Position numbers and translations under genes: made by a program | NCBI GenBank assembly: GCA_951406725.2 | Contig: OX597815.1 | Coordinates: forward strand, 71,982,001 to 72,046,000 | DNA length: 64,000 bases | DNA from: Octopus vulgaris | Lineage: Eukaryota | Direction: 5' to 3' | Notes under the pieces: generated by a model | Seen by the model: only the letters and a program-made list of their open reading frames with translations | Database searches by the model: none | Told to the model about the DNA's origin: nothing | Shown: piece by piece, positions 1-64,000 of the stretch | Numbering within the stretch: the first letter of the stretch is position 1 | Layout of the letters: each line of letters begins with the position of its first letter

Positions 1-710
1 TGACCGTTTGTTTTGGGGTCATAACCATAGACCCATGATTCATCACCCCTTATGACTGTTTTCAAAAAGTTTTCATCGTTCTTGACACACTCAAGGAGAT
101 CTTGTACAATTGAAACCCAAGTGTCATTTTGGTCAGCAGAAAGCAGTTTTAACACAAACTTAGCAGACATGCATCTCATACCCAAATCTTCAGTGACAAG
201 GGACTGAAATGAACTGTAACTAATCTGCACATCCTCTGATAACTCACAGATGGGGATATCACAATTTTCCCTCACAACTGCATGCACATCTGCGATGTTT
301 TTTTCTGTTCTGCTGATTGCAGGTCTCCCAGAACGTTCATCAATATTGACATTTTTTCGGCCTTCCTGGAAACGTCTGAACCACTCGTACACATGTGTGC
401 AACTTATATGCCCCTCTCCATACACTTTCTGCAACTTTGTGTAGGCCTCTGAGCAGGTATCACCAAGCTTTTGGTTAAATTTGATACAGATTCTCTATTC
501 AACCTTTTCTGTGATGATCAATGCGATGATCACACGTTACCCACGTTCCTTCCAATCGCTGCCGTAAACAGCGGAAGTGAGCTAGAATGTTAAAACTTAG
601 TGCACACGCACAGCAGAGTTCAAGGTCAATCTGTGTCAAGCAGCTTTACTCTGCGTGCTTTAGCTTCGTTACTACAGCAACAGTCTGGATACATATTGAT
701 CAGACCATGT
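1..710 (-). mobile_element. Mariner-type transposon, 5' part (decayed transposase)
   Basis: Minus-strand translation gives RICIKF..LG..YEWFRRFQEGR..DERSGRP..KFVLKLL..GDESWVYGYDP (mariner HTH plus first catalytic D), with an in-frame TAG near the start. A TIR-like end lies near 690-710. Confidence 0.85.
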
Positions 711-938
711 TTATATATAATTTTGTTCATTCGTTATAAATCTCGAATTATGCTTGCACTGATGATTAAAAAGTGCATTACTGCACTAATTATGAAATCA
801 CGGTGATCTGCAGCTAAATTCTGTTTTTAAATAACTTGCTTCGAGAGTTGCATTCGGTACGATGTATTTATTTATTTTGGTAGTTTTGACTTTAAGAGAC
901 CCTCCTAGCGTGTGGCATTTATGTATAGTATTGCCATC

Positions 939-969
<31 letters not shown>

Positions 970-1204
970 GGTAAACAGTAAAAATAATTACAGACATGGA
1001 CAAGAACATGAAACGCCACAGAGACGACACAAGAACCACAGGACGGGACATTCGAAGCCCTCAGTCATCAGTCAAGAACCAGATCATCTTAGCAATTTCG
1101 GCTGATTAGGGAAGCTTTATGAAAATAGACAAAAGACGAAGGCAGGTGGAAAACAAACAAACAATTGTATTAGTATGGCGCTCAGGAAATATAAATAAAA
1201 TAAG

Positions 1205-1242
1205 TCTTTAACGTTTCGAGCCTACGCTCTTCAACAGAAAGA
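1205..1242 (-). ncRNA. Minimal type I hammerhead-ribozyme-like motif (variant core)
   Basis: UCUUU CUGUUGAA GAGC-GUAG-GCUC GAAAC GUU AAAGA: stem I UCUUU/AAAGA, stem II GAGC/GCUC, palindromic AACGUU stem III. Confidence 0.55.
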
Positions 1243-1417
1243 TACACAGAGAGAAAAAAACACAGAAAGAAGGAGAGAAAAAAAATGCGTGCAGTAACTA
1301 ACGAATCAACATGGCGATCTGATTTCGGCCAGAGGTCAAAGATCAAACATGAGACGCGAGAGCGAAATAAGGGGAGATAATAGGGTTGATAATAGGGTTG
1401 AATGACCAGCTATTAAG

Positions 1418-1832
1418 GCGTAGGAGAGGTCTGGACGTGTGTATGTATAGGGTTGGTGTATGTATTAGTATGTATTAGTATGTATAAGGGTGTGTGTGTG
1501 TGTATGAGAGAGTATTAGTGCGTAGGATAGGTCTGGACGTGCGTATGTATGGGGTTGGTGTATGTATTAGTATGTATTAGTATGTATAAGGGTGTGTGTG
1601 TGTGTATGAGAGAGTATTAGTGCGTAGGATAGGTCTGGACGTGCGTATGTATGGGGTTGGTGTATGTATTAGTATGTATTAGTATGTATAAGTGTGTGTG
1701 TGTGTGTATGAGAGAGTATAAGTGCGTATGAGGGGTCTGGACATGTGTATGTATAGGGTTGGTGTATGTATTAGTATGTATTAGTATGTATTAGTACGTA
1801 TTAGTATGTATTAGTTGGTGTATGTATTAGTA
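1418..1832. repeat. 102-bp tandem repeat (about 4 units)
   Basis: GTCTGG recurs at 1429, 1531, 1633 and 1735; internal GTATGTATTA sub-repeats. Confidence 0.9.
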
Positions 1833-1877
1833 TGGCACATCATATATGATGTGATGTGTAAAGTCGTGTGGTGTAGT

Positions 1878-2255
1878 GAGGAGAAGAGGGGAGGGGGAGG
1901 AGAAGGGGAGGGGAAGAGGAGAGGAGGGGGAAGAGGAGAGGAGGGGGAAGAGGAGAGGAGGGGGAAGAGGAGAGGAGGGGGAAGAGGAGAGGAGGGGGCG
2001 GGGAGGAGGAGATGAGGGGGGGGAGAAAGAGGAGGGGGGAGAAGGTAGGGGAGGAGGAGGGGAGGAGGAAGGAGGAAAGAGGGAGAGGGGGAGAGAGAAG
2101 GGGAGTGAGGGTGCAGAGGGAAGGAGGGAGGGAGAAAGAGGGAAGAAGGGAAGGGGAGTAGGGGTGAAAGGATGAAGGACTGAAGAAGTAGGGGTCGGGG
2201 GGGAAGGATAGGTAAGGAGGGGGAGAGGGGGGTTAGATGAGGAGGGGGGGAGAGT
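1878..2255. repeat. Purine-rich (G/A) low-complexity tract
   Basis: About 370 nt almost entirely G/A on the plus strand. Confidence 0.9.
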
Positions 2256-2418
2256 TGAGACCAAATGGCGTATAAGAGCGAAGAGAGAAGATTAATTCCT
2301 GTTCACGGCGCAAACGGGAATCCGGATGGCCTCTGTGTAAGGACAAACCGAACACAGATAGGTGTTGCAAGGAGTGACCGGTGGAGCGGAAATGGCGTGA
2401 GACCGGTGTGTCGTTCGC

Positions 2419-2449
<31 letters not shown>

Positions 2450-2655
2450 CATACACATATATATATATATATATACACACACACATATATATATATATAT
2501 ATACATATATACACATATATATATATATACATATATATGTGTATATATACACACACACATACATACATACATACATACATACATACATACATACATACAT
2601 ACATACATACATACATACATACATACATACATACATACATACATACGCACATACA
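2419..2655. repeat. (TA)n/(CATA)n microsatellite
   Basis: Direct reading. Confidence 0.95.
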
Positions 2656-3614
2656 CTATGAAGGAGACATACAAAGAACAATAATCTTACCTATTTGTCT
2701 ATAGATTGAGAAAAGTGATGAACAGCCTTCATCAGTTTTCAACCCCTATAGGAGCCTCATCAGAAATATATCAATAGCCCATGACCAATCTTAGAGAAAC
2801 AGGCAGCCAGTCTATGCATATCTAACTCCAGACCAACCAATTTGCATAACATTAGTTTACATATATTATATCATACCTTTGATATTTTGTGGATGGGTTC
2901 GCATTTAACAGGCTTCTGATGTTAAATAATGTTAAATAATATGATTGATCAAAACATATATTAAAAGGAGAATAATTATCAAACTTGCGATAAAGTAGTG
3001 TTGTATGAGGTGTGTCAGTTAGTGGTAAACAAGATATATATATTTTATTATTTATAAAATTTAATATATAACGGAATATAAAACAGAATATAATAAAGAA
3101 TGATTTGAAACGGTACAATGGATCCACAATTGTATCGAATGAAAGCGAGATATTAATCAATAAGTTGGTGATGACGTAAAATGTTAATTAATTAATTTAA
3201 CGTAAAATAATAGAGGGCATCAACACTAGTGTCTAATAGAAGGGGAATACAAGGAAAATAAATAATAAATTAATGATGATGATGATGGTGGTGATGATAA
3301 ATTAATAATCATTTAATTAGTTTTTTTTTTATTTATTATTTACTCCACTGTGCATATTATTTTTTTATTGATTTCATTTCTTGCATGGACTTCGTAAAAA
3401 ATCTTTTAAACTAATTTATTGATTTTTTTTTCTTTTTGTTGCTTCTACTCCCCAATTCTATTTCTGTTTCCCAATTCCCTGTATAAAATACGAAAATTCC
3501 TATATTAATTACATATATATATAAGTATGTATATCTATATCTATCTATCTATATATAGATAGATAGATATATGTGTATATATACATGCATACATACACAC
3601 ATGTATTATATTCT

Positions 3615-4070
3615 TTTCTACTCTAGGAACAAGGCACGAAATTTTGGGGAAGGGGGCCAGTCGGTTAGATCGACCCCCAGTATGCAATTGATACTTAATT
3701 TATTGACCCTAGTACACAACTGGTACTTAATTTATTGTCCCCGAAAGGATGAAAGTCAAAGTCGACCTCGGTGGAATTTGAACTCAGGACGTATTGACAG
3801 ACGAAATACCGCTAAGCATTTCGCCTGGTGTGCTAACGTTTCTTATTTTTTATTGCCCACAAGGAGCTAAACATAGAAGGGCCAAACAAGGACAGACAAA
3901 CGGATTAAGTCGATTACAGCAACCCCAGTGCGTAACTGGTACTTAATTTATCGACTCCGAAAGGATGAAAGGCAAAGTCAACCTCGGTGGAATTTGAACT
4001 CAGAACGTAACGGCAGACAAAATACCGATAAGCATTTCGCTTGGTGTGCTAACGTTCCTGCCAGCTCGCC
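3615..4070 (-). mobile_element. tRNA-derived SINE, tandem/partly duplicated copy
   Basis: Reverse complement reads GGCGAGCTGGCAG..GTTAGCAC..GAGTTCAAATTCC (A/B-box head) plus a GCCTTTCATCCTT..GTCGATAAATTAAGTACCAG body. The same family recurs about 10 times in the window. Confidence 0.85.
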
Positions 4071-4115
4071 AACATCATGCATGTATTATATCATAATCAT
4101 GCTTATACGTGTGTG

Positions 4116-4171
<56 letters not shown>

Positions 4172-4257
4172 TGCGTGCGTGCATGTGTGTGTGTATTTAC
4201 ACGCACACAAACACACACATATATACACAGATGTATATATATAAATATATAGATCTA

Positions 4258-5140
4258 TACAGGGGTTGGACAAATTTCAAGCAAATTTATTTCAAGCAAA
4301 TTTATTTTAATATGAGGTAGAACTGCCTTTGGCAGTATTTACAGCTTGAATTCTACAAGGTATGGACTCATACAAAGTTTGAATTGTTTCCAAAGGAATT
4401 TTTGTCCATTCTTCAGCTAAAACAGTCTCCAATTCTTGTAGTGATGATGGTGAAGGATATCGACTCCTTACTTGTTTTCCTAAAATGCACCATAAATGTT
4501 CAATAATATTGAGATCTGGGGACTTTGATGGCCAGATAAGATGTTTAACTTCACTAGAATGTTCCTCGTGCCATTCAGTAGCAACTTTATCTGTGTAAAT
4601 TGGTGCATTATCATCCTGAAAGATAGCGCTTCCCTCTGGAAACAGTTCTGCAACCATAGGATGAATTTGATCAGATAAAATGCTCAAATAGTCTTGACTA
4701 TTAATTCTGCCATGAAGGGAAACCATTGGGCCGGCAGATTTCCAAGATATAACCCATCCCCCGATCATCACAGACCCTCCTCCATGCTTTACAGTTGGAA
4801 AAAGGCAGTCTGGGTCAAATGCTTCTTTTGGCTGTCTCCACATGTATATTCTGTCAGTGGTTGAAAATAAGGTAAAGGATGACTCGTCTGAGAAAATAAC
4901 ATTTTTTTCACTGCTCTAGGGACCAATTCTGTAGGTTTTTACTCCACTCTAAATGCTTTGCAACGTTTGTTTTTGAAAGTAGTGGTTTTCTAATTGCAGC
5001 CCTCCCATGAAATCCAGCTTTGTGCAGCTCCCGATGAACAGTTTTTGTGAAAATTGGGTTCTTGAGGTGGTCATTAAGCTCTGGAGTAATTTTGGGAGCT
5101 GTACTTTTGTGATCCTTTCTAACAATTCGCGTAAGAGTCA
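4258..5140 (-). mobile_element. Tc1-family transposon relic (DD34E-type)
   Basis: ORF 4307-4843: PTVKHGGGSVM..IFQDDNAPIYT..WPSKSPDLNIIEHLW. TA+CAGGGGTTGGACAAA terminus at about 4258. Confidence 0.9.
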
Positions 5141-6163
5141 GTGTGTAAATATTGTGTTAAAAACCCTCTAGATAGAAATGGTCAAAGTTTTGTCATCAGC
5201 AGACAGTCTGATGAAGGTAAAATTTCAAAGTCACTGTCAATATTTTCCTTGTAAAAATTGATACATATGAATGCTAATAATAAGCATTCAGTAATCCTTC
5301 TGTTTAATGTTAAATTGTTTTTATATATAACTCAACATAAAAAAGATATACATATATGCATGCATATGTATTCATACGCACATACATACGTGTTTGTGTA
5401 TGTGTGTGTGTTCAGACTTTACAACAAAAATATGAACATAACAAAGAAAGTGAAAACAAAGTGCCGTTATTAGTTTAAATGAAAGAGTAAGAAGTGAAAG
5501 CATCTTTGACGTTTCGATCTTTTGCATTTCTTCAAAAAAATTAGAAGAAAAATACATATGTGTGTGCATACACACATGTGTCTATGTGTGTATATCATTG
5601 CTAATAATTTAAATATTCATAACTCTACAATTTTTGATTTTTCAAAAACACATTTTAAACTTTTGATATTGAAAAAATATTTTTTGTTTTCTTTTATATA
5701 TTCTTTTAATGTTTCTGCTGTAGAAAAGTAATCAAATTTCTGTATACATCAACTGGAATTATAACACACAGTTTTAATGATTACAAATGAAGAATATTAA
5801 AATTTGATTATGTTTGAGTTAGTTTAATTAGATAAAATATGGACATACAACTATTTCAATATATAAAAATGTCAAGCTGAATTATACAACTTTTGGTTAT
5901 AATTAAATAACAGATATACAGACAAGAATTTCAATATATAATATTTTAGAATATTGAGATATAGGAATTTTAGTCTCTCGTTTTGTGGTTTGCACATCTA
6001 GTACCAACAGTTTATAGAAATTATGGTAGCTTTCTGACTTTTAGCAAAGAATTATAAATGTTTTTCCTTCCTCTTCATGATATCAATATGTGCGTTTTTA
6101 TTTGTACTATTCTCCACCCCATCAAAATACAAATATGTGTGTGTGTTTGTGTGTATGTTTGTG

Positions 6164-6242
<79 letters not shown>

Positions 6243-6249
6243 CTTGCTT

Positions 6250-6700
6250 ATGATAGCCTCTCCACTGATGGCTGTGACCTGGTCTCACTCACTGTTGCTG
6301 ATATACAATGCTTCAGGGATAGGTTGTCCCATTCATGCAAAGCTTTTGGTCAGACAATCAGTCTGAATAAAACAGTTGTCATGTCTCAACCAGCACCAGG
6401 TACAGTCTATGGGAAACCTTCCATCTACATCAATGGGAAGAAGCTGACAATTGTTAAGAAGTTCTCCTAGCTTGGTTGTACTATAAAGTCACTGCTAGAG
6501 AAATATCTCACCACCTTCCCTGCTCTTCAAAATCATGTGTGGTCTTAGAAATGCCTGTAAAAGAAAACAAAGACAGTTGTCTATAATGCCTATGTTTTTA
6601 CAAGCTCTCTTTACACTTGCAAAACCTTGATAGTTTATTAGAAACATTTGAATTTACTGGAGTGCTTCCACCTGTGTTGCTTGAGATTAATCATGGACAT
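6250..6700 (+). mobile_element. RTE/BovB-like LINE reverse-transcriptase fragment
   Basis: DIQCFRDRLSHSCKAFGQTISLNKTVVMSQPAPG..IYINGKKLTIVKKFS*LG, degraded. Confidence 0.7.
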
Positions 6701-8472
6701 TCACTGAGGTCCTGGTATGAGTTGTTACATTCATGTCCTCTCTCATTCTTTCTACATGCACTGACCCTTGAGTTGCTCACTGTCATGGAAACTAGAAATG
6801 TTGAGGGACACCCCATAAGAATTAGAATGTTGAATCTAGGCTAAAGGCTTTGCTGTTGTGTCATAATTCTAATGTACCTAACAATTAAATATCAGCCAAC
6901 AGATAAAAGTTAGTCTGAACATGACATTGTTTCCCTGCATTTCTTCATGCCGAGTTAAGCCTTGGTGGTTTGCATTCAGTAATATACCATTACACAATCA
7001 ATAATACTGTCTCAGATGCTTACTTAGTACACACCACAACAACACTGTCACAATTTGTACTATATGCACTGAAATGAAAAATAACCCCACATTAAAGTGT
7101 ACATACTATCATCAGTTAAAATAGCTTAGTCATCAAATCCATGACATTTCCTATAACTAAGAACAATGTATTTCACTTCAACTTTTGCAGAAAAGCAAAT
7201 GCAACTGGCAAAACCCCAAAATCAACAATTCAAGAGCAGTCTGCAGCTTTCAGCAAAAAGAACAGCAGACAATTTCCAAATTAGTCTGAAGACTGCACAT
7301 AAGTAAATAAATAAATAAATAAATAAAGCAAATTGTGAAGTAAATGTATCTGCAATTAGAGACATAGTTGTATTATTTTCTGTCTCTTTTCATTGCTATC
7401 TGCCAGCAATCTTTAGTCTTAGCTGGAAGAAATATGTCATATATAAATATATATAAAATAATTTTTTGCGTAATAAGATAAAGAACCAAGGCTGTGTAGA
7501 TATTAGAGCATTTATAGATAGAAAGTCTTACAGCTGTTTCTAGGATATTTATTAATTATATCCCTTCATTGGAGATGGTGTGAGAGGATGGTTAGGTCAT
7601 AGTTAGTTTAGATGTGATACAAAATAGAGAGTGAGGTGGAGGAAAGAAAATAGATGCAAAATATGTATGGATATTGAAGTTGTAAATCCATTTTTTAGGC
7701 ATAATGGTATATATGCAATATTCCAATATTGTATAAGTAAAGTCCAAAAATCCAACAGAGTTTAAAATGGGTCCTTCCAAATATAGAGTTTATACACAAT
7801 GTAATATTCCCTTATGAGTGAGATCCAGCAGATTTTTAAACTTGGTCATTCCCAAGAATTTATATAGTGTTGCAGAGTCATATATATATATAATATGTTT
7901 ATATATATATATAATATACATACACATTTGCATATATATATATACATACATACATACACACACACACGCACACACACATACATATGTATGTATGTGTATG
8001 TGTATGTGCATGCATATGTATGTGTGTGTGTATAAAATAAAATTAATAAAACAAATTGCTCATTTATATAACTCCTTCCATAACTGTTGTTTCCTCCTCC
8101 TCCTCTCCTTCCCTCTCCCCCTGCAGTGTAGTTTTCCTCTCTCACTGTGTGTGTGTGTGTGTGTGTGTAGTGTTCCTTTACTCATTGCTTGCCACCAAGC
8201 CAAGTATCCACACTCATCCTACACCTCGTATATGAACTCTCTGTGTCTCTCTTTTGTTCACCTTCTTTCCCTCCTTCTCAGTATACAATGTAAAGCATGA
8301 CTGGAGAACCCAACCAGCCAACCAATCAACATTTATATCAGCCATTATTATTATTATTATTATTAAACAGACATATTTTCCAATAATAGATCATATGAAG
8401 AAATTTCTTTTCTTTATCTTCAAAAACAACCAAAATTTCCTTTTCAGTTATTTATAAATTGAAAATATTTCA

Positions 8473-8650
8473 TTACTGCTGCTGCTACTACTACTATTAC
8501 TGATGGTGATGATGATGATGTTGATGATGATGATGATGATGATGATGATGTCACTGCAACTACTACTATTGCTGCTACTGCCACTACTGCTACTACTACT
8601 GCTGCTGCTGCTGCTGCCGTCACCACCACCACCACCACTGCCACCATTAG
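8473..8650. repeat. Compound trinucleotide microsatellite (GAT/CTA/CTG/CCA)
   Basis: Direct reading. Confidence 0.9.
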
Positions 8651-9188
8651 TATGTGTGTGCATAGACAGGAAAAATGTTTTGTCAATCATCTCCATCTGA
8701 TGAGGCATCTCAAACAGTTCATAGATTGCATCTAATTGATAACATTCCCAGGTTTACATCTCAAGTCACGATGCTCTACCAGCCAACCCAGCAAACCTAG
8801 CAAACCCAGCCAGCCTGCCTGCCACCCACCAAGAGATTCTACTGCACAATTTAGTGCACACCCATTGCTTGCACTGAATACACAGTATTGAATTACTAAG
8901 AAAAAATGTCTAAGCTCACTGCAGAATCACCCAGAAAATGAATTAGTTGAACTGCTCAAATGCCTCATTAGATCTATTACCAAGATTTAGTGACATCATG
9001 TCGATTGTCAGGGCCTTGAGGTGAGGCAAGTATTTTGGGGAGAGCAAGCTATTTCTTTCTTTGTTTTCTTATATTTTTACTAATTACTGAATTACTTTAT
9101 TTTTCTTATGAGATTGTCTGCCCCTGCACACTTACATGCATACCTACCAACCTACCTACTTACATATCCACCTACTTACATACCTACT

Positions 9189-9189
<1 letters not shown>

Positions 9190-9260
<71 letters not shown>

Positions 9261-9367
9261 TATGTATGTTTATATATGTATATATATGTATATATATGTA
9301 TGTGTATATATGTATATGTGTGTATATGTATGTGTATATGTATGTGTATATGTGTCTATATATATGG

Positions 9368-9414
<47 letters not shown>

Positions 9415-9430
9415 TGTATATGTATGTATA
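9190..9430. repeat. (TA)n/(GATA)n/(TATG)n microsatellite
   Basis: Direct reading. Confidence 0.9.
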
Positions 9431-10209
9431 TTATTTATATTATTATATGATTGAACACCACAAATCCTTTTCCGAGTAAGTTTTATCTTAATTACTCTGA
9501 TGCGTTCCTTCTATTATTCTTTTTTTTTTTCTCTCTTCCTCCACTATTCCATCCTTTTGCTCTTTCGTTTTCTCTCTACCTTTCTCTTGTTCTTTTGCCT
9601 CCTGTTCTCCCACTATTCTATCCTACTCTTTTGTTTTCTCTCTTTCTTTCTTTTGCCTCCCCTTCTCTCTCTCTCTCTCATTTTTCTCTCTTATCCTGTC
9701 TCCAAATCTTTTCCTCTCAACTTCACAGCTCTCTGTCTATCACTCTCTCTCCCTCACTCTTCTTCCATTGCTCACATGGCCCCCCACGTGACCATCAGCT
9801 ATTCTCCCAACTTGTGTTTCTTTCTTTCTTCATATTTCAGCCGGACAGGGAAGACGTATTGTTCTCTGTCTCCTGTCTAGACTTGTTTCTTTGGGTTCGC
9901 CACCATAACCTCTTCCTATTTGTTTTCACTGTCCTGTTTTTGTTACCAAATTTTACCCTTCGCAAGATCGTAAATTTTATTTAATTTGCTTTGCGGGAGC
10001 AACAGTTTTATCGAAGGCGTATCTTGTCATGAATTGCTTGATATACGCATTAGAAAAACAGCTGACAACTGATGAAGGGTCGTTCCTTGTGTTGCTTGTC
10101 TTGTTTTCCATTTGTTTCTTTCGTTGCTTGCAAAAAAGACCTTATTCCATGTTCTCATACTTCGTATTTTTTGTTGTTTATGTTTTATGACATCCTGTGC
10201 ACACTTATG

Positions 10210-10296
10210 CATATGTATATACATATATTTGTAAGTATGTACGTATACGTATGTATATATGCATATATATATATATATAAATATTATTTATATTAT

Positions 10297-10328
<32 letters not shown>

Positions 10329-10440
10329 CCTACATATATATACATATAAATATACACACATATATATGTGTGTATATATATATATATGTGTGTGTATGTA
10401 TATATATGTATATGTATATATATATATGTATATGTGTATA

Positions 10441-10534
<94 letters not shown>
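10210..10534. repeat. TA-rich microsatellite
   Basis: Direct reading. Confidence 0.9.
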
Positions 10535-10539
<5 letters not shown>

Positions 10540-13012
10540 ATCGAGGTAGTCAGAGTATGTGACAGAATACTTAAGATTAGATTAGTGCTCCATCATAGTT
10601 TAGCAACTATTATATCGGCCTATGCCCCTCAGCCAGGGCTACCCGATGGACAGAAAGACTGTTTCTATGACACCCTACTGCAAACCACCTCATTGACGAA
10701 TGACAGGGGCCTTCTCTTTGTGGCTGGTGACTTCAATGGGCATGTTGGACAACATGCTGGGGGCTTCCATGGCGTACATGGAGGCTACGGTTATGGTTCC
10801 CGCGACGAAGAGGGAACCAGGCTGCTGGAGTTCTGTGATGCGAATAGTCTTATGGTTTACAACACTAACTTCAGGAAACCAACAAGCCACCTGGTCACCT
10901 ACCGATCGGGCCGGCATACTAGCCAAATCGACTACATCCTTGCCAGAAAAAGGGAAAGATGGCTGCTATGAATGCCAAAACCTTCCCAGGTGAAGAATGT
11001 ACCCCACAACATAGACTGGTAGTTAGTGACTTTAGGATCAGGACTAAGAGGACGACTAGAAGACGACCAACATAGAGAAGAAGGGTCTGGAAGCTTAAAG
11101 ACCCTGCGAATGGACAGAGATTTAGAGACATGTTACTTGAAGCCTTTGACGAAATAGAAGGGGGTATAGCTACACACAGGGTAGAAGACAACTGGACGCT
11201 TCTAAGGGACAACCTGCTGAAAGCCACTGACCAGATCTGTGGCTGGTGCAAAGTCCCCTCAAGACCCAAAGTAACGTGGTGGTGGAACAATATTGTTGAC
11301 AGGGCTATTAGACAAAAGAAACAGGCTTGGAAGGACTGGAAGAACGGTGGTAGCAGGGAAGTGTATCAGACTGCCAGAAGGGAAGCTAGGAGGCAGGTGT
11401 ATTTAGCCAGAGGGGAAGCAGATAAGAAAAAATTTGCCAATGTTCTGCACTATGAGGATGAAAGACTTGAGGTATTTCGTGTAGCAAGACAGTGTGTGAG
11501 AGAGAATCATGACGTGGTAGGAGAGAAATGTGTTCGCAAGGATGACAGCTCACTTGCACTAAATGAGGATGCAAAGAGAGAGGTTTGGAGACGCCACTAT
11601 GAAAGGTTGCTGAATGAGGAAAATGAATGGGATAAAGAGAGTCTGCCGAATGTCGACCCAACAGAGGGACCAGCAACCCGAGTTGACAGTTCCTTAGTAG
11701 TTAAGGCAATTACAAGCATGAAAACAGGGAAAGCCCCAGGCCCATCAGGAATTACTGCAGAGATGCTCAAAATATCTGGTAGTGTCGGCTATAGCCTAGT
11801 CACCCGTATAGTTAACCAGGTGATACACGAAGGAGTCATACCCAATGACTGGTGTAGCAGCATAATAGTCAACTGCTACAAAGGTAAAGGTGACGCCCTA
11901 GATACAAATAACTACAGGGGTATCAAGCTGCTGGATCAGGTAATGAAGGTTACAGAGAGGTTTATAGCCCAACTAATTAGAGAGAGAGTTAGTTTAGATG
12001 AGATGCAGTTTGGGTTCATGCCAGGGAAAAGTACTACTGATGTTATATTCCTGGTAAGACAGCTGCAGGAGAAATACCTAGCCAAAGATAAGCCCCTGTA
12101 CCTGGCTTTTGTTGACATGGAGAAAGCCTTCGACAGGGTCTCCCGATCCCTTATCTGGTGGTCAATGAGAAAACTAGGGATAGATGAATGGTTAGTGAGA
12201 GCTGTGCGAGCCATGTACAGAGACACTGCTAGTAAGGTGAGGGTTGGCAACGAGTACAGTGAAGAATTCCGGGTAGAGGTTGGGGTCCACCAAGGTTCAG
12301 TCCTCAGTCCCCTCCTATTTATCATAGTCCTCCAGGCAATAACGGAGGAATTCAAGACAGGATGCCCCTGGGAGTTCCTCTATGCTGATGACCTAGCTCT
12401 AATTGCTGAGTCACTATCAGAACTGGAGGAGAAGTTTCAGGTGTGGAAGCAAGGATTAGAATCGAAGGGCCTTAGAATCAACCTAGCCAAAACCAAAGTC
12501 CTAATAAGTAGGAAGGTAGACAAGTCACAAACGCCTTCAGGTAGATGGCCCTGCTCGATCTGTAAAAAAGGTTTAGGTAGAAACTCTATAAGGTGCACCA
12601 AGTGTAAGCTATGGACACATAAGAGGTGCAGCAATGTCAAAAGAAGGCTCACTAGGAAAATAGTTTGTCTGTGGCAGATGCTCAGGAGCAATAAACACTG
12701 AAAATGTGCGGAGACCAACTTCTACCACGTTCCAGGGAGAAAAACTAGAAGTAGTTGATAGCTTCCGCTACCTAGGTGACCAAGTCAGTAGCGGGGGTGG
12801 GGGTGCTGAAAGTGTAACTGCTAGAGTAAGTATAGCCTGGGCAAAGTTTAGAGAGCTCTTACCCCTGCTGGTGACAAAAGGCCTCTCGCTCAGAGTGAAA
12901 GGCAGACTGTATGATGCATGTGTACGTACAGCCATGCTACATGGTAGTGAAACATGGGCTGTGACTGCTGAGGATATGCGTAAGCTTGCAAGAAATGAAG
13001 CCAGTATGCTCA
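10535..13012 (+). mobile_element. RTE-clade LINE ORF: APE endonuclease, reverse transcriptase and Cys/His finger; disrupted and truncated at both ends
   Basis: [22 protein letters not shown] (APE); KGKGD..NYRGIKLL, QFGF, AFVDMEKAFDRV, GVHQGSVLSPLLF, LYADDL (RT); CSICKK..CTKCKLWTHKRC; FRYLG. Frameshifts or stops near 10970, 11070 and 12660. Confidence 0.95.
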
Positions 13013-13042
13013 AAGTTACTCAAAGTTCATTCTCACTGCATT

Positions 13043-14104
13043 GTGCGAAAGTACATTTATATGCATATAGGCATCTCGATAGATGTTCAGAAATTCTATT
13101 AAGTATCTTCTCATTAGTCTACAGAATAGACAGGGATTCCTGAAGTAGAGACGGCATTTCCTGGAAATTACATTGTATGGTTTTGCATGTCTAACTATGG
13201 ACCAATTAATGTTGTACTTCAGTCGCCATATAAAAGATGTCGAATGTCCCTTATTGATTGACTTAAAGCTGGCAACATGATTATAATAACGATTTTTAAA
13301 TGAATCAACCATCTGCCCAATGTAAACATGGGCCCTCCCCTTGTGTGCATGGTACATTTATATACAAGATTTGTACTCATACAGAGCTTCATCAAAGGAC
13401 ATTTTAATTTATCTCTGCATGAGCATTTATCATATTTATTTGTATATAAGGCAGTCCCGACTCCATTTACCGGCATTTTTATCATGCTAGCTGTACCATG
13501 AGTATTTCTACTACTACAAATTGGTCGAAGTTGATGATTATCAATGTGGTTTATATCTCCTTGGTTGGTATTTAGATGCAAATGTATGCTAGATCCAGTA
13601 GGTGGGTTATTGATCCTTTGCCACATTTTGCTATTGTTTATGCAATGCATAAGCTGCTCTAAATTGGCAGAGTTGGCATAGGATACCTTCACAGTGTGTT
13701 GATTAAAAATAGCATGATACCAATTAGATTTAGGAAAACACTTGTCCAAAGCAGCAAAAAATTTTCCAGTGATCCTGGTTGAAACATACAAATCAAAAAT
13801 TGGGTTGAACCAGAGGACATCCTGATTCCTATATCTGTTGTTTGGCTTATTTGATCAAGTGTGCTGTACAGGATTGGAACAAGCAGTTGAATTACTACGT
13901 CACATGTGTCTATGAGTTTTCTTAAGTAGTTCATTGACATGACCAATTCTTTCTGGCCTGTATTCTTTATCCAAGTAATTTCCAGGAGATGCCATCTCTG
14001 CTCCGAGGAATCCCTGTCTATTCTGTGGATTAATGAGAAGATACTTAATAGAATTTCTGAATGACTATTGAAATGCCTACACGCATATAAATGTACTTTT
14101 GCAC
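13043..14104 (-). mobile_element. Penelope-like GIY-YIG endonuclease fragment with an inverted duplicate of its 3' end
   Basis: KFFAALDKCFPK..IFNQHTVKVSY, CSCRDKLKCPL..C.STNLVYKC, VYIGQ..FKNRYYNH, WSIV..AKPYN..RKCRL. Arms 13043-13171 and 13975-14104 are inverted copies. Confidence 0.8.
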
Positions 14105-14227
14105 TCTGAAAGTGACTGTGCTTTACCAGTGAGCTACCAGATGTAAACCATTCGTTTTATTATCCATTATATATATGTGTGTGTGTATACATGCATTTAC
14201 ATACATACATTCATGCATACATACATA

Positions 14228-15000
14228 TACAGGATGTTCGAGCAAAATTTCACAAATTTTTCTGTTTCTTTTTTTCAGGAACAGCTTGATGTATTGGTGA
14301 ACATCATTGGAGGACACAAAGATTAAATTTGTAGTTGAGAAAAAGTTAGCCAACATGGAGGACTTGAAACTATCTGAATACTGGCAAAGAGTTGCCTGAA
14401 TCATGGTGATTCATATTAGCTGTCAAATGCCATGACCGCTGCTCAATGCTCTGTGAACATTGTAAAGGCTGTAAGACTTGACATGGATAGTTGGAATGGT
14501 GACTATGAAGCTGTGGCCAGCAGGAAGGGACACAGTAAACTTTCTGACAGTGGCCAGAAGCCCGAATTCATCCAACAACTGATGAACATAGCCATAGAAT
14601 AAATTCAGATGGTTATGTGAAGCGACTGGACACTGATCAATTCCTGACTGAAGAAGGTTGCTGCTGAGAGGCCATATGTGTGACAGCAGGATTTGCCACC
14701 TTGTCATAACTCCTGAAAGAATCAGAAGTGGTGTCAGAGAATTTCTACAACTTCACAGTTCCTATTTCTGCCCTCCTAATTTTCCCACTTGTAATTCTAT
14801 GGATTACTATGTATGGGACATGGTTGATAAAGATATCAACTGCTCTTCCTGCAACACCAAGGCTGACCTGATGACTAAGATCAAGGAAGTGTTCAAAGAT
14901 CTTTCCAAAGACACAGTTAGGAAAGCATGCACCAGGTTCTGGGGCTGTCTTGAGGCTATAGTAGAAGCTGAATGCAGCCACTTGGAATAAACTGTTATCT
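14228..15000 (+). mobile_element. Tc1/mariner-superfamily relic (DDD-type C-terminus)
   Basis: PPNFPTCNSMDYYVWDMV..KACTRFWGCLEAIVEAE resembles the WPPNSPDLNPLDY..W motif. Confidence 0.7.
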
Positions 15001-15731
15001 CCCAGTTTATCTCACTCATCAATGTTATCTGGTGGTTGTCGTTTGAGATGTGACATTGATCATCATTTGTTACTGAAAGAATGCTGGTTCACACAAACAT
15101 ATACATACTTCCCTTGTACATGCACATACATACACACATATACTCAAAGTTGAAACACTGTTTGATTTTGTTTTTCAGTATTGAATGTTCACTATCCCAC
15201 TCCCATTGCACACACACACACACACACAAACACTCACATACCTCCCTTTTACATATTCTCACCAAGTTGAAACACTCCCACTAAGTTTGCCACCACCCCG
15301 TCCTTCTTTACTCATCTGTCACCCCTTCCTTTCTCATTCATATGTTGCGACAGAGAAAAACACAAGAGTATTATTATAGTAGATTATTGTTCCCCAGCCA
15401 CTTAGAATTCAGTCTCATTTTGCTGCACCTTAGACAGCTGTCTTCTACTAGTTATAGTCAACCAAAGCTTTGTGAATTGATTTGGAAGATGGAAACTAAA
15501 AAGAATCCCATTGTGTATGTATGGTTGTTTGTATGCATGACTATTTGTTTTTACATCACGTAACTGCCATCAGCATCACTGCTGTGAGATCAGTGTTGTT
15601 TGTTTCTAGTCTTCCATGAAAACATATCGGGCTATGAGGCAATATAATACCTTGCTAAGAAAACAAGTGAGGATTCATGACAGGATAAGTATCTGGTTGA
15701 AGAAAAATCTGCCACAATGAATTTCATCTCA

Positions 15732-15764
<33 letters not shown>

Positions 15765-15964
15765 CGATGAATTTTGGAATTTTTGCAAAAAGTGAAATAT
15801 GATAAAAATGTAAAAAGGAAATTTTCATTTTGCATTTAGTTCACAAGATTCTTGATTCAAACTTATGTGTTGAAACATATCTTGTTGTATCTTGGGAGGA
15901 TTGTTATGCCAATAATAAATACATGCACTGGTTCAGTTTCACTTCTTTAGTGTTTATTTTATGC

Positions 15965-16178
15965 ATTAACATTCAAGCCAGCCATATCAGGCCCAAATAT
16001 TCTACTTGTTTTGTGTTCAAACTGACCTGATCAGGCCTTGCACAACTACTCTGCAATGTTATTCTAAAAGTAAACAATCACATCATTGAAAGCTATGAGA
16101 TAAAACATGATTAATTCAAAACAATTTGAATCAATAAGCATTACATGTAATAGAGTAATCTGAATGCTTAAGGTTTAA
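15965..16178 (+). mobile_element. piggyBac-like MITE (about 220 bp); family has about 6 copies in the window
   Basis: Shared body CCCAAATATTCTAC..TTCAAAC..AATAAGCATTACA..TCTGAATGCTAAAGGGTTAA. Other copies at about 28810-29016, 44875-45089, 52319-52543, 60462-60686 and 63735-63910. TTAA-CCCTTT/AAAGGG-TTAA ends in the best copies. Confidence 0.7.
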
Positions 16179-16571
16179 TCAAGTCAAGCAATCAGTAAGG
16201 TTTGTCAAAGTCTGTCTCAGACAGACCTGAAGCAGGCCTGAGGTAAAGAGGGTATGTAATTTATAAGGTTGCAAATGGTGGAAAAAGGACTTTAACAAAC
16301 TTAACTGATTAATTGATTGACCAAATGATTAATCAAAAATTTATTAGTTAATTGGTTAAATGGTTAACTAATTGGCAAATAAATAAGAAGTGAAATAGAA
16401 CCAGTGAGTGTGTTTATTATTACAGGCATAATGACCGTCCTATGATACAACAAAGTAAAAAGGAAAAAAATACACAAAAAGAATAGTTTGTTTTTTGTTT
16501 TTTTACTTTCCAAAATGTTTATTAGCAGTAAAAAGTAAAAGCAAGAAATAGCATTAAAGTTGAAAATTACA

Positions 16572-16671
16572 TCACTTCCGTTTCTTGGAAGCCACAGCAA
16601 CTGGTGGAGGAGCATAAATTGTCATTGACAACCTGTTGATGAAGTACAATGCTATGACGGAGAATATGAAG
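16572..16671 (-). CDS. KRTCAP2: KRTCAP2 exon 5 (last coding exon)
   Basis: ttttttcag|C TTC.. gives (C)FIFSVIALYFINRLSMTIYAPPPVAVASKKRK-TGA, with a C-terminal dilysine-type ER motif. Minus-strand AATAAA at 16518-16523. Confidence 0.93.
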
Positions 16672-16834
16672 CTGAAAAAAGAGGAAAAGTAAGAGAATGA
16701 AAGATTAGATTAAAAATAAAATAAAATTTTGTTAGATAAACCAATATATACATATTACTTACAATTAATTATTGAATGACAAAGGAACAGGAAAGTACAT
16801 AATCAACTTCCTTAGCTTACATTAGCAATCTTAA

Positions 16835-16916
16835 TGGCTCTGAAGAAGCTATAAGATGTTGCACAAGCACTCAGCTCTGATGCACAGCTTCTTATAGCAG
16901 AAACAACTATAAGCTA
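16835..16916 (+). ncRNA. Hammerhead-ribozyme-like motif with extended stem II (degenerate stem III)
   Basis: UGGCU CUGAAGA A GCUAUAAGA...UCUUAUAGC A GAAAC AACU AUA AGCUA. Confidence 0.5.
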
Positions 16917-17084
16917 ATGATGGTGAGTATGTAATTCCAGTTTTCTTATTGTTCAATATTTAAAATTAAAAATGATGCTTTGTACTCACCTAACACTTTT
17001 ATTCTAAAATATATATATATAAATTGACTTCTAACAACTGGTTTTTAGTATCACTATGCCAAAGCAAAATCATATTCTTTTACT

Positions 17085-18002
17085 TACCATATATACTTGT
17101 GTATGAATTATTTTAGACCATATTTTTAAGGTTAAATTTATGGGTTGATAATTACACGAATACTACTTTCCAGGAGTAGAAGTTCATGGTAGAACCCAAA
17201 ATTCCTTAACAGTAACAGAAGCCTAAATGATCTCAAAATGAAAACACACACACAATGAGCTACAGCAATAATATTAATTTTTACGCATCAAACCAATAAC
17301 CAATAAACAAAACGGTGTAGCTCTTATAACTATTTATATTTGATCTTTTATTCATATCTACCCCACTCAACAAATCTTATTACACCATGTAACAAAATTT
17401 GATAATTTTTTTTTTTGTCTTTGGTCAGTAAGTGTTATTTCCTATTTGCTTCTTTCTAGATGTCAAAAGAAATGACTACTATTCCCTTCAAACTTTGCTT
17501 TTGTGACCTGGACATCAGTGTTTTGAAACTGACTTATTTTCCATTAGATTTCAGATAGCTTCAACACTGAGTTGATGGAGCAGAAATATCATTATAGCTA
17601 ATATTCTGCTCAACCACAGATTTGCTTGTCAGTTGTTTGACTTTAATCATTTGAGCATGTTTCTTAGTGGTGGACAGTATATGCATCTCTGATTGTGAAC
17701 AGGAGTAGTATGGGAGTATCATAGCCATGTGTTGAGAAGGATTCTTTGGGATTTGAATAAATGTAACAAAAGCAAAGTCTGAAGAAAATATTTGCTATTT
17801 TTCATACTTTCTAGGGGTAAGTAAATAGGAAATAACAGTTGTTACCCAAGGACAAAAACTGTGTTAAACAGTGTTATCTGTAAAGAAGTAGGGTTAACTT
17901 TTACATGAGATATATGGAAATTCTAGATTCTGTTTTACCAAAAATTGAGAGGGGAGTTACTTTTATATGAGACTAACTTTTTTACTTGAGTATATAAGGT
18001 AT
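17085..18002. mobile_element. pogo/Tigger-like non-autonomous element with a nested inverted-repeat element
   Basis: Termini TACCATATATACTTG.. and ..CTTGAGTATATAAGGTA are inverted. Internal arms at about 17415-17505 and 17783-17857 are also inverted. Confidence 0.55.
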
Positions 18003-21000
18003 TTCAGTCATTGAAATCCAGCTATGCTGGGACAGCACCCTGAAGAGGAGTTTTAGTGAAAGAAATCTTATAATTTCAAGTGTGGTAATTATTCCAATGG
18101 TTTCTTTTTTTCTGCATAACTTCTAAATTTCAAGGGTGTAAACAAACCAACACTGATTATCAAGTAGTGAGATACAAACACACACAGTATCCATGTACCA
18201 AATTCACTCATAAAGCATTAGTCAATCCCAGATTATAGTAGAACTATAACACTGCATCAAGCTCCAATACCTGTTTTGGTCTGGTTTCTACAGCTTGATG
18301 TAACTTCTAAAAGCCAACCACTTTCAAATATACACCATCTGAGGTTATTTTTAATATCTACTTCTCCACTTCAATATCTTGTATTCCATTAGTTAGTCTG
18401 TTTTAAGATTTTATTTAAAGTGAGGACATGTGATGTATATGGATGATGACAGACAGGTAAAGAAGTACCAAGATATCCAACTGGAAGGAAATTATGGAAG
18501 AGGAAAACCAAACAAGACATGGGCAGAAGTGTTAGAAGCTGGTCCTAGGTGAGGGTTGGTGATAGGAAGGGTAATCTGGCTGTAGAAAATGTGCTTCAAC
18601 AAATTCTGTCATCCTTGCAAGCAAGGAAAAGTGCATGTTAAAATGATGAGAAAAGCAATGATTCATCATCATCATCATCGTCATCATTTAACATCCATTT
18701 TCCATGTTGGTTGGCTTGGTAGGAAACGGCAAAACCATAGGCAGCATCAGGTTCCATAGTCTGTTTTGGCTTGGTTTCTATGACTGGATGCTCTTCTTAA
18801 CGCCAACCACTCCATAGAGTACTAGGTACTTTTCACATGACACCATCACCAGTGCTTTTTACATGATACCAGCCCCAGTGCTTTTCATGTAACACCAGAA
18901 TCAGTGCTTTTTTATGTGGTGCCAGCACTCACACCAATGATTTTTACATGGTACATTGGTTTTAGGATCTCAATTCTGTTGTGGTGCACAGGCCTTTTTA
19001 AGCATAGCAATGTGCCATTTAGCTTGGGCCTCTATCATCTCCTTTGTAAGGCTCAGTGTTTTGAGATCGGCATTTAATACTTTGTCCTATGTCTTCCTCT
19101 TGCACAACTTCCCTCCACATGTGTGTGTATATGTATGTTTGAGGCACTTTGTTTTGAGATCACATGATACTTGTAAATGAGTGTCACTGTCATACAAGCA
19201 GTGTCTTTCATTACCAATATTCTGTAAAAACATGTCTAGTCATGGGGAATTATTATCTCTGCATGGAAACAGGTAAGGGTTAGCAGCAGGAAGGAAACCT
19301 GGTTATAGAAAATCTGCTTCAAAAACCTCCATCCAACCTATGTGAGTATAGAAAAAGGGACATTAAAACAATGACGATGAGGAGTTTGTTGGAGTTAACC
19401 GTTTCTCTCTGAATACTTGTATCGCACACGTACAAATGTTAAGTCCAGTTACCTCCCATACCAACAATGATGACTGGAACGATGAAATCTGTCTTTCTCA
19501 CAGACATATACTCTCTCATCAATACTTATATTGAACTTAACTTGTACATATTTAACTATCCAAATTAATATGCTGTTGGCCAATCTAAACCATGGCTGTG
19601 TATTTATTGTCTTTAGTCCCTATGTGTGGTACCTTGGAGCAAGTGACTTCTACTATAACCCCAGGTCAACTAATGCCTTGTGAATGAATTTAGTAGATGG
19701 AAATCGTGTGGAGTCCCATCATGTGTGTGTACATTTACTCTATTGAGTTCTGTATCATCACTGCTCAGTGAATCAACAGTATACGATTTACCTTTTCCAG
19801 GTAGGTACTTGCATATACTTTTGAGTGTATGTACGCACGTACAAATATATGCATACTGTGTAGGTATAGGGCTATGTGTGTATAGGTAACTACGTGTATT
19901 GTGTCTGTATGTATGCATTGTTTGAGTGTATATATACATGTATATGTATGTGTGTATGTATATGTATGGTAAGTATGTTTGTGTGTACATGTATATGTAT
20001 CTGTATGTGTATATATATATATATATATATAGATGGATGTGTATGTGTGTGTGTGTGTATATATATATATACACATATTTTGTGTGTGTGTATGTATGTA
20101 TATACAGGCTTATATAGATATAAGTATGGGCATGTGTATGCATGCATATATGCACATTTATATAGGTATATATGAGAGACTATGTAAGAAGCTATAGGTT
20201 CTTATATGTTTGCACACATATGTATCCATAGTTGTGGAAATGGATATATACATGTGTGGAGATAAGAGTGTGGGTAAGGGCCAGTATGGATTTGCATGTA
20301 TATAATGGTGTACACACATGGATATGGGTGTGAATATATACCTGATTAGTATTAGTATAGGAACATATGTGGGTCTGTACATGTATTTGTATGTATGATT
20401 GCTGAAGTATGAGTATAGACAGGTACAGATAGTAATACCCCGTTGTTTTTGTCTACCAATGGTATGTTACTCCATACTCCTACAAGGAATACTTTACATA
20501 AATATGGCTTATACACTGTGGCTAAGAACCCCTCTATTATGAACCTTTAGTAAATACACACAGGACTAGTTCATCATACATACTAGCACCTAGTAATTAA
20601 AATGCACCCAAGAAATGAGCAGAGTAATAATAATAATATAGCACACTGTCCAGTAGCTTAAATTATAAATATTAACCATTATGTACAATTGGATAATTGA
20701 GTATAATATAATGCAATTTACTATAAGCTAAAACTACCTAAAACATCATAATCCATAGATGCCTACACCCTTACCCGAGCAAAAATACCTCCAATTTGCA
20801 TCTGCAACTGATATGACCTCTTCCCTTAGACCTAGATGAGTACTATTCCAATACGGAATTAATTAATTAATTAATTTAAATAGCTAAAAATACTCGGGTT
20901 ACCCCCCTTAGCTATACACAGAATCACCATCAGCAGAGTTTGTGTGTGTGTATCTATGTAAACATTTTCTTCAAACTACTTCTTATAAAACAACTTGATA

Positions 21001-22075
21001 ATTTAATACTATAACCCAGTGCCATTCCTCTAATACTTTATATCTAATAGTCTATATTTTACTAGTATAAGTTTTAGCATTAAATAACTATAAGTTAGCA
21101 AAACAAACAACCACAACCCTTCTGGTCCAGTCCATTTTTGTCCCTATTCTTCAATTCCTCCTTCTTCTGCCTTCTGACAACAATGAATCCCCTATCCAGC
21201 TCCTATATTACATATAACCATATACAGTAGATTCCCCCAATAGATAGATATATGTTTTATATTTTTATATGTTTATACTCTTTTACTTTTCTTATGCTGT
21301 CCTTTAGGATCCCCTTCCTTTAGTTCTATTATTTTAGTTATCGCATTTACTTATTTACTTGGTTTTAATTCTATTTTTCTCTTTTACTTGCCCATACTGG
21401 CAATGGTTTATACATTTATTTTGTTTGTTTTTGTCTTAACTGTTAACCATCAACGAACCAGAACTACGTCATGGTTTTCAAAAAAGAAAAAAAACTAATT
21501 AGGCTGTAGGACTGATCATGACCCCACCCCACTCACTACACATAGGGATTCAGAGACTTGTTGATTGGCAAAAACATAACAGACACTAACACCACATTTT
21601 AGTCATCATCTGGTTCCTTACTCTCACTAGTACACTTATATTCCAAATTTTCCCATGATGGTCTCACCATCATAGGCTTTTTAAGCCATACCATCCGCAA
21701 CATTGCACCTACTAGCAGGCACTTTATATATGAACTTTCACCTCCAGAACATGAACCACACTTTCAAATCCACCACCGTATTTCTATGTAAACATAATGC
21801 GAACTACTACCTAAATTCACCCTTCCTAAAAACTCCTCTCAAGAATGACTATACTCACCTATCCACCATTGGACGAGATAACATGGATCCTGGAATACAT
21901 CATGGGAAGTTTGTAGCTTATTTCCCCTTCCTATACCTAATCCATTTTAATAAATTATACTTCTTTCACAGCCTCATGTCTGCTCCTATTCTTTTTCTGC
22001 CCTTTTTAATGACAAATACACTGTACCTATTGTTAACTGTTTATTATATGTATTAGCCCTCCTAAGCACTTAGAC

Positions 22076-22198
22076 CCTCTGAAGAAGACTAGAGGCACAC
22101 TCATCATCCAAACTTTATCTGCCCATCCCAACAGAACACTTAAGAGATGGAGATGACATGGAGGATTTCGTTGCCTCTTGGCAGAAACAGCCGTAAGG
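22076..22198 (+). ncRNA. Hammerhead-ribozyme-like motif with a long stem II insertion
   Basis: CCU CUGAAGA A GACUAGAGGCA..(about 75 nt)..UGCCUCUUGGC A GAAAC AGCC GUA AGG. Confidence 0.55.
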
Positions 22199-22465
22199 AA
22201 CTGATCTTTTGCTCTTTTCTGTAATATTAATACATGTTTGTGTATTTACATCTATCACATGTTATAAGAAAGAGACACAAATGCATGAGTTACAACATGT
22301 GTATGTTTTTTTCTTATAATACCTTCTAATACTTTCTAATGCTTTGGAATAAATAGACACACTGGAATGTCTGCCAGATGATGTATGTTGTTTTGTATTC
22401 TCTCCATTTTCTTATTTGCCGAATATATATACATATATATATTTACACACACACATATATCTGTA

Positions 22466-22520
<55 letters not shown>

Positions 22521-23139
22521 GTTGATTCACTTATATGTGATAAATTACAGAACTCAATACATAATTGTAGAGTATTCTTTAAAACATAATAACTGAAAGG
22601 CTCCTAAATCTAGTTCTCAGAGTCACACATTTCCAATCATTCAGCTGTTAATCTGAATCTATTTTCTCTTGAAATATTCACTGTTTGAATATATTTGGAA
22701 ATATTACATGAATGTTATCAAAGAAAATGTTTATTTATTTGTTTTAAATTGAGCAAGTGACATGTGTAAAATGCAGCAGTTTCTGGTCAATGTTTTCCAT
22801 CTCATTTCTGACTCTTGTGAGAATACTCCCAAAATCTTAAACTTCATTCATGAATGTGTGTGTGTCTGTCTGTGAGTGTGTGTGTGTGTGTGTGCACGCA
22901 TGCACGTGCACACATATGGAGGCATGCATTTGTGTCTCTTTCTTATAACATGTGATAGATGTAAATGAGTATCACTGTTATACAAGTGGTGTTCTTCATT
23001 TCTAATCTTCCATCCAAACATGTCCAGCCATGACAGGGAAACCAACAATACCTTGTTTCCCATTGAGAAAAGGAATCAAGTCGTATAACAGTCTGAGAAA
23101 ACAAAGGCAAAATGTAGATTTTTAAAGAATTAATCTTAC

Positions 23140-23206
23140 CATGTTGTTACACAAACTCTGTGGATTAATCCCGAAGCAAACATTGCCAAAAATAAACAAG
23201 ACACAA
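23140..23206 (-). CDS. KRTCAP2: KRTCAP2 exon 4
   Basis: ttttcag|..VVSCLFLAMFASGLIHRVCVTT(C)|gtaag. FASGLIHRVCVTTC is the KRTCAP2 signature; 67 nt, phase consistent. Confidence 0.95.
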
Positions 23207-23489
23207 CTGAAAATAGAATTAAATTATTGTTAATTAGAAACAATTAAAAGAAATAATCATTAATTTATTTACTGAAACAATGGTTCCAAATTTTGGTACA
23301 CAAGACCAGCAATTTTGAGAGGAGGGAGTCAATTGATTATGCCAGCCCCTGTACTTGACTGCTACTTTATTTTATCAACCACAAAGGGACGAAAGCCAAA
23401 GCTGACCTCAGAACATAAAAAAGCTGGAAGAAATGCTGCTAAACATTTTATCTGGGCGTTAATGATTCAGCCTTAAATCATTGACAGAA

Positions 23490-23778
23490 CTAACTGGCAC
23501 TCCACCGGGAATAGCCTGCACATGAAATTAACATATAAGTGGCTGAGCGCTCCACAGACACGTGTACCCTTAACGTAGTTCTCAAGGAGATTCAGCGTGA
23601 CACAGAGTGTGACAAGGCTGGCCCTTTGAAATACAGGTACTATTCATTTTTGCCAGCTGAGTGAACTGGAGCAACATGAAATAAAGTGTCTTGCTCAAGG
23701 ACATAACATACTGCCAGGTATTGAACTCACAACCATACGATAGTGAGCCAAGTGCCCTAACCACTCAGCTATGCACCT
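23490..23778 (-). mobile_element. tRNA-derived CORE-like SINE
   Basis: TAGCTGAGTGGTTAGG..GAGTTCAATACC head followed by CCTTGAGCAAGACACTT. Confidence 0.7.
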
Positions 23779-24733
23779 TTCCCAAATCACTGAAATGATA
23801 TCAAATGATTACAACAGGAGTGAAATGGTATTTTAATATTAGTGACACAAAGATATCAAGCTGGCAGAATTGTTAGCACATCGTGCAAAATGCTTAGCAG
23901 CATTTCATGTCTTTACGTTCTGAGTTCAAATCCCACCGAGGTCAACTTTGCCTTTCATTCTTTTGGAATCGATAAATTAAGTATCAGTTGAGCACTGGGT
24001 TCAATATAATTGACTATCCCCATCTCCCAAACTTACTGGCCTTGTACCAAAATTTCAAACCTACCATTTTGTAGGCATCAAAGATTCAGGGTATCTTATA
24101 TAGAAAAGAAGATAAAAGCAATTTATAATGTGTATCTATGAACAAGAATTCAAGCAATAATGTATACATTCATTATTGAAATGTTCTGGCAATTTTGAAA
24201 GTAAATATCTGATCATTGTGGGTTTTGTGTGAATACAAAACAGCTCTTTCCTTCAAACTATGTTTATACATATGATTCACTGGTGTATGGAGATGTTAAG
24301 ATACTGCAGTGTTTCAACATTAATATTTCACTTTTGACACGTAATACTGAAATAGTGTAAGAGATAAGAGATTGCTCCGGGTTCAAATTAGGCAAGAAGT
24401 TGAAAATTTTTTGGCCCATGACACTGCATGGTCCCTAAGTATGGCATATGTAAGATTTAAAGGGAATTTGTCAGGTAGTTCTCAAGTTTTAGTGATGCAT
24501 ACATACAGACGGACGGACACACCCACATACAGGACTATAGCAGAAGACACTCACTGAAGATACCAGGCAGTGGTATTAAACCCAAAGCCATGTCATTGGG
24601 AAGTAAACTTCTTATCCACAAAACCGTGCCAAACCATTATTATAATCTAAAATGAAATTAGTTTACATCACATTTATACCAACGGTAACATGGATGTATC
24701 ATGGTAAGAATATATCAAATATTTGCGACTTAC

Positions 24734-24797
24734 CTTCTGGTAAAAACTGTGACTGAAAGTTTTTTCCAAAGACTAACACTTCAAAATTATTGCATGC
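24734..24797 (-). CDS. KRTCAP2: KRTCAP2 exon 3
   Basis: cag|ACNNFEVLVFGKNFQSQFLPE G|gtaagt; resembles vertebrate [21 protein letters not shown]. Confidence 0.95.
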
Positions 24798-25214
24798 CTG
24801 ATGGAACTGTTAAAGAAATATTTGTGGAATAGCATTTTGCAACAATGAAACAAAATATTTAATTATTCTAAGGTTTCTACCAAATTTGGCAATGCTGTAG
24901 TTTGCTTGAAGCACTGTGGTGTTTATAAAATGAGTTTGTTTGGAAAAGCTTCTTATAATTCAAAAGAATGTCATTGATTTATCATTTAGTGTCCACTTTT
25001 CCTTGCTTGCATGGGTAAGACAGAATTTACTGAGACAAATTTTCTAAGGCTGAATGCCTTTTCTGTCACCAGCCCTCACTTGTTACCAAACAAGGAAATA
25101 TTTCCTGATGAGTGAACATGTTTTCACAGACGACTGGAGATGAGTGACAGTAACACTCATTTACAACTATCATGCAATATCAAGACAAGGAGGTACAAAC
25201 ACACACATACATAC

Positions 25215-25252
<38 letters not shown>

Positions 25253-25398
25253 CATCATCATCATTTAATATCCTCCTTCCATGCTGGCATGGGTTGGATG
25301 GTTTGACAGGATTTGGACAGGCAGAAGACTACACCATACTTGAGTCTGCTTTCGCATGGTTTTTATGGCTGGATGCCCTTCCTAACACCAACCATCCC

Positions 25399-25440
<42 letters not shown>

Positions 25441-25445
<5 letters not shown>

Positions 25446-26410
25446 GCACATATATTAGATAAACTTGTAAGATAAGGACGAAACAATGTGAGATGAAATA
25501 CAAATTAAATGTGATGAAATATGATGTGAGATAAACTACAAAAACAAAATAGAACAACAGTTGGAGTTTTACCTTACTTTTCAATATTTCATTTCTTCAA
25601 GACATGTGGAGAAATAAGGGATAGAATAAGCAGTTACTCAGATATGTTGGGGAGGATGGTGACATGTGCAGACTCATGTTGTAATAACAGCCAGTCAGCT
25701 TTGTGTAGCTCTTTTCTACTGTTTAGAGTTAGTCTTAGCAGGTTAATAAGGAGGGCCTTCCTGATCTGCAGGGAAGGACTTAACATACAGATGTTGCACA
25801 CCAGTCCATCTGAGGAAATTTCTGTCTAGAAACCATACTACAAATAGCATCATGGGGTGCACACCATCTAAATTGCTCCATCAGTAACTTCAAAATGTGC
25901 TCATGGCCTTATGTAGTATACACGGTAGTCTGCTGTAAATGAGGTGCAACTTACATTGGGAGCACTGCCAGAAAACTGCACATTTGCATCAAGGAACACA
26001 TACATATAACCACTTGAATCTGCAAATACCCACAAAAGTGCCAGACCCAGGATTCAGGGTCACTCAACATAATAGCCATCAGGGTCACTCAACATAATAC
26101 AAACAATCTTAGAATCAAGGTGGCCCTTCTTATTAACAAGCCGAAGCAACAGAAAAGAGACACACAAAGATGACTGGCTATTATAACATTATATGTCTGC
26201 ACACGTTCCCATCCATCCCAATATATCTGAGCAATGACTTATTCTATCCCTTATTTCTCCACATGTCCTGAGGAAGAGATCATAACCCCAAAATTTTGAA
26301 ATATAAGGTACAACTCCATCTGTTGTTCTGTTTTCATTTTTGTAGTTTACTTTGTATTTTATCTCTTGTTGTTTCAGCCTTATCTTACAAGTTCATCTAA
26401 TGTATTATAT
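25441..26410 (+). mobile_element. Penelope-like GIY-YIG relic with an inverted 3'-end duplicate
   Basis: About 25900-26000 reads YVVYTVVCCK*GATYIGSTARKLHICIKEH. About 25450-25775 is a diverged reverse complement of about 26105-26405. Confidence 0.75.
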
Positions 26411-26504
26411 CACACAATGCTTCACTCTAGCTATTCTATATATATGTTTGTGTGTATATATACATACTCACACATCCAATATATACAAAAGACTTCTTTC
26501 AGTT

Positions 26505-26913
26505 TCTTATTTCTTTACTGCCCACAAGGGGCTACACACAAATGGATCAAGTCGATTATATTGACCCCAGTGCGGGGTCAATATGCAACTGGTACTTAAT
26601 TTACCGACCCCAAAAGGATGAAAGGCAAAGTCGACCTCGGCGGAATTTGAACTCAGAACGTAAAGACAGACGAAATACCTATTTCTTTACTACCCACAAG
26701 GGGCTAAACACAGAGAGGACAATCAAGGACAGACAAACGGATTAAGTCGATTATATCAACCCCAGTGCGTAACTGGTACTTATTTAATCGACCTCGAAAG
26801 GATGAAAGGCAAAGTTGACCCCGGTGGAATTTGAACTCAGAACGTAGCAGCAGACAAAATACCACTAAGTATTTCGCCTGACGTGCTAAAGTTTCTGCCA
26901 GCTCGCCGCCTTA
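26505..26913 (-). mobile_element. tRNA-derived SINE, tandem copy
   Basis: Same family as 3615-4070. Confidence 0.85.
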
Positions 26914-27411
26914 AACATATAAGAGCATATATCTGCACACGTTACCATCCATCCCAATATATCTGCTAACCAAATCCGCTTACAAGGCTTTGGTTTGTCT
27001 AAGACATTGCCTATGGTGCCATGTGGTGGAACTGAACCCAAAACCACATGAAGCTACACAGTAGTAGGAGAAGGAGATCACTGAATGTGGAACACTTGAG
27101 GAAGTTGGAAAGATGTAAGAAAGTCTGACCTGTTGATGAGCAACATTAACTCAAATGAGAGATGGAGCAGAAGTGTGCCAAGAGCATGATGAGTATGGAA
27201 GACATTGATGTATATAGGAGAGAGATGGGTGCAGAGATATGAGTATGTGACACAAATGGATACAGAGTGTTGCGTAAAATATAGTATTATGTACCATCAG
27301 TGAAAAGTAATAGTAGAAATGTATTGGTAATGACAGCTACAGAGAGAGATATATAAAGCACTTTCTAGGTTGAAAGTTATTTTCCCTTTGAAGTATTTGC
27401 GAAAAGGATAC

Positions 27412-27566
27412 GGTCAACAGAAGAATGAAAATCCAGGAACCAAGAAAACCTCCCAAAATGGTGAAATATTCGGTTGATCCCAGCTGATTGCGGAACATCT
27501 GCATTCCAGCAAACAATAATACTGTAAGTGTTGAGGATAAAAAGCAGGAAGATCCAACAGAAACAG
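27412..27566 (-). CDS. KRTCAP2: KRTCAP2 exon 2
   Basis: tttccag|(A)VSVGSSCFLSSTLTVLLFAGMQMFRNQLGSTEYFTILGGFLGSWIFILLLT. LLFAGMQM is the family motif; 155 nt. Confidence 0.95.
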
Positions 27567-27709
27567 CTGGAAAAAATAAACAAATAAAAACAAATTTTAA
27601 TAATATACAAAAATTCTACAAACAAAATACTATCTTTAAGAATTTCTTTGAAAATCCATTATATGCAAAAGATTAAAAATAGGTACATGTGTATCATATT
27701 TAATGCAAA

Positions 27710-28310
27710 TATTGGGTCATCCCATAAATAATGCCATTTTCTTTCATTTTCTACAATGCTTTTCCATCTATCTGGTAGACTTGCAAGGCACCTCTTTCAA
27801 AATTCACTTGTCTGTGATGAAAAAGACTCCTCCACTACTGTTCTGACCTCGTCAACAGAATTCATATTTTTTCCGTCCAAATGATTTCGAAGACTATTGA
27901 ATAAATGAAAATCAGATGGGGCAATGTCAGGTAAATATGGTGGTTGGGGCATGGTTTCCCATTCAAACTGCTCTGGGCTTTGGAATGTCATCCTTGTTGT
28001 ATGTGGCCATGCATTATCCTGACAGAAGAACACCATCTTAAAACCACTCAAGCTGCTCACAGTAGATCTCCTTTGTTATTGTCTGTTATCATATCCCACC
28101 AAACAGATAACAACACATTACGTGAATGAAGACCTTCTTTAGCCTGGGGTGCCATTGTTTCTCCTTTCCCAACCCACTGTCTTTTGACATTTTTATAGAG
28201 AACCCATTTCTTCTCACCAGTCACTATTTGGTCCAAAAATAGTTCATTCACGAGACGTGACAGCAAAGAAGGGCACACATTCACTCCCTGCATGTGATTA
28301 GATACATGAT
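27710..28310 (-). mobile_element. Mariner (DD34D-type) transposase relic, 3' part
   Basis: IVTGEKKWVLYKN..VLLSVWWD; QDNAWPH..PYLPDIAPSDFHLF. TIR-like TATTGGGTCATCCCATAAATAATG. Confidence 0.88.
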
Positions 28311-29292
28311 GAAGGAAAGACAAGTCAATACATTAACAATATCCATGGAGTCACAGTAGATACCAGATATTGGTTGAGTATAACTATACATATCTACCTT
28401 AGGGTCCTTCCCTCTAGATTTATTATAGTGATATACTCCTCCAGAGCCAGTCCCAGCCTTTCATCCTTCAAACTTGTGTTCTGGTGCAATGAGTGCCACA
28501 AGCCCAGTAGCTATCAGGATGCAGTGCTTGAATGGATTACCTTCTCTTGGATGAGCTGCTAGAGTTGAAGGACCTTATCAGCTCTGGGTTCACTGAGGTG
28601 TCTGAGTGACTTTCTTCTGTGACATAGTAATTAACTCATAGTTGGAACCCTGAAAGATGCTACTACACCATGTGAGTGTAAATCTGGGAACAATAGTGGC
28701 TAACGGGTGATTCCACATTTCTCAAGACCCTGGAATTTCTGAATCAGGGCTCCACTACTGGATGCGGTTTAAAGTCATAGCCAGAACATAACAAGGCTAT
28801 ACAAACCATTAACCCATTAACATTTAAACCAGCCATTTCCAGCCCAAATTTTCTATCTGTTTTAAGTTAAAACTGACAAGATCCAACTTCTCACACCTCC
28901 CCTACAATGTCATTCTAAAAATATACAATCACATCAAGGAAATGCATGATTAATTCAAAACAATGTGAATAAATAAGCGACATATTGGACAAAGAAATCT
29001 GAATGCTAAAGGGTAAAATATATATACAACTATACACATACATCCAGATAGCAGATAAGTAGAGTCATTAGAACACTGAACAAAATGCTTTGTGATATTT
29101 ATTCCAGTACTTTGCGTTTCATCCATCTACAATCAATAGGAAAAACACCTGTCTTGGGTGGTAAACTGACAGAAATGTTAGAACTTTGTACTATTTGTTC
29201 TGGTTCTTTGCATTTTGACTTCAAATCCTTCTGAAGCCTGTAGCTCACTTGCTTGGTTTAAAATCCCCAGCTGATCTTTAGGTGCCTTTAGA

Positions 29293-29515
29293 TCAGTGGT
29301 TCTCAACCATTTTTTACCCATGGATTCCTTTAATTCCTAATTTACTAGGATGGACTCTCATAGCCATTCAATATTTAAAAAATTCTTTTATATTTTTATA
29401 ACTATGATTTGGTATTGTATTAAAAATTAAATATTTTATGTATTGCTGAAATATAACGAATTTATTGCACATAAATTTTAACAACTAACTCGTATATGGA
29501 CCCCCATTGGGAACC
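29293..29515. mobile_element. hAT-type MITE
   Basis: Starts CAGTGGTTCTCAACC and ends ..CCCCATTGGGAACC. Confidence 0.55.
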
Positions 29516-31001
29516 GGCCATGTCACCAGTTTGAGGATACTTTCCTCCCTTCCCGTCTCTCTCACTTATTTTAGAGACCCTGTAAAGGGTCGCGGGCACT
29601 ACCCCTTTCTTTTTTACTAAAAGATAAATACAGTTATATACATATTAGCATAGATATACGTCTAAAGACACATATACCTGAATTCATATGTATCAATACA
29701 TTTGCACACGCATATCAATAGATACGCAATAGTATACACACACACACGACATCTATATACACCTACACCTAAATACACGCATCCATAAACATGAACGCTA
29801 CCTAGACCCTCATATATCTACACATCTTCCATTGAGTACACGTCTGCTGCGTTAAGAAACTTGGGCAATGCTTTATATATATACACACACACTGTAATTC
29901 AATATGTACAACCAATTTATGTTATAAGATTCTGCCAGAAAAATGTAATAAATAGAACAAAGCAAATAACGGTTTCAAATTTTGGCACAAGGCCAGCAAT
30001 TTTAGGGCAGGAAGTAAGTCGATACCTCGAGCCCAGTGCTCAACTGGTAGGTTTTAATGACCCCGAAAGGATGAAAGGCAGACTACCTCGGTGGAATCTG
30101 AACTTCGAACGTAAAGCGCCGGAAGAAATTCTGCTAAGAATTTCATCCAACGTGCAAACGATTCTAACAGCTCATCGTGTCGAACATTAAAAACCGAGCT
30201 TTTTAAATAACATCACAGTCGTAAATATATCAGCCTCAGATTAAAAGCTGAACACTATGAACGAATGCATCGACATTATACTCACATTTATTATAATACA
30301 TTAAACTGTATAATGTAGTTGTTATTTAGCCACATGTCAGTCTGGATGCAACAAGCCTATTTATGATCGAAAGCCTTTCATTCGTGAGTATCCAATCTCA
30401 CAAATTTGTGAATCGAAGACTATCCCGTTAAACGTGTCCTTCCTGTTTCAATACAGTAGGTTGTGATATAAGGGGAAATTTAGCTGCTGCTTCTACCAGA
30501 CAGAGCGATCACATAGATGTTGGTTTGAAACGGTTTGGTTAGTATCTAGATCCTCATATTCCTTTAATATACAATGCATTACAACTGTTAGACATTTTCG
30601 TTTCCATTTTTCCCACCGGGTGCGGATCTAGATATTAACATATAGGTACGTATATAAGTAAAGGGCCTATGACCCAAAGCATTTGAATTCTAGAAGTGTT
30701 AATCCCATTTTTTACACTTAGATATCGAAGACTAAATATCCAAAATGTAGTTTCTGTTTTAATAGTGATATAAGAGAAAATTGGTTGCTAATTCTAGCAG
30801 GTCGAAATTGTGATGTTGGTTCAAAATACAGGCGTGGATGAACGACAACACGACAAAATCATTCAAAAGAACAACGATAATAAAGACAGTCAGGTAAAAC
30901 AACATCTCACTCATTATATCAAAAGATATATTAAAATACAAAAGGAAATAAAATTAAATTAACAATTAAGGATAAAAATATGTTCGTGTTTGCCTTCTTA
31001 C

Positions 31002-31005
31002 CCAT
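31002..31005 (-). CDS. KRTCAP2: KRTCAP2 exon 1 coding part (ATG G)
   Basis: caaaa ATG G|gtaag; phase 1 joins exon 2 (G+CT = Ala). The five exons sum to 390 nt = 129 aa + stop. Confidence 0.85.
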
Positions 31006-31029
31006 TTTTGAAGAGAATCGTGTGCTGGC

Positions 31030-31130
31030 GTGGCAACCGGAAGAACGACTCTATTGCTACAACTTCCTGTGTATACAACGTTGTTGATATCAGAGTTGCC
31101 GGTTGACTTCCGTTTGTCCTTTGACCTCGT
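31030..31130. promoter_or_regulatory. Putative KRTCAP2 proximal promoter
   Basis: CpG-containing stretch with ETS-type CCGGAAG (31037), ACTTCCTG (31062), ACTTCCG (31106) and a DR1-like TGTCCTTTGACCT (about 31115-31127), immediately upstream of the ATG. Confidence 0.55.
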
Positions 31131-33754
31131 TTGTATATAATCGAATATGTTGGACAGGTCTCGATTTTGATTATTTATTGATAGATTTCATTTTTATGTT
31201 CTTTTTCCTTTTCTTTCGTAAATGAAGTAAAATATGACTTAGAGAGAGAGAGAGAGAAAAGCTAAAAGGTTAACTTTTTCCTTTTTTTGCATTGTAAGAA
31301 ACCTACCGTCTTACTATTTTGCCATTTTACTTCAAATATAATGTATATAAAATATATATACTTGTGTGAATTCCAATATCGTTTCATTAAAATGGATACT
31401 GCCTTTTCGATTTTACTACAGTAAATCAAAAAGATTACTTGTTTGCAGTTAATTATATCGTTTGTGACTTTTGTGCCAGCGTTAGAAATTAATAATTGCG
31501 AACGCAGCCATGAATGGCATGTTAAATAAGACTGTACACAATAATTGTTTACAATTTTAAGTGTCTAACTCAGGTTCCATCACCGCTGGCATCTCTTTTG
31601 ATACACGTGTGTCATTAACACATAAAGCGCGACGAGCCACAGGTCGACAGACCACGATCGTGGCCCAGATAGATGCATTTGATTTATTGGCGTTTGTTGG
31701 GGTCTAATGTCACTCAAACGCTGCGATACCCCCTAGAATGCAAGAGGACTAATAGTTCAACTGACTTTTCAGATGATGTAAAACTTGCCACCATTATATA
31801 CTAGAAAGATATTTTAACTTTTTTTTTTGTTTTGTTTTTTATCTATACATGGTAGTCTCATTTTCATAAAATGTGCTCAGCATTCCATGCTATGTAAGTG
31901 CAAATCCCAACACTTTATAGGTTAATGCATTTGAGGAAGTCATGAACGGCCCATAATATCACCACCCTCATTGCACTATAAATGAAAGAAAAAGTAATTT
32001 TTCTGATGTAAATAATTCAGTTGCTGCTTCGTGGTTCAAGACATTTTCTCTGTCTCAACCCCAAGTTAAAAGTCGAGATGATAAGCCTTTCAGAAATGAA
32101 AATTATTAAATACTGTGAAGTACCCGTTAATTTATGAGTTCAAATCCTAGCGGAGATGACTCTGCCTTTCATCTATCTGGATCAATGATTACCGCACTGA
32201 TGTCACTAGTCTCACCGGGGATCTTTCCGAATTCATGGGTACAACTCTCATGTTTGAGTCAAAACGAACATTAGGCACGAAGCCTCAAAGGTTAGTTTAC
32301 TAAATTGACTTCAGTACTTGACTGGTGCTTTATTTTTACCGACCACTGGAGGATGAAAGGTAGAGTTTATTTATGCGGATTTGAATTCAGCACGTAAAAA
32401 GAGTCAGGCATTTCGTTTGATGTTCCAACAATTATGCGAATTCACTGGTGTATCCATAATAAGGGAAGTAACTTCAATATTATTTTATCCTTAAATGTTT
32501 AAGTCCCTTATTTTCGAGAAATTAGTTGATTTAATAAAGTTGTGGTTTTAGTTTATGTTACTGAATTATGAGAGAGGACAATACGATATAATTCTCTGTT
32601 AGCATTGAATTAAATGTCTCAATTTACCCCACTGAAGTCAAACTTTGCCTTTCATTATTCCAGAGTCATTAAAGAAAAAGAAGGAAAAAAATGCCAACCC
32701 AGGCTAAGGATTGGTGGAGCTATTACAGGGTCGGACAAGATGACTTGTGGTATCTGCTCTGCCTTTTTGAGTTCCGACAGCAACGTCTGTGACAACACTG
32801 GTGTGGAGTTATATGTGTGTAAGTCGGTGGCTTTGCTCTTGGATAAACATCTGTGGCATGAAGAGAAACTTGTATGTATGGGTAACAACTAGTTTTGTTA
32901 GAAAAAAACTTTTGTCTATCCCAACACATATGGGCAGATGCGTGGTCAGGATTGACTAATGGAAGCCCCCAAACGCGCACCTATGATTTAGAAGTGTCTT
33001 CTGCCATAGCTTCGGCTTCAACAAAGCCTTTATAAGCGAAGTTGTGAAAGCAGAAACTGTGCAGAAGCTTTTCCGAATGGGTATGAGGCGTTTGGGCGCA
33101 GCTGTTTTGGCTCTACTTATTTGGTCGCTGATTTATTTGACATTTGACCCCACCTTTCTATCTGTATGTGTATATTTCTGCGCGTACGTGTTAGCCTCCA
33201 GTGTCAAAAAGCATTGTCTCCAAAAGAGGAGGAATGTCTAGTGAGTCAGCCGTGTGAAATCGTCAGCGTCCAAACAGCTGCGCCCAGTCGTCCCATTCTG
33301 TTTCATGTTGCGCTGTACATGTTCGTCTGGTTTAAATCACCAACGACCCATCACTTAAAAAAATAATAAAAAATTTCAGGCCATATCTTTCATACGAAGT
33401 TTACTTCATCAACTTCCACTGCTTCTTAATGTGATTTGTCATTTCTTACTCGCCAGTTCTACAACTCTGCTAAAATAAGTCTTGGATTCTGGCTTTCGTC
33501 TTCTGACTAAGCTTCAAGAAGGAAAACGGTGGTAGTCAACATAAAAACGCTTACTGACACAAGAGAGGAGGTTTTTCTTTCAAAATATGATGTATTCTTT
33601 ATCATAAGAGAGGTTCTGACTTCTAGGAATTAATGCTCTCTCTCTCTCTCTCTCTCTTTCACACACACACACTCTGCATACACTAACTCACATACGTGTG
33701 CGCGCGCACAAACACACACATACATTCCTCTTATAGACAATACTAGAATATAGC

Positions 33755-33970
33755 TTGAGCTGGCAGAAACGTTAGCACGCCGGGCGAAATGCGTAGCCGT
33801 ATTTCGTCTGTCGTTACGTTCTGAGTTCAAATTCCGCCGAGGTCGACTTTGCCTTTCATCCTTTCGGTGTCGATAAATTAAGTACCAGTTACGCACTGGA
33901 GTGGATGTAATCGACTTAATCCTCTTGGTTGTCCTCCCTGTGTTAGCTCCTTGTGGTTAGTAAAGAAATA
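33755..33970 (+). mobile_element. tRNA-derived SINE (CpG-intact copy)
   Basis: GAGCTGGCAGAAACGTTAGCACGCCGGGCGAAATGC..GAGTTCAAATTCCGCCGAGGTCGAC. Confidence 0.88.
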
Positions 33971-34769
33971 TATAAATAGAAAATTAAGGGAGGTAACTCT
34001 ATATATATTCTTATCTCCCTTAGTTCTCTTTTAAGTTCAGTCAGTATAACTAACATATCTCATTTTTATTGCTCTTTATTACCGACACCAACTCTCTGCA
34101 GTTTCCCCGCTTTTCAAAATTAAAATCGTTTCAGTCGTAACTGTCCTGTCATTTTGTGTATCAGACACTTTGTTATCTATTATGTTCATCTTTATTTAAG
34201 ACGTATTGAGGGAGATTTGGCTGCCATTTTTAGTGGGCAACTCTTTAGCCTGATATTTTACTTCGCAAAACAATCACTACCACTTCAACACGCTACACAG
34301 TGCTAAGACTTTCAATCACTCGTGCGAAATGCTCTACGTAGCTGTTTCGTCGTCTTTTCACACTCAGAATTGTCGAAGTATGGAATAAGCTACCTGCTTC
34401 AGTTGTCAACTGTCTGGACACGGCTTCCTTCAAAAATTCCATCCTAACATGTCTATGCGCTCTTTTTTCTTCGTGACTCTTTTACTGTTCACTTTTCTAT
34501 CCTTCTCTGTTTATTCTGTGTTTTATGCATGTACTTCTAGCTTTCATTGCTGTCTTTTTTTTTTTTACTTGATTTATGATGTCCACATCCTGTTCTCTTT
34601 TAAACCATTTGGATTGCCGAGGTCGACTTTACCTTTCAACCTTTCGGGGTCGATTAAAACAAGTACCAGTTACGCACTGGAGTCGATATAATCGACTTAA
34701 TCCTTTTGTCTGTCCTTGTTTGTCCCCTCTGTGTTTAGTCCCTTGTGGGTAGTAAAGAAATAGGATTGT

Positions 34770-35520
34770 TAGGTTGAATCGTCAAGAAATCATTCAAGAG
34801 AAAGTGTTGTCTTTGTTTGAGGACCTGAAGAAAAAGTATCTAGATGAGAAAGATGTAGAGTTCAAGGCAAGTCAAGGATGGTTCGTGAGATTTAAGGAAC
34901 GAAGAAGTTATCACTCCATTAAGAAGTAAGGTGTAAGTGCATCACCTGACGAACAGGCAACAGCGGAATTTCCTAATGCATTAAAGAAAATCATCGAAGA
35001 AAACGAGTTTTATTCCGAGCAGATTTTTAACGGATGAAACTGGATTGTATTGGAAAAAATTGCCAGACCGTTCATTCATTTCCAAGGACGAGAAAACTAT
35101 TCCAGACTACAAGGTCTCAAAAGAATGTGTGACCATTATATTGGGAAATAACTGTGTAGGAGATCTTAAGTTAAAGCCATCGCTTGTGTATCATGCACAC
35201 AACCCCCCGTGCCCTGAAGAACATACCCAAGGCATCTCTCCCTGTTATATTGATGGCTAATTCAAAAGCATGGGTTACTGTTGTTGTTTTTGAAGATTGG
35301 TTCTTCAATCATTTTATCCCAGCAGCAGAGACGTACTGTAAGGAGAAGAGGATTCCTTTTAAGGTTTTACTTATCTTAGATAATACTCCTGGTCACCCAC
35401 AAAACAACGTAGATTTTGACTCCAACGTTACCGTCGTATACCTCCCTCCGAACACCACATTTTTTCGGCAGCCAATGGATCAGTGAATAATTGCTATCTT
35501 CAAGCGTTACTATATGAATT
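34770..35520 (+). mobile_element. Tigger/pogo transposase relic (CENP-B-type HTH plus DDE_1)
   Basis: FKASQGWFVRFKER; IFN.DETGLYWKKLP; NSKAWVT..FEDWF; LLILDNTPGHP..YLPPNTT..QPMDQ; frameshifts present. Confidence 0.92.
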
Positions 35521-35659
35521 GCGGTAGCTTGAAGATCCACCCACTACACGCGATAGACTGGCGGTTGCGCGGGCGCGAAAGCTACGTTATCCTCATTCCG
35601 TAAATGGTGGCTTTTAACGGGTGGAGAGCTGAACCATCCTGGGGTAAAGAGGATTCGCA

Positions 35660-35922
35660 ATCTAGACTATGGTCTGAAAGTTTACCACACCATAGTGGGT
35701 TACACCATGGTTCCTCTGCTTTGTGGCTGAAGTAGGAAGAAAGAGTGAGAGAAAGTTGTGGTGAAAGCGTACAGCGGGGTTCACCAACCCTTCCCGCCGG
35801 AGCCTCGTGGAGCTTAGGTGTTTTTGGTCAATAAACACTCACAATGCCCGGTCTGGGAATCGAAACCGCGTTCTTACGGCCGCGAGTCCGCTGCTCTAAC
35901 CACCGGACCATTGCGCCTCCAC
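35660..35922 (-). mobile_element. tRNA-derived SINE (second family)
   Basis: GGAGGCGCAATGGTCCGGTGGTTAGAGCAGCGGACTCGCG..GGTTTCGATTCCC head followed by a non-tRNA body. Confidence 0.75.
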
Positions 35923-36561
35923 ATGGTAGTGGTTATGTAGGTCAGGTCATCGACCGATTGACGAGACGTGACCCGCACAGGCATGTTTCAAGATATATAC
36001 CACTTCCTTTAATCTAGCCGGGGACTATACTTCGTGATCTGATATGCTGTTGGGACGAATAATTATATAGCATATGCAGCAGTATGAATCTAGTGAAGTT
36101 GAGTGACCTAGTGGTTAGGATGGTCCACTCACAATCGTGGTTTCGATTCTCGAACCGGACGGTGAAGTCTGTTATGTTCTTTAGTAAAACACTTCATTTC
36201 ACGCTGCTTCAATCCACTCGGCTGTGAATGTGTAGCCCCTGCGACAGATTGGCATCCCGTTTAGGGGAGATGTGATTTCGGTCATGGAGATTGAATACCC
36301 GGCCTTATGATTCCTATGACTCGAAACAGTTAATGTTCAGATGTTGGTGGTGGTGGTGGTGGTGGCAGCGGCGGTGGAGATGGTGATGATGATGATGGTG
36401 GTGGTGGTGATGATGATGGTGACGGTGATGGTGATCATGATGAATGGTGAGTCTGGGCAGGTTTAGTATAAGCAGGAAACTCTCCTCAAGCTGAGACTTG
36501 ATTCCTAGTCATAGATATTTCACGTTCAGAAACGATATAATCATAGCCCCCAATTCCCTAT

Positions 36562-37103
36562 ACAGTTATGCTTCGTTATACGAGTTAATTTGTTCCCGGA
36601 GGCCGCTCGTAAAGCAGGGCAATAATTTCCCATAGTAGTAATGTTATAAATCGTAATTCGTTCCCAGAAAATATTTTACCTATAAAATTTATAATTCTCA
36701 TAAATGAATGGCAATAAAACAACAGTAGAATGTAAAGAATATTTTATGTAAAGTAAAAAGTATGTCAAGATCATTTCTAATAAAAAAAATTATTATTGCA
36801 ATCGTTTTCTGAATCACTTTCACTCGCACTAGACTGGCACACATCATCACTTGCGGACGCGATTGCCGATTCACAAGCACTCGTAGACGGATTTGTAGAT
36901 TTATTTTTAAAAACAAGTCTAGAGTTGTTTGCTTAGAAGCTTTTTCACTCTCAATAAAATTTCTCGCTAACACGCAGAAGCTTTTGTTATGGTAGTATAA
37001 ACTTTTGCACTTCGTTCAAAATTTGGATCTTGTGCTTGAAAAATACAACTCGTAAAGCGGGGATCTCGTAATGTGGATCCTCGTAAAGTAAGGCATCACT
37101 GTA
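36562..37103 (-). mobile_element. Tigger-derived non-autonomous element
   Basis: Inverted termini TA-CAGTTATGCTTCG / GCATCACTG-TA. The minus strand retains KQTTLDLFLK, a Tigger C-terminal motif. Confidence 0.75.
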
Positions 37104-38424
37104 TCCTTTTCATGAAATATTAAATTTTGGTTTCTGTCTCTCAATATCAAGTATTTAAACTGTCTTTTCAATCACAAACACTGCCAAAAAAACTAAAAGG
37201 TTTCATTCACAGGCTTTAAAGTTTGGCTCAATGACACATTGTAGTAGCAGTTGTGGGGTACGTAAAATCGATTGAATAAATTCCGATATATTTGTCTATT
37301 TATAAAAAAATGTCGGTGATGTTATTAAACTTCCTTCCTCCTCCTTCTTTTAGCACAACCATCACTACTACTACGACAATGACCACCACCATTACTTCTA
37401 CTACTACTACAACTATTACCACTACCACTACTTCTACAACTTGTTACTTGTTGTTCTTGCCATCGTTGTTGTTGTTTAGCCCAAGGTCAGCTCCGCTCAA
37501 ACAGCCCTTTGATCAAATGATTTCAAGCCTTGACCCTCTTTTTGTGAGATATCGTTAGTGCGTTGGATAAAATGCCTCGCAGTATTACCTCTAACTCTCT
37601 TAACGCCCCTTTTTTAAGTATTTGTTATGCCTAGCACCCACTTGAGTGGCGAGTGAATTATCACAACTTAACATGGATGGTGATTTATAAATTTTACTCA
37701 GAAAAATGGATTGTATAAGCTTTTAACAGTGGAATAATTAAAAAATTTGTTTTGTGTCTGGGGAGAGTCATACTGTCTTAATGCCTTATTATCTCACCAA
37801 AAAAGACAAAAGTTGTAAATTTTCTCTATGCGTTGCAAGTTAATGACTTCCCTGTGCCTGGTGAAATCTAAATTTTCTATATCAGGTTCAATGTGAGTCA
37901 AAAGAAGTCGTAAGTCTCCTTGACATATTGCAAATTATTCCGTTGTTTATATAATTACTATTATATGCAAACTTTAGTTTGTTAATTAGGTTACCTCACC
38001 GCCCCGCCTCACTACCCCCTCCAATCTAATGCCCTCCCCACTTCGACATAACCCGGCGCCCCCTTGGTGACGGTGCCGCCCATGTTGAGAACCTCTGTAT
38101 TATACGAACCAGCTAATCAAATCGTTAGATTAGATCTATTTTTTTCTCACGGCATAAATTTTTGTACTTCAGAATTATGATTGCTTGTCAAGTGACTTAA
38201 TCTGAGAACGTTTATTCAAACTGAAACCAGTTAGTCATTAAAAAAAAAAAGTACATTGCTGTGGTGATGCAGACATGGCTGTCTCAAGTTCAGTTCCAAT
38301 ACATGGTGCTTTGAGAAAATTCCTTTACAATAGACCCGAATTAACCCAGTACCTTGTGGGTGAATTTGGTTAACGAGGGAAGCCCATCGTATGTATATGT
38401 GTATGTCTGTATGTGTATACATAC

Positions 38425-39250
38425 ATGTTTCGTGCATGCGATCGGGAACCTCAATCAAGCAGCACTTTCTTGTATCCCTTTCTTCAGCATCAAACGCACA
38501 GTATCCGTTATGCCACTCTCCTTGGTAATATTTCCGATGCATATACTTCGATTTATTTATTTCCACAATAATCTGACATCCTGCAGCATCCACCCCACCG
38601 AGTTGTAGGTGTGCCCGCAAATGCTACGTCTCTCAAGAAATTACACCAACCAACCACAGTATTATTACTTATTTATTTATTGCTCACAGGGGGCTAAACA
38701 TAGAAGGAACAAACAAGGACAGACAAACAGATTAAGTCGATTACATCGACCCTAGTGCGTAACTGGTACTTATTTAAACGACCCCGAAAAGGATGAAAGG
38801 CAAAGTCAACCTCGGCGGATTTTGAACTCAGAACGTAGCGGCTGACGAAATACTGCTAAGCATTTCGCCCAGTGTGCTAACGATGCTGCCAGCTTGCCGC
38901 CTTATATTATTACTTATTTGCAGCACAAAATCATTTCGTTTGCGAATAGTCTCTTACCTACATATACATTAGCTGAATTGTAATGGGTAAAGTCAAATGA
39001 CTTTCTCAAAAAGGGAATTAGTTCATATAGTGAATTCACAAGAACAATGTCACCTCCCCGTCTGTTATTTCTCCACAGCTCATTAACTGTGCAGGACTAT
39101 TACGTCCTCCGCATGTAACTGTGTTGGCTAACATGCGTCGACATGCAAGCCATCGAATTCCCTTGTCAGTAGTGTTCGTTCCTGGGTATGGTATGTTTGT
39201 ACGGTGTACCTCAGCTGCTATTTGTGAAAAAGCAGTAGAGATCTAGAATT
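38425..39250 (-). mobile_element. Merlin/IS1016-like transposase relic interrupted by a SINE (about 38675-38903)
   Basis: IVEINKSKYMHRKYYQG..CAFDAEERDTRKCCLIEVPDR matches the VEIDESK..RKY.RG..WVFG..ER..C..V.DR pattern of ISXO2/Merlin DDE proteins. The extent beyond the SINE is less certain. Confidence 0.7.
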
Positions 39251-39738
39251 TACTACAGATGTAGGTGCATGTAGACTGGCACAACAAGGGAGTTGTTATT
39301 CTTTTTATGAAATTTTAGGGTGTCAGCGTCGTCCCTTCCGGTGGGGGTTTTTTTTTTTTGTGGTGGTGGGGGGATATTTTACTTTCACTTTTTTACGACA
39401 GTAAACTTCATGCTATCCGAATAGTGGATTTAACGAAGGTTAATGACTTTCCGACAACAGCGTGGAGGCTTAGAAATCCTGGCTTTGTGTCTGATGTGCT
39501 ATAAGACCCCTGGAAGTGAAGTACTCATTAGCTTTTGTTAAAGCATGTTCTTTAGAGGCGCTCACTATTGTGTCCACAACTAAACCGGTGGAATTATTGG
39601 ACAGACGAGCTGGGTTCCACAGCCAGCTCCGAGCTTAAACAATCACTTCCTGTGAATGCCAGTTAAAAGGCAAATGCTGAAGGAAAAGTAACTGATTAGA
39701 AAAATAACTCATTTAGGGTATTTATATAAATTGAAGAG

Positions 39739-39898
39739 GGCGATCCTTCGGTATAGGTACCGTAAGAAGCTTTGTTTATATTTCTGAAGATAACAGAAAT
39801 CCTTTTCTCCCACCCCTAACCCCCCCTCCCCATATATATAAAAAAAAACTTTCTTGAAATGTATCCGGTACTTCCGATACCTATACCGAAGTTACGCC
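39739..39898. mobile_element. Merlin-like MITE (160 bp)
   Basis: About 28-bp TIRs (GGCGATCCTTCGGTATAGGTACCGTAAG / CTTCCGATACCTATACCGAAGTTACGCC). AATTGAAG is repeated at 39729 and 39899, consistent with an 8-bp TSD (left copy offset by 2 nt). Confidence 0.7.
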
Positions 39899-40889
39899 AA
39901 TTGAAGTACTAATTGAAAACAACTGCACTTTCCGGGGGTGGGGGAAGCAATGTTTATGATTTTATCTATAAAAGATAGGCTAAGATAGTTATATTCTCTA
40001 CATTACTTCCATTTTGTACCGGAGGTGAAAATCTCAGTTTCGTTGGTTATTCATTAAGAATGTCACCGACGAGTTTAGTTTTATTTATTTATTCATTTCA
40101 TTATTTATGCATTTTTATGAATCTTTACTTGAACTAACCTCTAAATTGTTTGAACACAACACTTCTGAGTGATTCAACATTTCCTGTTTAACGGGAAATA
40201 ATCTTCTTTAAAGCAGCTGATACAAAATCACAACTGGAATGAATATATGTGATTATAATTATTTTAGACGACAATAAACCCGAGCAATGCCAGTCACGAA
40301 TACTAGTAAATATATAATACACTAGTAATATATAATACGAAAATGTATAAAAACGTTGTGTGTGAATTTTAGACATCATGACTCTTGCACGAGATCATTG
40401 TCACTTGTTTCGTTGTTAGCATTATTAAGGTGACATTTAAATTAACTCTATTAATCAATTCTATTTTCCTACACAAAAAAACTGTACAATCAAGTACATT
40501 TATTTTGTGGCTTCTTTACACTATTTTTGGTTAGTACGGAAAAGCCATTGCTGTGTCGAGGAAGTCAGAATAAAATCGAAATATGCTCAGAGTTATCTCC
40601 CGTGCTAGCTGAAACTAAAAGGACTACATACATACATTTTATTAATTTATTATGCCTTTCTTTGAATGTAATATTTTATTAATTCCGTGTTTTCCCCTCA
40701 GCTGCTCATTATTTGTACTTCAATTTAATGTTCTCAGCATTAAAGGTTTTGCACTCACCTCAAGCAACTAAATACAACATATATTAAAAGCTTGATACTT
40801 ATTAGATTGTTCTTAAAAAGCTATAAAACTGTAAATGTGTTTGTTTTTATCTGTATTTATTTATTGACGGCTTGGTTAAAAATAGGTAA

Positions 40890-40985
40890 ATCTGATGCAA
40901 TCAATACAGTTTATTACACAGATTAATTTTTTTTATTAACTGATATTGCAAGTAACTAGTGTTCCGGTAGCGCATGTGCATTAGT
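40890..40985 (+). promoter_or_regulatory. Putative TARS proximal promoter
   Basis: TGATGCAAT (CARE/AARE) at 40893-40901, TTCCGG (ETS) at 40962, GCGCATGTGCA (NRF1-like) at 40970-40980. Confidence 0.55.
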
Positions 40986-40998
40986 ACTTTGAAACAAC

Positions 40999-41058
40999 AT
41001 GGCTGACGAAGTGCTGACGAAACCGATGGAGGAGTTGAAAGTTTCCGGAGAGAAAAAG
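40999..41058 (+). CDS. TARS1: Threonyl-tRNA synthetase exon 1a (cytosolic N-terminus), GC donor
   Basis: aacaacATGG Kozak context; MADEVLTKPMEELKVSGEKK; AAG|GCATGC is the plausible phase-0 donor before the TAA at 41074. Confidence 0.75.
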
Positions 41059-41113
41059 GCATGCAGGATTATGTAAACTTTTACACTTCTTACTAGTTTA
41101 GCAAAACTCAAAT

Positions 41114-41191
41114 ATGCTTTCCTGGACACGTCTTTCTTCGTTGTCGCAGAGAATAGGATTGCGATACGCGAAGACTTTAACTAGGGTGTGT
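41114..41191 (+). CDS. TARS1: TARS alternative exon 1b, putative mitochondrial presequence
   Basis: MLSWTRLSSLSQRIGLRYAKTLTRVC|GTGAGT; phase 0, Arg/Ser/Leu-rich, no acidic residues. Confidence 0.68.
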
Positions 41192-42258
41192 GTGAGTTTC
41201 TCGTCATTCAGTCGGCGTGTGTTGATATTGCCTCCTTAGATTTTACATACATTTATGTATATGTACATATATATGTTATACACTCTCCTTTCTGCTCGAC
41301 TTTAATTTGCGTGTGATTCCTGTAGTAGATTTAGTTATTTCAACTAACTGTTTTGCTTGGTTAATAATACTTTTGATGCTACTTCGCTCCATTTCTCTAT
41401 TCGTCTTATACTGTTATAATTCGTTCCCTCATCGTACCTGAAATATTAATTTCATTATATATATTAAAAAAGCAAGTGGGGGGGAGCAATAAGAAATACG
41501 TCCAACTTGTAACGATTTATATGTACTAATATACAACCTAAAAACACCAAAATATCAATTTTATAAGTCTTTTTTTCTTCCTTTCTCTATATCTATTGAT
41601 CAATTGATTTGCTTTTCTTTAACTTACGTGGACAGGTTTATGCTGAGGTCAGTCAAATATCTATTATGTTTAATTATGTCTTACATATTTGACTTAACTC
41701 ATCCTTTAGAGGGAAGTCTGTCTCATTCCAGCATTGTTGTTTAGTCCAAGGTCGCCCCTCATCGAATTGAACTAAGGTTAGAGACATTGAATTCCAAACA
41801 CAACTGGAATGGTCGCTATTTATTTCTTACGCCAAGTGCTCCCTAAACTTCAGAGAGAATATATAAAAAGCCACAGGTCGATGGGACTTATAAAGGGGTC
41901 TTTCAGTACATTGAATGAAAACGTTAAAACATAGTACACAGTATTAGTTAAGGCTGCACCTGAAATACGACACTCATACAAGTACATCGAAATGGTAGAA
42001 AATGCACAATGTAGAGCCACGAAGCTTGTGGTATATGAGGAACGACATGGGAAGCAGGCTTTTACCAATTTACATGGAAATATGAAAGAAGCAGTCTTTG
42101 TTTTACGATCCAGAAAATGAACCCACTGTACTCAGCAGACTGCCCCTAGCCGGAAACTCGTTAGTAAAATAGAAGGGAAAGAATTGTTTTTTTTTTTTTA
42201 AACGGAAAATATATTTCGGAACATAAACAAAAGGAAACCAACATAAAAGAATACACAT

Positions 42259-42478
42259 ACACGAGGGGTGCTGAAAAGTTCCTGGTTTTGGATAAAAGAA
42301 AATACGAGAGTATCTGTTAATTATGATTTTGCTCAGCATATTCTCCCTCTCAGATTCACACACTTACTGCAGTGGTCCTTCGGTTATTCTAAGCCCTACA
42401 AAAGAACTCGGTTGGGCTTCCACGCAGGTCTTTCGTGACACCCCTAAAACCAGGAACATTTCAGCACACCCTCGTGTG
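42259..42478. mobile_element. Mariner-type MITE
   Basis: TIRs ACACGAGGGGTGCTGAAAAGTTCCTGGTTTT / AAAACCAGGAACATTTCAGCACACCCTCGTGT. Confidence 0.8.
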
Positions 42479-45400
42479 TGTGTTTCTCGAGAGATACGCC
42501 TATCTTCGTCTTTTGTTTTACTATTAATTTCAATTATATATATAGCATAACTACAGTTTGGTGCCCCTACCCGACTCAGTTTTCTCATAACTGTCTGCAA
42601 AAAGTGCGCATTATTTAATTAGATTTTGTAGATAGGTTTTCGAAGGCGTAGCCCACAATTTAGTCGATAACGTTAATAAATTTTTAAGTAGAGTTTCAAA
42701 TTATTTTCAATACCCTCCCGGTTGTTTTTCCTCATAACACTTTTTGAAATACATATTTTTAAATGTCTTTCTACACAAATATGTTTATGGGAGTGTACAT
42801 TATATAGTTTTGATGTTTCTAATGTATAAATTAGGGTAAAAATATTATTTTTATCAACTGATATTGTCCTAGGTTTTATATGCTTTATTTTATATTAAAA
42901 AAAGAAAAAATACACGCCTTCAAAATTTACTAATTTTAAATTTTAGACTTTTCAGAATTTTTTTTTCAATCTACGTGAAACAATACAGGGATTTTAACAA
43001 TCTTTACAGTTTAGTCATATGAACATAGAAAGTGCACTTTACATACCTGCTTTAATGACATTTCCTCACTTCAATATACAACAATACATTAAAAATCGAA
43101 AGTGAAACAATATCAAATATACGATCTAAATCTAGTTCAGTGTTTTCACTTTCTAGATCATAAACTGAAAGTTTCCCATGAGAGGTTTTAAAGCAGAAAG
43201 GTGGTGGTATGATAAAAAAAAATATGCAAACTTTAATCGAAACTGATCATGAGGAAATATGCGTTTTGTGAGTCTTGAATAGTTGGAACGATCTCCAGGG
43301 AAGTTTGAGGTGAACTCAAAATCGGTGATGAATTTTTGAATGATTGGATCATGCTAGTTCACACTGTAAAGTTGTCCAGCTATAGAAACTATACAGAAGT
43401 TAACATTAGGTCCTGATGCAGTTCATTGGATGTTGTCAAACTGTCCAACTCATCCCACCTTGAAAAAAAAAGCAAAAAAATTCTGTAATAAAGGGAACAT
43501 ACATAGATGTCATGACCATCATTAAGGATTGGTGTCATAGGCATAGGCAGGCATTTTATGAGATGTCATCTTATAAATAACCATCTCAGCCTATGTTATC
43601 CAGTGTGTCCCTTCCTAAAATGATAGGTTGTGGTTTGAGGGAGACTTAACTACTATTTCTAGCTAATCAAGTGACCGCAATGAGCAAGAGTGTTAAAATC
43701 ATTTGGCTTTGTAGACTTGATTGAAGCTTAACCTAAATCCTGAACTAAGGAAGAAAACCCTACAATGTAGGTAAGCATTGTAACAACTTTATTAGCATAA
43801 AGAAAAAGAAAGAATTTTATGTACAGAGATGTGTAGGAAAACTCAATCACGTGTGTGTGTATATATATATATTTATATACATACACACTCACACAATATC
43901 ATTGAATAAGAAAATGGTACACCAATATTAATCATAACTTGAGTTGGTCTCTGACTCAATGCATGCTTGTGATAAAAGTATTTTACAGAATATTTTTAAA
44001 TAATGATAAAAATTTATCTTTATAAGATGGTGCAGGCATAACAGTGGTAAAGACATTTGCCTCTCAATCATATAGTTTTTGGCACTCCCATTGTACAGCA
44101 ACTTGAGCAAGGGACTTCTGTCACCCTGAGTCTACTAGTGTCTTGTGAGTGGATTTGGTAGATGGAAACTGTGTCCTTTGTTTTTGTATCTTTTTGTTTT
44201 GATATCATATGATGGTTATATAAAGATCATCCCTGTCGTAAAAGCAAGGAGAGATGTCATTCATTTCCAATCTCCTGTGAAAATGTGTCCAGCACTGGGT
44301 AAATATTATCTTGCTCTGAAACAAGTGGTGGTCAGCAACAGGAAAGGGCATTTGACTGTAGAAAAACTTTACCTCAAATAAACTCCAATCCATACAAGCA
44401 CAGAGAAGTGGATATTAAAATATTGTTGAGGAGGAGGAGAAGCTAGGGCCTGGACTAAACATTGTTACTGGTTGTGTTTGTTACCTTTCACATGGAGGTT
44501 GGCTTGCCTCTATGTCAAGTAGAAGAGGGAGATGTATGTATGTGTATAATCATACCAACATACTTCTGCATAGTGAAGTTATTTCTTTCTGGTGTGCGAA
44601 ACAGTCTAAAGTACTAATAAGGTGAGAAAGTGGAAGGTTTGTGTCTTCTAAACATCTTGTCACTTTCAGATATTTCATATCAATTGTTGTTGAGATAAGC
44701 TGTGATTAGACAACCCTGTGATCAAACACATTCTAGCTGTGACTAACTCATTTATTATTAAGATATATCAAAGAATATGTTATTGTCCTCTTAATTTTTT
44801 TAGGATGGTAGGATGTGATTTGAGAAGTATTTTGCTGCTATTTCTAGCATTGAGGGACCATGTAGTACCCTTTCTCCTTTAGCATTCACATTATTCTATC
44901 AAACATAATGCTTATTTATTCACATTGTTTTGTATTAACCATGCATTATTTTGTAGCTTTAAGACTTCAATGAGGTAACTTGATTTTTAGAATGATATAT
45001 GGTGTGAGAGGCCATATCTGGCCAGTTTGAACGTAAAACAGTAGAATATTTTTGGCTAGATATGGTCAGTTTAAATGCTAATGGGTTAAGTTGTAATATG
45101 TTGAGTGTGTAGAACATTGCCAACTTCTCAAGGTGAAGTACTTTTGGGTTCTGAAGAGTAAAATGTTGAGGCATAGTTTTTAGCTAGTGTTTATCACTGA
45201 TCACATACTGTTGACAAAAAAAAAACAAATATCTAAGAATCTTTTGTGAAGAGCTGTTGCAAACATAACATTGTTACACTAAAACAAACAGTTAGGTAAT
45301 ATCCTATTGAACTCTAAGGCAGCAAGCTGGCAGAATTGTTTGCACACTGTGTAAAATGCTTAGTGGCATTTCATCTGTCTGCATGTTCTGAGTTCAAATT

Positions 45401-46286
45401 CTGCCATGGTCAACTTGGCCATTCATCCTTACGGGGGTCAATAAAGTAAGTACCAGCTGAGTTCTGGAGTTCGATGTAATGAACTTGCTGGCCTAGTGCC
45501 AAAATTTGAAACCAATATTTTCTTGAAATCTTAGGAAATCTTGGCGATTCTGAAAATAAATTAAAGCATATATCCTAACTGATACTTGCAATCATCATAT
45601 GACCACTTTTCCATGCTTGCATGAGTCAGGTGGAATTTGTTGAGGTAAGTTTTCTACTGTTGTCAACCCTCAACTATTTCCAAGCAAAGTATTTCTCCTT
45701 GTTTTTCACACAAGGCTAGAAACAAACATCTCTTGTATGATGGTAAGGGTACACACAAACATACACTCATGGATTTGCAGACACACACATACATGCACAT
45801 GCTGGGCTTCTTTCAGTTTCCATCGACCAAATTCTGCTATAGCAGAAGGCACTTGCTCAAGGTGCCGCACATTGGAACTGAACCCAAGACCATATGGTTA
45901 TAAAACAAGTTTCTTAACCACTCAGTCTTTGTTTCAATTAATAGTGAATATAAAAGATTTTATTAAAATAACTGGTGTTAGGATAGCTGATGTTTAGGAC
46001 ATTAATTAGCTTAAAATTTCGATGGGTGGTTGTAATTAAGATTATTTTAAATCGAGGAGGTTGAATCTTAGAACCAGGGTTGGGTTTCAGAAGGGTTGAT
46101 AACATTCATAAGAGAAAGAAATGCAGTTGCAGTTGTATGGTTAAGGTGTTTCTCAACCACATGGTGTGGGATTGGTTCCACCGTGTATCACTTTGGGCAT
46201 GTGTCTTCTGCTACTCATATATCTCTGGGCTGACTAAAGCCTTGTCAGTGTATATGGGAGATGAAAACTGAAAGAAGCTTGCCATA

Positions 46287-46440
46287 GGTGTGGCTGTGTG
46301 GTAAGAAGTCTGCTTCCCTACCACATGGTACTGGGTTCAGTCCTATTGCATGGCACCTTGGGCAAGTGTATTCTACTATAGCTTCCGGCTGATCAAAGCT
46401 TTGTGAGTGGATTTGGAAGATGGAAACTGAAAGAAACCCA
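46287..46440 (+). mobile_element. CORE-like tRNA-derived SINE (third family)
   Basis: TGGCTGTGTGGTAAGAAG..GGTTCAGTCC..CACCTTGGGCAAGTG. Copies also at about 46133, 50583, 58538 and 63287. Confidence 0.75.
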
Positions 46441-46462
46441 TCATATATAAGTATAATTTATA

Positions 46463-46688
46463 ATAAGGGCATTGGAACGCCAACACCTGCCCGCTTGAAG
46501 TAGACCCCAAATGGGCTACAAACCACTTAAGTTATTACTCCCTTACCAAAAGATTGTATGCGAGGAAAATGGACAGAAAGGATTTCCTTACATACAACCT
46601 TGTGGTAAGGGAGTAATATCTTAAGTGGTTTGTAGCCCATTTGGGGTCTACTTCAAGCGGGCAGGTGTTGGCGTTCCAATGCCCTTAT
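46463..46688. repeat. Near-perfect long inverted repeat (hairpin)
   Basis: Arms 46463-46560 and 46591-46688: the outer 69 bp pair perfectly, with 3 mismatches over 98 bp. Confidence 0.95.
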
Positions 46689-46787
46689 AATTATATTTTA
46701 TAATTATACTTAAATATAAATTAACCATTATAGTCTTGTTAGTATGCTGGCCACTGATAAATCATTAAATAATGACTTTATCCTAAT

Positions 46788-46818
<31 letters not shown>

Positions 46819-47710
46819 CTGTGTGTATGTTGGTCTGTTTACATTCCCATAACTTAGCAGTTCAGCAAAAGGGACTGATAGAATAAGTACTGGGCTTAAA
46901 AAGAAAAGTCCTGGGCTCGATTTGTTCATCTAAAACCCTTCAAGGCAGTGCTCCAGCATGGCTGCAGTCAAATGACAGAAACAAGTAAAATAATATGTTT
47001 ATGTCCTTGCTTTAACATTGCATAACAGTTATGAGTTCCGTGAAATGGAGACAAGGTGTCACAAATATACACGCTCATATATGACAAGCTTCTTTCAGTT
47101 TTCATCAGCCAAATTCATTCACAAGGTTGTAGTACAAGTGACTTGTTTAAGGTGTCATGGATTTGGTTAGGAAGTAAACTTGTTAACCATATAGTCACGC
47201 CTATGTTTATCTGTCCTTTATAAATATCTAGCCTTTTACCAATGTTAGAAATCATTATTCAACAGTTGAATAATTCAATTATGACATGCTGTTACTATAA
47301 TCAAACACAGCTGTATGTGTCAGCTATATATATATATATATATATATGTCTTATTGAATAAAGGTTTTTGTATTTTATATTTCATTTATCTCAATGTATT
47401 TGTTGTATATTCATAATATAGTAGAAGTGAAATCATAAAAGACTTTAAACCTGACTTGTGTGCTATTATTAACATACCCAATTCAGGCAGAACAAACATT
47501 GCAATATATACATATATATTTATATTATCATCATCATCATTGTTTAACGTCTGCTTTCCATGCTAGCATGGGTTGGACAATTTGACTGAGGACTGGCGAA
47601 CCAGATGGCTGCGCCAGGCTCCAATCTTGATCTGGCAGAGTTTCTACAGCTGGATGCCCTTCCTAACGCCAACCACTCTGAGAGTGTAGTGGATGCTTTA
47701 TATATATATA

Positions 47711-47746
<36 letters not shown>

Positions 47747-50281
47747 CTGGCAATAACTTCTCTTGCAGCCTGGTGTTCTTTTGTTCATTCACTTTTACAT
47801 CTATTTTTTTTCCATGCTAGCATGGGTTAAACAAGTATGGTAAGAAAGGATCTACAAACATTGGAACTCTCAGAAGGGATGACAGGGAACCGAGACTCCT
47901 GGCAGCTTGCTGTGCTTGAGAAAGCACATCAAGCTAAGTAAAACCATGGTTGTCCTTGCATACAGGCTTATCCTCTGCATCCTTCTCCAGCTGAGCATTC
48001 CTAATCTTGCAGGCTCGTGGGTGCTGGTGCCACTTATAAAGCGTCTGTACCAGTGCCACGTAAACAACCATGCCAGTGCCGCATAAAAGCACCCAATACA
48101 CTCTGTAAAGTGGTTGGCATTAGAAAGGGCATCCAGCCATAGAAACCATGGCAAAATAGATTGGAGCCCAGACAGCTCTTCAGCTGACCAACTCCTGTCA
48201 AACTGCCCAACCTATACTAGTATGGAAAGTGGCTGTTAAATGATGATGATTGAAACTCTGTTTTACAGCTAGCTGTCCTTTCTATCTCATAACCCTCACT
48301 TTTTTTTTTGTTCAAAGTAAGGGATTCCTTTTTCATGCATCTTTGAAAGCATGAAGTGAGCGAGTGATTTGTTGATAGAAGTGACAGCAGCAACACTAGA
48401 AATTTGTATTCAAAAAATTGTTAAAATATTTTTTGTATTGTGTTTACGTGGTTCGGCAAAAAGAGGCCGATAGAATAAGTACTGGGCGATTGAATAAGTT
48501 CTGGGGTCAATTTGCTCGACTAAAGGAGGTGCTCCAGCATGGCCGCAGTCAAATGACTGAAACAAGTAAAAGAGAGAAAAGAGTATTGTAGAAGTATAAC
48601 CAATTTATCGTACAGAAACATAAACTATAAAATCTTGTGTAGACCCCACAAGGGTCATGTGGACACTGGTTGAGAAACACTGCTGTAGACAATTGTAAAT
48701 ACAATATTTTGTATTCTGGGCAGCTTAGGGTTATTTATAATTTTTGATTGTTAAAGCAGTGAGCTGGCGGAATCATTAGCTTGCCAGGTAAAATGCTTAG
48801 TGGCATTTTGTCTGTCTTTACATTCTGAATTCAAATTCCACCAAGGTTGACTTTGCCTTTCATCCTTTCAGGGTGAATGAAATAAGTACCAGTTGAGCAC
48901 TGAGGTTGATGTAATCAACTATTCCATCCCTCTTTGCAAAATTTCAGCTCTTGTGTCTCTAGTAGAAAGGAATGTTTGATCTTATTGTACTGATTGCTAC
49001 TAGGAGTATGAGTAGTTGAGCCATTTTAGTATCATTGATTCAATGCTGACTTATTTGACATCAGACATTTTAATGTTTCTCTTGTTTTCCCTTCATCTCT
49101 TTCTCTGTTTATGTGGATGAGGAGAAGGAAACTGTTTATGTCAGTCATGTTCAATTAATAAATTGTAATGTTTCTCTTTCTCTCTCTGTGAACATCTAGT
49201 TATGTTTGCATGTGTACACTCTCTCTCTCTCTCTTTCTCTCTCATCATCATCGACATATAATGTCCGTTTTTTTTGCTGGCATGGGTTGGATGGCTTGAC
49301 AGGAACTGACGAGGCCAGGGGCAACACCACATTCCATCATCAGTTTTGGCTTCGTTTCTACAGCTAGATACCCTTCCTAATGCCAACCACTTTACAGAGC
49401 ACATTGGGTGATTTTTGCAAGGCACCAGCACCCACACCAGTGCTTTTTACATGGCACCTTGATTTTAGGATCTCAATTCTGTTGTGGTGGGTAGGTCTTA
49501 CATCTATGTGCATTTGCCTGCAGTGCCAAAATATGTTGAATGTCCAGTCAATAAGGTCAAATAATCAGCATCCTAAAAACTCCACCCTGTCATATCATTC
49601 CATGCTACCAGCATTTGTTTAATTTTTGATATTTCTATTGTCAGTTATTCTCTATACTTAACTAAAATGTGAACCTCTTTCATAGACATATTATTATCTG
49701 AGGGAGTGGTCATAGCTATGAGTAGGTATTTTCTCTTCAATTTTCCAGTTTTGCTTGGTCACTTTGCAATGATTGTTCAGTTAGTTTAGTCTGGTGTATC
49801 ACAATGTAATAATGCTATTGTTTCTTTCTTTCTTTCTCTTTCTATTTATTTATTCATTAAAATCTTGCTATACTTGACAGTTTATGTGAAAGCATGTGGT
49901 TAGGGTGTTTATTGTCAGATTGTTTCTATTCTTGGACCAGGCAGTGCATTGTGTTCTTGAGCAAAAACACTTCATTTCACACTGCTCCTCTCCAATCAAC
50001 TGTAAATGAATAACCCTGCAACAGACTGGTGCCCTGTTCAGATGGAAATACTGTGATCTCAGTTTTATATCGTGACAATTGGATAACTAGCCCTCTTAGT
50101 CCTTGGACTAAAGTCAGTTCTTGTATTTTTGGTTTCAGTGAGTTTCAGGCTGAAACAGGGAAAAGAAATTTGTCTTTGTTCTTTTGATATTTTTTTAATC
50201 AAATTTCTTCCATATCTTACTTGAACTGTTTTACTGCAAATAATTATAGAAGTGTTTTTTTTTTTTTTTGTTTTTTTACAG

Positions 50282-50341
50282 GCATCTAAAAATACGAAAA
50301 AGTCAAAAGAGGATAAGAATAAGAACAATGCTTGTTCAGAG
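50282..50341 (+). CDS. TARS1: TARS exon 2 (Lys-rich)
   Basis: polyT-acag|ASKNTKKSKEDKNKNNACSE|gtaaac; 60 nt, phase 0/0. Confidence 0.8.
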
Positions 50342-50790
50342 GTAAACTTTTATTATTTCATATTTATTTTACATTTAATTTTTCCACCCTCTAAGCTTGA
50401 ATGGGAATTCTGCTAATATGGATAGGCACAGGTGTGTCTGTGTGGTTTAGGATTTATGTACTGAAATTATGTTAGACTTTGACAACATCATCAGTCTTTA
50501 TTTCTGTTCATTGATGACACAATGTGTAACTCACATTCTAATCCTGATAAAGACTTATATTGAAAATGTGTTTAAAATATAGTGACTGTGTGGTAAGAAG
50601 CTTGCTTCCCAACCACATGGTTTCAGGTTTAGTCTCACTGCATGCTACCTTGGGCAAGTGTCTTCTACTATAGCTTTGTGAGACAGAAACTGAAATAAGT
50701 CCACTGTGTGTATGTGTGTGTGTGTGTATGTTAAATAAAATGAGACAACAATGTGTGGAATTTTCAGGACATTTATAAAAGAGAAAGTTA

Positions 50791-50838
50791 GTCTTACAGC
50801 TGTTTCTGTGATATTAGGGATATCCCTTCATCAGAGAT
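50791..50838 (-). ncRNA. Minimal hammerhead-ribozyme-like motif
   Basis: UCU CUGAUGA A GGGAUAU-CCCUA-AUAUCAC A GAAAC AGCU GUA AGA; palindromic ACAGCUGU stem III. A related copy with a mutated core lies at 7525-7576. Confidence 0.6.
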
Positions 50839-51551
50839 GATGTGAGATGGTTAAATAGAGGCAAATAGTAGAGTTCAGTATAAGGAGTTATTTTAGAAAA
50901 GGATGGAAATAAGAAGTATAAAGGGAAATAAGAGAATAAAAATATATGTAGGATGTTATAGTTGCAGTTCCATTTGTGTCTGTTTGTTCCCCACTACCAC
51001 TTGACAACTGGTGTGCTTAGATCCCTGTAACTTAGTAGTTCAGCAAAAGAGACTGATAGAATAAATACCAGGCTTAAAAAAAAAGAAAAGAAAAAGTACT
51101 GGGGTCGATTCATTTGACTAAAAATTCTCCAAGGCAGTGCCCCAGAATGACTGCAGTCTAACGACTGGAACAAATAAATGATTGTACTTGGTTTAGCTAT
51201 TTCATTTCTAAGTAAAATCATGTCCCTCCCTCTAAACGCTGCCTCTCACTATGTTTGTAATCTATTTCATTGACCATCTAACAACAATACTGGATCATTC
51301 CTTCACATGTATGAGGAAGGGAAAGCTACTTACCCTTTTGATACAAGCCCAATCAAAACTCTATATTAATTTATGTTCCTAGCACCAGATTAATAACAAC
51401 AGAGTTATTTTACTAAATTTTTCATTATTTAAAAGCTTAATTAAAACAAAGGCAGTTGTGGGTAGAGCAGTAAGAAAATTTGAATTTATGACCTTGTTTT
51501 GTTAATATCTAAAATAAAAATAAAATAATTAAAACAAATTCATTGTTTCAG

Positions 51552-51733
51552 GTAAAACCAGCTCCTGATTACATCCAAACCCGACTAGATTTGTGGAATA
51601 AATGGAAGGAATCCTACACTAATTGGTTGGCAGATCAACCGAGTATAGATATTACAATTACATTGCCTGATGGTAAAGAAGTAAAGGGTCAATCATGGCG
51701 CACAACCCCCTATGAGATTGCTAAAGGAATCAG
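51552..51733 (+). CDS. TARS1: TARS exon 3 (TGS domain start)
   Basis: VKPAPDYIQTRLDLW..ITLPDGKEVKGQSWRTTPYEIAKGI; ag/gt bounded. Confidence 0.96.
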
Positions 51734-52152
51734 GTAAGGATTGGCTTGGACATCTTGGAATTTCAACTTCAATAAGGACTGGCTTTTTTTTTTTTCACTT
51801 TTACTCACATGCTTTTGGATTCCCAACCACATGCTTTTGGATTCAGTCGCACTGAATTGTGGAATTGGGCAATTATTTTATACTATAGCTATATATATAT
51901 ATTATTTAGTATACACAATACATGTTTATGTGTTACTAATAGTTCCATATGTTGAGAAATACTTCAAACATTTTCATCAGACACAATCTACATATAATGA
52001 ACTAAAAATTGAAACTATTAGTAACATATATAAACACGTGTATATTATATGATATTTATCTCTCACCAGATGGAGTACTTTTTTTTGTTGATTTTACCAT
52101 CATGGAACTACATTATATATATATTAAAGATGATGTTTGTTATATTTTTCAG

Positions 52153-52268
52153 TCAGGGACTGGCTGATAACACTGTGATATCCAAGGTGAATGATGAATT
52201 GTGGGATATTGAACGCCCACTGGAAAAAGATTGCACCATCAAGTTTTTAAAATTTGATGACGATGAAG
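52153..52268 (+). CDS. TARS1: TARS exon 4
   Basis: (S)[38 protein letters not shown]. Confidence 0.96.
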
Positions 52269-53204
52269 GTAAAAATATCTGGTTATTTATCTAAGCAACT
52301 TCACTATAGTCACAATATTTAACCCTTTAACATTTAAACTGGCTTTATCCAACCCAAATATGTTACCTGTTTTATGTTCAAACCAACCAGGTCTGGTCTC
52401 TTACACTTACCCTACAATGTTATTCTAAAAGTATGTAGTCACATCATTGAAATCTCAAAGCTACGAGATAATGCATGATTAATTCAAAACATTGTGAATA
52501 AATAAGCATTACATTTTGACAGCGATCTGATCGCTAAAGGGTTAGATACAAAAAAACTTTATTTCACAACACTATTTTATATCTGGCCCATGTATTTTGT
52601 CCCAGCTTGGTGTTCACAGCACACAGTCAGTGAATGGTTTCTACTGATCTTTTTTATAAGGAAGCGAAATCTTTCGGTCATTTCTTAGTTGTCCTGCTAG
52701 GTATTTAATACTGATGAATGCAAAGTAGCTTGAAATGCATATATTAATTCATAGGGGTAGCTATGAAATGACATTGGTGCATACAGCTTTTGTCTAAAGC
52801 AAGAACTTTTCTCCATGGCAAACTGCAGTGAAAGTGGCCTTTATGCAAGTCAAATATATCCCAAAGATATTTGAACTCATGGAAAAGTTTTGTTTATTTT
52901 ACGACACTGCTTCACATGCCAATCATGTGTAATGTTAACATTTGGCTGCTATAAAGTAGTGAGCTAGCAGAATCATTAGCACAGCAGGCAAAATGCCTAG
53001 TGGTATTTTATCCATCTTTAGATTCTGAGTTCAAATTCTGTCGATGTCAACTTTGCTTTTTATCCTTTTGTGGTCTATAAAATAAGTACCAATTGAGCAC
53101 TGAGGTTGATGTAATTGACTTACCCCTTCCCTGAACTTGCTGTCCTTATGCCAAGATTTGAATTCAATATTTAGTTGATATACTCTTTTTTTTTTTTGTT
53201 CTAG

Positions 53205-53334
53205 GGAAGCAAGTATTTTGGCATTCCAGTGCACATATTCTTGGAGAGGCCATGGAACTGAAATATGGTGGCCACCTTTGTTATGGACCACCAATTGAGG
53301 GAGGCTTTTATTATGACATGTTCATTGATGATGG
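53205..53334 (+). CDS. TARS1: TARS exon 5 (editing domain HxxxH)
   Basis: [42 protein letters not shown]. Confidence 0.97.
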
Positions 53335-54519
53335 GTATGTATTTTTGTTACTGTTAATCTCTCCCGCTGTCCCAAGCCAAAAAAGGGGAGAGAAAGCTGT
53401 ACTCATTAGATTATTTCTCTTTATTCTACTGTGTAACACTGGTAGTAAATTCAGAGACTGCAAGGTCTCTGAGCTCTGTCAGTGTGTATGTATGTATGTC
53501 TCTCCCACCCACCCCTCTCATTGCTCATGGCCTTTGCAGATCTTCTTAATCTGATGAGATTGATACCGACACTGTTCCTCTTGAATCTTTGTGAGTCAGC
53601 GCCTCACCAAATGGGTTCCAGAGGGTTGATGTTCAGGAGAGGAGGGAAAGTCAGATTAGCGGAAAACCTTGAAGAAGGGGTGGATGGACACAACCAAGAT
53701 GAAGGGAACAGTAAAATTGAGTGAAGGCAGTATGAACCAGCCAACTCTGAGGAACAGAGGCCATTAATGTAGTGGAGAGTAAAGGCTGAGAAAGGAGGCA
53801 GAATGCCAGTGGGTCTGAGGCTGGAACATATCTCTGAGTGACTTTATGTCAATTATTTGTGTAGCTTTTTCGGGATGCAATCTAGGATGCTTATGTGTAC
53901 TGTAGTATCAGCACTGTCTCAGATGTGAGGGCAATAGTCTATTGTGGTCTTCAGTTGAGCTTTGAAGATTATCAGTAATTGTTGGGGGATCAAGTATGTT
54001 CTGGCCCTGAAGAGAAAAGTCATTTGTTGAGATGTGATCCCAGCTGTTTTAAGGATTTGCATTTACCATGAATGATTCTTTGTGATAGAGAAACTATTTT
54101 GTGAGTTGTGTCTGGTGAAAATAGAGATGCAAACATATTGGTTAAATTTTATTATTCTTTCTTCTGTCTCTCAAAATATTTGCTCGAAATACTCTGTATA
54201 GAATAATACATAAGCATAAGCAAAATAATGTTGTGCTAATGGGATAGCATTATTAGTGGACAGCAGTGAGAAATTACATGTTGTAAGAGAGCAGAGTAAT
54301 AGGGAAGGTCTAAATATAGGTGAATATGGATGTAAAAAGGACAAAGACAATAGTTCTTTATAAGACAGAACAAAAGGAAGTAAATGTAGGGGTAGATGGA
54401 CAGAAGCTTAAACAATTAAAAAAAATTTAGGACAAATAATATATCAGGAAGGTCACTATGAAAAGGAAATTAATAAGTAAAGCTAAAATATTTTATAAAT
54501 ATGAAAAAGACCTTCATAT

Positions 54520-54960
54520 CAGAAGACAGAACACTGTACCTAAAATTGAGACTAATAAACTGCTATATTTTGCTGATTGTCTTCTACTTGGTAAGAACTT
54601 GGACTATGTTGGAGAAAAAGCTGGAAACCATTGAGTTGTAGATCTTTTGCAGATTGAACAGATTAAGCTGGAAAGACTGGGCAACAAATGCTGTAATAGT
54701 AGAAAAGCTGAAAATTAAAGACACTTTTTGTCAAGAATCAAGTCAACAAAGTTGTCATATTTAGGACATAACAATGTACCACAAGTCATTACCTATGACA
54801 ATCCTGATAGAAAGTGTGAAAGGGAAGAGACCAGGAGGCCATTAAAGACATTTGTGGACTGATACCATGAAAGAATGGATTGGAAACAAGAGCCTGACTG
54901 ATTGTATGCATGCAGCACAGAGGGAATTGGTGAGTCTTAACAGGCTGACCCTTTGACACA
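54520..54960 (+). mobile_element. Degraded RTE-like LINE 3' fragment
   Basis: WTM..KLETIEL..RLNRLSWKD..LSYLGH..GKRPGG..WTDTMKEW-like remnants. Confidence 0.55.
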
Positions 54961-55186
54961 GTGAGGGCTCCTGACTGATGGCTACTCTGAAATTAAACTT
55001 ATTTTGCTATGATATCCACATTTAAAATATACATTCTGTTGCACCATAACTTTACAGAAATAGACACAAGATCTTTCATTATTTCTCTTTCTCTTACTTT
55101 ACTGTATCGAGTTCACTTATCCCTTTATTTAGACATTGAACTGTTTCCACATCTTCCATTATATTACATATTATCTTTTGCTTCAG

Positions 55187-55304
55187 GCAAGTATCAAGTA
55201 ATGATTATAACACCCTTGAAACTGCTGTCAAGTCAATAGTGAAAGAGAAGCAACCTTTTGAAAGATTAGAAGTGAAGAAAGAAGATCTTTTAGAGATGTT
55301 TAAG
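55187..55304 (+). CDS. TARS1: TARS exon 6
   Basis: [39 protein letters not shown]. Confidence 0.97.
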
Positions 55305-55703
55305 GTATTTACAGCTGGAACAAAGCTACTTTCACTTTGACAAGATTAATATACTTATTTCTCAAATTGAATAAATTACTTTGCTTTAGGGGAAGTGAAG
55401 TCTAACATTTTGATTGCTCAACAAAAAATTCTCTGTAAAGGGCCTGACTTTTCTTCTTTACAGCAAAATCATTTATTCCATTTTTTAACACAAACCATCA
55501 GCAATTTCTTTGGATTTTCTGTTGTTTGATGTCTGTTTTTCCATGCTTGATTAGGTTAGATGAGAAAACATTTGAGGAAAGATTTTTACAGCCAGATGCT
55601 CATTGTTTTATCATGACCTGTAAAGAATCCTGCTAGCCTAAAAATAATCTGGATTATAGCATTAATGATAATTTTGTCAAATTTTCTTCGTCTCTTCCTT
55701 CAG

Positions 55704-55768
55704 TATAACAAATTCAAGCAAAGAATTCTGAATGAGAAAGTCACCACGCCAACAACTACGGTATATCG
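55704..55768 (+). CDS. TARS1: TARS exon 7
   Basis: YNKFKQRILNEKVTTPTTTVY(R). Confidence 0.97.
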
Positions 55769-56989
55769 GTAAGTAAAACATGATTTTCTTATCTCATCGT
55801 GTTTATGATTTACCTACGTAAACATATGTGAAATTGATGGACAAAACCATTTCCCTCAAACCTTTTATTGGTACTCAAAAGTCTGCAATCAAAGCTTACT
55901 TGTTGATCATTAGTTATTTAGTCTTGGCTGCTCTACAAACAAAGAAAAAGCTTCATTCATTCCAAGATTTTGTTTCCTTCATTACACATTGTTATGGTTT
56001 GAAATGTAATCTCACAGAGCAAGCAATATTTCTAAACATGTAATTATTAAGTAGATAAGATTCCAAGTGCTTGATAAAGTTAATGATGATTATCATCATC
56101 ATTTGCTGTCTGTTTTCCATGCTGGCATGGGTTGGATGGTTTCACAAGATCCAGGCAAGTCGCAGGGCCACATCAAGCTTCAGTGTCAGGTTTGGCATGG
56201 TGTCTACAGCTGGATGCCTTTCCTAATGCCAAGCTGCTTTACAGAGTGAAGTGGATGCGTTTTCCCTGGCACCAGCATTAGTGAGGTTGCCACATAACTT
56301 GCAAGATAAAAGAACAGAAAGACAGAAAAAGGAGAAAAGCCCCCTCAACTAAATAGGGGGAACTCAAAAATCATCATCATTATCACCACCACTACCGCCA
56401 CTTCCATCATCATCATCATCATCATTACCACCCATTTTTTATGTTGGTATGGATTGCAGAACTGCATTGAGCTCCAGTCTCTCAGTTTTGACATGGTTTC
56501 TACCCCTTCCTAACACCAATCATTTTATATTGGGTGCTTCTTTTTCATGCCTCTGGCACTAATGAGGTCAAATAATTTGCAAAATAAAGTAAGGAAAAGG
56601 TCCTCTTCACTGTGTGGAGAGTATACTTGAGAGAGGAGGAGGTGGCTTTATGGAAGCTGTTGCAAAGCTAAAAAGTATGATGGAAAGACAGACAGAGGTG
56701 TCTTGCTATAGAAGATATACATGGTTTTCTTGCATTATATAATGGTTGGTGTAGTAACTGGAAAGAGGTTAAAAAGGCCGGTGATGAAGTACCCGAATGA
56801 ACTTTCAAGGTACAAGGAGGTGATTATGTGAGAATACAAACAGTGGATCAAAAGCAAAAGGAGAGGGTTGATAATTTCATAAGAGTGTGAGAGGAGAGTG
56901 ATGTCACTAAGGCTGGATGTGGGGCTGATATCCGAAGCATTCAAGCAGGTGGCTGGCTCTGTTAGTACCAGAGTAAGAGGAAATGTGTT

Positions 56990-57335
56990 AAGCTGGTGGA
57001 TCTATGCAAAAGCAATGAGTGGGAAGCAAGGTGGTATCCCATCAAGGTGAGATGCAGAGGGTTTGCAAGCCAGTAGGCAGGAAGGTCATCAGGTTGGCTG
57101 TGGAGGTAGTGGAAGTTACCTCAAGACAGTTGTGGATCAGCTCCTGATCCACAGCTATCTTGAGGTAACCTAGAAGGGGCAGGCAATGATGTCAGGGGTA
57201 GTGGTAACTGGACACTTGCTGAGGTTTGATCAACCTTGGCTGGGTCACCTGAATCAGTGTATCTGATGTTGAAAGATTCAAAACACCTGATGACCCCAGG
57301 AAGCATCACTGATGATGCATCCTGGTGCATTACAG
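56990..57335 (+). mobile_element. Degraded 3' end of a restriction-like-endonuclease non-LTR element (Hero/NeSL-like)
   Basis: WYPIKVRCRGFA..S.WLW-like remnant, resembling PVEVGCRGF..WLW, followed by a 3' UTR. Confidence 0.4.
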
Positions 57336-57417
57336 GATGATATATGAAAAAAATCTACATACAAAAAATATTTTAATTCTTACTGTTTTGAAATGAAATT
57401 TTTTCTTCTCTGACCAG

Positions 57418-57496
57418 ATGTGGGTCTCTGATTGACTTGTGTCGCGGGCCTCACATAAGACACACTGGTAAAGTGAAAGCTCTTGCTGTTACCAAG
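57418..57496 (+). CDS. TARS1: TARS exon 8 (DLCRGPH editing motif)
   Basis: [26 protein letters not shown]. Confidence 0.97.
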
Positions 57497-57764
57497 GTAA
57501 TTTTCATTTTGTTTTTCACCACCTTTATAAAAACTTACTTTCAAAGTGGGATTTTATTTCCCCTTTCACTTTTCCTAATTTTATCACAGTACACCACCTG
57601 ATGTTCTACTGCCTAATGGCTTGGACATTCTTTAAAAACATATGTTCGAACCCTGCTACAGGCATTGCAATGTACATGTCCTTAGTCAAGTCACATTACT
57701 TTTTACTCTATACAAACTTAAGTAAAATAGAATATCATGTATTTCTATTGTTTGGTTTTCATGT

Positions 57765-57985
57765 TGTCATTGTAAAGCTGTATGTCATCATAACTATAAA
57801 GCTACATGTTATAACTATAAGCTACATGTCATAATTGTAAAGCTAGATGCTGCCATAACTATCAGCTACATTTCATAATTGTAAAGCTACATGGTATCAT
57901 AATTATGAAATTTCATTTAATCACAGTTAAAGGCTACATGTCAATAATTGTAAAGTTACACGTCGTAATTAGAAAGTTACATGAT
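57765..57985. repeat. About 21-23-bp minisatellite
   Basis: Repeated ATAA(T/C)T(G/A)TAAAGCTACATGTC units, about 9 diverged copies. Confidence 0.8.
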
Positions 57986-58178
57986 AGTGAGTGATGGTAG
58001 CATTTTCTTGCCAAAAGTGCAGCTGGCAGACTTAACCTAGTCTCCTTTAAAAGTTTGTACCCATCACATACATTATCATTTTTTTCCTGAATAAATTATC
58101 CATGCATCATTTTCTCTTACCTTCCTCCCACTTATATATTACTTTCTTTCTCCTCCCCCCCCTCTCTCTTTTCTATAG

Positions 58179-58325
58179 AATTCCTCCACTTATTGGGAAG
58201 GTAAGGCTGATGCTGAATCTTTAAACAGGATATATGGTATATCCTTCCCAGAACCAAAACAAATGAAGGAATGGAAACATTTGCAAGAGGAAGCAGCAAA
58301 GAGAGACCATCGTAAGATAGGCCGG
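58179..58325 (+). CDS. TARS1: TARS exon 9
   Basis: [49 protein letters not shown]. Confidence 0.97.
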
Positions 58326-59747
58326 GTAAGTAGAATGTTTCATTGTTGTGTTCTATGATGCAAGGTTAGTTTCTTTTCTGTATAACATGGGTGGGGAGTA
58401 ACTTTATGGAAATATAGTGGTGGTGGTGGTGGTGGCAATTACTGTTGTTTAACCCCAGGTCAATCCTGGTCAAGCAAATTTATGGTCAAAGATGTTCCTT
58501 CCACAATCATCTGTCTTTTGTTCAGATAGGCATGTGCATGGCTATGTGGTTAAGAAGCTTGCTTCCCGACAATGTGATCTTAGGTTCAGTCTCACTGTAT
58601 GGCACCTTGGGTGTCTTCTACTATAGCTCTGGACTGACTGAAGACCTGTTAGTGGATTTAGTAGATGGAAACTGAAAGAAGCCTGTCATAGATGTGTGTT
58701 TTTGTGCAGCCTTGTTTAGACACCAGGTGTTGTTATAAACAAGCGTTATTGTCATACAGCTGATGTTGTTCATTTCCAGTCTTCTGTGAAAAACGTCCTT
58801 GTTTGAATAAATATGAGGGTTGGCGACAGGAAGGGCATCCAGCTGAAAAGTATCTACCTCAACAAATTCTGTCTGATCGTGCAAGCATATAAAAGTGGAT
58901 GTTAAATGATGATGATGATGATACTGTGACTAAATGTTCTGGTTTTCAAGTGATACTGCTGGACAAGGCCTCCTAGAGAATTTTAGGAAGGCACATCAAA
59001 ACTACTTACACTCCTCAGGGATCAAGGCAGAAGCCTCTCAAAATTCAAGAGGCTGAACCCTGTTTTGGAAATTGAGGATACAACAGATAGGCCCCTCTTT
59101 GGCTCTCCAGATTCCAAGCCAATATTCTGACAAATTCACAAACCCCTCCCTCCCCTTATTGGCACTGGTGCTGGATTCTCAGTTTTCTGTACTCTGACAA
59201 CAGAGTTCATTCTTATTTCACTGATTGCTTTCAACTCAACATTACATAGAAAATTAACCTTTATTTCTGTAGTTTTTTTTTTTTTTTGTGAAATACAACC
59301 TTCTTTTTAACAAGCTATGGACGGAACGAGACAAACAGTTGTTGGTTCTTGTTCCATTGCTGTCTATGGTCAATGTTTTTTGGTCGTGTTAACTTCCCTT
59401 TGTTAAGGAACATGGTCCAATGATTAGGGTGTTAGACTTATGAATATAAGGTTGTGAGTTGTGTTCCTTGATTAGATGGTGCATTATTTTCTTGCCAGTA
59501 CAGCCCCCTTTTATTCTAGCAGTCATATCCTTGATATTTTGAGGGCGGCAAGCCATTTGTAACTATAGAGAGGTACATAACACAAGTAGTGAAAGCATGG
59601 TACATGCCATAAAGTCATATTTGATTGCATGTGATAGCTCTGGATATATATTTAAGGGGTTTAGGAAGAACCAAAGAGAATGAGAATCAGCGCTGGATCT
59701 TGATTTCTTGTACTTAACCTGCCATTTGTTTCATTTCTCTTTTTCAG

Positions 59748-59846
59748 GAACAAGAACTGTTTTTCTTTCATGAACAAAGTCCAGGTAGTTGCTTTTTCCT
59801 ACCAAAAGGGGCCCACATTTATAATAAACTTATTGAATTTATTAGA
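59748..59846 (+). CDS. TARS1: TARS exon 10
   Basis: [33 protein letters not shown]. Confidence 0.97.
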
Positions 59847-60820
59847 GTAGGTATACCTTTTAAATTTCAATTTATTTAATTTTTTTGATATTTTTGTTGT
59901 CGCAACAATGCTCCCTTCATTCTGACTTTAGTTCTTTATTATATCAGTCTAATGACTGACATAAGTAAAAGAAGATAGTCACAATTTATTCTCCATAAAA
60001 AGAAACCTATCTCTGCAAAATTTCATTATAAAAAGGTATATTTTTCAGAGATATCTGATATTAACTCTTTTCATCTCTCTCTCTCTCTCTTTTTTTGTAA
60101 AGTTCAATTGGAGAATTGAAGTGATTCTGCTTAAACCTTCCAATAATTGTTGATTTTCGTAATAGTATTTATTCTATGTAATCTCTATAAAATATCTCTA
60201 CTATTTTTTGTGATAGCTCCAGCTGTTTTTCTTCATTTCCTTTTAGCATTTGCATACTATGAAGGAATGAATTTTGAAATTATTTGTTTTTAATGGTCAA
60301 ACTTGAAAGTAAATAAAGCTATAAATAATGGCATGTAAATATTGGGGTAAAAAAATCCCTTGGGATAGGAAAAGTCAAAGACTATTCTGTCATGTTTACA
60401 AAAGATAGGGGTTCACGTCTTTCAGACAGCCTTCAACTTTTGTCTATCCAAAACGATTTTTTAAGCCTTTAGCATTTAAAATGGCCATACCCGGCCAGAA
60501 TATTCTACCTATTTTATGTTCAAACCAACCAGATCTTGCCTGTCACACCTACCCTACAATGTCTTTCTAAAAATAAACAATCACATCATTGAAATCTCAC
60601 AACTATGAACTAATGAACAATTAATTCAAAACAGTGTGAATAACTAAGCAATACATTTGACAGTAATCTAAATACTTAAGAGTTAAGATAGTATATATAT
60701 ATGCTAATATTTATAGCTTTGTCAACTGTTAAAAATAAATTATTTCATGTTCTCTCAAAGTTTCTAAATTCTTATGATGTAAAAACAAATTTTGATTTTC
60801 TTTCTTTTCTTCTTTCACAG

Positions 60821-60916
60821 AGTGAATACTGGAAAAGGGGTTTCCAAGAAGTAGTGACCCCTAATATTTACAACAGTAAACTATGGGAAATTTCAGGCCA
60901 TTGGCAGCACTATGCG
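60821..60916 (+). CDS. TARS1: TARS exon 11 (class II motif 1); gene continues beyond the window
   Basis: [32 protein letters not shown]|gtaatt. Confidence 0.97.
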
Positions 60917-61256
60917 GTAATTTTTCCAATTCAATTTTTATTCAAAATATGATTCCTGCATACTGTATAATAATTCTATGTTTGGGCCTCTGGGTATAGT
61001 AAAATTTAATTTAGAACTATATAGTTGAAGGACATGAGTTCAAATTCTTTCACTTGCAACTGATTCTACTGTATATTTTAGCAAAAAAAAAATAATAATG
61101 CCCCCCCCCCTCCCAAGAAACCCACAAATTTTTGTCACTTCTGTTGAGAAAACCACTGGTTTATCTCTGGCAATTTAGATTTTAGTGATGTTTATTATAA
61201 TTTGTATTTAAGTGTAAATACATAATGGAATGACAAATGTTTGGATTTATAATCCA

Positions 61257-62740
61257 AGTGTCTGCCTTACGACACACTGAGCAAGGAGAATTTATTTTGC
61301 GGCACACCAAATAAAAATCCAGAATTTTCAGCATTGAAGAAACATATTATTTCAGTTTACAAAGAGATAAATCGAGAGAGCACTTTTCCTTTCAAGAGCC
61401 ATCGCACCTCTGTATGAGGCAGTAAGCACTTAAAATCAGAATCCATAGTTTCACATAGGGATGCAAAAAGTCTGCACCATAGGGGACGTGATCTTATGTA
61501 ATTCACCACTTTAACAGCATTGCCCTTCGTCTTCAGAAGACCATCAGGTAGAGATTTTGACACCAAAAGTTTGCAGTGAATCATGCAATGTACAATTTTA
61601 ACTTGTGAATTTTTTTGTAATACATGAGCCATGAAGCCTTTTTTTTTTTCACCTTGCATGGATGGTGCACCATCAGTGCAAATGTTAATACAAGTTTGCC
61701 ACTGCATTTCTCTCAATATGACATTTTGGTTTACCAGGTTAAAGACATCTGTTGTTCTTTCTTTCAATTCACAAGAAAAGAGAAACTGACTTATGATTTT
61801 ACCACCTCTGATGATTCACAGAAATGAAATTAGTTGAGCTTTGTTGCTGATGTCTGTAGTTTCATTGATTTGTAAGGCCCACAAGATTTTGAGTTCACTT
61901 TTTGCTTCAGGGAAATGTTTGCAGAGCTAATCATCAATGTCTCACGTAATGTCTTGAATTTTATGAGAAAGTGTGTGGGCAGACAAAGGAATGGTCTGAA
62001 TTTGTTTGGCGATTTCATCACTAATCATTGTGTCAACGATGATCTCCAAGGCTGGTAAAATTGCTTTCAGCATCAGAATATGGTTTTTTCTTCTTTACCA
62101 AAAGCTGGGCAGTCTTGTAACTAGTGATTTGAGCTTTCTTGTGAATTGAATGAAATTTCTTCAGCCTTTTTGATTGAATTTTAAAATAATTTTTTAGTAT
62201 TTCAAAGTATTCTTTTGGTTTGTCCTTATGTTGCGGATGATTTGTTATTAAATGACTTTGAAGTTTCCTGGGAACCATCGCTTCATCTGAGAGTGTTGTT
62301 AAACAAATGATACCGAGTTATCTTTCTCTGGTAATATAAAACCATATTGGATGTGATTTTCTTTATATTTTTGGTTTGATGAGGTGCACTTTTTATTCTG
62401 GTGTTCATCTTCTTTGCTATGACTCTCTTTCTCATTTTTCTGAGGTCTCGAAAAATTTGTCTATGTTTAAATCTAAAACTAAAAATCAATTAAAATTTAC
62501 ATAAAATAATTTATGTAAATTATAAATAAATCAAAAATTAAAAACTACTAGGACTACTAAACAATTTACTTCCAGATAATCCCAGTTTAAATGCAAAAAT
62601 GTAATATATTGTAGCAAAACTATATTTTACAATTTATACAATTAATTTATATTTATGCTTAAATTTTGTGAATGTTCTTGGATTGTTGTTTCCCTAAAAT
62701 CCCAAAAATATTTTTGCGGCACACAGTTTGGCAGACACTG
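61257..62740 (-). mobile_element. hAT (Buster/Charlie-like) transposon, internally deleted and decayed
   Basis: PRKLQSHLITNHP; ICTDGAPSM..VHCMIH..KVVNYIRSRPL..RLF..LC..LLPHTEVRWL.KGKVLSRF. CAGTGTCTGCC-type inverted termini. Confidence 0.9.
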
Positions 62741-64000
62741 CTTTAAAACATATATATTCTACAAACAGAAAACATTTTATTGAAAAACGAATTGGACAGA
62801 AACATATAAAAAGGCTCTTACTTAAAATTGACAAGTCTAATTTCAGTATTATTCTTTGGAGTGCTGCTAGTCTTTTTTTTTTTTATGTGGTACATAGTTT
62901 TCACTTTCTGTTTGTAAAATATAAACACCATATCCTGTTTTGTCTTCAACTTTCAAAACTTCCATACTCATCAACTGATTCTAAATTGTCTTTTAAAATA
63001 CATTTGATTGAATTTTCCTTCATCCTTGCCAGAATATTCTAATTCCTGTGGTACTTCTGCAGTTGTGAACATCATATGTCTTGCTCTTTCCTCTCCAGAT
63101 GTGTCTGGTTACAGTCAGCTTCACTTCCTAGTACAAAAAAATTTTTAATTAAATTAAATAATTCTAAAGAATATTTTATCTTCGAGCCAACATTTGTAAA
63201 CAAACTAATACTGTAGTGACAACAAATATTTATTCTGCCTGGCTGATTTATTCTTAATTTGACCAGGTTTTAATGTGGGCACAGCATGGCTGTGGGGTTA
63301 AGAACCTTCCTTCATAACCATATGGTCTCAAGTTCAGTCTCACTGTGGAATTTTGGGAAAATGTCTTCTACTATAGCTCTGGACTAAGTAAAGCCCTGTT
63401 AGTGGATTTGGATGATAGAAACTGAAAGAAGCCTGTTGTATGTTTGTGTGTAATTTTGTCTTGACATCACACGATAGTTGTAAATGAGCATCACCACCAT
63501 ACAAATGAGGTTGTTTGTTTCTTGTCTTCCATGAAAATTATGTCTGGTTATGGGGAAGTGTTACCTTTCTTGGAAACAGATGAGGGTTGGCAACACAAAA
63601 GGGCATCTGGGTATAAAAAATCTGCCTCAGCAGATTCCAGCTGACCCATGCAAGCATGAAAAATGGATGTATTTAACAGAATAGTCTGAATACTAAAGGG
63701 TTAAATGATGATGATGATTCTATCTAATTTCCATTAACCATTTAGCATTTAAACCTGCTATATCTGACCCAAATATTCTATGTGTTTTACATTCAAACTG
63801 GCCATATCCAGCCTCTCACACCTCAAAGCTATCAGATAATAATTAATTCAAAACAATTTGAATAAAAAGGCATTACATTTATTAGAGTAATCTGAATGCT
63901 GATGCGTTAAATTGGTAATTCTAGAAAGTGTCAAGTCTGAAATTCTCAGTGTGGTAGGAGTAACAGCTTGACAGGGTTTATATATTTTTCTTTAATATGT

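Follow-up and report, generated by a model that had tools for sequence, protein, structure and literature searches.

The 64,000-nucleotide stretch of Octopus vulgaris DNA analysed here (the window) contains four hammerhead motifs, at the positions and on the strands given for them in an initial annotation (7525, 16835, 22076 and 50791). All four follow the order core-A-stem II-A-GAAAC-N4-RUA, and the point decay previously listed was found again (core CCAAUGA at 7525, AACU-AUA at 16835 and AGCC at 22076). The motifs, which fall into three repeat families (A, B and C), and the repeat copies around them are as follows:

7526..7575, minus strand: locus 1, hammerhead of family A, from descriptor and pairing count; stem I 7575-7573/7528-7526, core 7572-7566 (two substitutions), extra A 7565, stem II 7564-7542 (7 bp, G-U closing pair, 9-nt loop), extra A 7541, GAAAC-AGCU-GUA 7540-7529.
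16835..16916, plus strand: locus 2, hammerhead of family B, from descriptor and folding; stem I 16835-16839/16912-16916, core 16840-16846 intact, extra A 16847, stem II domain 16848-16898 (51 nt; 9 perfect pairs, G-C closing pair, further pairing predicted), extra A 16899, second box 16900-16911 (15.2-16.2 pair and palindrome both broken).
22076..22198, plus strand: locus 3, hammerhead of family C, from descriptor and folding; stem I 22076-22078/22196-22198, core 22079-22085 intact, extra A 22086, stem II domain 22087-22182 (96 nt; G-C closing pair, positions 2 and 4 mismatched, long hairpin predicted), extra A 22183, second box 22184-22195 (palindrome broken).
50791..50838, minus strand: locus 4, hammerhead of family A, from descriptor and family A contigs; stem I 50837-50835/50794-50792, core 50834-50828 intact, extra A 50827, stem II 50826-50808 (G-C closing pair, copy-specific break at 50809, stem II position 2, 5-nt loop), extra A 50807, GAAAC-AGCU-GUA 50806-50795, predicted cut 50795/50794.
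7472..7700, minus strand: family A repeat copy at locus 1, homologous to 50735-50976.
50735..50976, minus strand: family A repeat copy at locus 4, 5'-truncated near 50974, with a (CA)n run at its end.
16715..16820, minus strand: inverted truncated copy of the sequence running 3' from the cleavage triplet of locus 2 (16910 to about 17030), lower boundary approximate.

The core boxes are whole at loci 3 and 4, while locus 1 carries its two core substitutions and locus 2 its broken 15.2-16.2 pair; all four copies are damaged in some part. Helix I has 3-5 bp, and 5-7 of the first 7 positions of helix II are paired. The palindromic stem III proposed earlier holds for two of the four copies, 7525 and 50791, where the 15.2-16.2/loop III palindrome is whole; at 22076 it is one substitution away and at 16835 two. 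The window copies are probably dead or weak.

When a relaxed descriptor was run in 9 registers (0-2 unpaired nucleotides on either side of stem II), exactly these four loci were matched in the window, all in the 1/1 register and with A on both sides; the 2/2 register recovered two of the same four, and the other seven registers none. Among 300 windows obtained by dinucleotide shuffling in 1-kb blocks, one locus appeared in two and a locus with A on both sides in none, although the descriptor was composed after the loci were known and the significance of these figures is overstated. Chance resemblance would also be in keeping with the unremarkable folding z-scores of the whole loci (0.22, -0.78, -0.90 and -1.88). 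Against it stand, besides the shuffles, the compensatory pairs described below and the behaviour of the bare pattern elsewhere, since both stems were present in none of 49 matches at 48 loci in a metagenome scan and in none of 22 matches at 21 loci in prokaryote genomes. We regard its probability as negligible, chance being refuted by the register and shuffle test, the family A contigs and the compensatory pairs. In-register pairing of stem II exceeded that of shuffled stem II domains with P = 0.002, 0.005, 0.0007 and 0.054. The same pattern scan of viral contigs gave at least 122 matches, three among these having both stems; all three were one sequence, which was rejected as a hammerhead for its G at position 17.

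Standard searches pass over these motifs, as had been anticipated. No hammerhead family was present among 147 Rfam matches in the window at E values up to 10, and scans focused on loci 4 and 2 gave none either. A strict hammerhead scan of the window (at least 4 unbroken pairs in stem II, at most one core mismatch, 15.2-16.2 paired) missed all four on account of the lesion that each carries; its two matches were unrelated and weak. Of three published-type descriptors, two matched nothing and the third matched once, poorly, at 41003.

Loci 1 and 4 belong to one family (77% alike over 79 nt, with homology extending over about 240 nt), and the motifs represent three families rather than four independent cases. 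With the core anchors as reference for counting pairs (a MAFFT alignment left the stems out of register), position 3 of stem I and position 3 of stem II each showed three different Watson-Crick pairs across families, and at a further five of the 7 positions in stem II two pair types were seen. Covariation between families is thus present in the three stem II sequences and at one pair of stem I. This bears out the claim that stem II pairing is kept, with two corrections: at 22076 the stem starts at G22087 and has two mismatches, not the AGAGGCA initially given, and at 50791 it is broken at position 2. Topology, core, the palindromic stem III of two copies and between-family covariation agree with the assignment of the motifs to type I hammerheads of the kind found in Penelope-like elements (PLEs).

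The initial annotation had an A.A mismatch replacing the canonical closing pair of stem II. In that form the proposal is not supported: if the A before G12 is taken to be the published optional extra N11, the 10.1-11.1 pair is G-C in three loci and G-U in the fourth, and the nucleotide after A9 is A in all four. The extra As are insertions flanking a stem II whose closing pair is the G-C of PLE hammerheads, or G-U in one copy. It could still be that the two As pair with each other as A.A in place of 10.1-11.1 under G12.A9, shifting helix II by one step, a model compatible with a PLE origin. A stands at both positions in four loci of three families, with no variant at either in family A among the variants listed, but G-C still comes next in three loci, as in the published consensus, which at the 5' extra nucleotide is H and not A alone; moreover, this 5' nucleotide is common without a 3' partner, plain GAAA being present in 55 of 56 published examples and AGAAA in one (PMC4209133). 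We consider such pairing doubtful. A bolder version, rather unlikely on these sequences, would have several octopus retroelement lineages fixing a core with A.A stacked between G12.A9 and stem II that cleaves as a dimer, with stem II grown to a structured arm of 50-100 nt having its own role in protein binding or a tertiary contact. If true, it would offer a natural test case of thousands of copies in which the G12 junction tolerates an inserted purine pair. The further suggestion of an expandable stem II cargo is not supported: stem II varies in length from one family to another, and within family A, sampled genome-wide, the listed variants include no large insertion in the loop.

Genome-wide sampling covers family A, one of the three. 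Contigs matching its locus numbered 2525 in DNA run X1, 2455 in X3 and 2348 in X14, and summed contig depth is highest over the ribozyme. The conservation contrast is depth-weighted, uses contigs at least 80% alike and refers to the variants listed, which leave out 11 substitution rows and 6 indel rows; among those listed, none falls at the core, either extra A or the dimer palindrome, and the A inserted before G12 thus seems to be shared throughout the family. In run X1, positions carrying a variant at 5-60% were 0 of 43 in core and stem against 18 of 177 in the flank (Fisher p = 0.017), with one of 5 in the loop. The lesion of locus 4 is its own: at 50809 the alternative letter, which has 94-96% of depth, brings back a G-C pair. 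At 50838 the alternative letter (83-89% of depth) adds a fourth stem I pair. Family A contigs extend upstream of 50974 with common sequence, which indicates truncation of the copy in the window. These contigs also have opposite-strand joints, at 50837 and at other points, and one go-back joint was seen, in single contigs of X1 and X3. Run X12 has 42 contigs on the family A locus; that it is an RNA run is a guess.

The 50735-50976 copy lies antisense within an intron of the threonyl-tRNA synthetase gene, a location that might suggest that the host has domesticated the motifs to regulate nearby genes. We hold this to be very improbable, given the antisense orientation of locus 4, the absence of its stem break from about 95% of family A and the decay of all four copies.

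The closest relatives are the metazoan PLE hammerheads (min-HHR and small-helix-III variants) described by Cervera and De la Pena (2014; PMC4209133), which are likewise type I, with CUGANGA plus one extra nucleotide, G10.1-C11.1, a short helix I, a helix II of at least 7 bp, a palindromic stem III (the AGCU loop is given for D. willistoni) and dispersed single copies. Traits in common with published PLE hammerheads are the extra nucleotide after A9, the G10.1-C11.1 pair, the palindromic 15.2-16.2, a long helix II, a short helix I and the optional extra N11. The descriptor of Cervera and De la Pena permits both extra nucleotides, including "a possible extra N11". The octopus motifs differ in combining the two extra As with a palindromic stem III that has a loop, and this in three families within a single genome, and two of their stem II domains (51 and 96 nt) exceed that descriptor (7-bp stem, 10-nt loop); in addition, no cephalopod is among its 56 examples. 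The PLE hammerheads of Lunse, Weinberg and Breaker (2017), as presented in a citing review (PMC6765202), also have a very short palindromic stem III and are expected to cleave as dimers. Natural single-nucleotide core insertions, some of them active, were reported by Perreault et al. (2011; PMC3088659), although those named in the part of that paper considered here lie after A6, in GAAA (U13a) and near C3, not at 11.1/G12, and its filter excluded mispairs adjoining the core.

Taken together, we give a probability of roughly 75% to the reading that the four motifs are decayed type I hammerheads of three repeat families, likely the ribozymes of PLE terminal repeats, in which a stem II closed by G-C is flanked by one extra A at either end. 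In O. vulgaris, 190 PLE families together account for 6.83% of the genome. Next to locus 2, the inverted copy at 16715..16820 has G at 16.2 where the ribozyme copy has A; this copy and the opposite-strand joints of family A resemble the insertion structure of PLEs, for which inverted 5'-truncated copies have been described by Craig et al. (2021). Inverted matches of this size were found in 5 of 75 window tiles, the locus 2 copy counted, which speaks against giving it much weight. A search upstream of the loci for reverse transcriptase or endonuclease gave no relevant Pfam matches in 12 frames and then in 6 more, phmmer with the open reading frame upstream of locus 3 no matches, and Atlas upstream of the loci a single unnamed match (0.76); NCBIfam, a homologue search with the remnant at 13219-13854, translated cross-comparison and viral-contig scans provided no usable link to a PLE protein. 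A GIY-YIG-like tail is present elsewhere in the window. No reverse transcriptase or GIY-YIG open reading frame, such as PLEs have, was tied to any locus, and the link to PLEs is therefore indirect. This, and the length of only about 240 nt of the family A copy, would also suit non-autonomous SINE-like or retrozyme repeats as carriers instead of PLE terminal repeats. The copies are single, however, with no neighbouring second unit found by nhmmer at any of the four loci, whereas the animal non-LTR retrozymes (bioRxiv 10.64898/2026.07.22.740005), which share a type I hammerhead in a non-coding repeat, form tandem arrays; the family A copy in the window is truncated and its sequence continues upstream; and that 2026 preprint itself traces animal retrozymes to PLEs. 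Such carriers seem quite improbable to us.

On the PLE reading, an active tandem element transcript would have 2-bp stem III helices too weak to act alone, and two copies would pair through the self-complementary octamer at 15.1-16.1, for which the predicted energy is -11.1 kcal/mol as a duplex and +2.4 as a hairpin. The paired copies would then cut after GUA, probably slowly or with the help of protein, processing the element RNA, and reverse transcription would have scattered truncated and inverted copies that subsequently decayed. Before G12, the extra A may bulge out, or it may form an A.A mismatch with the known extra A that follows A9. G12 is the general base of the hammerhead. An insertion adjoining it could lower activity.

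It may also be that the retroelement keeps the motif as a protein-bound or reverse-transcription landmark, self-cleavage being weak or dispensable. A Poseidon PLE hammerhead cut only with protein, and, in the part of the same report considered, core mutants inserted in vitro as before and RNA-seq showed no ends at the cut site (Frangieh et al., 2024; PMC11167929); low activity was found even for dimers (Cervera, 2014). In family A, by contrast, none of the listed variants touches a catalytic position or the dimer palindrome, as would fit selection for catalysis, and we judge the landmark role unlikely.

No published description was found of the combination of both As and a looped stem III in octopus with stem II domains of 51-96 nt, the work of Lunse et al. 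(2017) being covered through the citing review. The 2014 descriptor already makes room for both insertions, and the general picture of PLE biology is unchanged. Should the motifs be active, the hammerhead core consensus would be widened at the position adjoining G12, and searches allowing optional nucleotides on both sides of stem II, a loop III and a long stem II would recover a large octopus family missed by Rfam. The motif would then serve as a marker of otherwise unrecognisable Penelope-like fossils in cephalopod genomes.

The four hammerhead motifs reported by the initial annotation were all found as described, and the finding is real:

7526..7575, minus strand: locus 1 (family A)
16835..16916, plus strand: locus 2 (family B)
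22076..22198, plus strand: locus 3 (family C)
50791..50838, minus strand: locus 4 (family A)

A relaxed descriptor, defined post hoc, was run over the whole window on both strands and in nine registers, with 0, 1 or 2 unpaired nucleotides on either side of stem II. The 1/1 register returned exactly these loci, each with one A after core A9 and one before G12, the general base; the 2/2 register recovered two of them again and the other seven registers none. Two of 300 block-shuffled windows gave one locus, and none gave a locus carrying both As. As a second control, both boxes were matched by sequence alone in other collections and the stems were then checked. Stems accompanied none of 49 two-box matches in metagenomes and none of 22 in prokaryotic genomes, and in a viral collection, queried with two related patterns, both stems were present in 3 of the 122 matches listed. 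These three (viral contigs L077, L147 and L160) represent a single sequence whose position 17 is G and were discarded; it reads as plausible protein-coding sequence.

Loci 1 and 4 belong to one family, and loci 2 and 3 have only the core in common with them. The motif and its covariation are evident when pairs are counted outward from the core anchors. Stem I is invariant across the four loci at positions 1 and 2, and position 3 is U-A in two loci, G-C in one and C-G in one; stem II has G-C at position 1 in three loci and G-U in the other, three different pairs at position 3 and two at each of positions 2, 5, 6 and 7. Within the first seven stem II positions of loci 1 to 4 there are 7, 7, 5 and 6 pairs (shuffle P = 0.002, 0.0007, 0.054 and 0.005, respectively). 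The stem II domains measure 23, 51, 96 and 19 nt, the two long ones being extended hairpins by fold prediction, and none of the four whole-locus folding z-scores was significant. No copy is intact: the core of locus 1 has two substitutions; in locus 2 both the 15.2-16.2 pair and the palindrome are broken; locus 3 combines a broken palindrome with two mismatches in the stem; and locus 4 has a single stem mismatch adjoining the closing pair. Loci 1 and 4 have a self-complementary octamer at 15.1-16.1, with predicted energies of -11.1 kcal/mol as an intermolecular duplex versus +2.4 as a hairpin, so that a dimer would be favoured over the hairpin. Locus 4 also holds a self-complementary 12-mer (50816-50827), an alternative fold that the monomer prediction prefers; it would be disrupted by a loop variant that is common (34%) at 50817.

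The initial annotation had proposed an A.A mismatch in place of the 10.1-11.1 pair. An A is indeed present on both sides in all four loci. The published alignment of 56 hammerheads from Penelope-like elements (PLEs) has one entry with AGAAA, probably, by line order (the columns being lost in the text), that of the Cotesia bracovirus PLE, and loop III of the D. willistoni entry is AGCU (Cervera and De la Pena, 2014; PMC4209133). The descriptor of that study also permits an optional extra N11. The simplest reading is therefore that the G-C closing pair is kept and one A is inserted on each side, rather than that the 10.1-11.1 pair is lost. The claim that canonical searches would miss these loci held: the descriptor of the same study has no loop III and limits stem II to 7 bp and loop II to 10 nt, which leaves the four loci outside, and the Rfam search did not match them. 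Perreault et al. (2011; PMC3088659) name other insertions and reject mispairs adjoining the core. The literature searched held no description of the double-A variant in octopus, although Lunse et al. (2017) may cover the variant; the combination of features in octopus was likewise not found there, the single features having precedents except for the very long stem II.

The genome-wide view covers family A, for which contigs from four of 24 sequencing runs were aligned to 50735-50990 at 80% likeness. The locus gathered 2525 contigs in run X1, 2455 in X3, 2348 in X14 and 42 in X12, counts which, like depth, are not copy numbers; the three large runs (X1, X3 and X14) bear three organism labels. 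By these counts family A is large and dispersed, and depth is maximal over the ribozyme. Variant shares are depth-weighted and come from contigs of 80% likeness or more. The base at 50809 that repairs the window copy's broken G-C pair accounts for 94-96% of depth, and the one at 50838 that gives a fourth stem I pair for 83-89%. Among the variants listed, no substitution or indel touches the core, the A preceding G12 (50807) or the A that follows A9 (50827), both extra As thus being retained family-wide. In X1, none of the 43 positions in core and stems carries a variant of 5-60%, compared with 18 of 177 in the flanks (Fisher p = 0.017) and 1 of 5 in the loop. This contrast used 26 of the 40 variants listed; of those left out, 13 were below 5% in X1, and the remaining one, an additional letter at 50862 (12%), would raise the flank count by one. 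The upstream flank alone has 15 of 74 such positions (p = 0.0006); the downstream flank, like the core and stems, varies little. Since variant shares are alike in X1, X3 and X14, the data suggest that the expansion predates the split of the three runs.

The window is eukaryotic in composition, AT-rich and with many microsatellites, and contains the following features:

1309-1814: tandem repeat, 102-nt period
2245-2418, minus strand: C-terminus of a GIY-YIG-like endonuclease whose upstream part is cut off by a microsatellite
4307-4915, minus strand, and 35175-35486, plus strand: DNA transposase remnants, DDE_3 and DDE_1 (Pfam)
11076-12701, plus strand: 541-aa ORF with reverse transcriptase (RVT_1, E 9e-31; Pfam), part of a LINE of ~2.5 kb
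14652-14990, plus strand: DNA transposase remnant, by eye only
27797-28332, minus strand: DNA transposase remnant, by eye only
40999 to 60916, plus strand: threonyl-tRNA synthetase coding exons (protein matching)
61357-62317, minus strand: DNA transposase remnant, by eye only

The synthetase exon at 53204-53341 matches the Octopus vulgaris and O. bimaculoides proteins at 98%, which marks the genome as octopus-like. Locus 4 is intronic and antisense relative to this gene, and a host role is therefore unlikely. The gene has two alternative first coding exons, 40999-41067 and 41114-41221 (plus strand), one similar to the O. vulgaris protein start and the other to that of an Argonauta isoform. The latter looks like a mitochondrial targeting peptide, and the pair suggests a single gene serving both compartments.

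Other stretches resemble parts of the motif. That at 2727-2763 (minus strand) has an intact first box, a 6-bp hairpin and GAAA, lacks a valid cleavage triplet and is followed by a second first-box copy. A repeat at 10040-10100 (plus strand) has an AGCU palindrome box that runs directly into a CUGAUGA box with a short hairpin after it, as if hammerhead halves were swapped; a valid core could not be drawn. Introns are a known feature of PLE terminal repeats. At 16924-17050 (plus strand), a 5' splice-site-like hexamer lies 12 nt past the cleavage triplet of locus 2, with branch-point-like and acceptor-like sequences beyond it, and in loci 1, 3 and 4 the triplet is the start of a donor-like GTAAG.

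Protein searches linked no reverse transcriptase or endonuclease to any of the four loci; indirect signs point to PLEs as carriers. The sequence following the triplet of locus 2 has an inverted, truncated copy immediately upstream of the ribozyme (BLAST gives 74.5% over 55 nt, and a longer alignment 73% mean column identity), inverted matches of this kind occurring in 5 of 75 window tiles, locus 2 included. The contigs of family A contain joints to the opposite strand, of which two fall at 50837, within stem I, as well as a go-back joint at 50835; upstream of 50974, the truncation point of the window copy, these contigs continue in a common sequence. The GIY-YIG-like tail at 2245-2418 has 63% identity to protein P0121, which has GIY-YIG clusters among its Atlas neighbours; the tail shows that such elements are present in the window, with no link to the four loci. 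Broken frames at 13016-13854 (minus strand), truncated by the adjoining reverse transcriptase element, resemble a PLE reverse transcriptase thumb, Cys-rich linker and GIY-YIG domain; they had no database match. Upstream of locus 3, decayed frames (21685-21927, plus strand) include a short stretch similar to the GIY-YIG-like tail (E about 0.9), unsupported by phmmer and Atlas, and close downstream lies a 44-nt inverted duplication with 100% identity (22244-22287 and 22923-22966). According to Craig et al. (2021; PMC8557442), PLEs typically show inverted 5'-truncated copies and partial tandems. The portion of the O. vulgaris repeat annotation consulted assigns 6.83% of the genome and 190 families to PLEs and does not mention ribozymes (PMC13282606). 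Frangieh et al. (2024; PMC11167929) report that a PLE hammerhead is assisted by protein and is not required for insertion in vitro.

The four loci would function in the manner of PLE-type hammerheads and probably are such hammerheads. They would originate from PLE terminal repeats, whose tandem transcripts may dimerize via the palindrome, with a predicted cut after GUA; truncated and inverted copies would then have been dispersed and have decayed.

What the first reader, a model, noticed from the sequence alone, without database searches (positions are those of the whole stretch)
40999..41197. Compact splice switch giving cytosolic versus mitochondrial ThrRS from one gene
Seen: ATG 40999 encodes an acidic/Lys-rich N-terminus that reaches exon 2 in frame via a non-canonical AAG|GCATGC donor. 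If that donor is skipped, the frame stops at TAA 41074-41076. A second ATG (41114, A at -3) then opens MLSWTRLSSLSQRIGLRYAKTLTRVC, ending at a consensus GTGAGT donor in phase 0; AGG|GTGTGT at 41185 is also phase 0. Known: Arg/Ser/Leu-rich peptides lacking acidic residues are typical mitochondrial presequences, and some invertebrates such as Drosophila use one dual-targeted ThrRS gene. Inference: competition between a weak GC donor and a strong GT donor, or alternative start sites, sets the cytosolic/mitochondrial ratio, and the cytosolic start becomes a 25-codon uORF in long mitochondrial-form mRNAs.
Basis: partly seen in the sequence, partly recalled or inferred. Interest (0 to 1): 0.8.

Follow-up and report, generated by a model that had tools for sequence, protein, structure and literature searches.

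The report
Octopus splice switch for mitochondrial targeting
Octopus has one detectable gene for the enzyme that loads threonine onto tRNA, and RNA reads from a close relative show its first exon cut at two places, giving a common form that likely stays in the cytosol and a rarer form that likely enters mitochondria, an arrangement already known for related enzymes.

Summary
Real, with two corrections. The window holds the 5' part of the Octopus threonyl-tRNA synthetase gene, and it is the only ThrRS locus found in G000. In raw RNA reads of a congener, the first exon splices to exon 2 from the GC donor after 41058 (88, 68, 116 reads) and from the GT donor after 41185 (6, 14, 20 reads). Depth is flat across the spacer, so both forms most likely share one 5' end; the long mRNA then carries four upstream AUGs. 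Both proteins are already in public gene models, each labelled 'cytoplasmic'. The 24-residue presequence is identical in Argonauta and alignable across molluscs, a brachiopod and nemerteans. Mitochondrial import is inferred, not shown. The logic matches human KARS1 and zebrafish hars, and single-gene ThrRS is known in Drosophila and C. elegans. Verdict: new member of a known kind, modest interest.

The parts
40978..40998 (+). Inferred transcription start region and very short 5' UTR
   Evidence: No depth upstream of the 40969-40983 bin; furthest reads and a contig begin at about 40978-40993; read starts pile at 41004-41016. CpG observed/expected is 1.05-1.34 over 41000-41599 against 0.41 for the window. 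Exact start not mapped.
40999..41058 (+). Exon 1a coding part: 20-residue acidic N-terminus of the likely cytosolic isoform
   Evidence: Equals the start of P0001 (XP_029655750.1, CAI9717594.1) and P0043.
41059..41064 (+). Major GC 5' splice site (AAG|GCATGC) of a 9,223-nt GC-AG first intron
   Evidence: 88, 68 and 116 reads leave here into exon 2. Four bases are shared by donor and acceptor; of the five possible cuts only this one ends the intron in AG (read).
40999..41076 (+). 25-codon uORF in the long mRNA; AUGs 41026 and 41071 are in the same frame and share its stop
   Evidence: The stop ends 37 nt before ATG 41114.
41061..41096 (+). Second, 11-codon uORF in another frame
   Evidence: The stop ends 17 nt before ATG 41114. 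The G>A difference at 41096 in organisms B, C and D keeps a stop codon.
41114..41185 (+). Exon 1b coding part: 24-residue predicted mitochondrial presequence (net +5, no acidic residue, 4 Arg, hydrophobic moment 0.70)
   Evidence: Equals the start of P0039 (XP_029655742.1, CAI9717595.1), P0002/P0042/P0044 and P0003.
41186..41191 (+). Minor GT 5' splice site (AGG|GTGTGT) used by the long form
   Evidence: 6, 14 and 20 reads plus one contig leave here into exon 2. Contigs of organisms A and D also stop matching at 41186 with 28 and 20 letters left over, which were not displayed.
41192..41197 (+). Consensus-looking GTGAGT donor with no listed use
   Evidence: No loose end listed at 41191/41192 (one row hidden). 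No held protein has the two extra residues. Organism B's unspliced contig lists no difference over this site.
50282..50341 (+). Exon 2, common acceptor for both first-exon forms (Lys-rich linker)
   Evidence: Loose-end consensus; joint to exon 3 in 103+95 reads of X23 and in contigs of X1 and X4.
51552..51733 (+). Exon 3, start of the conserved ThrRS body
   Evidence: First 60 codons are 100% identical to P0001. Further exons run past the window end to G000:C2:72055884.

Best explanation
The single detectable Octopus ThrRS gene splices its first exon at two alternative donors, giving a major acidic-start form that is likely the cytosolic enzyme and a minor form whose 24-residue leader likely targets it to mitochondria. 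Step 1 (shown in a congener's reads): about five of six molecules are cut at the GC donor after 41058, which joins ATG 40999 in frame to exon 2. Step 2 (shown): the rest run through the GC site and are cut after 41185. Step 3 (strongly inferred from flat depth and contig paths): both forms share one 5' end, so the long mRNA holds AUGs at 40999, 41026, 41061 and 41071, all closing 17-37 nt before ATG 41114. Step 4 (inferred): ribosomes reach ATG 41114 by re-initiation after the short uORFs and by leaky scanning past a cap-proximal ATG 40999, which would lower mitochondrial output below the 1-in-6 mRNA share. Step 5 (inferred): the amphipathic leader is imported and probably clipped near Arg17-Tyr18 (cleavage motif recalled, not computed), and the same enzyme body charges mitochondrial tRNA-Thr. 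The GC dinucleotide plausibly keeps the first donor leaky enough for the second to be used; that is untested.
For: Junction reads in 3 of 3 raw RNA runs: 88/68/116 at the GC donor and 6/14/20 at 41185. Run-through of the GC donor is 11%, 24% and 16%, pooled 16.6%, while depth in the intron at 41209-41238 is 0-1. Depth over 41074-41118 (11, 21-24, 22-24) is close to that over 41119-41163 (10-11, 25-26, 25-29), no start pile lies between the two ATGs, and contigs run unbroken 41033-41186 in organisms A, B and D. Both proteins are in public models for O. vulgaris/O. sinensis and O. bimaculoides. One ThrRS locus only: TIGR00418 5 of 5 matches, P0001 18 of 18, motif-2 exon 1 of 1, all in this gene. 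PF07973 gave 3 matches, the other two being AlaX-like and AlaRS. The leader is 24/24 identical in Argonauta while exon 2 is 11/20 and the body 623/674. A profile of 16 non-cephalopod lophotrochozoan leaders scores it 13.6 bits, reached by 1 of 2000 shuffles (1800 were scored). Paired acidic and basic N-termini occur in 9 of 10 clusters and in 6 of 10 (the other 4 are singletons); I chose these clusters, so this is not a random sample. Precedents: PMC7600831 (passages, KARS1), PMC5608375 (passages, hars), PMC4826098 (section 7), PMC10196762 (sections 1, 3.1-3.2, 4).
Against: No localisation test and no TargetP/MitoFates score; the presequence call rests on composition, moment and conservation. 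The raw reads come from a congener (five amino-acid differences in exons 2-3), three samples of one study, about 6% of each run, unstranded, tissue unknown. The second lay was swamped by intronic repeats, so the first-intron joints were not among the rows shown. The genome searches score only top candidates exon by exon; one search used a stricter first look, and one search listed no second AlaRS, so divergent paralogues can be missed. Four upstream AUGs, two with G at +4, are a heavy load for re-initiation, and a stop 109 nt before a junction could trigger decay. All three donors match the U1 consensus at 5 of 9 positions, so simple pairing does not explain the choice. The region shows no unusual fold (z = -0.27).
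Confidence: 0.82

Rival explanations
1. The productive mitochondrial mRNA comes from a second transcription start between the uORFs and ATG 41114, and the long read-through form is a poorly translated by-product.
For: It would remove four upstream AUGs. Depth rises by about 20-30% between 41074 and 41150 in X22 and X23. The region is CpG-rich and promoter-like.
Against: No rise in X21. No pile of read starts between 41059 and 41114. Most 1b depth is already present at 41074, and contigs of three organisms cross the GC donor into exon 1a. A gradual rise is expected near any 5' end.
Confidence: 0.09
2. The long form is unproductive splicing (a uORF/NMD substrate that tunes cytosolic ThrRS), and mitochondria get ThrRS another way, such as cryptic import of the 1a form.
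For: The uORF stop lies 109 nt upstream of the 41185 junction; four upstream AUGs; minor abundance.
Against: The 1b frame joins exon 2 in phase. Its peptide is identical in Argonauta and order-conserved across Lophotrochozoa. The 1a N-terminus has five acidic residues in its first 24.
Confidence: 0.05
3. A separate mitochondrial ThrRS gene exists but was missed, and the 1b form is redundant or has another job.
For: Searches in the 2.8-Gb genome are candidate-limited, and no second AlaRS was listed.
Against: Four searches found ThrRS matches only in this gene. A mitochondrial paralogue as close as human TARS2 is to fly ThrRS (50.6%, PMC4826098 Table 1) should match the 57-residue motif-2 query unless introns split it. 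Drosophila and C. elegans have one gene.
Confidence: 0.04

Closest known systems
Human KARS1 (LysRS), as described in PMC7600831 (passages; the original Tolkunova 2000 paper was not read)
   Same: One gene, two compartments, by splicing. Including extra 5' sequence stops the exon-1 frame and supplies a downstream start with a targeting leader.
   Different: KARS1 includes or skips a separate exon 2. Here one first exon is extended by 127 nt through alternative donors, the major one being GC.
Zebrafish hars (PMC5608375, passages)
   Same: The first start in exon 1 is quickly followed by a stop in the included segment, and the second start gives the mitochondrial form, shown there by imaging.
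   Different: A 309-nt cassette exon, and a different enzyme. Localisation is not shown for octopus.
C. elegans tars-1 (PMC10196762; abstract and sections 1, 3.1-3.2, 4)
   Same: A single ThrRS gene serves cytosol and mitochondria, and the mitochondrial form is the minor product.
   Different: One mRNA with two in-frame ATGs, mitochondrial start first, and alternative splicing ruled out by the authors. In octopus the cytosolic start is first, the two starts are out of frame, and two spliced mRNAs exist.
Drosophila ThrRS CG5353 (PMC4826098; passages and section 7)
   Same: A single gene with two polypeptides, one with a predicted mitochondrial leader.
   Different: The passages read give a prediction only and no mechanism. 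Exon layout was not compared here.
GC-AG first introns (PMC7242645, abstract only)
   Same: GC-AG introns are reported as enriched in first introns and in alternatively spliced genes.
   Different: That study is a statistical survey of human and mouse and, by its abstract, does not concern organelle targeting.

Membership tests
Threonyl-tRNA synthetase (eukaryotic TARS1 type) | Full-length match to the thrS family with TGS, editing, catalytic and anticodon domains | tested here: met
   P0001 and P0039 score 663.5 bits on TIGR00418, cut-off 383.65; Pfam PF02824, PF07973, PF00587 and PF03129 are listed for P0001.
Single-gene dual-localised aaRS | No separate gene for the mitochondrial enzyme | tested here: met
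   one ThrRS locus. These searches give a floor and do not prove absence.
Single-gene dual-localised aaRS | Two products that differ only at the N-terminus, one with presequence features | tested here: met
   P0001 against P0039; composition and moment.
Single-gene dual-localised aaRS | The leader-bearing product is imported into mitochondria and charges mitochondrial tRNA | not testable with these tools
   Needs imaging, import or charging assays; no targeting predictor was available.
KARS1/hars-type splice switch | Two spliced mRNAs from one gene | tested here: met
   Both junctions in 3 of 3 raw runs of a congener.
KARS1/hars-type splice switch | The cytosolic start is closed by a stop in the mitochondrial mRNA, upstream of a second start | tested here: met
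   TAA 41074-41076; reads and contigs are continuous from exon 1a across it. No single read spanning cap to junction was seen.
KARS1/hars-type splice switch | The leader lies on a separate cassette exon | tested here: not met
   The 1b segment is contiguous with exon 1a, and alternative donors are used instead. It works like KARS1 but has a different exon layout.
C. elegans tars-1 / GARS1-type two-start mRNA | Both starts in frame on one mRNA | tested here: not met
   ATG 40999 and ATG 41114 are in different frames with a stop between them.
GC-AG intron | Intron begins GC, ends AG and is removed in RNA | tested here: met
   272 junction reads; only the GC..AG register fits the four-base ambiguity.

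The most novel reading that the evidence does not exclude
A splice-based ThrRS switch with an ancient, sequence-conserved leader is the ancestral arrangement in Lophotrochozoa and perhaps Bilateria. In octopods the GC donor and four upstream AUGs form a selected two-layer dial (splice choice, then re-initiation or decay) that sets mitochondrial ThrRS dose and shifts with tissue or condition. The 24/24 identity with Argonauta and the low nucleotide divergence of the whole first exon (1 of 188 against at least 12 of 242 in exons 2-3, p = 0.008) would then reflect regulatory constraint.
Probability: 0.25. Interest if true: 0.55.

Novelty: new member of a known kind. Interest (0 to 1): 0.3.

Why it matters
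It identifies the likely source of mitochondrial ThrRS in cephalopods and suggests that many invertebrate 'cytoplasmic isoform' ThrRS models with a basic leader are really the mitochondrial form. PMC10196762 (Discussion) says nearly all eukaryotes use two ThrRS genes and that C. elegans, using two starts on one mRNA, is the first case with a resolved mechanism. The octopus gene points to a second, splicing-based route, and paired N-termini in molluscs, a brachiopod, echinoderms and insects suggest it is common. It is also a compact test case for a dominant GC donor and for re-initiation past four AUGs. It would not surprise a synthetase specialist.

Tried and rejected
Donor 41191 as the working 1b donor: rejected. 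Skipping to exon 3 at 51552: loose ends match exon 2. GT donors after 41040 (AAA|GTTTCC, phase 0) and after 41072 (TAT|GTAAAC, phase 2): no loose ends listed. An RNA structure hiding a donor: fold z = -0.27, 79 of 200 shuffles as stable; no RNA holder listed on record (coded runs marked as guesses); not used as evidence either way. on the 10.9-kb stretch: tables were filled by intronic repeats and the first-intron joints were not among the rows shown; only the exon 2-3 joint, the contig pieces and the difference list were used; my by-eye boundaries for some later exons were off by one and broke the frame, so only exons 2-4 were used, and that comparison covers the first 60 residues. (PDB) gave 1 weak hit and none for the two other PF07973 loci; one search identified them. 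Earlier-findings look-ups returned nothing. Literature: (octopus or cephalopod ThrRS) gave 0 papers; searches listed none on a mollusc ThrRS splice switch, judged by title and abstract start. The library covers only CC-licensed PMC and bioRxiv, and no supplements were read. First-exon genomic layout in other animals could not be compared, because no other eukaryotic genome was available.

Full report
Identity. The first 60 codons of exon 3 (51552-51731) are 100% identical to P0001, named threonine--tRNA ligase of Octopus vulgaris / O. sinensis. The window is G000:C2:71982001-72046000, and the gene continues to about C2:72055884. P0001 and P0039 both pass the TIGR00418 thrS cut-off.

Observation. 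ATG 40999 gives 20 codons ending at AAG|GC. Read-through stops at TAA 41074-41076 after 25 codons. ATG 41114 lies in another frame, and the donors after 41185 and 41191 are both phase 0 to exon 2 at 50282. Spliced in a script, the 1a model equals the first 60 residues of P0001 and P0041, the 41185 model equals P0039, and the 41191 model equals none of the proteins then held. So both isoforms are already in public gene models (XP_029655750.1, XP_029655742.1), both named cytoplasmic.

RNA evidence. One search listed 24 runs; I laid 7 of them. Three raw RNA-seq runs of organism B (X21-X23, one study, about 6% of each read) were laid on 40849-41298. Organism B is a congener with five amino-acid differences in exons 2-3. 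Reads left the stretch after the GC donor 88, 68 and 116 times and after 41185 6, 14 and 20 times, in both cases continuing into exon 2. No loose end was listed at 41191/41192; one low-support row was hidden, so a trace use is not excluded. The depth fall in the 41179-41193 bin (0.45, 0.57, 0.50 of the previous bin) fits an end at 41186 (0.53), not 41192 (0.93). Reads running through the GC donor were 11%, 24% and 16% of reads there (pooled 16.6%), and depth at 41209-41238 was 0-1, so these are mostly mature long-form mRNA. The GC donor is therefore the major site, about 5:1. The junction counts at the two donors are not directly comparable, because they sit at different distances from the 5' end; the run-through fraction is the better measure.

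One start or two. Depth across the spacer is nearly level with depth over 1b, read starts pile only at 41004-41016, and contigs run unbroken from 41033 to 41186 in organisms A, B and D. In organism C the listed contig is unspliced (41033-41471) and says nothing on the junction. This favours one 5' end with alternative donors. A 20-30% rise in two of three runs leaves room for a minor internal start. The long mRNA then has four upstream AUGs (40999, 41026, 41061, 41071), all closing 17 or 37 nt before ATG 41114. The only difference in organism B between 40999 and 41186 (41096 G>A) keeps the second uORF's stop. How ribosomes reach 41114 is inferred: re-initiation after short uORFs, and leaky scanning past an ATG that seems to lie only 10-20 nt from the cap.

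The leader. It has net charge +5, no acidic residue, 54% Arg/Ser/Leu and a hydrophobic moment of 0.70; it is the only one of 849 comparable ATG-started stretches in the window that meets all of its own values (post hoc thresholds). It is 24/24 identical in O. bimaculoides and Argonauta hians, while exon 2 is 11/20 and the body 623/674 identical to Argonauta. At 92% background identity 24/24 is not itself exceptional, but it is for a leader beside a fast-changing linker (p = 0.0002 against exon 2). Unnamed proteins from assembled runs, 86% identical to P0039 or clustered with such proteins and probably other cephalopods, carry near-identical leaders and matching acidic partners. Limpet, abalone, snails, oyster, clams, scallops, chiton, Lingula and two nemerteans have leaders of about 24 residues with a shared pattern. 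A profile built from 16 of them, with no cephalopod, scores the octopus leader 13.6 bits; 1 of 2000 shuffles reached that (1800 scored). The training set was hand-picked from basic, acid-free N-termini. At the DNA level the first exon differs from organism B at 1 of 188 bases (2 of 195 if 40992 is included) against at least 12 of 242 in exons 2-3 (p = 0.008 for the first count). A CpG-rich, probably unmethylated region could explain this without selection.

Second gene. TIGR00418 gave 5 matches, P0001 18 and the motif-2 exon 1 (at E <= 1), all in this gene. PF07973 gave 3: this gene, an AlaX-like locus on C17 and an AlaRS locus on C4. These searches are candidate-limited, and no second AlaRS was listed, so absence is likely but not proven.

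Comparison. Including extra 5' sequence that stops the cytosolic frame and opens a leader-bearing one is the human KARS1 and zebrafish hars logic (PMC7600831 and PMC5608375, passages), done there with a cassette exon. Single-gene ThrRS is predicted in Drosophila (PMC4826098, passages and section 7) and shown in C. elegans, where two in-frame starts on one mRNA are used and splicing was excluded (PMC10196762, abstract and sections 1, 3.1-3.2, 4). GC-AG introns are reported as enriched in first introns and alternatively spliced genes (PMC7242645, abstract). Paired acidic and basic N-termini appear in 9 of 10 clusters and 6 of 10, so the pattern is widespread in invertebrate gene models, though their exon layouts were not seen. 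I found no paper on cephalopod ThrRS (0 papers) and none on a mollusc ThrRS splice switch among the listings, within a library limited to open-licence papers.

Verdict. It works like KARS1/hars and differs in using alternative donors on one exon with a dominant GC site. Import, translation of the long mRNA and regulation of the ratio are untested. New member of a known kind; interest 0.3.

Noticed in passing
window 41004-41016: Read starts pile up just downstream of ATG 40999. This is probably 5' loss in library preparation over a very short UTR, but some mRNAs might start at the in-frame ATG 41026; unnamed proteins P0064 and P0178 begin at the equivalent second Met.
   Followed up: partly
window 40962-40979: TTCCGG and GCGCATGTGC just upstream of the start resemble ETS and NRF-1 sites typical of housekeeping and mitochondrial-gene promoters (motifs recalled, not tested).
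   Followed up: no
G000:C4:33906888-33906983 (L009) and G000:C17:40405243-40405320 (L008): The only other tRNA_SAD matches are one AlaRS and one AlaX-like gene. No second AlaRS was listed: either it was missed or AlaRS is also single-gene in octopus.
   Followed up: partly
P0017, P0183, P0188, P0179, P0194 (scallop, abalone, snail, chiton, Lingula): Several lophotrochozoans have a third, short alternative N-terminus joining at about the same point.
   Followed up: no
P0052, P0055, P0016 (insects): Long insect ThrRS isoforms carry a 60-90 residue N-terminal extension resembling the N-terminal domain of elongation factor 1-beta (resemblance recalled, not tested).
   Followed up: no
window 46460-46700: A long inverted repeat in intron 1, seen by eye, MITE-like.
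   Followed up: no
window 11076-12698 (+), 3-494 (-), 4310-4915 (-), 13222-14156 (-), 38234-38623 (-), 61360-61815 (-): Long open stretches that look like retroelement and DNA-transposon remnants (labels from recalled resemblance, no family scan run).
   Followed up: no
window 42000-51100: The first two introns are dense in dispersed repeats that attract very high read depth from other loci.
   Followed up: no
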